Under the pieces are notes generated by a model, which saw only the letters and a list, made by a program, of their open reading frames with translations, searched no databases and was not told the DNA's origin. This document shows positions 1 to 64,000 of a stretch of 64,000 nucleotides of DNA, in pieces. Position 1 is the first letter of the stretch. Each line of letters starts with the position of its first letter. The stretch is from an uncultured beta proteobacterium (lineage in GTDB: Bacteria; Pseudomonadota; Gammaproteobacteria; Burkholderiales; Gallionellaceae): the NCBI GenBank assembly GCA_963828205.1, contig CAWHDU010000011.1:9134-73133 (forward strand). Direction: 5' to 3'. Both the position numbers and the translations under genes were made by a program.

Positions 1-960
1 GGTAAAATCGCCTTGCGCCACCGCGCGCGTACCTTCCGCGAGTGCTTCCAGCGACGAACCCAGCCGCTCGCTGAAAAAAAACGCCGCCGACACCGCCGTC
101 AACAGCACCACCAGAAGCGACAGCGTCAAGGTGATCGCATACAGCCGCTTCAATCCGAGGCGCGACAGCGTCAGCTCCTGATAATCGCGATACACCGCCT
201 GTACGGTCTCGGCATCAGACTCGACCTGTTTGGGCACCGGTTGGGTGAATTGCAGCACGTAATGCATTCCCGTCTGCGTATTGGGGTTTACCCTCACCAG
301 CGCGCGCAGTGTCAGCCCTTTCTTTGGCAAAGTGTCGATCACCGCATACTCGCCCTTGTCCAGTGCCGATCGCAGCAAATCGCCTTCAGGCATTTCCGGC
401 AATGGCGCGTTGCTGCCGGAGGAAAATGCAACCATATTTCCTTTGGCGGTAAACAATGCCGCTTCCTGCGCCACCTTTTTATCGATTAATTGATCGAGTG
501 CGCGCTGATATTGCCCCGGCTGTTTTTCCGCCAGCAATAATGCGATGAACTGGGTTTTTTTGGCCAGCTCCTTCAGGCTATTGTCGAGGCTGCTCCTGCC
601 GAGGTTGAGCCCGCCCTCCAGCGCCTTTTCGACACGCACGTCGAACCACGACTCGATGCTTTTGCCCAGGAAATTTACCGATACCACATATACCAGCATA
701 CCTGGCAGGACGGCGATCAGGGTGAAGAAAACCACCAGACGCAAGGTGAGCTTGGCGCCAAAAACCTTGTTTTTGAGCTTGCTGCGCAAGCGTACGAGCT
801 GATAGCCGACCAATCCCGCCAGGCTCAACGCAAACAGGCCGGTCAGCGCGAGCAGCATGTAATAATCGAGGGAAAATACCTTGGTGTTGGCGCTGCTGCT
901 GGATAGCAAGTACAGCAAAGTGCCTCCGATGAGGATGCTGATGAAGTTGAGATATTTCAC
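1..960 (-). CDS. NtrY-like membrane sensor histidine kinase (5' part; runs off the window edge)
   Basis: Hand translation from GTG at 960: VKYLNFISILIGGTLLYLL...GAKLTLRLVVFFTLIAVLPG...SIESWFDVRVEKALEGGLNLG. Open to the window edge. Usual position after rsmB-DUF4390. Confidence 0.85.
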   Translation of the reverse strand, partial: MKYLNFISILIGGTLLYLLSSSSANTKVFSLDYYMLLALTGLFALSLAGLVGYQLVRLRSKLKNKVFGAKLTLRLVVFFTLIAVLPGMLVYVVSVNFLGKSIESWFDVRVEKALEGGLNLGRSSLDNSLKELAKKTQFIALLLAEKQPGQYQRALDQLIDKKVAQEAALFTAKGNMVAFSSGSNAPLPEMPEGDLLRSALDKGEYAVIDTLPKKGLTLRALVRVNPNTQTGMHYVLQFTQPVPKQVESDAETVQAVYRDYQELTLSRLGLKRLYAITLTLSLLVVLLTAVSAAFFFSERLGSSLEALAEGTRAVAQGDFT

Positions 961-967
961 CGTGCCG

Positions 968-1636
968 TCACTCCGCCTTGCCTTCGCCGCGCACGGTAAT
1001 TTCCGCCGGGTGGATTACCCAGCGATACCAGTGGGAGTTGATCGCCCAATCCTTGCCGGTCAATGCGTTTACCTGCAGCGGCAGGGGCAATTGCGCGATA
1101 TCCAGGCGCAAGCGTGCCGCCGCCGTATAGTTGCCGTCCTTTGGCATCAGCGCGGCGGGTATGGTTGCCGAGCTTTGCCTGGCGAGCACATGCAACGCTT
1201 CTTCGAAACTGGCGAAATTCTGGAACAGGGCGCCGCGCGAAATGCGGTACTGCCGCGTCAGCACATTGTAGGAAAGCTTGACGGTTTGCTCGCCACGGAA
1301 AATTTCTTCATCGAACCAGTACCAGCGTGAGCGCGTCAGTAGAAATTCGCCCACAAAATACAGCGGAATGCCGCGCGTCAAAGCCTGCTGCGCCGTGAAA
1401 GTCAGGTTGATATCATAGGTGGTGGAGAGCTGATAGCCGTCCTCGCTCAGCCATACTTCCGCCTTGTTGACGGAGATGCCGTCGGCTGCGACCAGAGGGC
1501 AGAAGACAGAAGTCAGAAGACAGAGGGCGGCAATGACGCCGTATTTGTTCAGGCCGATACCAAGCCGCGCCACATGGTCAGAGCATGATGGCGCGGCGCG
1601 TGTTTTTCTGTCCTCTGTCATCTGTTTTAGCAGCAT
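968..1636 (-). CDS. DUF4390 domain protein (start may lie further upstream at 1812; see findings)
   Basis: ORF with the typical 'RGIPLYF..EF.LTRSRWYWFDE...KLSYNVLTRQYR' segment; lies between rsmB and the ntrY-like kinase. Confidence 0.85.
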   Translation of the reverse strand: MLLKQMTEDRKTRAAPSCSDHVARLGIGLNKYGVIAALCLLTSVFCPLVAADGISVNKAEVWLSEDGYQLSTTYDINLTFTAQQALTRGIPLYFVGEFLLTRSRWYWFDEEIFRGEQTVKLSYNVLTRQYRISRGALFQNFASFEEALHVLARQSSATIPAALMPKDGNYTAAARLRLDIAQLPLPLQVNALTGKDWAINSHWYRWVIHPAEITVRGEGKAE

Positions 1637-1816
1637 GTAGGGCGGATGAGGCCGCAGGCCGTTATCCGCCCTACGCCCTGCGACCGGAGGCCAGAAGACG
1701 GAAGTCAGAAGACGGAGGGCGGCAATGGCGCCGTATTTGTTGGGCCGATACCAAGTCGCGCCACATGGTCAGAGCACGATGGCACAGCGCGTGTTTTTCT
1801 GTCTTCTGTCATCGGT
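1488..1816. repeat. Imperfect ~137-bp direct repeat (1488-1624 and 1680-1816, 192-bp offset) separated by a GTAG-type palindrome (1637-1674)
   Basis: The two copies align by eye. Each has AGAAGACAG sub-repeats at the left and TCTGTC(C/T)TCTGTCATC at the right. Confidence 0.9.
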
Positions 1817-3125
1817 CATCTGTCTGCTGTTTCCGCAGCAATGCATAGAAAAATCCGTCGTGCCGGTCATCGGGTAACAACTGCCCTTCGCTACTTTCAG
1901 GCAATTCTATCAGCAACCGCCGCGCATCCGGATGTTGCGCCAGAAATGCCGCGATGACCTGTTCGTTTTCCTGCCGGAAAACCGAGCAGGTAACGTAGAG
2001 CAATTTACCATCTTGCGCCAGCAGCCGCCACAGCGCGCGCAGGATATCGAGCTGCTGTGCGGCAAAACCGGCAATATCCGTGCTGCGGCGCAGCCACTTG
2101 ATGTCGGGGTGGCGGCGCACCACGCCGGAAGCGGAGCAGGGCACATCGGCGAGAATCCGCTGAAAGGCTTTGCCGTCCCACCACTCCCCCGGTTCGGCGG
2201 CGTCACCCCGCACAAGCTGCGCGGACAGCCCGAGGCGCTGCAAGTTTTCCGCGACGCGCCGCAAGCGTTTTTCGTCCTTGTCCACAGCGACCATTTCTAT
2301 TTGCGCGCATTCCAGGATATGCGCCGTCTTGCCGCCCGGCGCGGCGCAGGCGTCCAGCACCCGCATCCCGTCGCGGACGTCAAGCAGCCGCGCGGCATAT
2401 TGGGCGCCGGCATCCTGCACGGAAACCAGCCCGGCAAAAAAACCCGGCAATTTGTCCACCGGCACCGGCTTGTCCAGTTGCAGCGTGCCAGACCCTATCA
2501 AATCACCCCCGATCAAATCATCCCCGATCAGCCGGGCGGGTAAATTCTGTTGCGCCAATTGCGCCAGATAATCCGCCGTTGTGCAGCGCCGCCGGTTGAT
2601 GCGCAGGGTCATCGGCGGATGCCGGTTGCCCGCTTCGAGAATCGCGGTGCTGTTCTCCCCGTACTGCGCCCGCAACTCGTCTATCCACCATTGCGGGTAA
2701 CTGTAGCGTCCCTCATCATCCAGCGCGGCCTGCTCCAGCAACGCCGCCCGGTTGCGCAAAAAGTTGCGCAGGGCTGCATTGGCCAGGCCGCTTACTTTCG
2801 AATTTAAAGTCTGTGCGGCGCGCACTGCATGATCGACCACCGCGTGTTGCGCCGATTTGCCATACTGCAATTGATACAGCGCCACAAGCAACAGGAAGCG
2901 CACCCGTTCATCCGCCAGCGGCTTGCGCAGCAGCAAGCCCAGCACTGCGCGCAACTGGCCATAGAAGCGCAATGTTCCGTAGCTCAAATCCTGCAACGCG
3001 CCGCGCTGCGCGGATGTCCATGCGGCCTTGTTGCGCAGCGCCTCATCCAGCGCCCGATTGAGATTGCGCCCATCCGCCAGCACTTTTTGAACGACGGACG
3101 CGGCGGCCAGTTGTATGTTCTGCAT
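1809..3125 (-). CDS. rsmB: 16S rRNA m5C967 methyltransferase RsmB
   Basis: NusB-like N-terminus plus motifs VQDAGAQ, LDACAAPGGKT, ILADVPCSASG, YVTCS. Confidence 0.97.
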   Translation of the reverse strand: MQNIQLAAASVVQKVLADGRNLNRALDEALRNKAAWTSAQRGALQDLSYGTLRFYGQLRAVLGLLLRKPLADERVRFLLLVALYQLQYGKSAQHAVVDHAVRAAQTLNSKVSGLANAALRNFLRNRAALLEQAALDDEGRYSYPQWWIDELRAQYGENSTAILEAGNRHPPMTLRINRRRCTTADYLAQLAQQNLPARLIGDDLIGGDLIGSGTLQLDKPVPVDKLPGFFAGLVSVQDAGAQYAARLLDVRDGMRVLDACAAPGGKTAHILECAQIEMVAVDKDEKRLRRVAENLQRLGLSAQLVRGDAAEPGEWWDGKAFQRILADVPCSASGVVRRHPDIKWLRRSTDIAGFAAQQLDILRALWRLLAQDGKLLYVTCSVFRQENEQVIAAFLAQHPDARRLLIELPESSEGQLLPDDRHDGFFYALLRKQQTDDR

Positions 3126-4049
3126 CTACGAAAACCTGTCGCCGGGCTTGACCGGCGCGGCCTGCAAAAAATGTGCGGCCGGCTGCGCCTTGCCGCCGGG
3201 GCGCTGCAATACTTCCAGGCGCAGCGCGTCCTTGCCGCAAGCCACCGTGATGCCGCGCCTGTCCGCCGCCAGAACCTTGCCCGCTTCGCCTTGTGCGCCT
3301 TCCTGCAGCGCGGCCTGCCAGATTTTTATCGTCACGCCATCGAGTTCGGCATGGCACACCGGGAACGGATTGAATGCGCGTACCGCGCGCTCGATCTGCC
3401 GCGCATCCAGATGCCAGTCGACCCGCGCCTCGCTCTTGAGCAGCTTGGTGGCGTAAGTTGCCGCCGCATCGTCCTGCCTGGCCGGCGCCAGGCGGCTCTC
3501 CTGCAACAGGCGCAACGCTTCGAGAATGCAGTCCGCGCCGATGCCGGCCAGCTTGTCTTGCAAAGTCTGCGCCGTGTCGCTTTGCGCGATCGGGCAGGCG
3601 CGGCGCAGCAGCATGTCGCCGGTATCCAGGCCTTCGTCCATCTGCATGATGGTGATGCCGGTCTCGCTGTCGCCCGCTAGGATCGCCCGCTGGATCGGCG
3701 CCGCACCGCGCCAGCGCGGCAGCAGCGAAGCGTGGATATTCAGGCAGCCGTGGCGCGGCAGTTGCAGCACCGCCTTCGGCAGAATCAGCCCGTAAGCGGC
3801 CACCACCATCACGTCGGCGTCCAGCGCGGCGAGCGTGCGCTGCACCTCTTCGGTCTTCAGCGTGGCGGGCTGCAATACCGGCAGGCCGTGTTGCAGGGCA
3901 AGCCGCTTCACCGGGCTGGCGGCAAGCCGCATGCCGCGCCCGGCGGGACGGTCAGGCTGGGTCAGCGCTGCGGCGATTTGATGTTCCCCGAGCAGGGCGG
4001 CCAGCGCGCTGGCCGCGAATTGCGGCGTTCCGGCAAAGATGATTTTCAT
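3126..4049 (-). CDS. fmt: Methionyl-tRNA formyltransferase
   Basis: MKIIFAGTPQFA...TQPDRPAGRG...LNIHASLLPRWRGAAPIQRAI. Confidence 0.98.
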   Translation of the reverse strand: MKIIFAGTPQFAASALAALLGEHQIAAALTQPDRPAGRGMRLAASPVKRLALQHGLPVLQPATLKTEEVQRTLAALDADVMVVAAYGLILPKAVLQLPRHGCLNIHASLLPRWRGAAPIQRAILAGDSETGITIMQMDEGLDTGDMLLRRACPIAQSDTAQTLQDKLAGIGADCILEALRLLQESRLAPARQDDAAATYATKLLKSEARVDWHLDARQIERAVRAFNPFPVCHAELDGVTIKIWQAALQEGAQGEAGKVLAADRRGITVACGKDALRLEVLQRPGGKAQPAAHFLQAAPVKPGDRFS

Positions 4050-4187
4050 CCAGATTTTTCCATTAAAAAAGAAATTTGCCCCATTCCCGCGAAGATCGTT
4101 TGCCGCCTCGTGGCGACTTGCATGACGGGCGGCATCATGCACCGCCCAGCGTATCGATCATGTTCGGATTGACCATCGCTTCGGAAT

Positions 4188-4286
4188 TGTAGCCGCGCGC
4201 GCCGAGCGCGGCGGGGCTCTGTAGCGGCCTCTGTAGCCGCTGGCGTTGACAGCGGCGTCCCGCCGCGCTCGGCGCGCGCGGCTACA
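4188..4286. repeat. GTAG-family REP cluster left of the RAYT
   Basis: TGTAGCCGCGCGCGCCGAGCGCGGC (4188-4212) with an exact inverted copy (4262-4286), enclosing a second REP type TGTAGCCGCTGGCGTTGACAGCGGC (4232-4256). Confidence 0.9.
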
Positions 4287-4306
4287 GATCTTGGCGGCTA
4301 CAGCAG

Positions 4307-4777
4307 TCATCTTAAAACCTCAATTTCTCCGGCATAAGGCCAATCATCGGCCGTTTGCACCAGCCCGGCGCGTACCGGGTTCTCGCGAACGTACAGCCAT
4401 TTATCGGCGTAACTTTCATCCGAGCGCAGCAAATGATCAAAAAACTCCGGTTGCCAAATCGGGGGTTGCACACCCAACTGGCGGGTTGCCCGCTTGGAGC
4501 TCCACTCCTTGAACGACCCGACGAAACGGGATAACGACGAACTTGCTTCATCCCCATCGCATGCGCAGAAAAAATGGATGTGGTCGGGCATGACGACAAA
4601 ACGGCCAACATGCCACCCATGACGTTGCGGCGCGGAACGAAATTCATCCTGAATGATGGCAAATATTTCAGGGTGCGCCAGCAGAGGGCGGCGATCGATG
4701 GCACAAGCGGTAATGTAGAAAACTGGTTGATCGATCCAAACAGATTCAAGACGGCGTAGGTGTTTATGCCTGGCCAT
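4307..4777 (-). mobile_element. REP-associated tyrosine transposase (RAYT / TnpA-REP, Y1 HUH nuclease)
   Basis: 'YITAC', HUH motif 'VVMPDHIHF', 'IWQPEFFDHLLRS', 'YVRENPVRAGLV..DWPY'. REP clusters on both sides. Confidence 0.93.
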
Positions 4778-4826
4778 GGATTTATGTCCCCGTATTCGCG
4801 CCTAAATTCACGCCCGCAGCCGCGTC

Positions 4827-4965
4827 TGTAGCCGCGCGCGCCGAGCGCGGCGTAGCTGTCAGCGCCAGCAAAGCCGCTGTCAGCGCCAGCGGCTACATAG
4901 AAAAGCAAAGCCGCTACATAGAAAAGCAAAGCCGCTGTCAGCGCCAGCGGCTACATAGAAGCCGC
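4827..4965. repeat. GTAG-family REP cluster right of the RAYT
   Basis: Third copy of the first REP type (4827-4851), two inverted copies of the second type (4873-4897, 4931-4955), and repeated CTACATAGAAAAGCAAAGCCGCT spacers. Confidence 0.9.
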
Positions 4966-5010
4966 ATAACTCGCAAAACCCGGAGTGTACATTCAATTAT
5001 GCAGAGGTTT

Positions 5011-5514
5011 TTACATGGTTTCGCGCATGCGCTTCTTAAGTTTGGCGCGAATCCTGATTTGCTTGAGTTGCGACAAATATTCGACAAACACCTTGCCGCG
5101 CAGGTGATCCATCTCGTGCTGGATGCAGACCGCCAGAAATCCTTCCGCTTCCAGCGTAAATGGTTCGCCTTTTTCGTCGAGCGCTCGCACCGTTACTTTT
5201 TCCGCGCGGCGCACCTTTTCATAAATACCCGGCACCGACAGGCAACCTTCCTCACTTTCTTCTTCGCCGCTGCTGGAAATGATTTCCGGGTTGACGAACA
5301 CCAGCAACTGGTTGCGCGCCTCGGAAACGTCCACCACGATGACCTGCTTATGCACATCCACTTGCGTCGCCGCCAAACCGACTCCGGGCGCGGCATACAT
5401 GGTTTCCGCCATGTTTTGCGCCAGCTTGCGGGTAGCTTCATCGGCATGTTCGACCTTGCTGGCGACCTTGTGCAGCCGCACGTCCGGATACTGTAAAACC
5501 TTCAGGATTGGCAT
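5011..5514 (-). CDS. def: Peptide deformylase
   Basis: Motifs [22 protein letters not shown]. Confidence 0.98.
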
Positions 5515-5616
5515 ATGCACTCCATAAATGCTTGCTAATTTATATGACTGGATGCAGAATTTAACGCAACGCAGCAACAATGCGTGCCTTTTATATTGAT
5601 TCTGCCGGAGTTTTCC

Positions 5617-6648
5617 ATGCGCAAGATTATATCGCTGATTTGCTTTTTGTTGCCCGTCCTGGCCTTTGCTGCACAGCCTGCCACCCGTCCCGAACTTCGC
5701 AGCGATGCGCCTGACCGGCATGTGGTCGTCAAAGGCGATACGCTGTGGAGCATCTCCGGCAAGTTCTTCAAAGACCCGTGGAAATGGCCGCATATCTGGG
5801 GTATGAACAAGGACTCCATCAAGAACCCGCACTGGATTTATCCGGGCGACGTGATTATCCTGGATCGTGCCAATGGCTCCTTGCGCATCGGTCAGGCCGG
5901 CGCGGGAAGGGAAGACAATGTCATTAAGCTGTCACCCAGAGCGCGCGAAGGCCATAGCGCCCACGATGCCGTCCCGAGCATTCCCGCCAATGCCATCGCT
6001 CCATTTTTAAGCCAGCCGCTCGCTATCGGGAAAGATGCGCTGAAGGATGCGCCAATACTGATCGGTGCGCGCGAAAACCGCGTGATACTTGGCGCTCGCG
6101 ATATCGGTTTCGTGAAAGGCCTGTCTCCGGATAAAGGCAGCAAGTGGCAGATTTACCGTCCGGGCAAAACATTCGCCGATCCCGAAACCGGGGAAGTGCT
6201 GGGTGTCGAAGCGACCTATCTGGGCAATGCCGAAGTAACCGATTTTGCGGATGTCAGCACCATCGTCATTACCCATTCCGTACAGGAAATCAATCAGGGC
6301 GACCGCCTGGTCGCCCCTTCCGGCGATGCCGTCAACGCCTACCTGCCGCGCGCGCCCGGCAGCAACCTTTCCGCGCGCGTTATTTCAGTGTACGGCGGCG
6401 TTTCGCAGGCCGGGCAAAATACCGTCATCACCCTGAGCAAGGGAAAACGCGATGGATTGGAAAGCGGCCATGTGCTGGCGCTGTACCGCAAGGGCGAGGA
6501 AGTGAAGAATGGAGACGAAAAATCTATTTTGCCGGATGAACGCTATGGCCTGGCGTTCGTGTTCCGCGTATTCGACAAGGTATCGTACGCGCTGGTGATG
6601 CAAACCCGCCTGCCGGTGCAGTTGCTGGATCGCGCACAAACTCCCTGA
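5617..6648 (+). CDS. Secreted LysM peptidoglycan-binding protein (TsaP-like)
   Basis: Signal peptide, then LysM '[27 protein letters not shown]...NPHWIYPGD'; conserved def/lysM/dprA arrangement. Confidence 0.88.
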
Positions 6649-6673
6649 TTAAACCCCGCAGAACGCATCAAGC

Positions 6674-7750
6674 GTGACTTACGATGCTTCGCTTAAGGCC
6701 TGGCTGGCGCTAAGCCTGACCAAAGGCTTGGGCGGCGAAGGCGCGCGGCTGCTGCTGAAGGAATTCGGTTCGCCGGAAGCGGTTTTTGCCGCATCCCCCG
6801 GCTCGCTCAAATCCGTCGTCAAGGCGGAAGTCGCCGCCGAGATCGGTAAAGGCATCGCAGAAGATGTCCTTGCTCCCGCGCTTGTCTGGATGGAAGACGG
6901 CAACAACCGCATCGTCACTCTCGCCGATAGCGGCTACCCGCAAGCCCTGCTGAACATTTCCGATCCGCCGCTGCTGCTGTATGTGAAGGGGCGGCTCGAC
7001 TTGCTCAACCGCCCTGCGCTTGCATTGGTCGGCAGCCGCAATGCCACACCGCAGGGCATCGGCAACGCCGAAGCGTTTGCCCAATCATTGAGCGATGCCG
7101 GGCTGTGCATCATCAGCGGCATGGCGCATGGCATCGACGCCGCCGCGCATCGCGGTGCATTGCGCGGCCAAGGCAGCAGTATTGCCGTGGTCGGCACCGG
7201 GCCGGACAAGGTTTACCCTTCAGCGAATCGCGGTCTTGCGCATTTGCTTGCGCAGCAGGGAGCGCTGATTTCGGAATTCCCGCTCGGCACACCTCCCCTT
7301 GCCGCCAACTTTCCGCGCCGCAACCGTATTATCAGCGGCATGAGCGCCGGCTGCTTGGTGGTGGAGGCATCGTTGCAAAGCGGTTCGCTGATTACCGCGC
7401 GGCTCGCGCTGGAGCAGGGCAGGGACGTGTTCGCCATCCCCGGTTCGATACACGCGCCGCAAAGCAAAGGTTGTCATGCGCTGCTCAAGCAGGGCGCGAA
7501 ACTGGTCGAGACCGCGCGGGATATTCTGGAGGAACTGGGCGGATTTGCCTCATCACATGCGCACGCCGCCGCCATGCAAGGCGCAAACTCCGCGCTGCTC
7601 GGCCATATCGGCTTCGATCCGGTCGATCTGGAAACTCTCGGCAAACGTAGCGGCTTGACGATAGCCGAGCTATCCGCCATGCTGTTGACGCTCGAACTGG
7701 AGGGGCGCATCAGCGCGTTACCCGGCGGTTTGTACCAACAAATCCATTAA
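6674..7750 (+). CDS. dprA: DNA-processing protein DprA
   Basis: VGSRNATPQG, IISGMAHGIDAAAH, NFPRRNRIISG, SGSLITA motifs. Confidence 0.97.
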   Translation: MTYDASLKAWLALSLTKGLGGEGARLLLKEFGSPEAVFAASPGSLKSVVKAEVAAEIGKGIAEDVLAPALVWMEDGNNRIVTLADSGYPQALLNISDPPLLLYVKGRLDLLNRPALALVGSRNATPQGIGNAEAFAQSLSDAGLCIISGMAHGIDAAAHRGALRGQGSSIAVVGTGPDKVYPSANRGLAHLLAQQGALISEFPLGTPPLAANFPRRNRIISGMSAGCLVVEASLQSGSLITARLALEQGRDVFAIPGSIHAPQSKGCHALLKQGAKLVETARDILEELGGFASSHAHAAAMQGANSALLGHIGFDPVDLETLGKRSGLTIAELSAMLLTLELEGRISALPGGLYQQIH

Positions 7751-7764
7751 ACAACACGCAAATC

Positions 7765-8220
7765 ATGTTCGAAATATTGATGTATCTGTTTGAAAGTTAC
7801 TTTGACGCAGGCAGCTATCCGGAACCGGAAAAGCTGTCGCGCAAACTTTCCGCCGCCGGGTTTGAGGGCGATGAAATCAGCGAAGCGCTGACCTGGCTGT
7901 CCGCGCTGCAACAGCAAAATCCCGACAGCTATCCCGCTTCGCTCGACCACGCCGGAATGCGCCATTTTGCCGCGCTGGAGACGCAACGCATCAGTTTTGA
8001 GGCGCGCCAATTCCTGTTGTTTGCCGAACAGCAGCACATGATTTCCGCCGTCGAACGCGAGATGGTCATCGATCGCGCCGTCGCGCTGCAACAGGAAAAT
8101 ATCGGGGCGGACAAACTCAAGCTGATCATGCTGATGGTGCTATGGAACCGCCACCGGGAACTCGACCCGCTGCTGGTCGAAGAATTGTTGACACCGCTGC
8201 AATCCGCGCAACTGCATTGA
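7765..8220 (+). CDS. smg: Smg / DUF494 protein
   Basis: MFEILMYLFESY...LSAAGF...EISEALTWL; between dprA and topA. Confidence 0.92.
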   Translation: MFEILMYLFESYFDAGSYPEPEKLSRKLSAAGFEGDEISEALTWLSALQQQNPDSYPASLDHAGMRHFAALETQRISFEARQFLLFAEQQHMISAVEREMVIDRAVALQQENIGADKLKLIMLMVLWNRHRELDPLLVEELLTPLQSAQLH

Positions 8221-8236
8221 ACCCCGAACTTCACGC

Positions 8237-10813
8237 ATGGCAAATAATCTACTGATCGTCGAGTCGCCGGCCAAGGCCAAGACCCTGAAAAAATATCTGG
8301 GCAAGGATTTTGAAATCCTCGCCTCGTTCGGCCATGTGCGTGACCTGGTGCCCAAAACCGGTGCGGTCGATACCGAAAACGGTTTCGCGATGCAGTACGA
8401 GACCATCGCGCGCAACAGCAAACATGTCGATGCGATCGCGAAAGCCGCCGCGCAGGCCGACAACATCCTGCTGGCGCCCGACCCCGACCGCGAAGGGGAG
8501 GCCATCGCCTGGCATATCGCCGAACTGCTCAAGGCCAAGCGCGCGCTGAAAAACAAGAACATGCAGCGCGTGGTGTTCTACGAAATCACCCAGTCGGCGG
8601 TGCGCGAGGCGGTCGCCCACCCCCGCGAAATTTCCATGCCGCTGGTCAATGCGCAGCAGGCGCGGCGCGCGCTGGATTACCTGGTCGGCTTCAACCTGTC
8701 GCCGCTGCTGTGGCGCAAGATTCGCCCGGGGCTGTCGGCGGGGCGCGTGCAAAGTCCCGCGCTGCGCATGATCGTCGAACGCGAACTGGAGATCGAGGCG
8801 TTCAAGAGCCAGGAATACTGGAGCGTGCATCTCGATACGAATAAAGATCACCTGCCGTTCACCGCCAAGCTGTTCCAGTATCACGGCAAAAAACTGGAAC
8901 AGCTCAGCATCGGCAGCCAGGCCGAATACGATGCGATCCACGCCAAACTCGGCGATGCCAAACTGCCGCCCAAGGTGGTGCGCGTCGAGAAAAAAGCCAA
9001 GCAGCGCTATGCCGCCGCACCGTTCACTACCTCCACCATGCAACAGGAAGCGGTGCGCAAGCTCGGCATGACCGCCGACCGCACCATGCGCACCGCGCAA
9101 TCGCTGTACGAGGGTGTGGACATCGGCGGCCAAGGAGGTGGACAGACCGTCGGCCTGATCTCCTACATGCGTACCGACTCGGTATCGCTGGCCAAGGAAG
9201 CGGTGCAGGAGATCCGCGATTACATCAAGGATAATTTCTCGCCGGAATACCTGCCGTCCACCCAGCCCGCCTACAAGAGCAAGACCAAGAACGCGCAGGA
9301 ATCGCACGAGGCGATCCGCCCGACCTCGATCCTGCGCACGCCGGACAGCATCCGCGACCACCTGACCGCCGACCAGGCGCGCCTCTACGAGATGATCTGG
9401 AAGCGCACCCTGGCGTGCCAGATGGCGCCGGCGCGTTTCGATACGGTGAGCGTGGATATCCGCCTCGGCGGCGACACCACGCTGTTCCGCGCCTCGGGGC
9501 AGACGCTGGTGTTTCCCGGCTTCATCGGCGTGTACATGGAAGACGTGGATGACGCGGAGGAAGAGGAAGGCGGCAAGCTGCCGCCGCTGGCGGAAGGCGA
9601 CGTGCTGCCCATCGACAAACTGTATGGCGAACAGCATTTCACCCAGCCGCCGCCGCGCTACTCGGAAGCCAGCCTGGTCAAGTCGCTGGAAGAGCACGGC
9701 ATCGGCCGCCCATCCACTTACGCCACCATCATCTCCACCCTGCAAGCCAGGGAATACGCCGTTCTCGACAAGAAGCGCTTTGTTCCGACCGATGTCGGGC
9801 GCGTCGTCACGCGCTTTCTCACCGATCATTTCACGCGCTATGTGGATTACGGTTTCACCGCACACCTCGAAGACGAGCTGGACGAAGTTTCCGAAGGCAA
9901 GCGCGACTGGATCGGCGTGATGGAAGAATTCTGGAAAGGTTTTTCCGCGCTGATCAAACAAAAAGCAGACATCGACCGCCCGGTGGAGTTGCTCGACGAA
10001 GCATGCCCGGAATGCGGCAAGCCGCTCGCCAAAAAACTCAGCAAATACGGCAGCTTCATCAGTTGCACCGACTATCCGCAGTGCAAATACAAACGCAGCC
10101 TGAGCGGCGAAACGCAAGACGATGCCTCGGCAAGAGTGGAACTGGGTGTGCATCCCGAAGCCAAGCAACCCGTGTTGCTGTTGCGCGGCCCATATGGCCA
10201 CTACGTGCAGCTCGGCGAAGCGGCCAAAGGCGATAAGGTCAAGCCCAAGCGCGTCTCATGGCCGAAAGAAATGCCCGTCGAACAGGCCGATCTGGCAGGC
10301 GCGTTGAAGCTGCTTTCGCTGCCGCGCGAACTTGGCGCGCACCCGGGAACCGGCAAAAAAATCATCGTCAACATCGGCCGCTTCGGCCCCTACATCGGGC
10401 ACGACGGCAAATTCAAATCCATTCCGCGCAGCGACAGCATCTTCGACATCCGCTTGGATCGCGCCGTGGAATTGCTTGCGCAGGCGCGGGAAGGCAACAC
10501 CGTGCTGCGCACCCTCGGCGATCATCCGGACGACAAAGCCAGCGTCGAGATATGCAGCGGCCGCTACGGCCCCTACGCGCGCCACGGCAAGATCAACGCC
10601 ACGCTGCCGAAGGGCGTGCCGCCGGACGAAATCACGCTGGAAGAAGCGCTGGAATTGATCGCCGCCAAGGCCGCGAAGGGCGGGGCAGCGAAGACAAGGG
10701 TGGCGAAGAAACCTGCTTCCAAGGCGAAAGCCGTCAAGTCCAAGGAGCCTGTTAAAAAGGCTACTGTCGCAACCAAGCGGGCCACGAAAAAAACCATCAA
10801 GAAAAATGGCTAA
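8237..10813 (+). CDS. topA: DNA topoisomerase I (start likely ATG 8257)
   Basis: LLIVESPAKAKT, DPDREGEAI, SAGRVQS, catalytic 'ISYMRTDS', Zn ribbon and C-terminal repeats. Confidence 0.98.
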   Translation: MANNLLIVESPAKAKTLKKYLGKDFEILASFGHVRDLVPKTGAVDTENGFAMQYETIARNSKHVDAIAKAAAQADNILLAPDPDREGEAIAWHIAELLKAKRALKNKNMQRVVFYEITQSAVREAVAHPREISMPLVNAQQARRALDYLVGFNLSPLLWRKIRPGLSAGRVQSPALRMIVERELEIEAFKSQEYWSVHLDTNKDHLPFTAKLFQYHGKKLEQLSIGSQAEYDAIHAKLGDAKLPPKVVRVEKKAKQRYAAAPFTTSTMQQEAVRKLGMTADRTMRTAQSLYEGVDIGGQGGGQTVGLISYMRTDSVSLAKEAVQEIRDYIKDNFSPEYLPSTQPAYKSKTKNAQESHEAIRPTSILRTPDSIRDHLTADQARLYEMIWKRTLACQMAPARFDTVSVDIRLGGDTTLFRASGQTLVFPGFIGVYMEDVDDAEEEEGGKLPPLAEGDVLPIDKLYGEQHFTQPPPRYSEASLVKSLEEHGIGRPSTYATIISTLQAREYAVLDKKRFVPTDVGRVVTRFLTDHFTRYVDYGFTAHLEDELDEVSEGKRDWIGVMEEFWKGFSALIKQKADIDRPVELLDEACPECGKPLAKKLSKYGSFISCTDYPQCKYKRSLSGETQDDASARVELGVHPEAKQPVLLLRGPYGHYVQLGEAAKGDKVKPKRVSWPKEMPVEQADLAGALKLLSLPRELGAHPGTGKKIIVNIGRFGPYIGHDGKFKSIPRSDSIFDIRLDRAVELLAQAREGNTVLRTLGDHPDDKASVEICSGRYGPYARHGKINATLPKGVPPDEITLEEALELIAAKAAKGGAAKTRVAKKPASKAKAVKSKEPVKKATVATKRATKKTIKKNG

Positions 10814-10902
10814 GAATTTGAGGCTCCAGGTCGCCAGAGTGCATACCCGTAGGTATAATTGCGCCCTGCAATGACTCAGCTGGCCTGCCCAGAATATGCG
10901 AA

Positions 10903-11448
10903 ATGATTGCCAATCAAACCACTATTCCAGATTTGCTTATCATCGAACCAAAAGTATTTGGCGACGACCGCGGTTTCTTCTTTGAGAGCTTTAATCGGCG
11001 CAAATTTGCCGGGCTGACAGGCCGCGATGCGGATTTTGTGCAGGATAACCATTCGCGCTCGGCCAAAAACGTGCTGCGCGGCCTGCACTACCAGATACAA
11101 CACCCGCAAGCAAAACTGGTGCGCGTGGTGCAAGGCGCGGTACTCGATGTTGCGGTGGACATCCGCCGCAGCTCGCCAACTTTCGGGCAGCATGTCGCAG
11201 TGGAATTGTCCGCCGACAACAAGCGCATGCTGTGGATACCGGAAGGCTTTGCGCATGGCTTCGCCGTGCTTTCCGATACGGCGGAGTTTTTATACAAGAC
11301 CACGGATTACTGGCATCCGGAACACGAACGTTGCATCCGCTGGAATGATCCGGCCTTGGCTATCGATTGGCGGCTGGGGGGAACCCCTGTCCTTTCAGGC
11401 AAAGACGCGCAAGGAAAAACGCTCGCTGAAGCGGAACTGTTCGCATGA
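10903..11448 (+). CDS. rfbC: dTDP-4-dehydrorhamnose 3,5-epimerase
   Basis: FGDDRGFFFES, VQDNHSRS..NVLRGLHYQ, WIPEGFAHGF. Confidence 0.97.
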   Translation: MIANQTTIPDLLIIEPKVFGDDRGFFFESFNRRKFAGLTGRDADFVQDNHSRSAKNVLRGLHYQIQHPQAKLVRVVQGAVLDVAVDIRRSSPTFGQHVAVELSADNKRMLWIPEGFAHGFAVLSDTAEFLYKTTDYWHPEHERCIRWNDPALAIDWRLGGTPVLSGKDAQGKTLAEAELFA

Positions 11449-11834
11449 GTAATCGGCGCCGATTATGCCTGCCTTTACCGCGCGGCGGGAGGAAATGACG
11501 TTCAGGAAGTGCATGGTTGAGGAAAGCCGGCGACAAGATGCTTGCATCAGAATTGCCCAGTGAAAAGCTCGCGAGAAATTCAAGGGAACGCAGATTTAAT
11601 CCGTTCGTGGCGAGATTCGAAACATGAATGGCCTCAAAGCCTTCGACAAGCTCGGGCCGAACGGAATGTAATTTCTATTCGTGCCGGCCCGATAGGCGCT
11701 CCAAGTTTCTTTTTTGTAGTATCAGCATGATCGAAATAAATATCGCGCGGGAGTAATCGTTATGCTATGTTTTCGCCGTGTTGGCATGGTGTTGCATAAA
11801 AACCACAGTATTGCATAAATGAGTTGAAATTTTC

Positions 11835-11863
11835 TTGACGCTTATTTCTATATCGAATAGCCT
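11835..11863 (+). promoter_or_regulatory. Candidate sigma70 promoter for the lipoprotein gene
   Basis: TTGACG-17 bp-TAGCCT in an AT-rich intergenic region. Confidence 0.45.
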
Positions 11864-11945
11864 AGAAACTATTAAATAGACGGGCTTGGGTAGGCAGGTT
11901 CGGATAGGTGGATAATGTCCCTGGTGTTTTGATAAGGAATGGCCT

Positions 11946-12347
11946 GTGAATTTTGTAAAGCGGTTGGGCGCGTTACTTCTGGTTTTCGGTTTGGTTGGAT
12001 GTGCGGGTACAGAGATAAAATCGAACACCGCACGTGATAGGCAGGAGGTTGTTGGAAAGCGGGCGCAGTTACGTTGGGATGCGCTTGTAAAGGGGGATTT
12101 GGCCGCGGCGTACGAATATCTGAGCCCGGGTACGCGCAGTATGGTTTCTCTTGATGTTTACAAGAATAAAATTCGCCCCGGCCTGTGGCAAAGAGCGCGT
12201 GTTGAATCGGTGTCGTGCGAAGTAGATCAGTGCGAAGTTAATTTGCTGGTTGAATACAGCTACCGCGAAATGAAGGCCGCTGAATCACAAGTCAAGGAAC
12301 TCTGGCTGTTTGACAGCGGCGACTGGTGGTACATTCCAAAAAAATAA
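11946..12347 (+). CDS. Putative lipoprotein of unknown function
   Basis: Basic N-terminus, hydrophobic stretch and lipobox LVGC; 133 aa; directly upstream of the surface-protein gene. Confidence 0.75.
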   Translation: MNFVKRLGALLLVFGLVGCAGTEIKSNTARDRQEVVGKRAQLRWDALVKGDLAAAYEYLSPGTRSMVSLDVYKNKIRPGLWQRARVESVSCEVDQCEVNLLVEYSYREMKAAESQVKELWLFDSGDWWYIPKK

Positions 12348-12394
12348 TTTTTCGTATTTGCAAGGCTGGGATCAAGGCGAGAAAGGACATGCGT

Positions 12395-12800
12395 AAAAAA
12401 TCGATTGTAAGTTGAAAGAAGTGTGTTATAAAATGCTAAAATGGCAATTTTATTGAGAGTATTTTATCGAGAGTATCAACTTGATTGCCTGCTTGAAGGG
12501 CAGAATGAATTTAGCTGCAAGGAGGGGTAACTGATGGTGCATTCCGAAAAAGTAATCTCGTATAACAGGCAAGGAGGGGGTATGCGAGCAAAAAATCGAT
12601 TGTAAGTTGAAAGAAGTATGTTATACAATGAAGCCGTAGTGATTTATGGAAAGTAGTGCCTTACCTTACCTTACCTGTTTGGAAAGCAGAACGAAATTTG
12701 GCTGCAAGGGGTGGTAAAAGAAGTGTGTTACAAAAATATAGGTTGTAGTCATTTATCGAGAGTAGTACCTTACCTAATTTGAAAAAGGAGTAAACAAAAG
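12395..12800 (+). promoter_or_regulatory. Triplicated promoter/leader with two sigma70-like promoters and a final RBS
   Basis: AAAAAATCGATTGTAAGTTGAAAGAAGT(G/A)TGTTATA(A/C)AATG at 12395 and 12590. TTGTAA-18-TAAAAT and TTGTAA-18-TACAAT. Partial third copy at ~12717. AAAGGAG before ATG 12801. Confidence 0.7.
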
Positions 12801-14321
12801 ATGAACGTTTTCAAGAAAAATTCTGTATATATGGCCGTTCTGGCTGGCTTGGGTGCGATTGGCGCTGCTGGTACCGCGAGTGCTGTCCACGTAAATCCTG
12901 ATGGCCTTGGGCAGGTGTTGATTTATCCGTACTATACCGTGCGCAGTGCTGCTACCCCCATCGCTTCCGGTCAGTACAATACCTATGTTTCCGTGACCAA
13001 TACCACCGCCTCTTCCAAGGCGGTCAAGGTGCGCTTTATCGAAGGGAAGCATAGCCGCGAAGTTCTTGACTTCAACTTGTTCCTGTCGCCCTACGACACG
13101 TGGGCGGGTGTAGTTCTTCCGGTTAATGCCACTGCCGCCAATGGCGCAAAAGTGGTTACATACGACAAATCCTGTACTTGGGGTAATGTCGCCGCTGCCG
13201 GTTCAGCCGGTGTTCCATTCTCCAACCTGGCTTACATCAACGGCACCGCCGGCAATAACGCCGACTGGGAATCGGGTTCGCTGGATCGTACCAATGAAGG
13301 CTACATCGAAATCATGGAAATGGGCCGGATTGACACTGGCGTAGCTTTGGGCGCGGCTCTGAACACGGCGATCACCCACGTTAGCGGCGTAGCCCCTTGC
13401 ACCTCGTCTGTGCTGAATGCTGCCGACGTGGCTGGTCTGACCGGCTATCTGGTTGCCGGCAATGGCGGCCTGATGGGTGGCGCAACTCTTATCAATACGG
13501 CTACCGGCGTGGATTACGCTTATGACGCGATCGCCATCGACAACTGGGATGCTACAGCGGCCGGTGTGGGTTCCGCTGCTTCCTCGCTGAACCCGAGTAT
13601 CGTGGGCGGCAGCGTCTTGGTCAGTAACGTGTTCAATGGCGGCGCGGCTGCGACCGCAACCTGGCTGACCAACCAGAATGCGGTGAGTGCGGCCATGACA
13701 CGCAATACCGTGATGAACGAGTATGTGATGGATTCCGGAACTGCCTCCGCTACGGACTGGGTGGTCACTTTCCCGACCAAGCGCTTCTACGTGAACACGG
13801 AAGCTTCCAGCAGCGCGCATACCGCCGCGCCGTTCCCGTCGGGTTCGGCTGCTAACCGTCTGTTCAACCAGAACTTCGGAACGGGTGGTTCGTGCGATCT
13901 TTTCAACTACTCCTTGCGCGACCGCGAAGAGCAGTTGGATGCTCCACCCGGCAGCCTCTTCTCGCCGGCAGCCGGCACTAGCCCGCAGTCGTTGTGCTGG
14001 GAAACTAACGTGGTCACATTCGCACGTGGTTCCTTTACTGCCGGCACTGCTACCCCGATTCTGGGTTCGACCAACAGCGTTGGAGTTACCGTTCCGGCAA
14101 GTTTCAGCAATGGCTGGATGAGTATGACCTGGGCCGCCAGCGTAACGGTGAACTCGCCATCGATCACTCCTGCAGCCGGACTGGTTCACTACGGCCTGCC
14201 GGTGGTTGGCTTCATGGTGCAGGACTTCATCAACAGCACGATCGTAACCGGAACTGGTGCAGCAGCCGGCGCCGCGCACGGTGGTCAGTTTGTGCATAAG
14301 CATACCCGTGACATCCGTTAA
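12801..14321 (+). CDS. Major secreted cell-surface protein, probable S-layer subunit
   Basis: Sec signal ending TASA. Mature N-terminus VHVNPDGLGQVLIYPYYTV and C-terminal YGLPVVGF, which I recognise from proteobacterial 'cell surface protein' annotations. Ala/Gly/Thr/Ser-rich; codon use (gct, ggt, ttc, aac) suggests high expression. Confidence 0.7.
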   Translation: MNVFKKNSVYMAVLAGLGAIGAAGTASAVHVNPDGLGQVLIYPYYTVRSAATPIASGQYNTYVSVTNTTASSKAVKVRFIEGKHSREVLDFNLFLSPYDTWAGVVLPVNATAANGAKVVTYDKSCTWGNVAAAGSAGVPFSNLAYINGTAGNNADWESGSLDRTNEGYIEIMEMGRIDTGVALGAALNTAITHVSGVAPCTSSVLNAADVAGLTGYLVAGNGGLMGGATLINTATGVDYAYDAIAIDNWDATAAGVGSAASSLNPSIVGGSVLVSNVFNGGAAATATWLTNQNAVSAAMTRNTVMNEYVMDSGTASATDWVVTFPTKRFYVNTEASSSAHTAAPFPSGSAANRLFNQNFGTGGSCDLFNYSLRDREEQLDAPPGSLFSPAAGTSPQSLCWETNVVTFARGSFTAGTATPILGSTNSVGVTVPASFSNGWMSMTWAASVTVNSPSITPAAGLVHYGLPVVGFMVQDFINSTIVTGTGAAAGAAHGGQFVHKHTRDIR

Positions 14322-14341
14322 TAGCTGAAGTCATTGGTTTG

Positions 14342-14374
14342 AAAACGGGCGAGAGCGATCTCGCCCGTTTTTTT
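14342..14374 (+). terminator. Intrinsic terminator after the surface-protein gene
   Basis: AAAACGGGCGAGA-GCGA-TCTCGCCCGTTTT followed by a T-tract. Confidence 0.9.
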
Positions 14375-14494
14375 ATGGGCGAAACAGAATATGCTTTCTC
14401 GAGAGAAAATGACCGCTTGGGAAAATTGCAGGCGCACTTGCGGGCATACGCACATATACATAGCGACAGAAATCGTAGCGGGCGGTTCTCGGGG

Positions 14495-14981
14495 GTGGGG
14501 GAGGCCAGCGCGCAGCGACCGGAGCATACACAGCAGATGTGAGGATCGCGACAACGAAGTTGCGGTGCAGGCTCACACATTCACAGTAGTCGTCATTCCG
14601 GCGAAGGCCGGAATCCGGTTTATAAAATAACTCCGCGCAGCGGACAAAGCCGTGTACTGGATGCTGTCCCACTGCGTGGGTGTCTTGATAATTCAGTGAG
14701 GTAAACCCCCGGCTATGCCGGGGGACTCAGTTAGGTTTGACCGTTCCGGCAGTTATTAAAGAGCAACATAAAATTCAGCGGCATCATTCCCTCCCCCTTG
14801 CAGGGGGAGGGCTAGGGAGGGGGTAGAAACTAAGCATGGGCACAATCAAAATTTCTACCCCCATCCCAACCTTCCCCCTGCATGGGGGAAGGAGTAAAAA
14901 GCCCGCCGCCTTCAGGCGGCTCACGGTTTTATCGGCACCTTTGAGAGGCTCATCTAATAAGCCCCCGGCTATGCCGGGGGT
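14495..14981. repeat. Mosaic of several REP/MITE-like elements
   Basis: GTCATTCCGGCGAAGGCCGGAATCC (14592), paired CCCCCGGCTATGCCGGGGG hairpins (~14706 and ~14962), and an inverted pair of TCCCTCCCCCTTGCAGGGGGAGGG-type palindromes (14788-14893). Confidence 0.8.
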
Positions 14982-15123
14982 TAATTCCGCACATGCAGAT
15001 TTGAGCGGAAGATTGCCATCTATTTGAACTTTTTAGAGTGGCGGATGCCTATGCTGGTGAGTTAGAATGCGGGGTGGGCAAATGCAGGGCAGATGCAAAT
15101 AATTAAGCAAGGCAAGGACACAA

Positions 15124-17162
15124 ATGCTCAATGGCAAAAAAGCGGAAATAGCGGCGATATTATCGGGGATCATGTTTGCGCTGGCGAGCGGAGCTGCCGG
15201 TTCAATCACCTATACGTATCCTTTTCCGGCAAATTGCTCCGCAATCACTATTGCCCCATCAGGCGCGATCAGTTGCTCCCCCGGAACGCCTGTCAGATTC
15301 ACTTTTGCAGGTCCGATTTCCTGTTCGGGACTGGCGATTTCTGCGTCCGGCGCGGTCAGTTGCGCATTGGTGCCGGAAGGTTGCATGCTGGGCGCATCAT
15401 CCGCCACGCCCGCCCCGGGAGACACGATCACCCTCACGGCTTCGGGCTGCAAGCAAAGTCCGGCCAGCTATAGCTGGACGGGCAGTGGGATCGCCGTTGC
15501 CGATTCGAATACGGCTCAAAATACCACAAGCGTCACCATTCCTTCATCCGCATCCGCAGGCCCCTATCCATATTCGGTGATCGCCAGCAACGCAGCCGGC
15601 GCGGGTACGGTCGCCGGCACTACGGTCAGGGTCACGGTTCCGGGTTACATGGGCCTTTTGCCTATATCGCGAACCACACTACTCCGGGCACCTTGTCGGT
15701 GCTGGATACCACAACCAACCTTGTCTCCAAGATTGTGCCGGTTCGTGCCAACCCCGTCGGTGTGGCAGTTAATCCGACGGGAAGCAGGGTGTATGTCACG
15801 AACGCCACTGACAACTCCGTTTCGGTGATCGACACCGCCACCCACGAAATCATCCAGGTTAAAGACCCCCTGAATGCCAGCAGCACGCTCCCTTATATCG
15901 GCGTAGGCCTGGCTCCCTACGGCATTGCGGTCAACCCGTCAGGAACCGGCGTGTACGTGGCGAATAGCGCAAGCAACAGCGTTTCGGTGATCGATGCCTT
16001 GAATAATGCCGTAACCGCTTCACCCGTGCCTGTAGGGAATATGCCTTACGGTATTGCGGCACACCCGAGCAAGCCGAAAATATATGTGACCAACTACGGC
16101 GGAAACAGTGTTTCAGTGATCGATACGAGTAACAATACATTGCTTTACAACCAAGCCAACGGAGTGGCGGCGGGGAAATATTCGTTCAGCAAGCCATACG
16201 GTGTCGCGGTTGACCCGAAAGGGGATTATGTTTATGTGGCGAACGAGGGCAGCAACAGAGTTTCCGTGATCAAGGCCGATATCGATACCGTATTATTTGA
16301 AGTGCAGGTGGGAAGCAAGCCGCACGGTGTGGCGGTGAATCGGGATGGAAAGGTCTATGTTGTCAACAGCGCTGCCGGAATAACCGGTGAGCAAGGAACA
16401 GTATCGGTGATCGAGATTACCGATTTCGCCAATGGCCTCGCGCGCGTGACAACTCTGGATGGCCTGGGAGCGCTGCCCAATTTTATCGCTTTCAACCCGG
16501 CGGGCACGCTGGCGTACGTGACCAATTATCAGTCTAATAACATTTCCGCGTTCGATGTGGCCGCCGCCAACCTTGCGCCCTCCGCCGTGCCTGCCGGCGC
16601 CGGCCCTTACTCGTTCGGGCAGTTCGTGGGACCGGCCATCCGTTCGGCCACGGCGCAGGATTTTGTCACGGTCTACGAATTTTATCACGCCGGATTGAAT
16701 CACTATTTCCGCACTGCCAGCGCCGCAGAAGCCAGCGGCATCGATAGCGGTGCGGCTGGGCCTGGCTGGGTTCGCACGGGCGACAACTTTAAGGCCTATT
16801 CCGCTTCGGCCACTTCGGGCGGGGCTGTTTCCGTTTGCCGTTTTTACGGCTCGATGTCCCCTGGCCCCAACTCCCATTTTTATACAGCCAGCCAACAGGA
16901 ATGCGATGGCCTCAAGGCGCTCCAGCAAAATACGCCCGCCAGCGAAAAGCGCTGGAATTATGAAGGGCTGGCTTTCTCTATCAGCCTGCCGCCGGCCAGC
17001 GGATGCCCGGCAGGTTTTGCTCCCGTCTACCGGCTTTATAACAATGGATATAGCAAGGGCGAAGATTCAAATCACCGCTATACCACACTGCTGTACGAAT
17101 ACCAGAGGCTTATATCCGCCGGCTGGAGCGGGGAGAGCGTCGTGATGTGCTCTCCTTTATAA
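15124..17162 (+). CDS. Secreted protein: Cys-loop N-module, Ig-like domain, YVTN beta-propeller, C-terminal DUF5648-like domain (apparent -1 frameshift at ~15655)
   Basis: ORFs 15124-15828 and 15693-17162 join at ...GGGCCTTTTGCC, giving G-P-F-A-Y-I-A-N. Repeated 'VYVTN..SNSVSVID'. C-terminal 'VYEFYHAGLNHYFRTA...VCRFY...NSHFYTA...VYRLYNN...NHRYTT'. Confidence 0.82.
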
Positions 17163-17177
17163 ACAAGGGAACAGTAA

Positions 17178-19652
17178 ATGCATGCGAAAGCACTCGAAAT
17201 GTGCGGTTTAACGAATGCGCGGATTGCCGGGCTGATGCTGGGCATCGCAGCCGCCATGACAGGCGGGATGGCAAGCGCCTTTACTTTTGTTGACCCCTAT
17301 GGATCGCCCTGCGCAAACCTGGTGCTGTCGGCGCAAGGGCAGGTCAATTGCGACAACAGGCCGATACTGACCGGATGCACCGGACAGATATTCATCGATG
17401 CGCAGGGGGCCGTCAAATGCGCCAGCAGCGTCCCGTCTGCCGTGTCCAACGTAACGGCGGCTGCCGGTAATTCCCAGGCTACAGTCACCTTTACCGCTCC
17501 ATCCGATGGCGGTTCTGCCATCACTGGCTACACCGTCGCCTCCAGCCCGACGGGTGGCACTGACGCCAATGCCGGGTCGACGGCGCTGAGCCACACCATC
17601 ACCGGCCTGATCAACGGTACGGAGTACACTTTTACCGTCACTGCCGCCAACAGCGTCGGCACCAGCCAAGCTTCAATTGCCAGCAACCCGGTTACCCCGA
17701 AGAGCAGCCAGACCGTGAGTTTTGGCAACGCTCCGGCGATTGCCGCCGGCGGAACCGGCACTGTTTCGGCTACTGCCACCTCCGGCCTTGCAGTCAGTTT
17801 CAGCAGCAAGACGGCGGGTATATGCACTGTATCAGGAAGCACCGTTACCGGAGTGGCCGCGGGTACCTGCACCATAGCCGCAGATCAGCCGGGCAGCGCC
17901 AGCTACAGCGCGGCTGCCCAAGTGACGCAGAGCTTTGCCATCAGCAGCGGTGGCGGCGGCGGTCAGACCGGCGTGCCGGTCTGCTCCTTGGTCATCCTCC
18001 CGGGCTATGGCAACACAATCATGCTGGTGGCGAATTGCACTCCTGCGGCGACTTCCTACACATGGTCTTCCAACGCCGGATTCGCCGCCACGGATGCTTC
18101 CGGCAGTCTTGCTACGCCCGGCCCCGGAACCACGTATACCGTCATCGGTAATAACGTCTCCGGCAGCGGCGCCGTGGCCAGCGCGACTTACTCCGCCAGC
18201 GGTGGCGGCGGTGGCGGTGGCGGTGGTGGCCAGACTGGTGTGCCGGTCTGCTCCCTGGTCATCCTCCCGGGCTATGGCAACACAATCATGCTGGTGGCGA
18301 ATTGCGCTCCTGCGGCGACTTCCTACACATGGTCTTCCAATGCCGGATTCGCCGCCACGGATGCTTCCGGCAGTCTTGCTACGCCCAACACACAAACCAC
18401 GTATACCGTCATTGGTAACAACGCCTCCGGCAGCAGCACCTTGGCCAGCGTAACTTACGCGGTGGCGTCTGCGCCCGTTTGCACCCTGACAGCCGCACCG
18501 CCCTCAATCGCCCCGAATGGCACATCGATCCTGACGGCCAGTTGCAGCCCGTTGGCGTCCAGTTACGTCTGGACCGGCGGCGCCTGCGCCGGGAATACTA
18601 CCGCTACCTGTACCGTGACACTGGCGGCGGGCAGCCAGACTTATACCGTAGCCGGATCCAACTCAACGGGAGCCGGCAATACCGCCAGTGCCACGGTGAC
18701 GGTTGCGCCGCCTGCCTGCACCCTGACGGCCGCGCCGCCCTCAATCGCCCCGAATGGCACATCGACCCTGACGGCCAGTTGCAGCCCGGCGGCGGCCAGT
18801 TACGCCTGGACAGGCGGCACCTGTGCCGGGAATACTACCGCTACCTGCACCGTGACACTGGCGGCGGGCAGCCAGATTTATAACGTGACCGGGACCAACG
18901 CAGCGGGAGCCGGCAATACCGCCAGCGCCACGGTGACGGTTGCGCCGCCTGCCTGCACCCTGACAGCCGCGCCATCCACGATTGCCCCGAATACCTCATC
19001 GACCCTGACGGCCAGTTGCAGCCCGGTGGCGGCCAGTTACGCCTGAACCGGCGGCACCTGCGCCGGGAATACTGCCGCTTCCTGCACCGTGACACTGGCG
19101 GCGGGCAGCACAACTTATAGCGTGACCGGAACCAACGCAACGGGGGCCGGCAATACCGCCAGCGCCACGGTGACGGTGGTCGCGCCGGGGACATGCGTTC
19201 AGTCAAACGTCAATGAGGTGATCGATTGGGTTACCGCCAGAGGGCAAAATTTAAATAGAGCAATACCAAACGGCGGGTCATACTCTTTCCAGTTCAAGAC
19301 CCCCAGTTATAATTGGGCGGCGAACGTGATCAAGGAGCAGAGTATCCTTGGTAATCCGGTCATGACTTTCCTTCATATATCGCCCACCCAATGCGATTTT
19401 ACCTATCCGAACTATAGTGCCTGGGACGGGTGCGGGACGTCCGGTGCGGTTGTTTCATTGAATTACATAGTCGAAGCAGTCGATTCGCATACCTTCGGTT
19501 CTTGCAGCCTGAGGCCGGATACGTGGTATTACGTCAATATTCGCAACGAAGATGCCGGATTCGATGCGACGGCGGCTTCGCGGTGGTCCAATGGGGGGCC
19601 GGATACCTGCGCGGTCGGTACGAGTTGCGGACTGCTTTTCCAGATACATTAA
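17178..19652 (+). CDS. Secreted repeat protein: Cys-loop N-module, FN3 domain, Ig-like repeats, Cys-containing C-terminal domain (in-frame TGA at 19044-19046)
   Basis: ORFs 17178-19046 and 19089-19652 share a frame. The stop replaces the Trp codon seen in sister repeats (SY.WTGG). FN3 'VTFTAPSDGGSAITGYTV...GLINGTEYTFTVTAANSVG'. Confidence 0.82.
17973..19190 (+). repeat. Intragenic tandem repeats: 2 x 267 bp (89 aa) then 3 x 237 bp (79 aa)
   Basis: Near-identical DNA units starting at 17973/18240 and at ~18481/18718/18955. Confidence 0.9.
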
Positions 19653-19777
19653 TTTGCATCGGGCGCAGGGCGCGCAGAGCAATTTATTTTCGATGCGCGG
19701 GTGGATGGATTCTTTTTCTGGTTTGAACACCGAACTGGTAATACCGCGGGCTTTACAGAATTTTTTAAGGATTACTA

Positions 19778-20710
19778 ATGAGCATTAAGAAATTGTTATG
19801 TGCATCGGCCATGTTGATTGTTTCGACCATTGCGGCGGCAAAGGAGGCGGCTCCGCAAGCCGGCGGCGGCAAGGATGAATCCTCCGGGAATGTTGTTCTG
19901 GTCAGCAGCGCCCGCGCAGCCGTAACCAGGGCGGATTTCGACACCGAGGTCGAGAAAGTGCCGGAGCAGGATCGCTTCGAGTTTCTGGCGAGCCGCGAGC
20001 GGATCGGGAAAGTCCTGGAGAGCATTCTGGTGCGAAAAACCCTGGCCGTCGAGGCGCTGGAATTGGGGTTGGATAAATTGCCCAGAAACATCAACAGGCT
20101 GAACGCGGCACGCGAACAAGTGCTTGCGACAGAAAGAATCCAGGCCATGGATCAGGGTAAAAAGGCGCCGGATTTTGAACTGCGGGCTAAGGAAATATAC
20201 CGGTCGTACCCCGATAAGTACACCGTAAAACCAACGGTGAAAGCATCGCATATCCTGATCGGTTTCAAGGATCGCAGCAAGGAGGAAGCGTTGAAACAGG
20301 CTCAGGAGGTATATGCCTTGGCCAAGAGCGGCAGTGATTTTGGAGAATTGGCGGAAAAGTATTCGAGCGACAAGAACGCTCCAAAGGGGGACTTGGGTCA
20401 TTTCTCCGCAGATATGATGGTCAAGCCTTTTTCCGATGCGGCTTTTGCGATGAGGCCGGGCGAAATCGGCGGCCCCGTCGAAACAAAATTTGGCTTTCAC
20501 GTAATCAAGGTGGCCGAAGCAAAGCCGGGTTTCAAGCAGGATTATGATGCGGTAAAGGCAAGCATCATCGAGGAACTGAAAACCGAATACTCTGCGGGGC
20601 TGAAAACAAACCATCTGATCAATATCCGCACGGACAAGTCCATCAAGGTCAACGAGGAGGAGATATTGAAAATCAAGACCACGCTCCCTCCTGTCGAAGC
20701 CAAGAAATAA
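19778..20710 (+). CDS. Exported parvulin (PpiC-type) peptidyl-prolyl isomerase, SurA/PrsA/EpsD-like
   Basis: Signal peptide; 'VKASHILI...DFGELAEKYSSD...KGDLG.F...MVKPFSDAAF..GEI.GPVETKFGFHVIKV'. Confidence 0.92.
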   Translation: MSIKKLLCASAMLIVSTIAAAKEAAPQAGGGKDESSGNVVLVSSARAAVTRADFDTEVEKVPEQDRFEFLASRERIGKVLESILVRKTLAVEALELGLDKLPRNINRLNAAREQVLATERIQAMDQGKKAPDFELRAKEIYRSYPDKYTVKPTVKASHILIGFKDRSKEEALKQAQEVYALAKSGSDFGELAEKYSSDKNAPKGDLGHFSADMMVKPFSDAAFAMRPGEIGGPVETKFGFHVIKVAEAKPGFKQDYDAVKASIIEELKTEYSAGLKTNHLINIRTDKSIKVNEEEILKIKTTLPPVEAKK

Positions 20711-20727
20711 GGTTGCAGGCAGGCTTG

Positions 20728-21516
20728 ATGTTATTTGCCGAAGCGTGGGGCTATCGCTGGTTGTTTGCAAATTTCCTGCGCAGGGAAATAAGCGGCCGGT
20801 ATGTGGGCAGCATCAGCGGCGTGTTGTGGGTGCTGCTGAACCCGCTGGCGTTGCTGGCGATTTACGGTTTTGTCTTTGCCGTGGTGTTTCGTGTCAATGT
20901 GCCGGAGCTGCAAGGGCGGGACTTTATAGAATTTGTCGCACTCGGGCTGTGGCCGTGGCTGGCGTTCCAGGAAGGGGTGCAGCGCGCAGCGATGTCGGTT
21001 CAATCGGCAGCGGGGCTGATCAAAAAAGTCGCCTTCCCGCATGAACTGCTGGCCTATGCTGCAGTAGCGTCCACCTACATCATTCATATGATTGGTTTTG
21101 TGTTTGTCCTGCTGGTCATGAAACTGGGCGGGAAGGATATCCATTTTTCCGCACTTCCCGTGGCGATGGTGTTCATTTTTTTCCAGGTGCTGTTCACCAG
21201 CGGTTTGGCGATGCTGTTCTCGGCGCTGCAGGTGTTCGTGCGCGACGTAGAGCATTTCCTGGCACCCCTGCTCATGATCTGGTTTTACGCAACGCCGGTG
21301 CTCTATCCGGCCAGCCTTGTACCAGAGCAAATTCAGAGCGTCATGGCATTGAACCCGATGGCTGCCTTTATTGACGGCACGCGCGATGCCATGCTTTATG
21401 GCGCGGACGGCTTGAGCATCAATAGCGCGATTCTGGCCGCTTTCGGTGTGGCGGTATTTGTGGCCGGACGCATCGTTTTCAGGCGGCTGTCGCCGCATTT
21501 CGAGGATTTCCTCTAG
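20728..21516 (+). CDS. wzm: ABC-2 polysaccharide exporter permease (Wzm-type)
   Basis: 'REISGRYVGSISGVLWVLLNPL', 'LIKKVAFP', 'RDVEH...WFYATPVLYP', 'NPMA'. Confidence 0.92.
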   Translation: MLFAEAWGYRWLFANFLRREISGRYVGSISGVLWVLLNPLALLAIYGFVFAVVFRVNVPELQGRDFIEFVALGLWPWLAFQEGVQRAAMSVQSAAGLIKKVAFPHELLAYAAVASTYIIHMIGFVFVLLVMKLGGKDIHFSALPVAMVFIFFQVLFTSGLAMLFSALQVFVRDVEHFLAPLLMIWFYATPVLYPASLVPEQIQSVMALNPMAAFIDGTRDAMLYGADGLSINSAILAAFGVAVFVAGRIVFRRLSPHFEDFL

Positions 21517-21698
21517 CGGGCAAACGACATGAAGCGCATTGACGGTCCGGCTTCTCGTTTCACGCGGTTGACTGATAGTTTCCTGCCTGGAATCCATATG
21601 ATCCAGAAAACCGCTATTGACAGCTTGTATTTTACGATAGCCAGGTTGACGATCGACTCTTGCGTTTTCGGTTTCAAACCTGCGAATAAGAGGAATTA

Positions 21699-23924
21699 AT
21701 GAGCGATGCACAGATGTTCGAGCAGGCTGCCCGTTTCTATAGCATGGGTAAGCTCGGGGAAGCCGAAGAGGTTTTTCGCAGGCTGGTTACCAAGCAGCCA
21801 ATCAATGCTGCGGCATGGTATTACCTCGCTGTAATTGAGCACCAGAAAGGAAGTCTTGCCGCCGCTCTGGAGAATATTGAACAGGCAATCAAGGCGCAAC
21901 CCCGGCAACCCAAATATTACGTGCTCAAGGGTAATGTGTTGCAGGATCAGGAAATGCTCGTTGACGCGGAGGCAAGTTTTCTTGCCGCGTTAAAAATCGA
22001 CCCGAATTATGCGCAGGCCTATAATAATCTCGGCATCGTATTGCGGGATCAGAAAAAATCGGTTGATGCGATCGAGGCTTTTCGGCAGGCGATTGAACGT
22101 GATCCAAAATATATCAAGGCCTACAACAATCTGGGGTCGGAGTTGCAGGCCGCCGGACGCCTGGAAGAGGCCGCCGAATATTATCGCCGTGCCGTCGAAT
22201 TAAAGCCGGATTATTTGTTAGCCATGTACAACCTCGCGATTGTAAGCTACCGGCTCGGACGCTATCCCGATGCCGATCTGTGGTTTCGCAACGCCCTGAA
22301 ATTGAAACCGGATCATGTTTCATCCAGCCTTGCCTACGGGCGCATGCTATTGGAGCAGTACAGGCTGAACGATGCGGAATTATGCCTGCAGAAGGCTGTA
22401 CACCTTGTGCCGCACGATGTTGCCGCAAATAATCTTCTGGCTGAAGTAATGGCCGCAGAAGGGAAAGCCGAGCAGGCGCGGGCAGTTTATCAACGGGGGA
22501 TGGAGCTCGATCCGGCGAGCCTGAGAGCCGCACTCGGAGCAGCGCTCACTTTACCTCAGGTATACAAGAACAGTGCCCAGGTGAACGCGGCGCGCGAACA
22601 TTTCGAATCCGGTTTGAATTCGCTGCTCGATAATATTGAAAAATATGGCCGGAACCCCGCAGAAAGAATTCTCGAGGAAATCATGTGGAACAATTTTAAT
22701 CTTGCCTATCAGGGGCGGGATGACAAGGAGCTGCAAAAAAAATATTCCACTTTCATCGAATCGCTCCTGATGCTCGCGGCGCCTCAATACATGAACCCGC
22801 TGCCAAAAAAGGATATTTCCGGAAGGCGGTTGCGAATCGGGTTCTTAAGCGGTTATTTTTATACCTGCACAGCGGGAATGTACTTTAATTCCTGGGTAAC
22901 ACGTCTGGATAAGAGCCGTTTCGAGACGTTTGTTTATTACACAAATACCATAAAGGACGGCATAACTGCGACCGTGTCGAACGCAGCCGATCATTTCAAG
23001 CAGTTAACCAAACCCCCTCTGGCGACTGCCGGCGAGGTGTGGGCAGATGAGCTTGACATACTTGTTTATCCCGAAGTCGGCATGAATGGAAAAACCTGCG
23101 TATTATCGTCGCTGCGCCTGGCACCGGTGCAGTGCGCTGGTTGGGGCCATCCGGTGACGACCGGCCATGTCAACATGGACTACTATTTTTCCAGCGCTCT
23201 GATGGAACCGGATCAAGCGCAGAGCCATTACACGGAGAAATTGCAGCTATTACCCGGCATTGGCACGGCCTATCCAAAAGTCAATTTGCCATCGCCTGCT
23301 TTGAGATCGGATTTTTCGCTGCCGGAAAACAAAACCCTGTATCTGTGTCCGCAATCGCTGTTCAAAATTCATCCGGACAACGACGAGCTTTTTCTGAGGG
23401 TTCTTGAAGGGGACGAGAATGGAGTGCTGATATTTTTCAGCGGGCAGCATGATGTGAGCTCCAACGCTTATATCAGCCGGCTTTCCGGCTTATTCGATGC
23501 GCGCGGGATGGAGAAAGCGGGGCGCGTGAAAATTCTACCCAAGATTGACCACGAGAATTACCTCAGGGTGAACATGCTATGCGATGTTATGCTTGACACG
23601 CTTTACTGGTCTGGCGGGAACACTTCGCTGGATGCGCTGGCCTGCGGTTTGCCTATTGTCACGCTGCCCGGCCAGTTCATGCGCGGACGGCAAAGTTACG
23701 GGATGCTGATGGCCATGGGGATTCCGGAAATGGTCGCCCGCGATGAGAATGATTTTGTGCGGATCGCGCTTTTACTGGGAAAAAATCCTGATTACCGGAA
23801 AGAAATATCGGCGCGCATCCGGAATGCAAACGGGCAAATGTTCGAGGATGGGGCGCCTGTCAAGGCGCTGGAGAATTATTTTATCGAGATTGCCTCATCC
23901 TCCGGGGCAGCAGCCGGGGCATGA
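21699..23924 (+). CDS. TPR-containing GT41 (O-GlcNAc transferase / HMW1C-like) glycosyltransferase
   Basis: N-terminal TPRs; C-terminal 'LDILVYPEVGM', 'GWGHPVTTG..DYYFS', 'DVMLDTLYWSGGNTSLDALACGLPIVTLPG'. Confidence 0.88.
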   Translation: MSDAQMFEQAARFYSMGKLGEAEEVFRRLVTKQPINAAAWYYLAVIEHQKGSLAAALENIEQAIKAQPRQPKYYVLKGNVLQDQEMLVDAEASFLAALKIDPNYAQAYNNLGIVLRDQKKSVDAIEAFRQAIERDPKYIKAYNNLGSELQAAGRLEEAAEYYRRAVELKPDYLLAMYNLAIVSYRLGRYPDADLWFRNALKLKPDHVSSSLAYGRMLLEQYRLNDAELCLQKAVHLVPHDVAANNLLAEVMAAEGKAEQARAVYQRGMELDPASLRAALGAALTLPQVYKNSAQVNAAREHFESGLNSLLDNIEKYGRNPAERILEEIMWNNFNLAYQGRDDKELQKKYSTFIESLLMLAAPQYMNPLPKKDISGRRLRIGFLSGYFYTCTAGMYFNSWVTRLDKSRFETFVYYTNTIKDGITATVSNAADHFKQLTKPPLATAGEVWADELDILVYPEVGMNGKTCVLSSLRLAPVQCAGWGHPVTTGHVNMDYYFSSALMEPDQAQSHYTEKLQLLPGIGTAYPKVNLPSPALRSDFSLPENKTLYLCPQSLFKIHPDNDELFLRVLEGDENGVLIFFSGQHDVSSNAYISRLSGLFDARGMEKAGRVKILPKIDHENYLRVNMLCDVMLDTLYWSGGNTSLDALACGLPIVTLPGQFMRGRQSYGMLMAMGIPEMVARDENDFVRIALLLGKNPDYRKEISARIRNANGQMFEDGAPVKALENYFIEIASSSGAAAGA

Positions 23925-25180
23925 CTTTGAACTTGCAAACACCAGGTGTCATGAATGAGTTATTGATCAAGCTGGATAATGTCGGGAAGGATTACCCGCT
24001 TACCTCCGCCGCAGGTGACAGGCTGAGGACGGTATGGTCGTTATTGTCAAGTCAAGGTGATATCCCGCACTACAGGGCATTGCAGGGCATCAGTTTCGAA
24101 ATGTGCCGCGGCGAATCGATCGGCTTGATCGGCGAGAATGGGGCGGGGAAATCGACGCTGCTCAAAATTATCGCCGGGGTGGTTAAGCCCTCCGAGGGCA
24201 AAATGCTTGTGCATGGGCGTATTGGCGCGCTTCTGGAGTTGGGAAGCGGCTTTCATCCGGAATACACCGGGCGGGAGAATATTTTTCTTGCCGCCGCGCT
24301 GATGGGGCTCTCTAAATCCGGTATCGCGGAAAAACTGGAATCAATAATCGAGTTTGCCGATATCGGGAGCCACATCGACCAGCCGATCAAGCACTATTCT
24401 TCCGGCATGGTGGTGCGGCTTGGCTTTGCGGTTGCGACGGCAATGCGGCCGGATATCCTTATCACGGATGAAGTGCTGGCGGTTGGCGATGAATCATTCC
24501 AGAAAAAATGTATTCGATGGATCGAGGAATATCTATCCGGCGGCGGCACGCTGCTATTGTGTTCGCACAGCATGTACCATATCCAGACGCTTTGCCAGAA
24601 GGCATTGTGGATACACGAGGGGCGCCTCCGGATGCACGGCAACAGTTTTGACGTGACACGCGAGTATCTGACGTATCACGAAGAAAAAAATAATCGCGCC
24701 CTGAGTTGCGAGCAGGTTGTGCAGCAGCAGGGCGGCATCTACCAAGTCCGCAAGCTTTGGTTGGAGGACGACGCTGGGGAACCGGCAGGTACGGCACCGA
24801 TGGGCGGCGTTCTGCGCCTTTGCGGCGTTGTGCATTCGCCTGACGGCAGGCCGCCGGTGATCCTGTTCGGCGTTGCCCGGGCTGATGGCACCTCGATTTA
24901 CGGCACCCACTCCAACGAGACAGCTTACCGTCCCAACCAGATCGGATCGTCAGAGTTCGGGTTTTGCGTGCGTCTTCCCAACCTCCAGTTGTTGCCGGGC
25001 AAATATATCATCCGTGCCCACGCCATGGATCCGGAGGGCTTGCGCCTGTTTGATACGGTAATCACCTCTGTGCTAATTACCGGACAGACTCGCGACTACT
25101 GTTTGTGCCGGCTTGAGCATGAATGGCTACCTGCAAGAGAAGATTTTGCCGCCATGGGGAATAATGAAATTGTGCGATGA
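23921..25180 (+). CDS. wzt: Polysaccharide ABC exporter ATPase with C-terminal Wzt_C domain
   Basis: Walker A GENGAGKST, signature YSSGMVVRLGF, Walker B ITDEVLAVGD, plus a C-terminal beta-sandwich extension. Confidence 0.93.
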   Translation: MTLNLQTPGVMNELLIKLDNVGKDYPLTSAAGDRLRTVWSLLSSQGDIPHYRALQGISFEMCRGESIGLIGENGAGKSTLLKIIAGVVKPSEGKMLVHGRIGALLELGSGFHPEYTGRENIFLAAALMGLSKSGIAEKLESIIEFADIGSHIDQPIKHYSSGMVVRLGFAVATAMRPDILITDEVLAVGDESFQKKCIRWIEEYLSGGGTLLLCSHSMYHIQTLCQKALWIHEGRLRMHGNSFDVTREYLTYHEEKNNRALSCEQVVQQQGGIYQVRKLWLEDDAGEPAGTAPMGGVLRLCGVVHSPDGRPPVILFGVARADGTSIYGTHSNETAYRPNQIGSSEFGFCVRLPNLQLLPGKYIIRAHAMDPEGLRLFDTVITSVLITGQTRDYCLCRLEHEWLPAREDFAAMGNNEIVR

Positions 25181-26411
25181 AGAATTGAAGCGCGCGGCCC
25201 CTGCGGGATATTCTGCAACGCTTAATGTAGCCGGCCTGGTATCCGAATACCGGGTTGGGCAATTGATGGCGATAAACTTGGATTTCGAGATTGATGGCAT
25301 CTGTCTCTTCAATCCGGTTATCCGCATCTTTATCCGCCGTTCCGGCACTGAGAAGCATCTGGCCGGTGCCGATACTCACCAGGGCGGGCTGTATTATCCC
25401 TGGCTTCCCAGGGGCGCTTACCGTTTCACGTTTTGCTGGCCTGTAAGCCTGCCCGCCGATAGATATGAACTGTGCGCGGCTTGGGGAACCGTGGAGGAAA
25501 TCAGGCTGCCCGACGTGATTTGGCCATTCTGTATTGAGGGAGAGCGCGCGGCCCATGCACCGGAAAACGGAGCTTGGGCGCCGGATGAGCCTACCCGTTT
25601 GCGCATAGAGGGCTTATCCTGGCAGAAGGGAATGACAAACTGGTTTCACCGCCATTTTTGCCATGCCGCCGGAGTGATTGGCGAATCTTTTCTTGCACGA
25701 TCGCCATTGTTGCATGGGCGCATTCTGGATATTGGCGCAGGTGAAGGCATTACCGATCTTGGCCTGTTTCTGCGCTATTGTCCGCGGGAATTGGTGGCGA
25801 TGGACATCGTCGATTATCTCAGGTTTTTGCCACGTGTTGCCCGGGAAAACGATCTTCCTCTGGAGGCGTTGCCGGAAGGATTTACATTTATTCAAGGCAG
25901 TTGCAACAGCATACCCTATGACGATGCCAGTTTTGATATCGTGATCTCCTGGGGGTCGCTGGAACATATTGCGGGCGGGTACCGGCGTACGCTTGATGAG
26001 GTGTGGCGGGTTCTGAAGCCGGGCGGACTGTTTTTCGTCAACCCCGGACTTTATTATTCATCCAACGGCAGCCATCTGGGGGAGTTCAGCGACGAACCCC
26101 ACCTTCACCTGAAGATTTCCGAGGACAAGCTGCATGATCTGGTCATGAACACTCCGCCCCGTATCATTGACCGCGCTGGATTTGATGTAAGCAATGCCGA
26201 TTACTGGAGGTTCTACAAGGAGTTGAACCGGATTCGGGTGGCCGGCTTCGAGGCGGAGTTGAAGGCGTACGGGTACACTGTTGTGCGCGCCGCGATCCGC
26301 ACCAGCGATATGGTGGAATATAGTCCGGAATTGCAATCTTACGGTATTTTGGACCTGGCGGTCGAAGATGCATTTTTCACCTTGCAAAAACCGGCAGAAA
26401 TTCCTGAATGA
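25164..26411 (+). CDS. Class I SAM-dependent methyltransferase with an N-terminal Wzt_C-like domain
   Basis: 'ILDIGAGEG', 'YDDASFDIVISWGSLEHI', 'RVLKPGGLF'. Start overlaps the wzt 3' end. Confidence 0.85.
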   Translation: MKLCDEELKRAAPAGYSATLNVAGLVSEYRVGQLMAINLDFEIDGICLFNPVIRIFIRRSGTEKHLAGADTHQGGLYYPWLPRGAYRFTFCWPVSLPADRYELCAAWGTVEEIRLPDVIWPFCIEGERAAHAPENGAWAPDEPTRLRIEGLSWQKGMTNWFHRHFCHAAGVIGESFLARSPLLHGRILDIGAGEGITDLGLFLRYCPRELVAMDIVDYLRFLPRVARENDLPLEALPEGFTFIQGSCNSIPYDDASFDIVISWGSLEHIAGGYRRTLDEVWRVLKPGGLFFVNPGLYYSSNGSHLGEFSDEPHLHLKISEDKLHDLVMNTPPRIIDRAGFDVSNADYWRFYKELNRIRVAGFEAELKAYGYTVVRAAIRTSDMVEYSPELQSYGILDLAVEDAFFTLQKPAEIPE

Positions 26412-26426
26412 AGGAGGGGGTACCAT

Positions 26427-27391
26427 TCACTTTTCAGGCAACTCGTTCTTGTTGGCGCTCCAGTAGGTAATCGGGCTCCAGAACGACGGCCTTTCATTGC
26501 CGACCGGGCCGATGTCGCAATTGCCGCAGACCGGCATTGCCGCACGGTTATTCTGCATCATTTGCTTGAATTGATTACGCGCCTCGCCGTTTTGAATTTC
26601 GCTGTACTTCTGCGTCAAGAGGTTGCCGAATACGCCAGCTCGTGGATGCATGCAACAGGGAACCACAGTGCCATCGGCATCAACGTATAGCTGGTTGATT
26701 TCGCCGAACCATGCATTCGAATGGAAGTCCTTCGCATCGGCGAGGAACATGCAATGGCCGGGCGGCGCGATGACGGTACGACCGGTCATGTTCTCTTGCG
26801 CCTGCGGCAGCGGCATCCAGCGCCTGAATTCCGGGAGCCAGCCGCGAGGACGCAAGACAGACTCCCATCGGCGCGCATCTTCCCGAGTGCGGATGATGGT
26901 TCTTGTCAAGAGTTGCGTTCCCGGGGCCACCGGTCACGCAAATAGGCAGCGCGTTCCAGGAAATCGATCAGCCTTTTCCATTTTGATGGCGGCCGCAAGC
27001 GCTCGTAGTCTTCCGGTGTGCCGTCGCCGTCGCAACTGACGAACAGCTTGGTAACGACTTCCTGCTTGAGCGTTTCTTCAAAGTCATCCCAGTAGACCCA
27101 TTGCGCGTTGGTGCTGATCTCGACTATCGATGCTTTCCATTGTTGCTCGGGAATCTGCGCAACGATAGATGAGAGTTGCTTGTGCAACAGCGGTTCGCCG
27201 TAATTGAACAAACGTAGCGAGTGGATGCGCTCGACGTCAATATTGCTGAGACAGCGTGCAAAATCTTCCACCGCGATGCGGCTTACTTTGGATGCCAGCA
27301 TCGAGTTCGGGCAGCCGACACACCGCAACTGGCAGCCATGAACGATATCAAAATGAACTGAGTAAAGGTGCTTCGGAAGAATAGTTGTCAT
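26427..27391 (-). CDS. Radical SAM protein with SPASM/twitch domain (apparent -1 frameshift at ~26925)
   Basis: CQLRCVGC (CxxxCxxC), 'NYGEPLLH', 'ISTN'. The downstream frame has 'VDADGTVVPCC...FGNL...CGNC'. One G restores R-W-A-P-G. Confidence 0.85.
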
Positions 27392-27667
27392 TGAATGAGG
27401 CAAGTCAATTTGGAGCGCGAACAAGGGAAAAGCATACGAATCAAACCGCGTTTATTATAACATGCGGCTAATTCCGAAGTCGCTTTCTGGCCTTCCTGAG
27501 GCAGAGGGTTAATGTAAGAACACGCACCATATTTTCCGATAAAAATTACCTCAATAGTGAGGCAGCGATCCCGATCCCCGGTATCTTTTCGTTATGATGC
27601 AATGCGTGACACCTGACAGAATTACAAGCTACCATTTGCAACTGAAACCCATCCCCTTCTATTTCTC

Positions 27668-29998
27668 ATGACCGCTACCGACCCGCAAACCTTGCCTCTC
27701 GACGACGCGTTGAAACAAGCCATCGCCCATCACCAGGCAGGGCGATTGCAAGAGGCGGAACGGCTTTACCGCGCGGTTTTGCAAGCGCAGCCAGATCAGC
27801 AGGACGCGAACCACAATCTGGGGGTGTTGGCGGTGCAGGTAAAGCAGCCTGCCGCCAGTTTGCCTTATTTCAAGGCTGCATTAGAGGGTAACCCGAATCA
27901 GGAGCAATACTGGCTGAGTTACATTGATGCGTTGACGCAGACAGGGCAAACTGAAGCCGCTCAGTCGGTGTTGGCGCAAGGCCGTCAGGCGGGGTTGAGC
28001 GGCAAGGCAGTTGAAGCGCTGGCAATGCGTTTAGATGGTGGCGCCCGGGCATTACGGCGAGCAAATGCAGATCTTCAGCACACCTTCAAGGGATCGTCAC
28101 CTAATTCGTCGGCAGCACCACACAAGGAAAAATACTCCAGCCCTCAAGATATGATAGATATGCTGGAAGCGCTATTCAGCCGGGGGCGTTATAGCGAAAT
28201 GGGAACGATTGCCCAGAAAATGACGGTGCGGTTTCCCGATCACGGGGTTGGCTGGAAAGTGTTGGGTGCGGTGTTCAAGCAGATGGGGCGTAATGCGGAA
28301 GCGCTAGTTGCGATGCAAAAAGCGGCAATGCTGTCGCCGGATGACGTTGAGGCACATTACAACCTGGGGAATGCGCTCCGTGAGCTCGACCGGCTGGAAG
28401 AGGCCGAAGCCAGCTACCGGCGGGCGCTGCAGATAAAGCAGGATGACGCTGAGGCGCATTGTAATCTGGGCGTTACCCTCATGGGTCTTGGCCGGTTGGG
28501 CGATGCAGAAGCCAGTTACCGGCGTGCGCTACAGATAAAGCAGGATTACGCTGAGGCGCATTACAACATGGGCGTCATTCTCCAGGAGCTTGGCCGGTTA
28601 GGCGGTGCAGAAGCCAGTTACCGGCGTGCGTTACAAATAAAGCCGGATTACGCGGAGGCGCATAATAACCTGGGCGTTACCCTCATGAATCTCGACCGGT
28701 TTGACGACGCCAGAGCCAGTTACCGGCGCGCGTTGCAGGTCAAGCCGGATTATTCCGAAGCGCATAGCAACCTGCTTTTCGTTTGCAATTTCATGCCCAA
28801 TCAATCCCCGGCGTCGATGTTGGCGGAAGCGTTGCGTTATGGCGAACTGGTGGCGCGGCTAGCACATCCGTATAAGGCATGGAGCAACGTTCCCGACCCC
28901 GACCGGTGCTTGCGCGTGGGGCTGGTTTCAGGAGATATGCGCACACACCCGGTTGGCTATTTCCTGGAAGGCATATTGGCGGAGCTCTCCAAACTGGCAA
29001 CTGGACGGCTGGAGTTTCATGCCTATTCCAACCATCCATATACAGACGCAGTAACCGGGCGGATCAAGACCTGCTGCCGCAACTGGCATTCGGCGGCGGC
29101 GCTTTCAGATGAAGCGCTTGCCCGGCGGATACATGACGACGGTATTGATATCCTGCTCGATCTATCCGGCCATACCGCTCACAACCGGCTGCCGGTGTTT
29201 GCCTGGAAGCCTGCCCCTATCCAGGCTGCATGGCTCGGCTATTTTGCCACAACCGGCGTGGCGGCCATGGACTATCTCATCGCCGACCCATGGACGCTGC
29301 CGGAAGCCGAAGAAATACATTTCACCGAAAAAATCTTGAGGTTGCACGAAACCCGGCTATGCTTTACCCCGCCGGATGTGGAGGTGAAAATTGCGCCTCT
29401 TCCCGCGCTGGCTAATGGCAATATCACCTTCGGCTGTTTCAATAACTTGGGCAAGATGAATGATGCCGTGGTGGCGCTGTGGGTGCGGGTGCTTGCATCC
29501 ATACCGGGCAGCCGCTTGTTCCTTAAAGCCAAACAGCTTAATGATGCTGCGACGCGACAAGGCATCGTCGAGCGTTTCGCGGCACAAGGAGTCTGCGCGG
29601 ACAGGCTGATTCTGGAAGGCTCCGAGCCCAGAGAGAAGTACCTGGCCGCTTATCAGCGCGTGGATATCGCTCTCGACCCATTCCCCTATACGGGTGGCAC
29701 CACAAGCGTCGAAAGCTTGTGGATGGGTGTGCCGGTGCTGACTTTGTCGGGGGAGAGTTTCCTGTCCCGCCAGGGTGTCGGAATCCTGATGAATGCCGGC
29801 CTGCCGGAATGGATCGCAGCCGGCGCCGATGACTATGTGGCACGTGCGGTATTGCATGCCGGTGATTTGCAGCGTTTGGCGATGCTGCGCAAGGGGTTGC
29901 GACAACAAGTGCTGGCATCACCGATTTTCGATGCGCCACGTTTTGCCAGGAATTTTGAAGCTGCCCTGCGCGGCATGTGGCGGAAGTGGTGTGACTGA
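27668..29998 (+). CDS. TPR-containing GT41 glycosyltransferase (SPINDLY/OGT-like)
   Basis: TPR array; 'LRVGLVSGDMRTHPVGYF', 'IDILLDLSGHT', 'WLGYFATTG', 'DIALDPFPYTGGTTSVESLWMGVPV'. Confidence 0.92.
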   Translation: MTATDPQTLPLDDALKQAIAHHQAGRLQEAERLYRAVLQAQPDQQDANHNLGVLAVQVKQPAASLPYFKAALEGNPNQEQYWLSYIDALTQTGQTEAAQSVLAQGRQAGLSGKAVEALAMRLDGGARALRRANADLQHTFKGSSPNSSAAPHKEKYSSPQDMIDMLEALFSRGRYSEMGTIAQKMTVRFPDHGVGWKVLGAVFKQMGRNAEALVAMQKAAMLSPDDVEAHYNLGNALRELDRLEEAEASYRRALQIKQDDAEAHCNLGVTLMGLGRLGDAEASYRRALQIKQDYAEAHYNMGVILQELGRLGGAEASYRRALQIKPDYAEAHNNLGVTLMNLDRFDDARASYRRALQVKPDYSEAHSNLLFVCNFMPNQSPASMLAEALRYGELVARLAHPYKAWSNVPDPDRCLRVGLVSGDMRTHPVGYFLEGILAELSKLATGRLEFHAYSNHPYTDAVTGRIKTCCRNWHSAAALSDEALARRIHDDGIDILLDLSGHTAHNRLPVFAWKPAPIQAAWLGYFATTGVAAMDYLIADPWTLPEAEEIHFTEKILRLHETRLCFTPPDVEVKIAPLPALANGNITFGCFNNLGKMNDAVVALWVRVLASIPGSRLFLKAKQLNDAATRQGIVERFAAQGVCADRLILEGSEPREKYLAAYQRVDIALDPFPYTGGTTSVESLWMGVPVLTLSGESFLSRQGVGILMNAGLPEWIAAGADDYVARAVLHAGDLQRLAMLRKGLRQQVLASPIFDAPRFARNFEAALRGMWRKWCD

Positions 29999-30126
29999 AT
30001 ATTGCCGTTTTGTTCTACGGATGCCGGGCACAACTCAAAGGGATCAGCCGGAAACGCCAAACCGTTCGATTTGGAGTATATTGTCCGCCAGGCTGATGGT
30101 ATCGTCATTTTTCAGGAGGAACAATC

Positions 30127-31203
30127 ATGTCGCTTCTGTTCTCAAAAACCACTTTAGGCCAGCTCACGCTTCAGAATCGCCTGGTCATGGCGCCGATGAC
30201 GCGAAACCGCGCCACCGGCAATATCCCGAACGAGCTGATGGCGGAGTATTACGCGCAACGCGCGACCGCCGGGCTGATTGTCACCGAAGGCACGTCGCCG
30301 TCTCCCAACGGGCTGGGCTACCCGCGCATGCCGGGAATATTTTCCCCGGCGCAGGTTGCGGGGTGGCGGCGCATCACCGGTGAGGTTCACGCGCAGGGCG
30401 CGAAGATATTTATGCAGCTCATGCACACCGGGCGCATCGGCCATGCGCTCAATCTGCCCGCGGGCGCGCGCGTGCTGGCGCCGTCGGCGGTGGCAGCCGC
30501 AGGCGAGATATATACCGACGCGGAAGGGATGAAGCCGAATGCCGTGCCGCAGGAAATGTCCGATGCCGACATCAAGGCATCCATCGGGGAATTCGCGCAG
30601 GCCGCGCAGAACGCCGTGGCGGCGGGGTGCGACGGCGTAGAGCTGCATGCGGCGAACGGCTATCTGCTCGAACAGTTCATACGCCCGAATTCGAACCGGC
30701 GCACTGACCGCTACGGCGGTTCGGTCGAGAACCGCGCGCGCTTCGTGCTCGAGACCGCCGAGGCGGCGATCGTCGCCATCGGCAAGGACAAGGTCGGCAT
30801 CCGCCTGTCGCCGTTCGGCGTGTTCAACGACATGCCGCTGTACGACGCGATGGAAGCGGATTACACCTGGCTGGCGCATCAGCTCAATGCGCGCGGGCTG
30901 GCCTATATCCATCTCGTCGACCACTCGGCGATGGGCGCACCGCCGGTGCCCGATTCGATGAAAGCGGTGCTCCGCAGCGCGTTCAAGGGCGCATTGATCC
31001 TTTCCGGCGGTTACGATGCCGCGCGCGCCGGGAGCGATCTGGATTCGGGTAAGTGCAATCTGGTCGCCGTGGGGCGGCCGTTCATCGCCAACCCGGATCT
31101 GGTTGCACGGTGGAAAACCGGTGCGGCAGTTAATGCGCCAGACCCCGGGACATTTTATACGCCCGGCGCAAAGGGGTACATCGACTATCCGGTGCTGTGC
31201 TGA
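30127..31203 (+). CDS. Old yellow enzyme family alkene reductase (NemA-like)
   Basis: 'NRLVMAPMTRNRA', 'DGVELHAANGYLLEQF', 'AVGRPFIANPDLV'. Confidence 0.93.
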   Translation: MSLLFSKTTLGQLTLQNRLVMAPMTRNRATGNIPNELMAEYYAQRATAGLIVTEGTSPSPNGLGYPRMPGIFSPAQVAGWRRITGEVHAQGAKIFMQLMHTGRIGHALNLPAGARVLAPSAVAAAGEIYTDAEGMKPNAVPQEMSDADIKASIGEFAQAAQNAVAAGCDGVELHAANGYLLEQFIRPNSNRRTDRYGGSVENRARFVLETAEAAIVAIGKDKVGIRLSPFGVFNDMPLYDAMEADYTWLAHQLNARGLAYIHLVDHSAMGAPPVPDSMKAVLRSAFKGALILSGGYDAARAGSDLDSGKCNLVAVGRPFIANPDLVARWKTGAAVNAPDPGTFYTPGAKGYIDYPVLC

Positions 31204-31264
31204 TGGTTCGCAGGATGGGCATTACCGCGCCCATCCTGCCGCAATTACCTTTCTCGGGTAATTC

Positions 31265-32890
31265 TCAAAAGGCGACCGTGAAGCTGACGCGTTCATAATC
31301 AATCCCGTGTTCTACGCTGATACCCATCTTCACGCGTTTCTTTTCACCGTTCTGGTGCAGGATTTCCACCACGCGGCCCGGCTGAAACCAGTCGCGCGGG
31401 ATGATCAGGCTGGAGGGAGTATTGAATGCCGCAACGGCGGGCAACAGGAATGCCGGAACGTATTTCTCCGGTACGGTTGTGTTCACACCGGCTGCGCGCA
31501 TGCTGATTGCCTCGGCAGAGCCGGGCAGGTAACGCACGCCGATTTGCAATTGCCCGGCGCGCGTTACGTTCGTCCATGCCGTGGCTCCCAGCATGAAGGT
31601 TTCCGCGTCGCTGGGACGCAACGCAACCAGCTGGTTGTAACTTAACCGCCCGCCGAGCGAGTCCTCGCGCGTCAGGCGTGCTCCCGATATGCTTTCGTTC
31701 TCGAATTGCCAGGTCTCCAGCGGGTAGCCCATTTCCAGCAGTTCCTTGTTGTGCGCATCTTTCAGCGTCTGGCCGGAGGATTCGGTCTGCTTGTGCGCCG
31801 TATTGCACGGGGCGCAATCCCGTCCGGGCTGTTTGAACGGGTTGCCGGACAGGTGCGCGTAAATGCCTTCCGGTTTGTAGCAAAGCTCTGCATGTTGCGC
31901 GACCGGTTGCCGTTCGCTGGCGCGCGGGCCATGGGTTTCGCACCAGCATTGATGCAAAAAAGTGAGAAGCTCGATGCAATCGTGGCTGGTGCAGCGGTCG
32001 CACAGGTTGGCTTGCTTGGGGGTCTGGCCCTGCTGCAGCAGGATGGTCTTGACGCGCAGCATTTTGCTCAGCGGCACCATCGCCAGGTAGCGCATGGTCG
32101 CGCTGTGGGTGATTTGCCCGACCGGCTGCAAGCCTTGCGTGCTGCCCAGGTCTACCGCGAGCGGCTGCGCATCGCCCCTGCTGGCAGTGTAGCTGCGCTC
32201 CACCGTCAGGGTGCCGCTCCATTGCGTCAGCCAGTTGTCCAGCAGTTGCAATTGCGAGCGGGCGAGTTCTGCGGGGCGCGCATAGCAGGCCAGCAGGGTT
32301 TTTACATATGCGTTGCGGCAACTGCTGCGCGGATATTTCTGGTTCAGCGGATCGTCCACCTCGTCCGCCTGGAAATTCTGCTCTTCGGCGAACGCATACA
32401 GCTCGTGAAGCTGGTGCCATAGTTTGGCCTCGAATTCGTAGCCGGTGCGCAGATGTTCGAAAATCTCCAGCCCGCTGTACAGCAGGCAGCGCTGGCACAG
32501 CAAGGCGCCGTGATTTGCGAGGTGCTTGTCGCCGCCTATATAGGCCTGCAGGCAACGCTGATAGCCCAGCACCATGGCCTGCCAAAGCTGCGCGATGGCG
32601 ATGAAAACCATCAGTTCGCTTTCGTTCAGCGGCAATGGTTTGGCGATGAGTTTTTTGGCGTAATCGTCCTGCACATAGCCGACGGTCTCGCGCAACTGCT
32701 CCAGCGTGTTCAACCGTTCCAGGCCGCGCATCGGATAGCGGTTGAGTTCGTTGATCTGGGTGAACAGCAGGCTATGCGCCAGTTGCAGATTGGTCAGTTG
32801 CAGTTGCCCGAGCCAATGCGCGCAACCCGCCGTGTCTTTGAAAAGCGGATTGGCGCGGTCGTCGGTCGGCTCGAGCGGAAGTGTCAGCAT
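31265..32890 (-). CDS. Conserved hypothetical protein, possibly with a C-terminal PilZ-like domain
   Basis: Long ORF with a helical N-terminal region. C-terminal 'NESISGARL...LVALRP...WT..T..GQLQIGVRYL' resembles a PilZ beta-barrel; this is by-eye inference. Confidence 0.55.
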   Translation of the reverse strand: MLTLPLEPTDDRANPLFKDTAGCAHWLGQLQLTNLQLAHSLLFTQINELNRYPMRGLERLNTLEQLRETVGYVQDDYAKKLIAKPLPLNESELMVFIAIAQLWQAMVLGYQRCLQAYIGGDKHLANHGALLCQRCLLYSGLEIFEHLRTGYEFEAKLWHQLHELYAFAEEQNFQADEVDDPLNQKYPRSSCRNAYVKTLLACYARPAELARSQLQLLDNWLTQWSGTLTVERSYTASRGDAQPLAVDLGSTQGLQPVGQITHSATMRYLAMVPLSKMLRVKTILLQQGQTPKQANLCDRCTSHDCIELLTFLHQCWCETHGPRASERQPVAQHAELCYKPEGIYAHLSGNPFKQPGRDCAPCNTAHKQTESSGQTLKDAHNKELLEMGYPLETWQFENESISGARLTREDSLGGRLSYNQLVALRPSDAETFMLGATAWTNVTRAGQLQIGVRYLPGSAEAISMRAAGVNTTVPEKYVPAFLLPAVAAFNTPSSLIIPRDWFQPGRVVEILHQNGEKKRVKMGISVEHGIDYERVSFTVAF

Positions 32891-32963
32891 GGTTATTTTC
32901 AGTTAGGCTAGCACTTTCTACGAGGCGCGCTTAATCGTCAAGCGGTAACAGAGACGATTCATT

Positions 32964-35900
32964 TTACAACAGCACTCGCTCAATGCCGCCGTGGTTGGCG
33001 TTATGCACATACTCTTCCAGCCAATTTTTGCCGAGCAGTTGCCGGGCTATTTCGATGACAATGTAGTCGGACGTGGTGCCGCTGTCATTGTTGTAACGAG
33101 ACAAACCCTGATGGCAGGCCGGGCAGGAAGTCAGGATTTTGACTTCGCCGGTAAAACCGTCGGTGCGCAGCGCCTCCGCGCCTTTGCGCATTTCTTCTTC
33201 CTTGCGGAAACGCACCTGCGTTGCGATGTGCGGCAGCGATGCCCCGAAACTGCCGGCTTCACCGCAGCAACGGTCGTTGAGCGGCACATCAACGCCCATC
33301 AATTCCTTTGCCACCTTGAGAGGCGGGTAGGTTTTCATCGGAGAATGGCACGGGTCGTGGTACATGTACCGCACTGACACGGCATCGCGTAGCGCCGGGG
33401 CGGGAAGTGCGGTGGCCTGCTGCTCACTGCCCGTTGAATTTATCTGGTTTTCATGCAGCAGGGGCACTGACACGGCATCGCGTAGCGCCGGGGCGGGAAG
33501 TGCGGTGGCCTGCTGCTCACTGCCCGTTGAATTTATCTGGTTTTCATGCGGCAGGCGGGTATTGGCTACACCCTGCAATTTGACACCCTTTTCCATGAGG
33601 TACTCGTGGATGTCTAGCAAGCGGCACCCAGGGAAAATTTTATCGAACTGGTATTTCAGCAATTGATCCATGCAAGTGCCGCACGACACGATCACCGTTT
33701 TGATATCGAGATAATTCAGCGTATTCGCCACGCGATGAAACAGCACGCGGTTATCGGTGGTGATCCGGTTGGCTGTTTCGCCTTGCCCGGAAGCATTCTG
33801 CGGGTAACCGCAGCACAGGTATCCCGGCGGCAATACGGTAATGGCGCCGGTTTCATACAGCATCGCTTGCGTGGCCAGCGCGATCTGCCCAAACAGCCGC
33901 TCCGACCCGCAGCCGGGGAAGTAGAACACCGCTTCGGAATCTTCATTCAATTTAAGCGGGTTGCGGATAATCGGCACCATGCTTTTGTCTTCGATGTCGA
34001 GCAGCGCGCGCGAAGTCTTTTTGGGAAGATTGCCCGGCATCGGCTTGTTGATGAAATGAACCACCTGCGCCTTCAGCGGCGCGCCGCCGACGGTAGCGGG
34101 CGGGTGCGCGGTAATTCCATGCAGCAAGCCGAAACGCCTGGCAAGCTGGTAGCCGATGCGCTGAGTTTTGTAGCCCCATTCGATCATCACCTTGCGTACC
34201 AGCTTGATGGTAGCCGGGTCGGTTGCGTTGAGGAACAGCATCGAAGCGGCGGCCACCGGGTTGAATTTTTTGTTGCCCTGTTTGCGCAGGAAATTGCGCA
34301 TCGCGACCGAAACGTCGCCGAAATCGATATCCACCGGACATGGCTTCAGGCACTTGTGGCATATCGTGCAGTGGTCGGCGACATCGTTAAATTCGTCAAA
34401 GTGCTGGATGGAAACGCCGCGCCGCGTCTGCTCCTCGTATAAAAACGCTTCGATCAGCAGCGAAGTGGCGAGGATCTTGTTGCGCGGCGAATAAAGCAGG
34501 TTGGCGCGCGGCACATGGGTGCTGCATACCGGTTTGCATTTGCCGCAGCGCAGGCAGTTTTTTATCGAATCGGCGATTTCGCCCAATTCGCTCTTTTCCA
34601 GGATCAGGCTTTCCAGCTCCATCAAGCTGAAGCTGGGTGTGTAGGCGCGTTCCAGATTGCTGCCTTTGAGCAGCTTGCCCTTGTTGAAACGCCCCTCCGG
34701 GTCGATCCGCTGTTTGTAATCCGCGAACGGAGCGGTTTCGTGAGGCTCCAGATAATCGAATTTGGTAATGCCGATGCCGTGCTCGCCGGAAATCACTCCC
34801 CCCAGCTCTTTTGCCAGCCGCATGATGCGGTCCACCGCGGCATAGGCCTGCTGCAGCATCTCGTAGTCGTCCGAGTTGACCGGAATGTTGGTGTGCACGT
34901 TGCCGTCGCCCGCGTGCATGTGCAACGCGACGAACACGCGGCTTTTCAACACCCTCTGGTGGATGGCGTAGCACTGGTCGAGAACGGGCTGGTAGATGCT
35001 GCCGCTGAAAATATGGCGCAACGGCTCGCGCAATTCGAGTTTCCACGAGGCGCGGATGGCGTGATTTTGCAGGGCGTGGAAGACTGTCGAGTCGTGAGAC
35101 GTAAGACGTAAGTTGTTAGTCGAAGCTTGCGGGGTTAACTCAAGATTTACGTCTTCCAACTCGGAACTGCTTTTATCAAGGTTATCCAGCAGCCATTGCC
35201 AGCGTGCGCGCACTTCGGCGAGCATCTGCTGCGCCGCCTGCGGGCGGTTGCCGAGCAGTTCGGTGTCGCCGAGTTGCGCGTCGTCCTGGTAATGCAGCGG
35301 CAGCTCGCCGGCAAAAAATTCGTCCAGCGCGTCGAGCAGCTTGAGTTTGTTTTTCAGCGACAGCTCGATGTTGATGCGCTCGATGCCGTCGCAGTAATCG
35401 CCCATGCGCGGCAACGGGATCACCACGTCTTCGTTGACCTTGAACGCGTTGGTATGCTTGGCGATCGCGGCGGTGCGCGCGCGGTCCAGCCAAAAATTCC
35501 TGCGCGCCTCGGCGGATACTGCGATAAAGCCTTCGCCGCTGCGCAGGTTGGCAAGGCGTACGATCTCGGATGCGGCGGAGGCCGCCGCATCCGCGTCGTC
35601 GCTTACCACATCGGCGATCAGTACCATCTTCGGGCGGATATCGCGGTTGGCTTTGGTGGCATAGCCCACTGCCTTGAGATAGCGCTCGTCGAGATGCTCC
35701 AGCCCCGCCAGCAGCGCGGATGGGTGTGCCTCCAGGTAGTCCTTGATCTCGACGATGGCGGGCACCGCCTCGCGCACCTGCCCGAAAAATTCCAGGCATA
35801 CCGTGCGGGTATGCTCATGGGCGCGGTGCAGGATGAAGCACGCCGAGGTGATGATGCCGTCGCAGCCTTCCTTCTGGATGCCGGGCAGGCCGGACAGGAA

Positions 35901-37013
35901 TTTATCGGTGACGTCCTTGCCCAACCCCACCTTGCGGAAGGTGCTGCCGGGGATAACGAGGGTTTCCGGCGCGCCGTGCGGGGTCTTGTCGATCGGGGTT
36001 TGGCCGTCCGCCTCGAAACGGCTGATGCGAAAACTGGCCATCTCGGCATCATGGATTTTGCCGAGGTTGTGGCCGATGCGCTCGACTTCCATCCACAAGC
36101 CGTCCGGCGTGACCATGCGCCAGGAAGCGAGGTTGTCCAGCGCCGTCCCCCACAGCACGGCCTTCTTGCCGCCGGCATTCATCGATACGTTGCCGCCGAT
36201 GCACGAGGCATCCGCCGAAGTGGGGTCGACCGCGAACACCAGCTTGCCGGCCTCCGCCGCATTCATCACGCGCCGCGTCACCACGCCCGCGCCGCAGCGG
36301 ATCGTGGCGTATGGCTGGTTCAAACCGGGCAGCACCCGATGCTCCACTTGCGAGAGCGTGTCCAGTTTTTCGGTGTTGATTACCGCGGAAAACCGGTCCA
36401 GCGGCACTGCGCCGCCGGTGTAGCCGGTGCCGCCGCCGCGCGGGATGATGGTCAGCTTGAGCTCGATGCAGGCGCGCACCAGCGCGGCGACCTCGGCTTC
36501 GGTGTCGGGATGCAGCACCACGAAAGGGTATTCCACGCGCCAGTCGGTCGCGTCGGTCACATGCGAGACGCGCGCCAGGCCGTCGAACTGGATGTTGTCG
36601 CGGCGGGTGACGCGGCTCAACACACGCAGGGCGCGCTTGCGCAATTCCAGGGTTTGCTCGAATTCGGCGGCGAATTGATCGACTGCAACAGTGGCGAGTT
36701 CGAGCAGGCGTTTTACTTTTAAATTGTCCTGGCGGCGCGCCTCGATCGCGCCCAGGCGATGATGCAGCGCGCCGATCAGCGCTTCGCGGCGCTTGCGGTT
36801 GCCGAGCAAATCGTCCTGCAAATACGGGTTGCGCATCAGCACCCAGATGTCGCCCAGCACTTCATACAGCATCCGCGCAGAACGTCCGGTGCGCCTTTCC
36901 TCGCGCAGCGTGTTGATGATATCCCACGCCTCGCCACCGAGAATGCGCAGCACGATCTCCCGGTCGGAAAACGAGGTGTAGTTGTAGGGAATTTCGCGCA
37001 AGCGTGTCGTCAT
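32964..37013 (-). CDS. FAD-linked oxidase / Fe-S oxidoreductase (DUF3683, FAD_binding_4, FAD-oxidase_C, 4Fe-4S, CCG domains)
   Basis: '[16 protein letters not shown]', '[13 protein letters not shown]', 'HAGDGNVH', 'ISGEHGIG', two CxxCxxCxxxC clusters, 'CCGYP'. Confidence 0.92.
33371..33548. repeat. 93-bp in-frame tandem duplication inside the oxidoreductase gene
   Basis: Copies begin at 33371 and 33464; the protein shows [28 protein letters not shown] twice. Confidence 0.95.
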
Positions 37014-37088
37014 GGTGTTGTTTGGCTCAACGAGTCGCGCATTTTACCTTAATGCAGCACGCCGCTCATACGGATAAAATGTGCGCGT

Positions 37089-37643
37089 ATGAGCCAGCCA
37101 TCCGACAAACCGGTTGCACGGGTATTCTTCGCGCTGTGGCCGGAGGTCGCCGAGCGCAGGCGGCTGGCCGCATGGCAGGCGCCGCTCAAACGCCTGTGTG
37201 GCGGACGCGCGATGCGCGGCGAGACGCTGCACAACACGCTGGTGTTCATCGGAAACGTTGAATTATATGGCCTCGAGGTTTTGCAACTGGCGGCGCAGGA
37301 GGTCGGCGGCGAAAGTTTCGAGTTGTGTTTCGACGAGGCGCGCTACTGGGGGCATAACCGCATCGTGTATGCTGCGCCCCGCCATGCGCCGCCGCAATTG
37401 CTGCAACTGGCCGATATGCTGGGGCAGCGCCTGGATGCGCACCGTTTCCAATTCGACCGGCGCGCTTACAAGCCGCATGTCACGCTGTTGCGCAACGCGC
37501 ATTGGAGCGATACGCCGCTGCCCGCGATGCAGCCGGTGTGCTGGCGGATCGGGGATTTTGCGCTGGTGCGATCCGTGCCCCGCGACGGATTGACGGATTA
37601 CCGGGTGCTGGCGCGTTTCCCTTTGCGCTCAGGTGGCGGATAA
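37089..37643 (+). CDS. thpR: RNA 2',3'-cyclic phosphodiesterase (2H family)
   Basis: 'RVFFALWP' and two HxT motifs (LHNTLVF, PHVTLLR). Confidence 0.92.
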   Translation: MSQPSDKPVARVFFALWPEVAERRRLAAWQAPLKRLCGGRAMRGETLHNTLVFIGNVELYGLEVLQLAAQEVGGESFELCFDEARYWGHNRIVYAAPRHAPPQLLQLADMLGQRLDAHRFQFDRRAYKPHVTLLRNAHWSDTPLPAMQPVCWRIGDFALVRSVPRDGLTDYRVLARFPLRSGGG

Positions 37644-37695
37644 TCGCCGCCAGCGAAATTTTGTAACCGGGCGCCACGTAGCTGAGGACGAATTC

Positions 37696-38646
37696 ATGCT
37701 CAATATTTTTACGCTGGAAAACGGACGGCTGGCCAGCATCAGGCCGGATGAGGTCGCCGCGCGCAAGCCGATCTGGGTGGATGCCATCGCGCCCGATGAA
37801 GGCGAGCGCGAGTGGGTGGCCAAAGCTTTTTCGGTCATCCTGCCGCAACCGGAACATTTGCGCGACATCGAAGCGAGTGCGCGGTTCTACGAGGAGAGCC
37901 AGGAACTGCATGTGCGTTCGGATTTTCTGCTCGGCAAGGAAAGCGATTCGCGCAGCGTCATCGTGGCCTTTGTACTGGCCAATAATGTGCTGCTCAGCGT
38001 GCATGACGAAGATCTGCCGGTCTTTCAGCATTTTCGCCTGCGCTCACACGGGCAGCCCGATCTTGTTGCGGACAGCCTCGATGTGTTGATTGATTTGTAC
38101 GGTTCAGACGTAGAATTTTCCGCCGATGCGTTGGAGGAGGCTTACGCCGATCTCGGCGAAATCAGCGGCACAGTGCTCAACAACACGCTCAGCGACAAAC
38201 AGGCCGGTGCGGTGCTGGCCAATATCGCCCATGCGGAACACCTGAATGGGCGCATCCGCCGCAACCTGATGGATACCCGCCGTGCGATTTCATTCCTGAT
38301 GCGCAGCAAGCTGCTCGCCCCGGAGCAGTTTGAAGAAGCGCACCAGATCATGCAGGATATCGATTCGCTGGACGGCCACACCGCGTTCCTGTTCGATAAG
38401 ATCAATTTTCTGATGAACACCACGGTCGGTTTCATCAACGTCAACCAGAACAAGATCGTGCGCCTGTTCTCGGTGGCTGCGGTGGCGCTGTTGCCGCCCA
38501 CCCTGATCGCCTCCGTCTACGGGATGAACTTCAGGCACATGCCGGAACTGCTTTGGGAAATGGGTTATCCATTTGCCTTGCTGTTGATGGCATTGTCCGT
38601 TACCGTGCCGTTCTGGCTGTTCCACCGCAAGGGCTGGCTGAAATAG
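37696..38646 (+). CDS. corA: Mg/Co transporter CorA
   Basis: 'IEASARFYEE', 'NQNKIVRLFS', signature YGMNF. Confidence 0.96.
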   Translation: MLNIFTLENGRLASIRPDEVAARKPIWVDAIAPDEGEREWVAKAFSVILPQPEHLRDIEASARFYEESQELHVRSDFLLGKESDSRSVIVAFVLANNVLLSVHDEDLPVFQHFRLRSHGQPDLVADSLDVLIDLYGSDVEFSADALEEAYADLGEISGTVLNNTLSDKQAGAVLANIAHAEHLNGRIRRNLMDTRRAISFLMRSKLLAPEQFEEAHQIMQDIDSLDGHTAFLFDKINFLMNTTVGFINVNQNKIVRLFSVAAVALLPPTLIASVYGMNFRHMPELLWEMGYPFALLLMALSVTVPFWLFHRKGWLK

Positions 38647-38650
38647 GCTC

Positions 38651-39427
38651 TTAATCTGCGGGCTGCGCCACGAGCCGGTCGATGCACCATGCCGCTGCGG
38701 CAAATCCCATCGGCGCCGTGACCGTCACCACCGAACCATAGCCGGCGCAGCTCAGGTTGCCCGCGGTGCATGCGGCGCTCTTCCTGGACGGCTCTTCCAG
38801 ATACACGCAGGCTACGCCGAATTTGCCGTTCTTGCGCGGCAGGATTTTGAATTCCTTGCCCAGCAGCTTCCTGATGCGCGACAGCAACGCATCATGGGTG
38901 ACCAACCCGAGATCGGACTGGCGGAGATTGAGGGGATTGTTTTTTCCGCCCGCCGCGCCGCAGACCACGAGCCGTATCTTGTTGCGCCGGGCATGGGCGA
39001 TCAGCGCAGCCTTTGCGCGGGCGTTGTCGCAGGCATCGATGACGGCGTCGAACGCGTTTGGCGGAATCAGGTCACGGACATTTTCTTCGGTCATGAAATC
39101 CTCGATGGCGGTCACCTTGCAGCCGGGATTGATGTCGCGTATCCGCGCTTCCAGCACCGCCACTTTCGCCGCGCCGAGCGTGCTGCCCAGCGCCTGGACC
39201 TGCCGGTTCACATTGGATACGGCGACATGATCCAGGTCGATCAGCGCGATGTGCCCGATGCCGCAGCGCGCGAGCGCCTCGACCGCCCAGGAACCGACGC
39301 CGCCGACGCCCACCACCGCCACGCGGCTGCGGTGCAGCGCCATGCGGGTACCCTCCCCGTAGAGGCGGTCAATCCCGCCGAAGCGGCGCCCATGGTCATC
39401 ATCGAGATGGGAAAGCGGCATGTTCAT
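38651..39427 (-). CDS. tcdA: tRNA threonylcarbamoyladenosine dehydratase (ThiF family)
   Basis: 'RRFGGIDRLYG', 'VVGVGGVGSWAVEALARCG', 'SNVNRQ', 'SCAGYGS..TVTAPMG'. Confidence 0.92.
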   Translation of the reverse strand: MNMPLSHLDDDHGRRFGGIDRLYGEGTRMALHRSRVAVVGVGGVGSWAVEALARCGIGHIALIDLDHVAVSNVNRQVQALGSTLGAAKVAVLEARIRDINPGCKVTAIEDFMTEENVRDLIPPNAFDAVIDACDNARAKAALIAHARRNKIRLVVCGAAGGKNNPLNLRQSDLGLVTHDALLSRIRKLLGKEFKILPRKNGKFGVACVYLEEPSRKSAACTAGNLSCAGYGSVVTVTAPMGFAAAAWCIDRLVAQPAD

Positions 39428-40200
39428 TGCTGCCCGAGTTTCGGGAGCGCGGACAGTGCGTTCTCCGAGGTGATGCGCGCGATTTCTTCCGGCGCCATGC
39501 CGCGCAATTCCGCCAGCGTCTGCGCGATGCGCGGCAGGTATTCCGGTTTGTTCGGCTCGCCGTTTTTCAGGAACACCGGCGGGATATCCGGCGCGTCGGT
39601 TTCCAGCACGATGCTCTCCAGCGGCAAGGTCGCGGCGAATTCGCGCAGGCGCGTCGCGCGCGAGTGGGTCATCGCGCCGCCGAAACCGAGCTTGAAGCCG
39701 AGCCGGATGAATTCCTCCGCCTGCTGGCGGCTGCCGCTGAAGGCGTGGGCGATGCCGCCGCGCACTTTGTTCTGGCGCAGGTGCTTGAGGACGATGTCCT
39801 GCGCGCGGCGGGTATGCAGCAGCACCGGCAGATCGAATTCGCGTGCCAGCTTCAGTTGTATGGTGAAAAAGAATTCCTGCCGCGCGCGGTCGTGAGGTTC
39901 GATGAAAAAATCCAGCCCGATTTCACCGACCGCGACAGTGGCAGGCTGCGCCAGGCAATCGCGCAGCGCGAGCAGGTCTTCCGGCTGCGCCCCGTCCACG
40001 TACATCGGGTGGATGCCATAGGCGGGCGCGCAAACCGGGAATCGTTCGCACAGTTGGCGCACCGTTCCGAAATTGGCGCGCTCGACCGAGGGTATGACGA
40101 TGCGTCCGACCCCGGCAGCCCGCGCGGCTTCCACCAGCGCGGCCTGCGTGTCGCCGAATTCGGCGGCGTCGAGATGGCAGTGGGTGTCAATGAAGTGCAT
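39424..40200 (-). CDS. TatD family hydrolase
   Basis: 'IDTHCHLD', 'AVGEIGLDF', 'LLHTR', 'IAHAFSG', 'LETDAP'. Confidence 0.95.
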   Translation of the reverse strand: MHFIDTHCHLDAAEFGDTQAALVEAARAAGVGRIVIPSVERANFGTVRQLCERFPVCAPAYGIHPMYVDGAQPEDLLALRDCLAQPATVAVGEIGLDFFIEPHDRARQEFFFTIQLKLAREFDLPVLLHTRRAQDIVLKHLRQNKVRGGIAHAFSGSRQQAEEFIRLGFKLGFGGAMTHSRATRLREFAATLPLESIVLETDAPDIPPVFLKNGEPNKPEYLPRIAQTLAELRGMAPEEIARITSENALSALPKLGQQ

Positions 40201-40209
40201 GATGGTTGT

Positions 40210-40381
40210 TGAACCTAAAACTGCAATTCAAGCCACAGAGATCACAGAGAACACAGAGATAAGGCAGGTTCGGCATATTTCCCCAAGTTCATCTGATGAG
40301 TGAAGTAAGTATTTATGACCACCAATGATTTTCCTCTGTGAGCTCTGTGTTCTCTGTGGCTAATTGGTTTTTTTAGGTTAA
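40210..40381. repeat. Small inverted-repeat element with 9-bp CACAGAGA sub-repeats
   Basis: AGCCACAGAGATCACAGAGAACACAGAG (40231-40258) against CTCTGTGAGCTCTGTGTTCTCTGTGGCT (40334-40361); the inverted match extends outward (AACCTAAAA / TTTTAGGTT). Confidence 0.85.
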
Positions 40382-40422
40382 CTTGCTGGATGATATGCGA
40401 TGTGCCGCATGCAAGAAATAGC

Positions 40423-41463
40423 TCATGTCCCGTATCCCTCGCACGGCGAGGCGAGCGCGCGGTTGTCCATCGTCAGCACGATTTTGCCGGTCATGCCGCC
40501 GGCCTCGACCATGCGGTGCGCCAGCGCCGCCTGCTCCAGCGGCAGTTTGTGCGACACCAGCACGCCGAGCCTGCTTGCCTCGACGAGCTGCGCGCCTTGT
40601 TCCAGTATTTTGCGCTGGCGGATGCGTTCGTCGTGCAGATTCATCACCTGCGGAGTGAGCATCAACTCGAAGCACAGCGACAGGTTGCGCAGCCGCGCGA
40701 GCTGCGCATCGGCCAGCGACAACGGGGTGGAGAGCAGGGTGACCAGCTTGCCGCCGATGCGCACGGCGTTCAGCGAGCGCAGAAAAGTCTCGCCGCCCAC
40801 CGTGTCGAACGCCACGTCCACACCTTTTTCTTCCGTCCAGTCCAACGCTTCCTGTACGAAATCCTGCTCGCGGTATTCGATGATTTTTTCCGCGCCAAGG
40901 CCATGCGCCAGCCCGGCCTTTTTTTCGTCGCCGACCGTCACGGCGATATTTGCGCCGAGATGGTGGGCGAGCTGCACGGCGACATGCCCCACGCCCCCGG
41001 CGGCGGCATGGATCAGGACGGTCTGCCCTGCTTGCAGATTGGCGCGCTCGACCAGCGCTTCCCACGCGGTGATCAGCACCAGCGGCAGCGCGGCACTTTC
41101 CTCCAATGAGAGATTGGCGGGCTTCGCCGCACAGTATTCCTCATGCAGCGTGGTGTATTCGGCGTAGCAGCCCGGCTCGCCGCCAATGCCGCCGTTGCAG
41201 AAATACACTGCGTCTCCCACCTTGAAACGCGTCACCGCGCTGCCGGTTGCCTCGACGATGCCCGCGCCGTCGCAGCCGAGTATCGCGGGCAGCTTGTCGG
41301 GATGGTAAACGGGATTGACGCGCAGCTTGGTGTCGATCGGGTTTACCCCCGCGGCGGAGAGCTTCACGCGCAGATGGTGCGGCGAGGGCAGCCCCGGTTT
41401 GGTGATCTCGCGCAGTTGCAGCACATCGGCATTGCCGGCGGCGGTCATCAAGATGGCTTTCAT
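40423..41463 (-). CDS. MDR-family NADPH:quinone oxidoreductase-like protein
   Basis: 'AAGVNPID', 'ILGCDGAG', 'ITAWEAL', 'LIHAAAGGVGHVAVQLA', 'GKIVL'. Confidence 0.9.
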   Translation of the reverse strand: MKAILMTAAGNADVLQLREITKPGLPSPHHLRVKLSAAGVNPIDTKLRVNPVYHPDKLPAILGCDGAGIVEATGSAVTRFKVGDAVYFCNGGIGGEPGCYAEYTTLHEEYCAAKPANLSLEESAALPLVLITAWEALVERANLQAGQTVLIHAAAGGVGHVAVQLAHHLGANIAVTVGDEKKAGLAHGLGAEKIIEYREQDFVQEALDWTEEKGVDVAFDTVGGETFLRSLNAVRIGGKLVTLLSTPLSLADAQLARLRNLSLCFELMLTPQVMNLHDERIRQRKILEQGAQLVEASRLGVLVSHKLPLEQAALAHRMVEAGGMTGKIVLTMDNRALASPCEGYGT

Positions 41464-41481
41464 CAATAAATCCCCAGGTTT

Positions 41482-41598
41482 GTCATTCCCGCGCAGGCGG
41501 GAATCCAGTCAATAAAGATAAGTTCTCCGCAACGCGGAGGCAAAACCTTAAAGGCATTTTGAATAGAACCGCTGGATTCCCGCCTGCGCGGGAATGAC
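41482..41598. repeat. Paired palindrome element (GTCATTCCCGCGCAGGCGGGAATCCAG with an inverted copy)
   Basis: Inverted copies at 41482-41508 and 41572-41598 with a central hairpin; same family as 14592 and 60990. Confidence 0.9.
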
Positions 41599-41626
41599 GG
41601 TTAGGTTGTCTGCTGTCCATCAGTAT

Positions 41627-41977
41627 TCAATGCATGCCGTCCATGCGCTGTGCGAGCAGTATCCTGACGAAGCGGTGCGGATCTTTCATGCCGCGCTGCA
41701 TCTGCACCGGCGTCGGTGTGTAGTCCTCGCGCCCGGCAAAGGTCATCCGGACGCTGCTTTCCAGATCGGTCAGGCCGCGCTCGATCTGCTCCGGTGTCGG
41801 CCGGTAGTCGTTGCGGTCGGCAAAGCGCGCCCTGACTTCGTGGCTCTCATCCGTCAGGCCGCGCTCAATCTGCTCCGGCGTGGGCGTGTAATCCCTGCGC
41901 TCGGCAAATTCCTTGCGGATTGAGACATCCGCATTCGTCAGGCCGAGCTCGATCTGTTCCGCTGTCAATTTCTGCAT
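41627..41977 (-). CDS. Small tandem-repeat protein (4 x 28 aa, HEAT/LRV-like)
   Basis: Unit TPEQIERGLTDxxxxVRxxFAxRxDYxP; the DNA period is 84 bp. Confidence 0.75.
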   Translation of the reverse strand: MQKLTAEQIELGLTNADVSIRKEFAERRDYTPTPEQIERGLTDESHEVRARFADRNDYRPTPEQIERGLTDLESSVRMTFAGREDYTPTPVQMQRGMKDPHRFVRILLAQRMDGMH

Positions 41978-42072
41978 GGTCGTAGTTTTGTATGGTTTGA
42001 GGCGACGGTTCCGCGAGGGCTGCTATGTTAAACTGAGCGCCTCATTTGCGCATCTTTTCGACGGGATCGGCT

Positions 42073-43173
42073 ATGTCTGGAAATACATTCGGCACATTGT
42101 TCACGGTGACTTCGTTCGGCGAATCGCACGGCGCGGCAATCGGCTGCGTGGTGGACGGCTGCCCTCCGGGGCTGGCGTTATGCGAGGCAGACCTCCAGCA
42201 TGACCTCGACCGGCGCAAGCCAGGCACCTCGCGCCACGTCACGCAGCGGCGCGAATCGGACACCGTGGAAATCCTCTCCGGCGTATTCGAAGGCAAGACC
42301 ACCGGCACGCCGATCGCGCTCTTGATCCGCAACGAAGACCAGCGCAGCAAGGACTACGGCAGCATCGCCGAGACCTTCCGCCCCGGCCACGCCGACTACA
42401 CCTATTGGCAGAAATACGGCATCCGCGACCATCGCGGCGGCGGGCGCGCCTCCGCGCGCGAGACTGCGGGGCGCGTTGCGGCAGGCGCGATCGCGAAGAA
42501 ATGGCTGAACGAGCGGTATGGCGTCACGGTGCGCGGCTACCTCGCGCAGCTCGGCGAGATCGCGGTCCCGTTCAAGAGCTGGGACGACGTGGACAACAAC
42601 CCGTTTTTCGCGCCCAATGCCGAGGTAGTGCAATCGCTGGAAGACTACATGGACGCGCTGCGCAAGTCCGGCGACTCCATCGGCGCGAAACTCGCGGTGG
42701 TGGCGCACAACGTTCCGGTCGGCTGGGGCGAGCCGGTGTTCGACCGCCTCGATGCCGAGATCGCCTACGCGCTGATGGGCATCAACGCGGTCAAGGCCGT
42801 CGAGATCGGCGCGGGCTTCGCTTGCGTGACGCAGAAAGGCAGCGAACATGGCGACGAACTCACGCCACAGGGATTTTTATCAAACAACGCGGGCGGCATC
42901 CTCGGCGGCATCTCCACCGGCCAAGACATCGTCGCGCACTACGCGGTCAAGCCCACTTCCAGTATCCGCATCGAACGCAACTCCATCGACAAAACGGGCA
43001 ATGCGGCAAAGGTCTCCACCGAAGGCCGCCACGACCCTTGCGTCGGTATCCGCGCCACGCCGATCGCGGAGGCGATGCTGGCGCTGGTGCTGATCGACCA
43101 CGCGTTGCGGCATCGCGGGCAGAATGGGGATGTGGTTTGCGCGACGCCGAAGATTTCCAGCCAGGCCGGCTAG
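42073..43173 (+). CDS. aroC: Chorismate synthase
   Basis: '[15 protein letters not shown]', 'RPGHADYTY', '[10 protein letters not shown]', 'GRHDPCV'. Confidence 0.98.
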
Positions 43174-43175
43174 GT

Positions 43176-43727
43176 ATGCCGTTCCCTGACTGGCTGCAGG
43201 ATATCCGCGAACAGGATTGGCAGCCGGTCACCGGCGCCGGGTTGATGGCCTTTTCCATCGCGGCGCTGCTGGTGCTCTACTTAGCCAACACCGGCGAGCG
43301 CTGGATACCCCTGCTGGACAGCGCCAACCTTGCATTCCATGAGGCAGGCCACCCCTTCTTCGGCATCCTCAGCGAACGGCTCGCAGTCTACGGAGGCACC
43401 CTTGGGCAACTGTTTTTTCCGCTGGTAGCCACTGCCTCTTTCTGGAAGCGGCGGGAAACACTGTCTTTCGCGCTGGCGTCTCTCTGGCTGTTTGAAAACA
43501 TGTTCAATATCGCCCGCTACATGGCCGACGCCCGCGCCCAGGCATTACCCCTTGTGGGCGGCGGCGAGCACGACTGGACGGATATCTTCAGCCGCTGGGG
43601 TGCGCTCGGATTGGATACCACGGTCGCCGGCATGGTGCGCTTTTTTGTCTGGCTCGGCATCCTGGCGCTCTGGGCTTGGCTGGCTTGGCGCTGGCGGCAG
43701 CAAGGTAGCCCGGATGAAATGCAATGA
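43176..43727 (+). CDS. Membrane protein with a HExxH motif (M50-like metallopeptidase?)
   Basis: 3' part of ORF 42405-43727 from ATG 43176; several TM segments and 'NLAFHEAGH'. Confidence 0.6.
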   Translation: MPFPDWLQDIREQDWQPVTGAGLMAFSIAALLVLYLANTGERWIPLLDSANLAFHEAGHPFFGILSERLAVYGGTLGQLFFPLVATASFWKRRETLSFALASLWLFENMFNIARYMADARAQALPLVGGGEHDWTDIFSRWGALGLDTTVAGMVRFFVWLGILALWAWLAWRWRQQGSPDEMQ

Positions 43728-43887
43728 AATCCGGGGTCGGGTTGTAACCTGAACCCGGATTTCGGTTCACTCCATCCAGGCTACAATGAACTCGCGTAAG
43801 GCGCTATGCTTTTCCGCCCTACATTTGTTATTTCTCCGCTCTCCGGTACAGCAAGAGTAGGATGGGTTGAGCGCAGCGATACCCATC
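43705..43887. repeat. Cluster of GTAG-type REPs
   Basis: GTAGCCCGGATG...ATCCGGG with inverted CCCGGAT...ATCCAGGCTAC (43705-43784), and GTAGGATGGGTTGAGCGCAGCGATACCCATC (43857-43887). Confidence 0.8.
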
Positions 43888-43930
43888 GAAAACGGATGGG
43901 TGGCGCGGATGGTTGCGGGGAGATGCTTGT

Positions 43931-45007
43931 TCAACTCAAGGCATCGTTAAATGCTTGTGCAAGAGGATGAATCGTTTGTTTATCAGGAAATGCCATCGCA
44001 TAATAATGAGTCGCACTGCGTTGCGTGCCGATTAGCATCGGGAATTTTTTTGTAAAATATTCTTTTGCTTGAAACCAACTCTCGTCATAGTTTCCCATTG
44101 AGTTGTGAAACAATGTCAAGTCGGATGCCACGACAACTCGCGCGCCTGAAAGGTGAGCGCGGTATGAAAGGTCTACGTCGTAATAATGAAAACCCGGAAT
44201 GCCGGTATCAAACTGAAGAGCGCTTAACAAAGTACGCCTGGCTGCGATGAATACCCCATCAAGCACTTGCGCTGATGATCGCAATGTTGTCAAAGATGCT
44301 ATACGTAGCCCATAACCCGCTGTTCGCCTTTCGCCCGCAACCTCCGTATGGGGTTGCACGACCCGGCCAATAATGTATGGATGGCCATCAAATAGCACAC
44401 CAGGACCCGTCATTTGTCGTGACCCTGCGACACCAACCATGTCGGCGTCTGCCATCACCTCAATCAACCGAGCCATGAAATCTGGTATGACAAACTTGAT
44501 ATCATCGTGGCACAGCACCACAATTTCCCCTTGTGACTGATTGAAGCCTCTCTGGTAGCCCTCACTCATGCACTTGGCGTCGGCAATCCGAATTATTTCA
44601 TAGGGATATTCCATAGCCGCATGTTCAATTTCTTGGCGGACAGCCGAAAATCGCGTATCTCGATGGCTACATATGACAAATGAAACAAACGGTCTATCTC
44701 CAACAGGCACCCGCTTATATGCGGGCCGTGAGATCAAGCCATACTTGAATATTTCTCTAAAGTGCTGGTTTGCAAAATTGTAATCGTGTGGCGCAAATGA
44801 AAGGTAAGTGCGAGCGGCTTGCCAAGCTTCTGAAATTCTGGAACAGGCGATTAATGTTGCATACAAAGCCTTGTAGGAAGCTAACTGCCCCGCTTCCGTC
44901 GCCCGGCAAAGACAATCGATCGCTTCGTTGTACCGATGTTCTCGCGCCAATCGCACGCCAAGATTATGCTGCTCCATAGAGCTTATTGCGTCCATTGTGC
45001 GTTTCAT
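43931..45007 (-). CDS. Glycosyltransferase (GT2-like) with a short N-terminal TPR-like segment; AT-rich
   Basis: 'VSFVICS', 'EIIRIADAKCMSEGYQRG', 'LCHDDI', 'LDGVFIAARR', 'GFHYYDVDLS'. Confidence 0.75.
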   Translation of the reverse strand: MKRTMDAISSMEQHNLGVRLAREHRYNEAIDCLCRATEAGQLASYKALYATLIACSRISEAWQAARTYLSFAPHDYNFANQHFREIFKYGLISRPAYKRVPVGDRPFVSFVICSHRDTRFSAVRQEIEHAAMEYPYEIIRIADAKCMSEGYQRGFNQSQGEIVVLCHDDIKFVIPDFMARLIEVMADADMVGVAGSRQMTGPGVLFDGHPYIIGRVVQPHTEVAGERRTAGYGLRIASLTTLRSSAQVLDGVFIAARRTLLSALQFDTGIPGFHYYDVDLSYRAHLSGARVVVASDLTLFHNSMGNYDESWFQAKEYFTKKFPMLIGTQRSATHYYAMAFPDKQTIHPLAQAFNDALS

Positions 45008-45408
45008 TTAACCGGTTCTGCGAGTGGAAAACCAGAAAAAACATCTTTCATGTGTTGGGGTTAATACGAATATATAACACCGATGACGTCAAGCAGATGA
45101 ATTATTGTTTGCGGTGCAGATAATTGCCTGTTTTTTCGTTAATGCCAAGTCAGGCTGACAATCAAGTGCAGTGCAAACGATTATGCAAATTAACGTTTTT
45201 ATTATGCCATATAGCCGTTCCGTGAACATAACCCTCAAAGCCCCACAACTGTTAGAAGCATCGTTTGCAGTATTTTGCGAACAGCCTGGGATGCACCATA
45301 CCACCCGGCATTTCATTTGCAATTCACAGCACCCGCATCGCGCATTGTCATTCGCATTGATTTTTATCAGAAAAAGGCGTATGTTGAAAGACAAAAGAAG
45401 GAACGATT

Positions 45409-46023
45409 ATGGCTATCTCTGGCATCAATCTGTCGCCTAACCTCATCAGCACTCAAACCAGCGAGTTTCAGGCTGCCATTGGCGCGCAAAGCCCTTCCGC
45501 TATTTCGCAGCAGAAGGGAAATAGTGTAATTGCGCATATAAGTGCATTTGGGCAATTCCAGTCTACTCTTGCCGATTTGCAGAGCAAGGCGCAATCGCTC
45601 AAAAATCTGAGCAACCCTCCCACCTTTGATGATCTTCAGCTTGCCGTGCAAGGTGTTGTGCAATCCCTCAATTCGCTTAAGGAGAACGCCAGCCTGTTGG
45701 CGTCGAAGCAGAGCGCTCTCAGCGCCGACAGCCGGGCCGGGCAGGCAGTAAACAGTGCCCGCAAGGCAGTGGACGGGAGCGACCTGAATACGCTTTCCGC
45801 ATTGCAAAAAGCGGGCATTTCGCGGCAGGCCGACGGCATGTTTGCCGTCAATGAGAAGGAGTTGGAGAAATCTTCCAGGGATGATCGGTCAGGCGCATTA
45901 TCCGCCATGTTCGAGGTTGCCGACCATGTTGCGCAAGTGGCGAAGCCGGTTCAATCGACCAATACCGGAGGTTATGCAGCAAGCAAGGCAATAGCCAGTT
46001 ACGTCAGCATTGCGGAGCTCTAG
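45409..46023 (+). CDS. Short FliD-like (flagellar cap-like) protein
   Basis: 'HISAFGQFQSTLADLQSKAQSL' resembles FliD_N and 'SALQKAGISRQADGMFAVNEKELEK' resembles FliD_C; only 204 aa. Confidence 0.6.
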   Translation: MAISGINLSPNLISTQTSEFQAAIGAQSPSAISQQKGNSVIAHISAFGQFQSTLADLQSKAQSLKNLSNPPTFDDLQLAVQGVVQSLNSLKENASLLASKQSALSADSRAGQAVNSARKAVDGSDLNTLSALQKAGISRQADGMFAVNEKELEKSSRDDRSGALSAMFEVADHVAQVAKPVQSTNTGGYAASKAIASYVSIAEL

Positions 46024-46115
46024 AATTTCCGGGTTCATGCGCATTTATCGAGGGCGGCCGGTTGCTCACCCTGCGGATTGCTGTAACATGATCCGGTCGA
46101 TAAAGGAGAAAAACC

Positions 46116-46700
46116 ATGCAACTCGACGACCGCGGCCTGGACATCATTTTCCGCGAAGCGCACACCCATAGCGTATGGCTGGATAAACCGGTCAGCGACG
46201 CGCTGCTGCATCAGATTTACGACCTGATGAAATGGGCGCCGACCAGCGCCAACAGTTGTCCGGCGCGCATCGTGTTCGTGCGCAGCGCGGAAGCGAAGCA
46301 GCGGTTGCTTGCGGCGATGGCGCCGGGCAACGTGGACAAGACCCGCGCTGCGCCGGTGACCGCAATCGTCGCGCACGATATGGAATTCTACGAGAAACTG
46401 CCGAAGTTGTTCCCGCAGGCCGACGCGCGTTCGTGGTTTGTTGGCAACCAGCCGCTGATCGGTACCACCGCATTTCGTAACGGTACGCTACAAGGCGCCT
46501 ATCTGCTGATCGCCGCGCGTGCGCTCGGTCTCGACGCGGGGCCGATGTCCGGCTTCGACAATGAAAAAATTGATCATGAGTTTTTTGCGGGCACCAAAAT
46601 CAAGTCCAACTTCGTGATTAACCTCGGCTATGGCGACAGCAGCAAGCTGTTTCCGCGCAACCCGCGCCTGCCGTTCGAGGAAGCGGCACAAATCTTATAG
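46116..46700 (+). CDS. Nitroreductase-family protein (RutE / malonic semialdehyde reductase-like)
   Basis: 'FREAHTH', '[13 protein letters not shown]', '[10 protein letters not shown]', '[11 protein letters not shown]', 'PRNPRLPF'. Confidence 0.9.
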
Positions 46701-46981
46701 TGAGCCTCTAAAAATCCAGAATTTTTTGGCGCCTTGCATTTGGATGAACCCGGCATTTTAACGGTTTGCATCAAGCGCCCTTATCTACTTTGTGCTATTT
46801 GTATTTCACCAGATTCCTGAATGCCTCCCCAAAGTGCGGCCCCGGCTGCTCGTAAAAGATATTTCCTCTATGCTTCAAAATGAATGCCGCAGATGGACCG
46901 CAGTAAATGTAAAACTTATACTGCTATCTCTGCATGGCCGCAGAATTTTTCGGTAGGGTGCAATTTTTGCAGCTTTTTCCT

Positions 46982-47491
46982 TCATGGTGCGGCCGCTACC
47001 ATGAACCTGCCGGTGCTGGCCTCGAATATATCCTTGCCGCGTTTGATGCGGATGCGCAACTCCCAGTAGCCCTTGAGCGGGAAGTTGACATAGCCCTGAT
47101 AGCTGCCCGGCGATGTTTCCCTGAAAACCGTGGAGAAATCCTTGGTCGCATCGGACGCGCGATAGGCCAGCACCTCCATTGCCCCGCTGACCGGCGCGCC
47201 CGTGCGATCTGTCACGCCGATCTCGTATGCCGCCGGCGAATTCATTTTGACGGCCTTGGGTTGTTTGATGGTGGTTCTCCAAGCAAGCACCCTGTGCGCC
47301 TCGATGTCATTTAGCGTGGCGGTATCCGATTTGCGGTTCTTGGTGCTGTATTCCCGATCAACCAGCGCCGGCCGGTTCTGCACGGACAACCAGATGAATG
47401 CGCCGTTTACGCACAGCACCACGGCCATCATCCCCATCATCCCGAGGAACCATGGGTTGCGTAAGCCTTTTTTGTTATCCTGCGAAATCAT
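46982..47491 (-). CDS. ccoH: FixH/CcoH family protein
   Basis: N-terminal TM 'NPWFLG..VVLCVNG', 'LPLKG.WEL'-type C-terminus; follows ccoG. Confidence 0.8.
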   Translation of the reverse strand: MISQDNKKGLRNPWFLGMMGMMAVVLCVNGAFIWLSVQNRPALVDREYSTKNRKSDTATLNDIEAHRVLAWRTTIKQPKAVKMNSPAAYEIGVTDRTGAPVSGAMEVLAYRASDATKDFSTVFRETSPGSYQGYVNFPLKGYWELRIRIKRGKDIFEASTGRFMVAAAP

Positions 47492-47548
47492 TTTCCGTGC
47501 CCGTCCTTTATCAAGCCATCTCATCAATCGCCCGTTTATCGCCTCCGG

Positions 47549-48979
47549 TCATGGTCGGGGGCCGTTGAAATTGGTCTGGTATTCAGCCGCGATGAGCGGA
47601 TCGTCAACGCTATGGATGCGAAACACTATCGGCGTCGTTTCCATTTTGACGTTCTCGCCGGGCGTCCTGACGAAGATGGCGAATGAAGTGCTGCGGCCAT
47701 GGTGAACAAGCAGGGGTTTCTCGGCGCCGATAATGGCCTGGCCTTTGATTCCGCCCTCCGCCGTGACCGTCACAAGCATATCCTTGCCGGTTTTGTTGAG
47801 CACTTTGAAGTCGTATTTGTTCTGTATCGAACCGTCGCTCATGCTCACATACAACGGCTGGCGCTCCGGAATCACCTTCAGCGTCAGCGCACCCAGGTGG
47901 GTCAGCCCGTAAACGATTCCGCCAAAAGCGATCAGGATGATGCCGAGGTACACCAGCGTGCGCGGATGCTGGTACAGCTTCTTGGCGGGCTTTCCTTCCA
48001 GCTCGTCCAGCGAGGCATAGCGTATCAGGCCGCGCGGCTTGCCTACCTTGTCCATGATGGAATCGCAGGCATCCAGGCACAGCCCGCAGGTGATGCAGCC
48101 TAATTGCTGCCCGTCGCGGATGTCTACGCCGGCCGGGCACACCTGCACGCACTGGAAGCAGTCGATGCAATCGCCCTGTGCCGCATCCCCCACGCCCGCT
48201 TTACGGTGCAGTTTGCCGCGCGGCTCGCCGCGCCTGAAATCGTAGGCCGGCAATATCGTTTGCGAATCGGTCATCACGCCCTGGATGCGCGCGTAGGGGC
48301 ACATCCACATGCAGACCTGCTCGCGCAACAGCCCGCCCAGTATATAAGTGCCGAAGAAGAACATTATCAGCGTTACCCAGCCGACCAGCGGCAACCGGAA
48401 ATTCACCAGATTGTTCCAGTAATCGTAGGCATCCACGAACCAGATCGAAAAACTGATGCCGGTAAGCAGGGAAATCAGCATCCAGATGAAATGCTTGATG
48501 GATTTTTTCCGGATTTTTTCCGCATTCCAGGGCGCTGCGTCGAGCTTGCGCCGGGCTTGGGGAACGCCTTCAATCTTTTCCTCTATCCACGTAAACCAGT
48601 CTGTCCATGCCGTCTGGAAGCAGAAAAATCCGCACCACACCCGGGAGGCCACCGAAGTCACCGCAAACAGGGTCATCGCCAGCAGCAGCAGCAGCAGCGA
48701 CAACATCCAGATATCTTGCGGTAACACCGTCAGGTTGAAAAAGTGAAACTGGCGATGCACGATGTCGAACAGGATGGCCTGTTTGCCATTCCAGCGCAGG
48801 TAAGGGACAAGGAAGAACAGCAGATAAAGCGACTGGGTGACGTTTTTTACGGAACGGAAAAAACCCGGCATGCGCTTGGCGTGAATAGTCTTGCCGCCCG
48901 TGTTGACATTCCAGTATTCAAATTCCTGGTAAATTTTCGTGATTGTGCCGGAATCTTTTTGCTCTGCTTCCTTGTCCAC
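47549..48979 (-). CDS. ccoG: cbb3 oxidase accessory ferredoxin-like membrane protein CcoG
   Basis: 'RVWCGFFCFQT', 'REQVCMWMCPYARIQ', 'GDCIDCFQCVQVCPAGVDIRDG.QLGCITCGLC.DAC'. Confidence 0.96.
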   Translation of the reverse strand: MDKEAEQKDSGTITKIYQEFEYWNVNTGGKTIHAKRMPGFFRSVKNVTQSLYLLFFLVPYLRWNGKQAILFDIVHRQFHFFNLTVLPQDIWMLSLLLLLLAMTLFAVTSVASRVWCGFFCFQTAWTDWFTWIEEKIEGVPQARRKLDAAPWNAEKIRKKSIKHFIWMLISLLTGISFSIWFVDAYDYWNNLVNFRLPLVGWVTLIMFFFGTYILGGLLREQVCMWMCPYARIQGVMTDSQTILPAYDFRRGEPRGKLHRKAGVGDAAQGDCIDCFQCVQVCPAGVDIRDGQQLGCITCGLCLDACDSIMDKVGKPRGLIRYASLDELEGKPAKKLYQHPRTLVYLGIILIAFGGIVYGLTHLGALTLKVIPERQPLYVSMSDGSIQNKYDFKVLNKTGKDMLVTVTAEGGIKGQAIIGAEKPLLVHHGRSTSFAIFVRTPGENVKMETTPIVFRIHSVDDPLIAAEYQTNFNGPRP

Positions 48980-49099
48980 GCTCTCGCTCCTGGCTTGCCC
49001 GACGGGTTATCTGGGGTCATACCGTTTCAAAATCAATAGGCGGGCATTGTACCCACCATTGATCATGCTTCCGCTCAAAAATCACTTTGTTTCCGGGAT

Positions 49100-49133
49100 A
49101 AAAAAAGGAGGAGGGTCAAGCCTCCTCCTTTTT
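49100..49133 (-). terminator. Intrinsic (bidirectional) terminator between ccoP and ccoG
   Basis: AAAAAAAGGAGGAGG-GTCAAG-CCTCCTCCTTTTT. Confidence 0.8.
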
Positions 49134-49189
49134 ATGCGCACAAGAAACCTGCTAGCCGCTCACCCGGTTACTCCTTATCTGGCAGCACC

Positions 49190-50116
49190 TTACTTTGCCG
49201 CGCCGGCGGCAGGCGCGGCGGCAGCGGGCGCGTCGGATTGACCGCCGCCGAATTTGTACACATATACCGCCAGCTTCTTCATTTCGGCATCGCTCAGCTT
49301 ACCGGCTTCCTTGAACGACGGCATGACCGCCACGCGGCCTTGCGGATCGCCCGCGTTTACGCCGTAGGTAATGGTGCGCTTGATGCCCTCGATCGAGCGC
49401 TCAAAGCGCCAGATATTGTCGGTCAGGTTAGCCGAACCCATTGCCAGGATGCCCTTGGCATCCTGGCCGTGGCAGGCAGTACAGTCGCTCTCCATGAACA
49501 CTTTTTTGCCGGCCGTTTCGGAATCGCCCTTGCCTTCGCTCAACGCGAGGACGTACTTTGCGACAGCGTCAATTTGCTCGGGTTTCAGGCTATCCTTGTG
49601 CGCCGTCATCATGCTCTGGCGACCGCCCTCGATGGACGCGTGGACATCTTCGATCTTGCCGCCGAACAGCCAGTCGTCGTCGCGCAGCACCGGCGCAAAC
49701 AGCCCCTCCTTATCATGCGTGCCGACCCCATTGGTGCCGTGACAGGCAGCGCAGTTGTCGCCGAACAGCACCTTGCCGGAACGGATGGCAAATTCGGTCA
49801 ATTCCCTGTCCGCCAGAATGGCCGCCGGGGTCATGCCCTTGAGCCTGGCTTCGAATTTGCCGCGCACCGCATCCAGCTCACCCTTGTCGGCTTCCAGCTC
49901 CTTGATGGTCGTCCAGCCGCCGAACCCTTTGAAATACCCACCCATCGTCGCAAGCGGGAAAGAGGGGTAGTACAGGAAGTACGCCACGCAAAACAATGCG
50001 CTGGCAGTCAGTCCCAGCATCCACCATTTGGGCGGCTGGTTGGTAAGATCGGCCAGGTCGTCATCCCACACATGCCCGGTTGTCTGCGCGTCGGCTGCCT
50101 CGTGTTTCTCGCTCAT
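49190..50116 (-). CDS. ccoP: cbb3-type cytochrome c oxidase subunit III
   Basis: 'TTGHVWDDDL...NQPPKWW'; two CxxCH motifs (CAACH, CTACH). Confidence 0.96.
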   Translation of the reverse strand: MSEKHEAADAQTTGHVWDDDLADLTNQPPKWWMLGLTASALFCVAYFLYYPSFPLATMGGYFKGFGGWTTIKELEADKGELDAVRGKFEARLKGMTPAAILADRELTEFAIRSGKVLFGDNCAACHGTNGVGTHDKEGLFAPVLRDDDWLFGGKIEDVHASIEGGRQSMMTAHKDSLKPEQIDAVAKYVLALSEGKGDSETAGKKVFMESDCTACHGQDAKGILAMGSANLTDNIWRFERSIEGIKRTITYGVNAGDPQGRVAVMPSFKEAGKLSDAEMKKLAVYVYKFGGGQSDAPAAAAPAAGAAK

Positions 50117-50322
50117 TTTATTTCTCCCGCATTGATATGATCTTCGTCATCCAGCGCCATGCCGCGCCGCGACTCGAATTTGTCCCGGTTTGCCGGACGA
50201 AATACCATGACATAGACATAGACCATGCCGATAAACACCGCTACAGTAAAGAACACCCCGAGCCAATCATTGACGGTCATGGCCTCCGCATCCAAGCCCA
50301 GGTGGCCCAGTAACTTAGTCAC
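50113..50322 (-). CDS. ccoQ: cbb3 oxidase subunit CcoQ
   Basis: Small single-TM ORF '[13 protein letters not shown]' between ccoO and ccoP. Confidence 0.8.
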
Positions 50323-51075
50323 GGTAATTCACGCCTTCCGTGAACTTGATATGGCTACCCAGGCTTTGCAGGTAGGCAATGACCGCATCCATTTCGGTCT
50401 TGCCTTCCGCAGCCTCCTTCGCGCCGGCGATATCGGCATCGGAGTAGGGGCCGGGTAAAAAGGCATGCCGCGCATCGCCTCCATGTTTTTCTTCAACTGC
50501 GCGGCATCTATCCTATTTTTTTCCAGAAAGAAATAGTTGGGCATGACGGACTCCGGCACTACTTCGCGCGGATACTTCATATGGCGGCGATGCCATTCAT
50601 CCGAGTACTTTCCGCCGACACGCGCCAAGTCCGGCCCGGTGCGCTTGGAGCCCCATTGGAAGGGATGGTCGTACATGGATTCGGAAGATACCGAGTAGTG
50701 GCCGTAGCGGTCTTTCTCGTCGCGAAACGGACGGATCATTTGCGAATGGCACAGGTAGCAGCCTTCGCGGATGTAAACATCGCGTCCGGCCAGCTCCAGC
50801 GGCTTGTAAGGGCGCACGCCGTCGCCCGGCTTCCATTCGTCCAGCGACTGGCCGGGCTGGCGCTGCCAGACGATGGGCGAAATTTCCTTTTTGCCCACCT
50901 TGCCTTTGACATCGGGAGACAAGTGGGTCATGGTGCGGTCCAGGTAGAACAGCGGAACAATTTCCACGATGCCGCCGACTGTCAGGACAAGAGCGACCAC
51001 CGCGAACATCAGGAGGGTGCTGCGCTCCATCTTGTCCTGGAGTTTTGTCGAATAAATTTTATCGTGTTCGGACAT
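50315..51075 (-). CDS. ccoO: cbb3 oxidase subunit II (apparent -1 frameshift at ~50450)
   Basis: '[20 protein letters not shown]', '[15 protein letters not shown]'. The true C-terminus 'PYSDADI...[14 protein letters not shown]' is in the next frame and ends with TAA at 50315. Confidence 0.93.
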
Positions 51076-51085
51076 GTCTCGCTCC

Positions 51086-52512
51086 TTATGCTTTGGCGGG
51101 AAGGGCATCGGTATTGCGCGCGGCGCTTGCCTGGCGCACCGTCATCACCACGTTGTACAGCATGATCCATGCGCCCAGGTTGAAAATGATCCCGCCGATG
51201 GTGCGCAACGCATAGTACGGATGCATTGCCGCCACGGATTCGACGAAGGTGTAGGACAGCGTGCCGTATTCGTCGTAATCGCGCCACATCAGGCCCTGCA
51301 TGATGCCCGACACCCACATCGCCACAATATAGACCACGGTGCCGATGGTGGATAGCCAGAAATGCACGTTGACCAGGTCGTCGGAATACATTTCGGTGTT
51401 CCACAGCTTTTTCACCAGATGGTAAAGCGCGCCGATGGAAACCATCGCCACCCAGCCCAGCGCGCCGGAGTGCACGTGGCCTATCGTCCAGTCGGTGTAG
51501 TGCGACAAGGCGTTCACGGTTCTGATCGACATCACCGGCCGTCGAAGGTGGACATTGCATAGAACGCCAGGGCGACCACCAGGAAGCGCAGGATGTAATC
51601 GGTGCGCAGGCGATCCCAGGCGCCGGACAGGGTCATCATGCCGTTCATCGCGCCGCCCCAGGACGGGATGATCATCGCCAGCGAAATCGCCGCCCCCAGC
51701 GAGCCGGTCCAGTCGGGCAACGCGGTATATTGCAGATGGTGCGCGCCCAGCCACACATAACCGAACATCAGCGTCCAGAAATGCAGCACGGACAACCGGT
51801 AGGAGAACACAGGACGGTTTGCCTGCTTGGGCACGAAGTAATACATCATGCCGAGGAAGCCGGCGGTCAAATAGAAGCCCACGGCATTATGCCCCCACCA
51901 CCACTGGATCATGGCATCCTGCACACCCGAGAAAATCGAATAAGACTTGGTCAGGCTGACCGGAATGGCAAGGCTGTTCACTACATGCAGGTAGGTGATC
52001 ATCACGATCATGCCCATGAAGAACCAGTTGGACACATAGATATGCGAAACCTTGCGGATCGCGATGGTCATGATGTAATTCAGCCCGAATGCCAGCCAGA
52101 CAATGGCGATCAGGATATCGATCGGCCATTCCAGTTCGGCATATTCCTTGGATTGGGTAATCCCCAGCGGCAGGGTGATCACCGCCAGCACGATGACCAG
52201 GTTCCATCCCCAGAAGGTGAACCACGCCAGGCCGTTGCTCCACAGCCTGGTCGCGCCGGTGCGCTGCACGATATAGAAGCCGGTGGCCATCAGGGTGCAG
52301 CCGCCAAACGCGAAAATTACCGCATTGGTGTGCAGCGGGCGCAGGCGCCCGAAGGCAACTTCAGGAATAAAGTTCAGCGATGGCCACGCCAGTTCCGCAG
52401 CGATCCACACGCCGATAAACGTGCCCACCACAAAATAGATCACCGCCGCGATGGAAAACCATCTGACGATATCCATGTCGTATTTCACTGGCGCTGTTTG
52501 AGTTGTTTCCAC
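51086..52512 (-). CDS. ccoN: cbb3 oxidase subunit I (apparent -1 frameshift at ~51539)
   Basis: '[12 protein letters not shown]', '[11 protein letters not shown]', 'GAHHL'. Continues in the next frame as '[27 protein letters not shown]'. Confidence 0.95.
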
Positions 52513-53153
52513 AATACCCCCGGAAGCGAGTTAAAAACAAAGCTATTTCGATCAGATTGCAACGCGGATGCGCGTCTCTTCACACATTCTTAAACATTGC
52601 ACAAGCTGGCTATGGAGAATCACGTTAAGCGGCGCCGGGGAGCGAGCATGCGGTGGCCGGGACAGCCCGGGGTGCGATGATTATCGGCGCTGCTGCCAAA
52701 GTGCCCAGTTTCATGATCATTCCTTTATGCGATGCAAGAAATACAAGAACAGACTTAAACTTTGCGGTACAACAACCCATACAGGCATAGTGCCGATGCC
52801 CGTATAGTGTAGGCTACATTTTCCCGGCTGGAAAGACTAATCACGCCGCCCAGCCGTCCGGCTGATCGAGCCGTCAATTCCGTGCAAATCCGGTTTGCGC
52901 CAAAAAAAAGCCGTTTGCAGGAATGGGATTCGCACAAACGGCCTACAGGGCGCACGCAATAGATAACGTGCTGGGAGGAAACGCGGGTTGCCACACAATC
53001 TTCACGGTTCGCATTTTCCATTCAAGAAACCGGAAAAACCCTGACGCACGTCAACCTTCTTGCTCGACATACAAAAAAAGACATGGCCTATGGGTTACAG
53101 GCACGGGACATATCATCTGCCGTGGCAGAAATTCCCATTGATGTTCTGAAAAA

Positions 53154-53933
53154 TCAGCGGGGACGCGGAGAGCGCAGCAGCGGAATGACCCGGGCGGTTG
53201 CGGAATACGGCTCGCGCGCAATGGCGCTCAGGCGTTCAAGGTCATTCAGGACGATATGCCTGCGTTCGATGGCAATCATTCCTTCTTCCTGAAAACGGGA
53301 AAAAATACGGCTGACGGTTTCTTCGGCAATGCCCAGGTAATTGCCGATGTCGCCGCGCGACATGCTCAGATTGAACTGGGTCGGAGAGTAGTTGCGCATC
53401 GCAAACCGCCGCGACAGCGACAGCAGGTAAGTTGCCAGCCGCTCTTCGGCATTTTTTTTCCCGAGCAACAGCATCAGCTCCTGATTGTGCTTGATCTCCT
53501 TGCTCATCATCCTGAGCATCTGGTAGTGCACCGACGGGATTTGACGCGCCAGATCTTCAAAGCAATCCGCCGTAATTTCGCATATCGATGTAGTCTCCAG
53601 CGCCACCGCTTCGCAGCTATGGCGCTTTTCGTCGATAGCGTTCAATCCGAGCAGCTCGCCCGGAACATGGAAACCGGTGATTTGCAGGCGGCCGTCGTCG
53701 GTGGAAATATAGGTTTTGATCGACCCGCTGCGAATGGCGTAAACGCAGGTCATGGTTTCGCCGATGCGGTAAATCACCTCTCCGCGCTTGAGCAAGCGCT
53801 TCCTTTTCACATAGCGGTCGAGCAGCGCCGTGTCCGCGCCGTCCAGCCCCATGGGCAGGCAAAGCTGGTAAAGACCGCAGTTCTGGCATGAAATCGCAAC
53901 ACAATCTGATTCTTGGATGGCTTGACGCGCCAT
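53154..53933 (-). CDS. fnr: Fnr-type O2-sensing Crp/Fnr regulator
   Basis: N-terminal C-x2-C-x4-C cluster, a further Cys at 'SICEI', and HTH 'MSRGDIGNYLGIAEETVSR'. Confidence 0.93.
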   Translation of the reverse strand: MARQAIQESDCVAISCQNCGLYQLCLPMGLDGADTALLDRYVKRKRLLKRGEVIYRIGETMTCVYAIRSGSIKTYISTDDGRLQITGFHVPGELLGLNAIDEKRHSCEAVALETTSICEITADCFEDLARQIPSVHYQMLRMMSKEIKHNQELMLLLGKKNAEERLATYLLSLSRRFAMRNYSPTQFNLSMSRGDIGNYLGIAEETVSRIFSRFQEEGMIAIERRHIVLNDLERLSAIAREPYSATARVIPLLRSPRPR

Positions 53934-53975
53934 GGTTGCTCCACTCCTATAAAAATTCCGCTGTTCGGCTTTCTT

Positions 53976-54136
53976 AGAGCGCCTAACATAATGAAATGCG
54001 TGTGCGGCTAAGGCATTCGACCGCAACGCGGCGTTGCGCCGCTTGTACGCAGAATGGCTGCGGGCAGCGCGCCGCGCCTTGCATCCATCACCGCCAAAAC
54101 CCAACGCAGCTCGTATTTCATTATGTTAGGCGCTCT
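53976..54136. mobile_element. MITE-like element with perfect 22-bp terminal inverted repeats
   Basis: AGAGCGCCTAACATAATGAAAT (53976-53997) and ATTTCATTATGTTAGGCGCTCT (54115-54136); no ORF inside. Confidence 0.75.
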
Positions 54137-54224
54137 TAATGAAGCGTGGCAGCAAACAGGGGTTTCCGGAACATCTTCCCAGCATCCGGAAATATACCTC
54201 AAACGGTATTTGAGCCGCAGACAT

Positions 54225-55598
54225 TTATGCACTCGTCGTCCCACAACGGACAATCCCGATGTTGCGCTCAAAAATGCCCCCATAACGCCGCAGCAATTCA
54301 AGCATGGCGGACGATTTGTCCAGCGTCTCCTGATATTCCGCCGCCATATCCGAATCCGCCACGATACCGCCGCCCGCCCAGCAATGGATTTTACCGTTGC
54401 CATGCACCAGTGTGCGAATGGCGATATTGCTGTCCATATTGCCGTCGAAACCGACATAGCCGACGGCTCCGCAATAAATTCCGCGCCGATCCGGCTCCAG
54501 CTGCTCGATGATCTGCATGGCGCGCAGTTTGGGCGCGCCGGTGATGGAGCCTCCCGGAAAGCAGTCGCGCAGCACATCCAGCGCATCGCGCCCCGCCGCA
54601 AGCCTGCCTTCCACCGTGCTGACCAGATGATGCACATTGGCAAAGCTTTCCACCTCGAACAATTCCGGCACATGCACCGAACCGGCTATGCAGCTCTTGC
54701 CCAGATCGTTGCGCAACAAATCCACGATCATCAGGTTCTCCGCGCGATCCTTCGGGTGACTGCGCAATTCCTCGGCAAGCAGGCGGTCTTGCCGCGCATC
54801 GCCGCCGCGCGCGCGCGTACCCTTGATCGGCCTGGTTCTCACCTCGCCGTCCCGCACGTTGACGAAACATTCCGGCGAAGCGCACAGGATTTGGGCATGC
54901 GGCAAATTCAGAAAAGCCGCATAGGGCGCGGGGCTTAAACCGCGCAACGCGAGATAGGCGCCGAACGCATCGCCTTCGGCCTGCGCGCTGAAACGTTGCG
55001 CAAGATTGATCTGGTAGCAATCGCCCGCCCGCAAATAATCCTGCACTGCCGCAAAGGCAGTTGCGTAACTGGCAGGCGTGAAGTTTGAAGAAACCTGCCC
55101 CCGCACGCGGAAAGTATCGGCGGGAAGCGGCGGCGGATTTTGCAGGCGGAACAGAATTTGCGGCAATGCCTCCGCCGTTCCGGCAAAGCGCCGATGCGAT
55201 ACCAAGCGTGCGGTCTGTTGCCGGTGATCCAGCACGACCGCCCAATCGTAGATACCCACTGCCATGTCCGGCAACTGGCTGTCAACCCGTGCGATTTCCG
55301 GCAGCGATACCATGCGGCGCGCCAGATCGTAACTCCAATAGCCCAGCGCGCCGCCTGCAAACGGCACGTCCGCAACGGGCGCGATCCGTTCACCCAATGC
55401 TCTGCGCACAAGGTCGAACGGGTCGCCTTGCGCCGCCTTCTCATCAGGCATGACCGTGCGATGCGGCGCGGCAACGAGGATGTCGTAGCGCGCCATCCCG
55501 CCGCTATCCAGCCATGCCGCCCAGGGTAGATCGGCCAGTGCCGCATAATAGCGCGAAGCATCGGATTGATACGGCAGTGGGGCGCAATAGAAACTCAT
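54225..55598 (-). CDS. pabB: Aminodeoxychorismate synthase component I
   Basis: 'WLDSG', 'GDCYQINLAQRF', 'SPECF', 'PIKGT', 'KDRAENLMIVDLLRND', 'FPGGSITGAPK'. Confidence 0.93.
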   Translation of the reverse strand: MSFYCAPLPYQSDASRYYAALADLPWAAWLDSGGMARYDILVAAPHRTVMPDEKAAQGDPFDLVRRALGERIAPVADVPFAGGALGYWSYDLARRMVSLPEIARVDSQLPDMAVGIYDWAVVLDHRQQTARLVSHRRFAGTAEALPQILFRLQNPPPLPADTFRVRGQVSSNFTPASYATAFAAVQDYLRAGDCYQINLAQRFSAQAEGDAFGAYLALRGLSPAPYAAFLNLPHAQILCASPECFVNVRDGEVRTRPIKGTRARGGDARQDRLLAEELRSHPKDRAENLMIVDLLRNDLGKSCIAGSVHVPELFEVESFANVHHLVSTVEGRLAAGRDALDVLRDCFPGGSITGAPKLRAMQIIEQLEPDRRGIYCGAVGYVGFDGNMDSNIAIRTLVHGNGKIHCWAGGGIVADSDMAAEYQETLDKSSAMLELLRRYGGIFERNIGIVRCGTTSA

Positions 55599-55805
55599 CG
55601 CTAATCTTGGAGTAATACCGGTGCTCAGAACACTTTGGGGGGAATCATGGCTGACTGCACCGATCCGGGAAGGCGATAATACCATCGCAACCGTGCACAT
55701 CGTCAGGTAGCGTTACAACCGCTTTGGTGTGCCTGCGGACAGGATGCACGCGCTCCGATGATTTCCGCATGATAAAATCCGCGCTCATTTTCCGGGCCGA
55801 ACGCC

Positions 55806-58800
55806 ATGCCACATAAGCCTCACCCCCTCGAAACGCTGCTGCAACAACGCATCCTGATCCTCGACGGCGCGATGGGCACGATGATCCAGCGCCACAAGCT
55901 GACCGAGGCGCATTATCGCGGCACCGAGTTGTATGGCGATTATCGCGGCGCGCGGCGCACTTTCGCTGACCATCCGGTCGATGTGAAGGGCTGCAACGAT
56001 CTGCTGCTGCTGACCCAGCCGCACATCGTCGGCGGCATCCATCGCCAGTATCTCGAAGCGGGCGCGGATATCCTCGAGACCTGCACTTTCAATTCCACTT
56101 CCGTTTCGATGGCGGATTACGAGATGCAGCATCTGGTGTACGAGCTGAACGCGGCCGGGGCGAAGCTGGCGCGCGGGCTGTGCGACGAATTTTCCACAGC
56201 AGACAAGCCGCGCTTCGCCGCGGGTGTGCTCGGGCCGACCGGGCGCACCGCGTCGATCTCGCCGGACGTGAACGACCCCGGCGCGCGCAACGTCACCTTC
56301 AACGAACTGGTGGAAAGCTACGCCGAGGCGGTGCGCGGCCTGCTCGACGGCGGCGCGGATATCCTGATGGTCGAGACCATCTTCGACACGCTGAACGCCA
56401 AGGCCGCGCTGTTTGCGATCGAGCGCCACTTCGAGCAATACGGTGTAAGAGTTCCAATAATGATTTCCGGGACCATCACCGATGCTTCCGGGCGTACGCT
56501 GTCCGGCCAGACCACCGAGGCGTTCTAGAACTCGCTCGCCCATGCCAGGCCGCTGTCGATCGGATTGAACTGCGCGCTGGGTGCGGAGCTGATGCGCCCT
56601 TATGTCGAAGAAATGTCGCGCGTCGCGAGCTGTTACGTCAGCGCGCACCCCAACGCGGGGCTGCCCAATCCGCTGTCGGAAACCGGCTACGACGAGCTGC
56701 CGGAAAAAACCGCACGTCTGGTCAAGGAATTCGCCACCAGCGGTTTCCTCAATATCGCCGGGGGCTGTTGCGGCACCTCGCCCGCACATATCAAGGCGAT
56801 TGCCGAGGCGCTGAAAGACGTGCCGCCGCGCAAGATTCCGGCCATCGAAAAGAAGCTGCGCCTGTCCGGGCTGGAGCCGTTCAACGTCGGCGACGACTCG
56901 CTGTTTGTCAACGTCGGCGAACGCGCCAACGTCACCGGCTCGGCCAAATTCAAGCGCCTGATCCTCGAAGGCCAGTACGACGAGGCGCTGGAAGTCGCCA
57001 GGCAGCAGGTGGAAACCGGCGCGCAGGTGATCGACATCAACATGGACGAGGCGATGCTCGACGGCGAGGCCGCGATGGCGAAGTTCCTCAACCTGGTCGC
57101 CTCCGAGCCGGACATTTCAAAGGTGCCGATGATGATCGATTCCTCGAAGTGGAGCATCATCGAGGCCGGGCTGAAGTGCGTGCAGGGCAAGCCCATCGTC
57201 AACTCGATCTCGCTGAAGGAAGGCGAAGAGAATTTCATCAGGCATGCCACGCTGGTGCGCCGCTATGGTGCGGCGGCGGTAGTGATGGCGTTCGACGAGC
57301 AGGGGCAGGCCGACACCTACAAACGCAAGACCGAAATCTGCAAGCGCAGCTACGACATCCTCGTGAACAAGATCGGCTTCCCGCCGGAAGACATCATCTT
57401 CGACCCGAACATCTTCGCGATCGCCACCGGCATCGAGGAACACAACAACTACGCGGTGGACTTCATCGAGGCCACGGCGTGGATACAGCAAGCATCTGCC
57501 GTTCGCCAAGATTTCCGGCGGCGTGTCCAACGTGTCGTTCTCATTCCGCGGCAACGAGCCGGTGCGCGAAGCGATCCATACCGTGTTCCTGTACCACGCG
57601 ATCAAGGCGGGCATGACCATGGGCATCGTCAACGCCGGGCAGCTCGGCGTATACGAGGAGATTCCGAAAGAGTTGCGCGACGCGGTGGAAGATGTGGTGC
57701 TGAACCGCAGCCCCGACGCCGGCGAGAAGCTGGTCAAGCTGGCCGAGAGCGTCAAGGGCGGCGGCAAGGAACAGGTCGAAGACCTGGCATGGCGCAACGG
57801 CACAGTGCAGGAACGCATCACCCATGCGCTGGTGCGCGGCATCACCACCTTCATCGTCGGGGACACCGAGGAGGCTCGCAAGCAGGCGCAGTTCCCGGTC
57901 GAGGTGATCGAAGGCCCGCTGATGACCGGGATGAACGTCGTCGGCGACCTGTTCGGCGCGGGCAAGATGTTCCTGCCGCAGGTGGTGAAATCGGCGCGCG
58001 TGATGAAGCAGGCGGTGGCGCACCTGGTGCCGTATATCGAGGCGGAAAAATTGCGCAGCGGCAACACCAGCGCCAAGGGCAAGATCGTCATGGCCACGGT
58101 CAAGGGCGACGTGCACGACATCGGCAAGAATATCGTCACTGTGGTGCTGCAATGCAACAACTTCGAGGTGGTCAACATGGGCGTGATGGTGCCGTGCCAG
58201 CAGATCCTCGACACCGCGCGCGAACACAACGCCGACATCATCGGCCTGTCCGGGCTGATCACGCCGTCGCTGGAAGAGATGGCGCATGTCGCCAAGGAGA
58301 TGCAGCGCCAGGGTTTCACCATCCCGCTGCTGATCGGCGGCGCGACCACGTCGCGCGTGCATACCGCCGTGAAGATCGCGCCGAACTATCCGGGCGGCGC
58401 GACGGTGTACGCTACCGATGCCTCGCGCGCAGTGGGCGTATGCAGCAACCTGCTTTCCGACACGCTGCGCGACGCATACGTTGCGGGCATCGAGGCCGAC
58501 TATGCCGAGGCTCGCGCGCAGCACGAGGGCAAGAAGACCAAGGCCGTGTATGTCACGTTGGCGGAGGCGCGAGCGCATGGGCTGAAGACGAATTGGGCAA
58601 AGCAAATCCCACCCAAACCGTACCTGATGGGCGTACACAAATTCGAGAACTACCCGCTCGACAAGATCGCCGCCTATATCGACTGGTCGCCGTTCTTCCA
58701 GGCATGGGAGCTGCCCGGGCGCTACCCGAAGATATTGCAGGACAGGGCGGTAGGCGAGGAAGCGCGCAAGCTGTTCGCCGATGCGCAGGCGATGCTGAAG

Positions 58801-59526
58801 AAGATCATCGACGAAAAATGGCTGACCGCGAACGCGGTGTTCGGCCTGTTCCCGGCGAACACGGTCAACAGCGACGACATCGAAATTTACACCGACGAAT
58901 CACGTAAAAATGTGGCGATAACCTGGCACAACCTGCGCCAGCAAACCAAGAAACCGGACAACATCCCGAACTACTGCCTCGCCGATTTCATCGCGCCGAA
59001 GGAAACCAAGGTCAAGGACTACATCGGCGCGTTCGCGGTGACCGCAGGCATCGGCATCGACGCGCGCGTCGCCGAGTTCGAGAAGCATCACGACGACTAC
59101 AACGCGATCCTGCTCAAGTCGCTGGCCGACCGCCTCGCCGAGGCCTTCGCCGAGCTGCTCCACGCGCGCGTGCGCCGCGAGTTCTGGGGCTACGCGGCGG
59201 ACGAGGCTCTGGACAACGACGCGCTGATCGCCGAGAAATATCGCGGCATCCGCCCCGCACCCGGCTACCCGGCCTGCCCGGAACACACCGAGAAGGGCGC
59301 ATTGTTCGAGCTGTTGCAAGCGCCGCTCAACGCCGGCATCACGCTGACCGACAGCTACGCGATGCTGCCCACAGCGGCGGTGAGCGGCTTCTACTTCTCG
59401 CACCCGCAGGCGCAATACTTCGCCACCGGCAAGATAGGCGGGGATCAGGTGGCGGACTATGCGCGGCGCAAGGGCTGGAGTTTGGAAGAGGCCGAACGCT
59501 GGCTGGCGCCGGTGCTGGGTTACTAG
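55806..59526 (+). pseudogene. metH: B12-dependent methionine synthase, interrupted by TAG (56526-56528) and a +1 frameshift (~57490); may be assembly error
   Basis: Hcy domain '[10 protein letters not shown]', pterin domain '[10 protein letters not shown]', B12 motif 'GDVHDIGKN', reactivation domain '[10 protein letters not shown]', spread over three ORF pieces. Confidence 0.9.
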
Positions 59527-59569
59527 ATTATTGGGCTTTACATAATTCATGGCGATTACGTGATTTACC

Positions 59570-59690
59570 GTAGGGCGGGCTTTGCCCGCCGCGCCGGGCG
59601 TAGCCCGACCTACACAATACGAAGATCATGCCTTCAATTATGTAATCCTCAATAGATGCAAATGTCGGGTTACGCTGCGCTAACCCGACC
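59570..59690. repeat. GTAG-type REP palindromes downstream of metH
   Basis: GTAGGGCGGGCTTTGCCCGCC...CCGACCTAC and TGTCGGGTTACGCTGCGCTAACCCGACC. Confidence 0.75.
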
Positions 59691-59750
59691 GAGTTTTTTT
59701 CAACCACGGCTTGCCTTGAGCAGGCCACAACAATAGAAGGAAAAGGCAAC

Positions 59751-60098
59751 ATGACTGAACTGATTAAAACCGATGTCAAGCAGGGCGAAGGCGAGCTGGC
59801 GACCAGCGGCATGGAGGTGCTGGTGCACTACACCGGCTGGCTGTACGACGATGCCGCGCCCGACCATAAAGGCGCGAAGTTCGACAGCTCGCGCGACCGC
59901 CACGAGCCGTTCGATTTTCCGCTCGGTGCGGGGCATGTGATCAAGGGCTGGGACCAGGGCGTGGAAGGCATGAAGGTCGGCGGGCAGCGCACGCTGGTCA
60001 TTCCCGCACATCTGGGCTACGGCGCTCGCGGCGCGGGCGGCGTGATCCCACCGAATGCAACGCTGGTGTTCGATGTCGAACTGCTGGCCGTGCGTTAG
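59751..60098 (+). CDS. FKBP-type peptidyl-prolyl isomerase (no signal peptide)
   Basis: 'VHYTGWLY...KFDSS.DR.EPF.F.LG.G.VIKGWDQG..GMKVGG.R.L.IP..LGYG.RG'. Confidence 0.95.
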   Translation: MTELIKTDVKQGEGELATSGMEVLVHYTGWLYDDAAPDHKGAKFDSSRDRHEPFDFPLGAGHVIKGWDQGVEGMKVGGQRTLVIPAHLGYGARGAGGVIPPNATLVFDVELLAVR

Positions 60099-60148
60099 TC
60101 TGGCGCACGCATAACTTCCTCAATAACTTGAAACTACCTCCAAGGAAT

Positions 60149-60610
60149 ATGAATATGTTGAAACACACCCTGTTTTTTCCCCTGGCTCTGCTGCTGGCAG
60201 CAGGCATGATTTCAGCCACGGCACACGCCGAAGCGCCTGCTGCGAAGAAGGAAGCCGGCAACCTAACCAAGCTGGTCAAAACCGACCATAAGCTGGGCAA
60301 GGGCGAGCAAGCCACGGCGGGGCGCGAAGTGGCCGTGCATTACACCGGCTGGCTGTACGACGCGGCTGCCAAAGACAATAAAGGCAAAAAGTTCGACAGC
60401 TCGCATGACCGCAGCGTGCCGATCAGATTCCCGCTCGGCGCCGGGATGGTGATCGACGGATGGGAGCAGGGCATCGATGGCATGAAGGTAGGCGGGCAAC
60501 GCACGCTGATCATCCCGCCGCATCTCGGCTATGGCGCGCGCGGCGCACCGGGGGCGATTCCGCCGAATGCGACGCTGATATTCGACGTGGAACTGATGGG
60601 CGTAAAGTAG
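60149..60610 (+). CDS. FKBP-type peptidyl-prolyl isomerase with signal peptide
   Basis: Same FKBP motifs after a Sec-type leader ending AHA. Confidence 0.93.
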   Translation: MNMLKHTLFFPLALLLAAGMISATAHAEAPAAKKEAGNLTKLVKTDHKLGKGEQATAGREVAVHYTGWLYDAAAKDNKGKKFDSSHDRSVPIRFPLGAGMVIDGWEQGIDGMKVGGQRTLIIPPHLGYGARGAPGAIPPNATLIFDVELMGVK

Positions 60611-60632
60611 CACTTCGCCGAAACACCTCGCG

Positions 60633-60986
60633 ATGGGGCTCATCTCTAACCCGCTGCTGATTACGGCGCTGATGCTCGCCGTGTCCAACCTGTTCATGAC
60701 GTTCGCGTGGTACGGGCACCTGAAGAACTTGGCGGCGTCGCCGTGGTATATCGCGGCGCTGATAAGCTGGGGCATCGCGCTTTTCGAATATCTGCTGCAG
60801 GTGCCGGCGAACCGCATCGGCTACACCGAACTCAGCCTCGGGCAACTGAAGATTTTGCAGGAAGTCATCACGCTGTCGGTGTTCGTGCCGTTCGCGGTGC
60901 TGTACATGAACCAGCCGCTGAAATGGGATTATCTGTATGCGGCGCTGTGCCTCATGGGCGCGGTGTATTTTATTTTTCGGGCTTAA
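60633..60986 (+). CDS. DMT-family (DUF486) small membrane protein
   Basis: 'SNLFMTFAWYGHLK', 'SWGIALFEY..QVPANRIG', 'QLKILQEVITL'. Confidence 0.88.
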   Translation: MGLISNPLLITALMLAVSNLFMTFAWYGHLKNLAASPWYIAALISWGIALFEYLLQVPANRIGYTELSLGQLKILQEVITLSVFVPFAVLYMNQPLKWDYLYAALCLMGAVYFIFRA

Positions 60987-60989
60987 CCC

Positions 60990-61112
60990 GTCATTCCGGC
61001 GAAGGCCGGAATCCAGTGATTAAAAAAACCTGCGAAGCAGGCAAAACCTGAAATTTGTACCGCTACGCGGATAATTGTTGATTAACTGGATTCCGGCCTT
61101 CGCCGGAATGGC
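60990..61112. repeat. Paired palindrome element (GTCATTCCGGCGAAGGCCGGAATCCAG with an inverted copy)
   Basis: Copies at 60990-61016 and 61086-61112 with a central hairpin. Confidence 0.9.
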
Positions 61113-61128
61113 GAAGTTGGGATTGACG

Positions 61129-62502
61129 ATGAGCAGACAGAAACATATCCACATCCTCGGCATCTGCGGCACCTTCATGGGCGGCATCGCGGCCATCGCC
61201 AAGCAGGCAGGCTACCGTGTGACCGGCTGCGACGCCAATGTCTATCCGCCGATGAGCACACAGATGGAGGCGCAGGGCATCGAACTGATCGAAGGCTTCG
61301 GCATCGAGCAGCTCGAGCTCAAGCCGGATGTGTTCGTCATCGGCAACGTGGTGTCGCGCGGCAACCCGCTGATGGAGGAGATACTCAATCGCGGCCTGCC
61401 CTATGTTTCCGGGCCGCAATGGCTGGCGGATACCTTGTTGCGCGGCAAGTGGGTTTTGGGAGTTGCAGGCACTCACGGCAAAACCACGACATCAGCGATG
61501 CTGGCATGGATACTCGAATACGCGGGAATGAACCCCGGCTTCCTGATCGGCGGCGTGCCGCAGAATTTCGGCGTTTCCGCGCGCCTTACCGATTCGCCCT
61601 TTTTCGTCATCGAGGCGGACGAATACGACACCGCCTTTTTCGACAAGCGCTCCAAGTTCGTGCACTACCATCCGCGCACCGCAATCCTGAACAACCTGGA
61701 ATTCGACCACGCCGACATCTTTCCCGACCTGGCCAGCATCGAGACGCAGTTCCACCACCTGGTGCGCACCGTGCCGGGAAACGGGCTGGTGGTGTGCAAC
61801 GGGCGCGAAGAATCGCTGCGGCGCGTGCTCCAGCGTGGCTGCTGGACGCCGGTGGAACAATTCGGCTCCCCTCGCCCGCCTGCGGGAGAGGGGCTGGAGG
61901 AGAGGGGCTGGAACATCGACGCAAACAACCGCGTGACGCTGAACGGCCAACCGCAAGGCGCGCTCGAATGGGACTTGCTCGGCGAACACAACCGCATGAA
62001 CGCGCTCGCCGCGCTCGCCGCGGCGCGCCATGCCGGTGTGCCGGTCGCGCAAGGGTTGGCGGCGCTGGCCGAATTCAGGAACGTGAAGCGGCGCATGGAA
62101 GTGCGCGGCGCGGTCAACGGCATCACCGTGTATGACGACTTCGCACACCACCCCACCGCGATCGACACCACTGTCGCCGGGCTGCGCAGCAAGGTCGGCC
62201 AGGCGCGCATCCTCGCGGTGCTGGAGCCGCGCTCCAACACGATGAAGCTCGGCGTGATGAAAGATGCGCTGCCGGGCAGCCTGAAGGATGCCGACCTGGT
62301 GTTCTGCTATGCCGGGAACCTCGGCTGGGATGCGCGCGGCGCGCTGGCTCCGCTTGGTAAAAAAGCCGTGGTGAAGGACGACCTCAACGAGCTGATTGAA
62401 GCAGTCGCCGCCGCCGCACGACCAGGCGACCATGTGCTGGTGATGAGCAACGGCGGCTTCGGCGGAATACACGAGAAATTGCTGGAACGGATGGTGCGCT
62501 GA
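61129..62502 (+). CDS. mpl: Murein peptide ligase Mpl
   Basis: 'HIHILGICGTFMGGIA', 'AGTHGKTTT', 'IEADEYDTAFFDKRSKF', 'DDFAHHPTAI'. Confidence 0.97.
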   Translation: MSRQKHIHILGICGTFMGGIAAIAKQAGYRVTGCDANVYPPMSTQMEAQGIELIEGFGIEQLELKPDVFVIGNVVSRGNPLMEEILNRGLPYVSGPQWLADTLLRGKWVLGVAGTHGKTTTSAMLAWILEYAGMNPGFLIGGVPQNFGVSARLTDSPFFVIEADEYDTAFFDKRSKFVHYHPRTAILNNLEFDHADIFPDLASIETQFHHLVRTVPGNGLVVCNGREESLRRVLQRGCWTPVEQFGSPRPPAGEGLEERGWNIDANNRVTLNGQPQGALEWDLLGEHNRMNALAALAAARHAGVPVAQGLAALAEFRNVKRRMEVRGAVNGITVYDDFAHHPTAIDTTVAGLRSKVGQARILAVLEPRSNTMKLGVMKDALPGSLKDADLVFCYAGNLGWDARGALAPLGKKAVVKDDLNELIEAVAAAARPGDHVLVMSNGGFGGIHEKLLERMVR

Positions 62503-62526
62503 AAACACCTTCGGTACAAAAATACG

Positions 62527-63814
62527 CTACCGCTCCTTTAGCATCCACATGATTTCCGCAAAGGACGGTGCACTCGATGAGCCGATGTCGCTGTTCAACT
62601 TGCTCAGATAATCGGCGTGATGCGCCGTCGTGCGCACGAACGACTGGATCAGTTGAATTACTTTGGCGTCGGTCAGCCCCTTGTAATGGCCAGCCATGCC
62701 CACCAGAATTACCTGAACGATTGCGAGGTTGCAGACAAGCTCGCGGTACAGTTCAAAAAAACTCCCGCGTGAAAAAGGGAAAATATTGAGTCTTGTATAG
62801 GCCACCAGATAATTCTCGAGGATATATCCCTTTTCCCGCATGTACGGCAGGTAATAATTCTCGTGGGCGTGAAGATACCGCGCTAGCACATTGTCTCCCG
62901 AGGCTTCGTCGCCCATCCAGCCGTCGATTGCGGCCAGCATGCACTCCGCCAACCGTGGTTGGCCGACTTTGTGAAAGTAAAAGTCTGCCAGAAACCCGGT
63001 AATCACCTGCAGTTTGCGTGAAAGCTCTCCGGGTATTTGCTCGTATTGCGCCTCCACGGCAGCCGGATCGGTAAATATGCTCTTAAAGGATGCCAATATC
63101 TGGACAATTTCAGCATTCCATTTTCCCACGCGCTTCACTTCATCGAGCAGGCGCCCGAGAACCATTACTCGTGCGCCCAATGAAAGTTTCCTGAACTGCA
63201 GGATGTCCAGAATCATTTTTCGGCAATCGTCCAGCGGGCTTATCCGTTTCTGATCGTCCACTGCGCCCCCAATAACACGGTGGCTGACTATATCGCGCCC
63301 GGAAAATCGTACGTCCGGTTCCGCTTCCAGCATTCGGATCGGCTCAGGATGCAACAACGCGAGCCGCGCCGCCTCCGGGCAAGACAACACCAACCCGTAT
63401 TCCAGCCGGTCGAAATACTCATTGCGCTGCCGCGGATACAAAGCGCAGGTATCGGACAAGGCGTCTGCTCCCAGCTCCCGCTGGATCATGCACAGCCTGT
63501 CTGATTCCAAGAATGCGCAGGCTCCATCGGGCCGCATTTTTATTTTGGCGAATTTGTCCCTGGTTTGCGACGCTTTTTCTACCTGTTCCACTGCGCTGCG
63601 GAACAGCGGAGCCAGTTTTTCATGCTGGCTGGACTGATAACGATGCCAGCTGGCCGCATCGATTTCGACCGACCAACCCGCGCAGCATGTATCCTCGCAA
63701 TCGGCCCGTGCAACTGAATAGCGGGTAGTAATCCGGCATAACGGCCAGCGTCGCTCCGGCCTTGCCGGCGGTCGGTTTTGTGTTTTTTGATGGGCGCCTT
63801 TTTTTTGACATCAT
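62527..63814 (-). CDS. fliB: Flagellin lysine-N-methylase FliB-like protein (apparent frameshift at ~63704)
   Basis: Joining the upstream frame 'MPDYYPLFSCTG' to '(P)DCEDTCCAGWSVEID' restores the FliB Cys motif; also 'GACAFL...LC.IQRELG...TCALYPR', 'LSCPEAARL'. Confidence 0.82.
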
Positions 63815-63888
63815 GCCTCTTCATGCATTCTTCGCCGCATCATTCCCCAATCACCGGAGCGGAGCAAACATAACGGCCATTAGACGAG

Positions 63889-64000
63889 CTAGTGCTCCCC
63901 GCTTTCCAGCCCCAGTTCCTGTATCTTGCGCGTCAGGGTGTTGCGTCCGATGCCGAGCAGGGTGGCCGCTTCGATGCGCCGCCCGTTGGTATGCCGCAAA
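63889..64000 (-). CDS. ntrC: 3' end of a Fis-type HTH sigma54 regulator, probably NtrC
   Basis: Hand translation LRHTNGRRIEAATLLGIGRNTLTRKIQELGLESGEH*. Confidence 0.75.
   Translation of the reverse strand, partial: LRHTNGRRIEAATLLGIGRNTLTRKIQELGLESGEH

Follow-up and report, generated by a model that had tools for sequence, protein, structure and literature searches.

An NpdA-family S-layer protein encoded alongside a folding factor and a polysaccharide export pathway, the latter a probable means of anchoring the coat

The window, a 64,000-nt stretch of a contig from an uncultured member of the Gallionellaceae, holds between 10.9 and 30.0 kb a block of genes that, with one exception, lie on the forward strand; every gene of the original prediction was found where it had been placed. 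The block begins with rfbC (10903..11448; dTDP-4-dehydrorhamnose 3,5-epimerase, PF00908, E = 1e-76) and continues with a gene for a small outer-membrane-type lipoprotein (11946..12347; lipobox LVGC), preceded by a conserved element (11788..11872). Tandem promoter-plus-leader units (12395..12800) lead into npdA (12801..14321), which encodes the candidate S-layer subunit with a Sec signal peptide and is followed by an intrinsic terminator (14341..14375). Two genes for secreted proteins follow: a YVTN/NHL beta-propeller protein with a C-terminal DUF5648 (15124..17162; Pfam and NCBIfam matches) and gene X, an Fn3/repeat protein (17178..19652). The next gene encodes a periplasmic parvulin-type peptidyl-prolyl isomerase/chaperone with a signal peptide (19778..20710; PF13616, E = 5e-28), and its stop lies 2 nt from the start of wzm, the ABC-2 permease of a polysaccharide exporter (20713..21516; PF01061). 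Downstream are a divergent TPR-GT41 gene, GT41a (21699..23924; PF13844, E = 3e-35), whose stop overlaps (ATGA) the start of the ATPase gene wzt (23921..25180; PF00005, E = 6e-21), and a SAM-dependent methyltransferase gene of uncertain start codon (25113..26411; PF08241), the product of which has an N-terminal part of ~200 aa without an assigned domain. A radical SAM/SPASM gene on the reverse strand (26427..27424; PF04055 and PF13186) and a second, canonical OGT/SPINDLY-like TPR-GT41 gene, GT41b (27668..29998), complete the block.

The 506-aa npdA product has no Pfam domain. By BLASTP it aligns over residues 4-503 with a Comamonadaceae NpdA (27% identity, E = 4e-31), the N-terminus of which matches NpdA of Paracidovorax citrulli, and it has motifs in common with the printed P. 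citrulli sequence. It is also 42% identical to a protein of Nitrotoga sp. 1052 that the supplement of PMC10765051 counts among the NpdA orthologues. Its homologues number >2,200, none carrying a name, and the NpdA carriers reported in that paper (Nitrotoga, Usitatibacter, Lysobacter) recur among them. The mature protein has a computed mass of 49.1 kDa and pI of 5.2, and its AF2 model is well resolved (pLDDT 87.9, pTM 0.89). Judged by full-length homology, the protein is an S-layer subunit of the NpdA family, which bears out the surface array guessed at in the original prediction. NpdA has been proven to be the S-layer subunit in Delftia and Paracidovorax by gene deletion and electron microscopy, the latter being cryo-EM for P. 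citrulli (PMC3110197, PMC10765051).

The core of the system, the NpdA-family S-layer, is already known, and the claim that no characterised pathway has this combination does not stand: NpdA and its type II secretion system (T2SS) are published (PMC3110197, PMC10765051), and the A-layer genes of Aeromonas salmonicida lie between wzm and wzt (PMC4483657). The protein described here is homologous over its full length to those of Delftia acidovorans Cs1-4 and P. citrulli AAC00-1; like them it has a Sec signal peptide, matures to a chain of ~50 kDa and matches no Pfam domain, and it comes with a dedicated gsp operon, the secretin of which is an orthologue of the NpdA-linked ones. It differs in that the gsp operon is on another contig, not beside npdA, and in its identity of only ~27% to the Comamonadaceae proteins. 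The two NpdA papers cover only the gsp genes upstream of npdA; the downstream parvulin, X, wzm/wzt, methyltransferase, GT2/GT4 and GT41 genes are unmentioned in them (PMC3110197, PMC10765051).

The region upstream of npdA suggests strong expression. Repeated promoter-leader units are spaced 195 and 107 nt apart, and give long 5′ leaders that end in the ribosome-binding site GGAG. Two of them carry full sigma-70-like sites (12405-12434 and 12600-12629; TTGTAA-18-TAAAAT / TACAAT) and the third only a partial one. The three-unit layout recurs at locus L012 from another organism, with spacings of 198 and 104 nt, and two units are present at L010. The strong terminator that had been called after the gene is confirmed as a hairpin with a 14-bp stem, a 4-nt loop and a 3′ arm running into the T run (-24.3 kcal/mol, z = -4.75). 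The element at 11788..11872 shares 86% identity across 85 nt with the sequence 5′ of the L012 lipoprotein gene, and is probably the lipoprotein gene's own promoter region. L012, like the npdA locus here, is without an adjacent T2SS. The lipoprotein itself is modeled with a pLDDT of 86 (AF2) and its Foldseek matches are NTF2-like (2jq5 at 8.5e-5, and 3k7c); no pilotin is among the best 50 Foldseek matches listed.

Three genes of the block are disrupted. The propeller gene is frameshifted near 15642-15654, and a 740-aa homologue from L010 aligns to it in two frames. Gene X, whose product has a conserved C-terminal domain of ~150 aa, has an in-frame TGA at 19044-19046 in place of a repeat-unit Trp. 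In the radical SAM gene a frameshift near 26906-26930 leaves PF04055 and PF13186 on two overlapping ORFs. The two secreted repeat proteins and the radical SAM protein noted in the original prediction are thus present as genes, but, given these lesions, the accessory parts that they encode are probably not made in the present strain, and the S-layer system may be decaying. The propeller gene, seen in 5 of 66 loci, is an accessory confined to the closest clade. The C-terminal domain of X is found in an ORF between npdA and the parvulin gene in 38 of 56 loci, and matches to the N- and C-terminal parts of the radical SAM protein lie adjacent after wzt, ~0.5 kb apart on the same strand, in L035, L040, L042 and L095.

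Across 85 npdA loci from other organisms, the order that is kept is type II secretion operon, small lipoprotein, npdA, protein X, parvulin, wzm and wzt, often followed by methyltransferase, GT2/GT4 enzyme and TPR-GT41. A lipoprotein homologue lies ~0.5 kb 5′ of npdA in 73 of 78 loci, gspD near npdA in 60 of 67, the parvulin gene 3′ of npdA in 60 of 66, and wzm or wzt at npdA in 56 of 64; a GT41 gene is within 10 kb (≤10 kb) of npdA in 27 of 58. Four Comamonadaceae-type loci have the same gene order. At least 13 loci have the methyltransferase, then GT2/GT4, then GT41 downstream of wzt, and methyltransferase homologues also follow wzt in L042, L043, L111 and L112. The order wzm-GT41-wzt is found in L010-L012 and, by match offsets, in L042. 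With linkage to parvulin, wzm and wzt kept across dozens of species, the association of the surface protein with the glycan exporter is genuine; the original prediction had named a lack of such linkage among homologues as evidence against itself, and by that test it is not refuted.

A second locus in the same genome lies on another contig (G000:C3:1059542-1077992). It has a dedicated type II secretion operon, whose secretin shares 81% identity with the one linked to NpdA at L010, followed by a convergent double TPR-GT41, a 756-aa GT2/GT4 enzyme and a coiled-coil methyltransferase. Orthologues of this GT2/GT4 enzyme, methyltransferase and GT41 directly follow wzt in other species. The statement that the system has no conventional polymerising glycosyltransferase is accurate for the block, where there are none but GT41s, but fails for the system as a whole.

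Both loci appear foreign to the genus. NpdA is absent from the 36 same-genus genomes searched and from the three same-genus genomes of the order sample. Neither half of the system was found in 40 same-genus genomes, among which the best secretin match has only 29-36% identity and the GT2/GT4 enzyme has partial matches only. Synteny with three same-genus genomes ends where topA ends; no rfbC follows topA in these three, and the OYE gene of congeners has no GT41b counterpart next to it. The strain-specific block, with flanks not collinear with congeners, thus has rfbC as its first gene and GT41b as its last. On balance, we think it likely that the 10.9-30.0 kb block and the second locus are two halves of a horizontally acquired NpdA-type S-layer system tethered by an O-chain. 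O-antigen clusters are mobile and commonly occupy variable regions, and the block does sit at a synteny break, so an ordinary O-antigen cluster might have been transferred on an island beside npdA with no functional relation to the S-layer. This we regard as very improbable: the order is shared by beta- and gammaproteobacterial lineages whose NpdA identity ranges from ~27% to 80%, most loci have parvulin and wzm side by side or close to it (with the 2-nt gap here), and the Aeromonas system is an independent parallel.

The GT41 enzymes are harder to place. To our knowledge every characterised GT41 enzyme acts on proteins and none on lipid-linked glycans, and we know of no part for GT41-TPR proteins in capped ABC-dependent O-antigen pathways. 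Both enzymes resemble human OGT, Arabidopsis SPINDLY, Thermobaculum OGT and Xanthomonas XcOGT in their TPR array and GT-B catalytic domain, but their context here is a polysaccharide export operon. GT41b aligns across the entire catalytic region (SPINDLY 7y4i, E = 1e-120, residues 281-775; bacterial OGT 5djs, 3.5e-96) and retains the His motif (SGDMRTHPVG). GT41a, which also matches SPINDLY and OGT, keeps the K842-type Lys of OGT (LFKIHP, for the LYKIDP motif) but has YTCTAG in place of OGT GNHPTS, with Cys/Thr at the His motif.

One or more of the GT41s could attach single sugars to NpdA, X or some other client ahead of Sec export, in the way that HMW1C acts on HMW1; in a variant, the target would be a cytoplasmic part of the export machinery. 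The closeness of GT41b to protein-modifying enzymes favors this, as do the TPR arrays, which in OGT are client-binding modules, the double GT41 that abuts the S-layer T2SS in this genome, and the presence of GT41 near npdA in nearly half of the loci scored, though there are only ~six GT41 loci in the 3.2-Mb genome. GT41 is, however, not universal (none at L111 and L112 within the range fetched), and GT41a lacks the OGT His. The five N-x-S/T sequons of NpdA exist as claimed, but are no more than expected by chance (shuffles, 6.25 ± 2.2). N67 is conserved in 70 of 72 homologues and N478 in 29 of 72, the others not being conserved; the verified P. citrulli NpdA reads NTD at the N67 position. The fixed trio that GT41 forms with a GT2/GT4 polymerase and a methyltransferase resembling chain terminators, and the wedging of GT41a between wzm and wzt, indicate a glycan pathway instead. 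Cytoplasmic protein glycosylation, which is compatible with anchoring, is accordingly unlikely; most likely the GT41 enzymes work in or on a glycan-assembly complex.

The block thus encodes an NpdA-family S-layer protein, a helper for folding and a pathway for exporting a sugar polymer, the last of which probably anchors the coat. npdA would be transcribed at a high level from its tandem promoters with long leaders; the precursor would cross the inner membrane via Sec, fold in the periplasm with the aid of the parvulin and leave through the dedicated T2SS. The GT2/GT4 polymerase, methyltransferases and GT41-TPR proteins would build a capped undecaprenyl-linked polysaccharide, probably containing rhamnose, which Wzm/Wzt would export for ligation to lipid A-core, and the NpdA lattice would be held non-covalently on the resulting O-chain. 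By analogy with Aeromonas, the Wzm/Wzt glycan is most likely an LPS O-chain that tethers the lattice. In A. salmonicida, LPS tethers the A-layer, and the wzm and wzt genes of the wb(salmo) ABC-2-dependent O-antigen cluster flank vapA and the sps T2SS genes (PMC4483657). That system is alike in its ~49 kDa subunit, dedicated T2SS and wzm/wzt interleaving (we claim no VapA-NpdA homology), but its order (wzm, sps genes and vapA, wzt) differs, and GT41, parvulin and NTF2-like lipoprotein genes are not reported there (PMC4483657).

Capped O-chains that a carbohydrate-binding module of Wzt recognises, together with coiled-coil terminators, are the norm for ABC-dependent O-antigens (PMC11231755). The present system is like E. 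coli O9a (WbdA/WbdD) and Klebsiella O3, O7 and O12 in Wzm/Wzt, a C-terminal extension of Wzt, the coiled-coil methyltransferase of the second locus and the multi-module GT2/GT4 enzyme (PMC11231755), but no kinase module was seen here, and of the wzt with Wzt_C domain described earlier the gene is secure while the Wzt_C match (PF14524) is below the Pfam cut-off (21 bits vs. 30.4).

The S-layer glycosylation (slg) clusters of Geobacillus and Paenibacillus operate instead by en-bloc transfer, and wzm/wzt with a methyltransferase, a rhamnose gene and glycosyltransferases resemble them. Here a methyl-capped glycan would be exported and moved onto Ser/Thr/Tyr of NpdA in the periplasm by an unlinked O-oligosaccharyltransferase. 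The tight operon linkage of subunit and exporter fits this as well as it fits anchoring, and three Wzy_C-domain proteins are encoded in the genome, far from both loci. We nonetheless consider en-bloc transfer quite improbable: the block has no oligosaccharyltransferase-type gene, no Wzy_C- or STT3-type gene is in the block or the scanned part of the second locus, and neither NpdA paper mentions glycosylation (PMC3110197, PMC10765051). According to Engelhardt as cited in PMC3110197, LPS is required for reassembly of the S-layer protein of Delftia, which is orthologous to NpdA; this points to a non-covalent contact with LPS. Against anchoring by an O-chain, neither locus has a WaaL-type ligase gene, and an additional wzm/wzt pair lies on contig C3 of the same genome, so that LPS as such can be accounted for without the npdA-linked exporter.

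The 506-aa secreted protein encoded by npdA (12801-14321, + strand) almost certainly belongs to the NpdA family of S-layer proteins, as judged from sequence homology. In Delftia acidovorans and Paracidovorax citrulli, NpdA was established as the S-layer subunit by gene deletion, proteomics, and electron microscopy, the layer having been imaged by cryo-EM in P. citrulli and by thin-section TEM and immunogold labeling in Delftia (PMC3110197, PMC10765051). The supplement of the second paper prints the P. citrulli sequence and lists orthologues, among them that of Candidatus Nitrotoga sp. 1052 (PMC10765051), which over residues 1-505 shares 42% identity with the window protein (locus L035). BLASTP also aligns the window protein with that of locus L112 (27% identity, residues 4-503, E = 4e-31), whose N-terminal 100 residues are almost the same as the printed P. 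citrulli NpdA. This locus is among the weaker hits from a sample of 400 genomes of the same order, where the family profile matches at E = 9.6e-50. The motifs common to the window and P. citrulli proteins extend over the whole chain and coincide with the invariant columns of a 72-sequence alignment. The original prediction of an S-layer subunit is thus borne out by full-length homology to a verified family.

The window protein has a Sec signal peptide ending in ASA, and the mature form (49.1 kDa) is an acidic chain with a high content of Ala, Gly, Thr, Val, and Ser. We found more than 2,200 homologues in metagenomes, none of them carrying a name; Pfam and NCBIfam scans of the protein gave no match, nor did the family profile match any PDB sequence. 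Its AlphaFold model (pLDDT 87.9, pTM 0.89) is confident, and a Foldseek search with it (model m221f6858e6e4) returned no match at E <= 0.001 and no solved relative. Since the best matches are weak (E ~0.02) and of the galectin-type beta-sandwich kind, the fold gave no assignment; these matches to the predicted structure may hint at a sugar-binding domain, far too weakly to be used.

ORF listing and Pfam/NCBIfam scans place all genes previously named in the block at their coordinates, but three of them are not intact, as comparison with intact homologues reveals. The beta-propeller gene has a frameshift near 15642-15654, the Fn3/repeat gene X (17178-19652) has an in-frame TGA (19044-19046) at a Trp position of the repeat unit, and the radical SAM/SPASM gene has a frameshift near 26906-26930. 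The propeller protein and X both start with the paired short Cys-x12-13-Cys loops noted earlier, which are visible in the translations of 15202-15363 and 17280-17420, and the parvulin carries a signal peptide. The strong terminator proposed for npdA is present as a hairpin 3' of the gene (-24.3 kcal/mol, z = -4.75). Of the triplicated promoter, the tandem units in the intergenic region 12395-12800 hold up (spacing 195 and 107 nt), with sigma-70-like sites (TTGTAA-18-TAAAAT/TACAAT) in two of them; the three-unit promoter-leader upstream of npdA is conserved in one relative. Searched against Rfam, the leader and the intergenic regions matched nothing but miRNA models, below threshold and on a generic hairpin.

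Between npdA and the propeller gene (14700-14985), two copies of the 23-nt GC-rich palindrome CCCCCGGCTATGCCGGGGG flank a hairpin with 42-nt arms (14788-14893), and together these look like REP/MITE-type elements. One relative has an IS110 transposase at the position of this gap. The lipoprotein (11946-12347) was considered as a T2SS pilotin of the PulS/AspS type, a reading that we dropped because the best fold matches of its predicted structure (2jq5, 3k7c, and 9vxg) are NTF2-like.

A common gene order was already apparent in six contigs with NpdA homologues of 45%-69% identity. A scan of species-representative genomes gave 564 npdA loci, the best 80 of which, together with the contig loci, make up 85 places that we searched with the window proteins and the T2SS proteins of the same genome; all counts refer to loci with enough flanking sequence. 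The lipoprotein gene lies ~0.5 kb upstream of npdA in 73 of 78 loci and the secretin gene gspD ~3 kb upstream in 60 of 67. Downstream we find parvulin (60/66) and wzm or wzt (56/64), with an ORF encoding the C-terminal domain of the window's X between npdA and parvulin in 38 of 56 loci. Beyond wzt, the loci usually continue with a methyltransferase, followed by a GT2/GT4 enzyme (~750 aa) and then a TPR-GT41; at least 13 loci have all three genes arranged in this way. A GT41 gene occurs within 10 kb of npdA in 27 of 58 loci, a lower bound since many loci end at the 10-kb flank; this proportion, almost half, is far above chance. The predicted linkage of the surface protein to wzm/wzt is therefore a general one, while the propeller (5/66) and radical SAM (4/58) genes are rare companions. 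Four Comamonadaceae-type loci, so labeled from sequence likeness to the printed NpdA, contain gspD, lipoprotein, npdA, parvulin, wzm, wzt, and methyltransferase, so that the linkage extends to the very clade in which the S-layer was demonstrated.

The window has no gsp cluster directly upstream of npdA, that place being taken by topA, rfbC, and the lipoprotein gene, and no gspD remnant was found upstream of the latter. The corresponding secretin, 81% identical to the NpdA-linked secretin of locus L010, is encoded on another contig of the same genome (C3), in a gsp operon from gspE to gspD that is orthologous to the NpdA-linked ones (C3:1059542-1070156). Within the wider locus (C3:1059542-1077992) are a double TPR-GT41 (1326 aa) convergent to the gsp operon, a GT2/GT4 enzyme (756 aa), and a methyltransferase with a coiled coil (485 aa). 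The latter two are 40%-51% identical to genes 3' of wzt in other species, as is the GT41 to its counterparts 3' of wzt in many loci (25%-36% in the rest). Because these genes match those found 3' of wzt elsewhere, we conclude that the S-layer system is split in two in this genome. The earlier claim that no conventional glycosyltransferase is involved does not survive, since the system has one in the 756-aa enzyme. Displaced or reduced gsp clusters are also among the npdA variants listed in the published work. Locus L012, in another organism, likewise lacks an adjacent T2SS, and its lipoprotein gene is preceded by an 85-nt element that the window has too.

Close to the second locus, C3:1040000-1056000 encodes an asparagine synthase, several GT4 enzymes, a heparinase II/III-like protein, and a GDP-mannose dehydratase. 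The genome has another wzm 45-50 kb away, together with an ORF that matches Wzt_C more strongly (C3:1018538 and C3:1025068).

Among 401 genomes of the order, 24 have npdA, and these represent 17 of 176 genera; it was found in none of the 36 same-genus genomes searched. The second half of the system was not found in the congeners searched either: across 40 of them, no match to the S-layer secretin exceeds 29%-36% identity, and matches to the GT2/GT4 enzyme are only partial and weak. Each half is thus specific to this strain, consistent with the acquisition of one system. We rejected a simple insertion of the block between topA and the OYE gene. Synteny with three congeners ends at the end of topA, topA and the OYE gene are far apart in congeners, and neither flank has block genes there, the stretch 5' of the OYE gene having none of them in the two congeners compared. 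The block lies instead at a point of rearrangement. A 541-aa ORF (31265-32890, - strand) without a Pfam match belongs outside the block, as it is conserved beside the OYE gene in a congener (75% identity).

The wzm and wzt genes, neighbors in the block, are identified by their ABC-2 permease (PF01061) and ABC ATPase (PF00005) domains. The Wzt_C domain (PF14524) of the window wzt scores below the cut-off of 30.4 bits (21.1 bits, and 23.5 bits in the genome search). A Wzt_C-like N-terminal part had also been suggested for the methyltransferase, but BLASTP of 25113-25712 against the C-terminal part of Wzt (24671-25177) gives E = 0.4 and hence no sequence-level support. In ABC-dependent O-chain synthesis, a coiled-coil terminator caps the chain and a module on Wzt recognizes it (PMC11231755).

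We consider it somewhat probable that the exported glycan anchors the NpdA lattice as an LPS O-chain. Parvulin would help NpdA to fold ahead of T2SS export, the glycan exported by Wzm/Wzt would become the LPS O-chain that holds the lattice, and the NTF2-like lipoprotein and X may take part in assembly. Two published systems bear on this model. In Delftia, reassembly of the S-layer protein needs LPS (Engelhardt, cited in PMC3110197). The A-layer of Aeromonas salmonicida is tethered by LPS, and vapA and the sps T2SS genes lie between wzm and wzt (PMC4483657), so that S-layer genes embedded in an ABC-2 O-antigen cluster have already been published. Linkage of npdA to O-chain genes would offer a genetic explanation for the LPS-dependent reassembly in Delftia and names genes bearing on anchoring.

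The Firmicutes slg cluster encodes its own O-oligosaccharyltransferase (WsaB/PglL-type, with a Wzy_C domain), whereas no Wzy_C-type enzyme was found among the scanned ORFs of the block or the second locus. The three Wzy_C genes of this genome lie outside both S-layer loci.

Both window GT41 enzymes match Pfam Glyco_transf_41 (121.8 and 159 bits; cut-off 25) behind N-terminal TPRs, and their PDB matches are OGT, SPINDLY, 5djs, and XcOGT. GT41b (27668-29998) is closely related to SPINDLY and OGT (E = 1e-120) and retains the OGT-type His motif (GNHPTSH) as SGDMRTHPVG. GT41a (21699-23924), the stop codon of which overlaps the wzt start, is divergent: It has Cys/Thr at the His motif (SGYFYTCTAG) and retains the Lys motif (LYKIDP) as LFKIHP, the Lys having been located in GT41a but not in GT41b. 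There are about six GT41 loci in the genome, so the family is not unique to the S-layer system. In one of them (C3:415203-416288) a TAG falls inside the match, and this may be another broken gene.

GT41 travels together with a methyltransferase resembling a chain terminator and an enzyme resembling a polymerase, which points to a role in the glycan pathway. To our knowledge, all characterized GT41 enzymes act on proteins, and this analogy points in the opposite direction, to a protein acceptor. The number of sequons gives no help here: The five N-x-S/T sites of the window NpdA, offered earlier as a sign of glycosylation, do exist, but shuffled sequences have 6.25 ± 2.2 and only one of the five is conserved, reading NTD in the verified P. 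citrulli protein. We therefore dropped them as evidence either way. The idea that OGT/SPINDLY-like GT41s routinely function in an S-layer system widespread among Gram-negative bacteria, either building or priming the glycan or glycosylating the subunit or X in the cytoplasm, is a speculative one and rather unlikely to hold. In its first form, if true, these GT41s would be the first of their family to assemble or prime a lipid-linked polysaccharide for export by Wzm/Wzt; in its second, O-glycosylation of the subunit or X before Sec and T2SS export would be a new S-layer glycoprotein route. As far as we know, the roles of bacterial GT41 enzymes are mostly unknown, and the conserved neighborhood gives them a defined, testable context.

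The NpdA subunit family and its link to T2SS have been published (PMC3110197, PMC10765051). Those accounts cover the secretion genes only; the upstream lipoprotein and the downstream module of X, parvulin, wzm/wzt, methyltransferase, GT2/GT4, and GT41 are absent from them. NpdA, the subunit of a recently recognized S-layer family common in environmental Beta- and Gammaproteobacteria, is nearly always encoded alongside an NTF2-like lipoprotein and a folding helper of the periplasm, one further secreted protein, and a complete pathway for export of a capped polysaccharide. Specific to the window are the two-locus split, the disruption of three accessory genes, the lack of the system in every congener searched, and the three-unit promoter-leader kept in a relative. 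The loci that depart from the common gene order are additional NpdA paralogues: Those at L077, L101, and L105 (the last in Nitrotoga) are without linked genes, that at L014 lies inside another wzm/wzt cluster, and the genome of a soil betaproteobacterium has at least four npdA copies.
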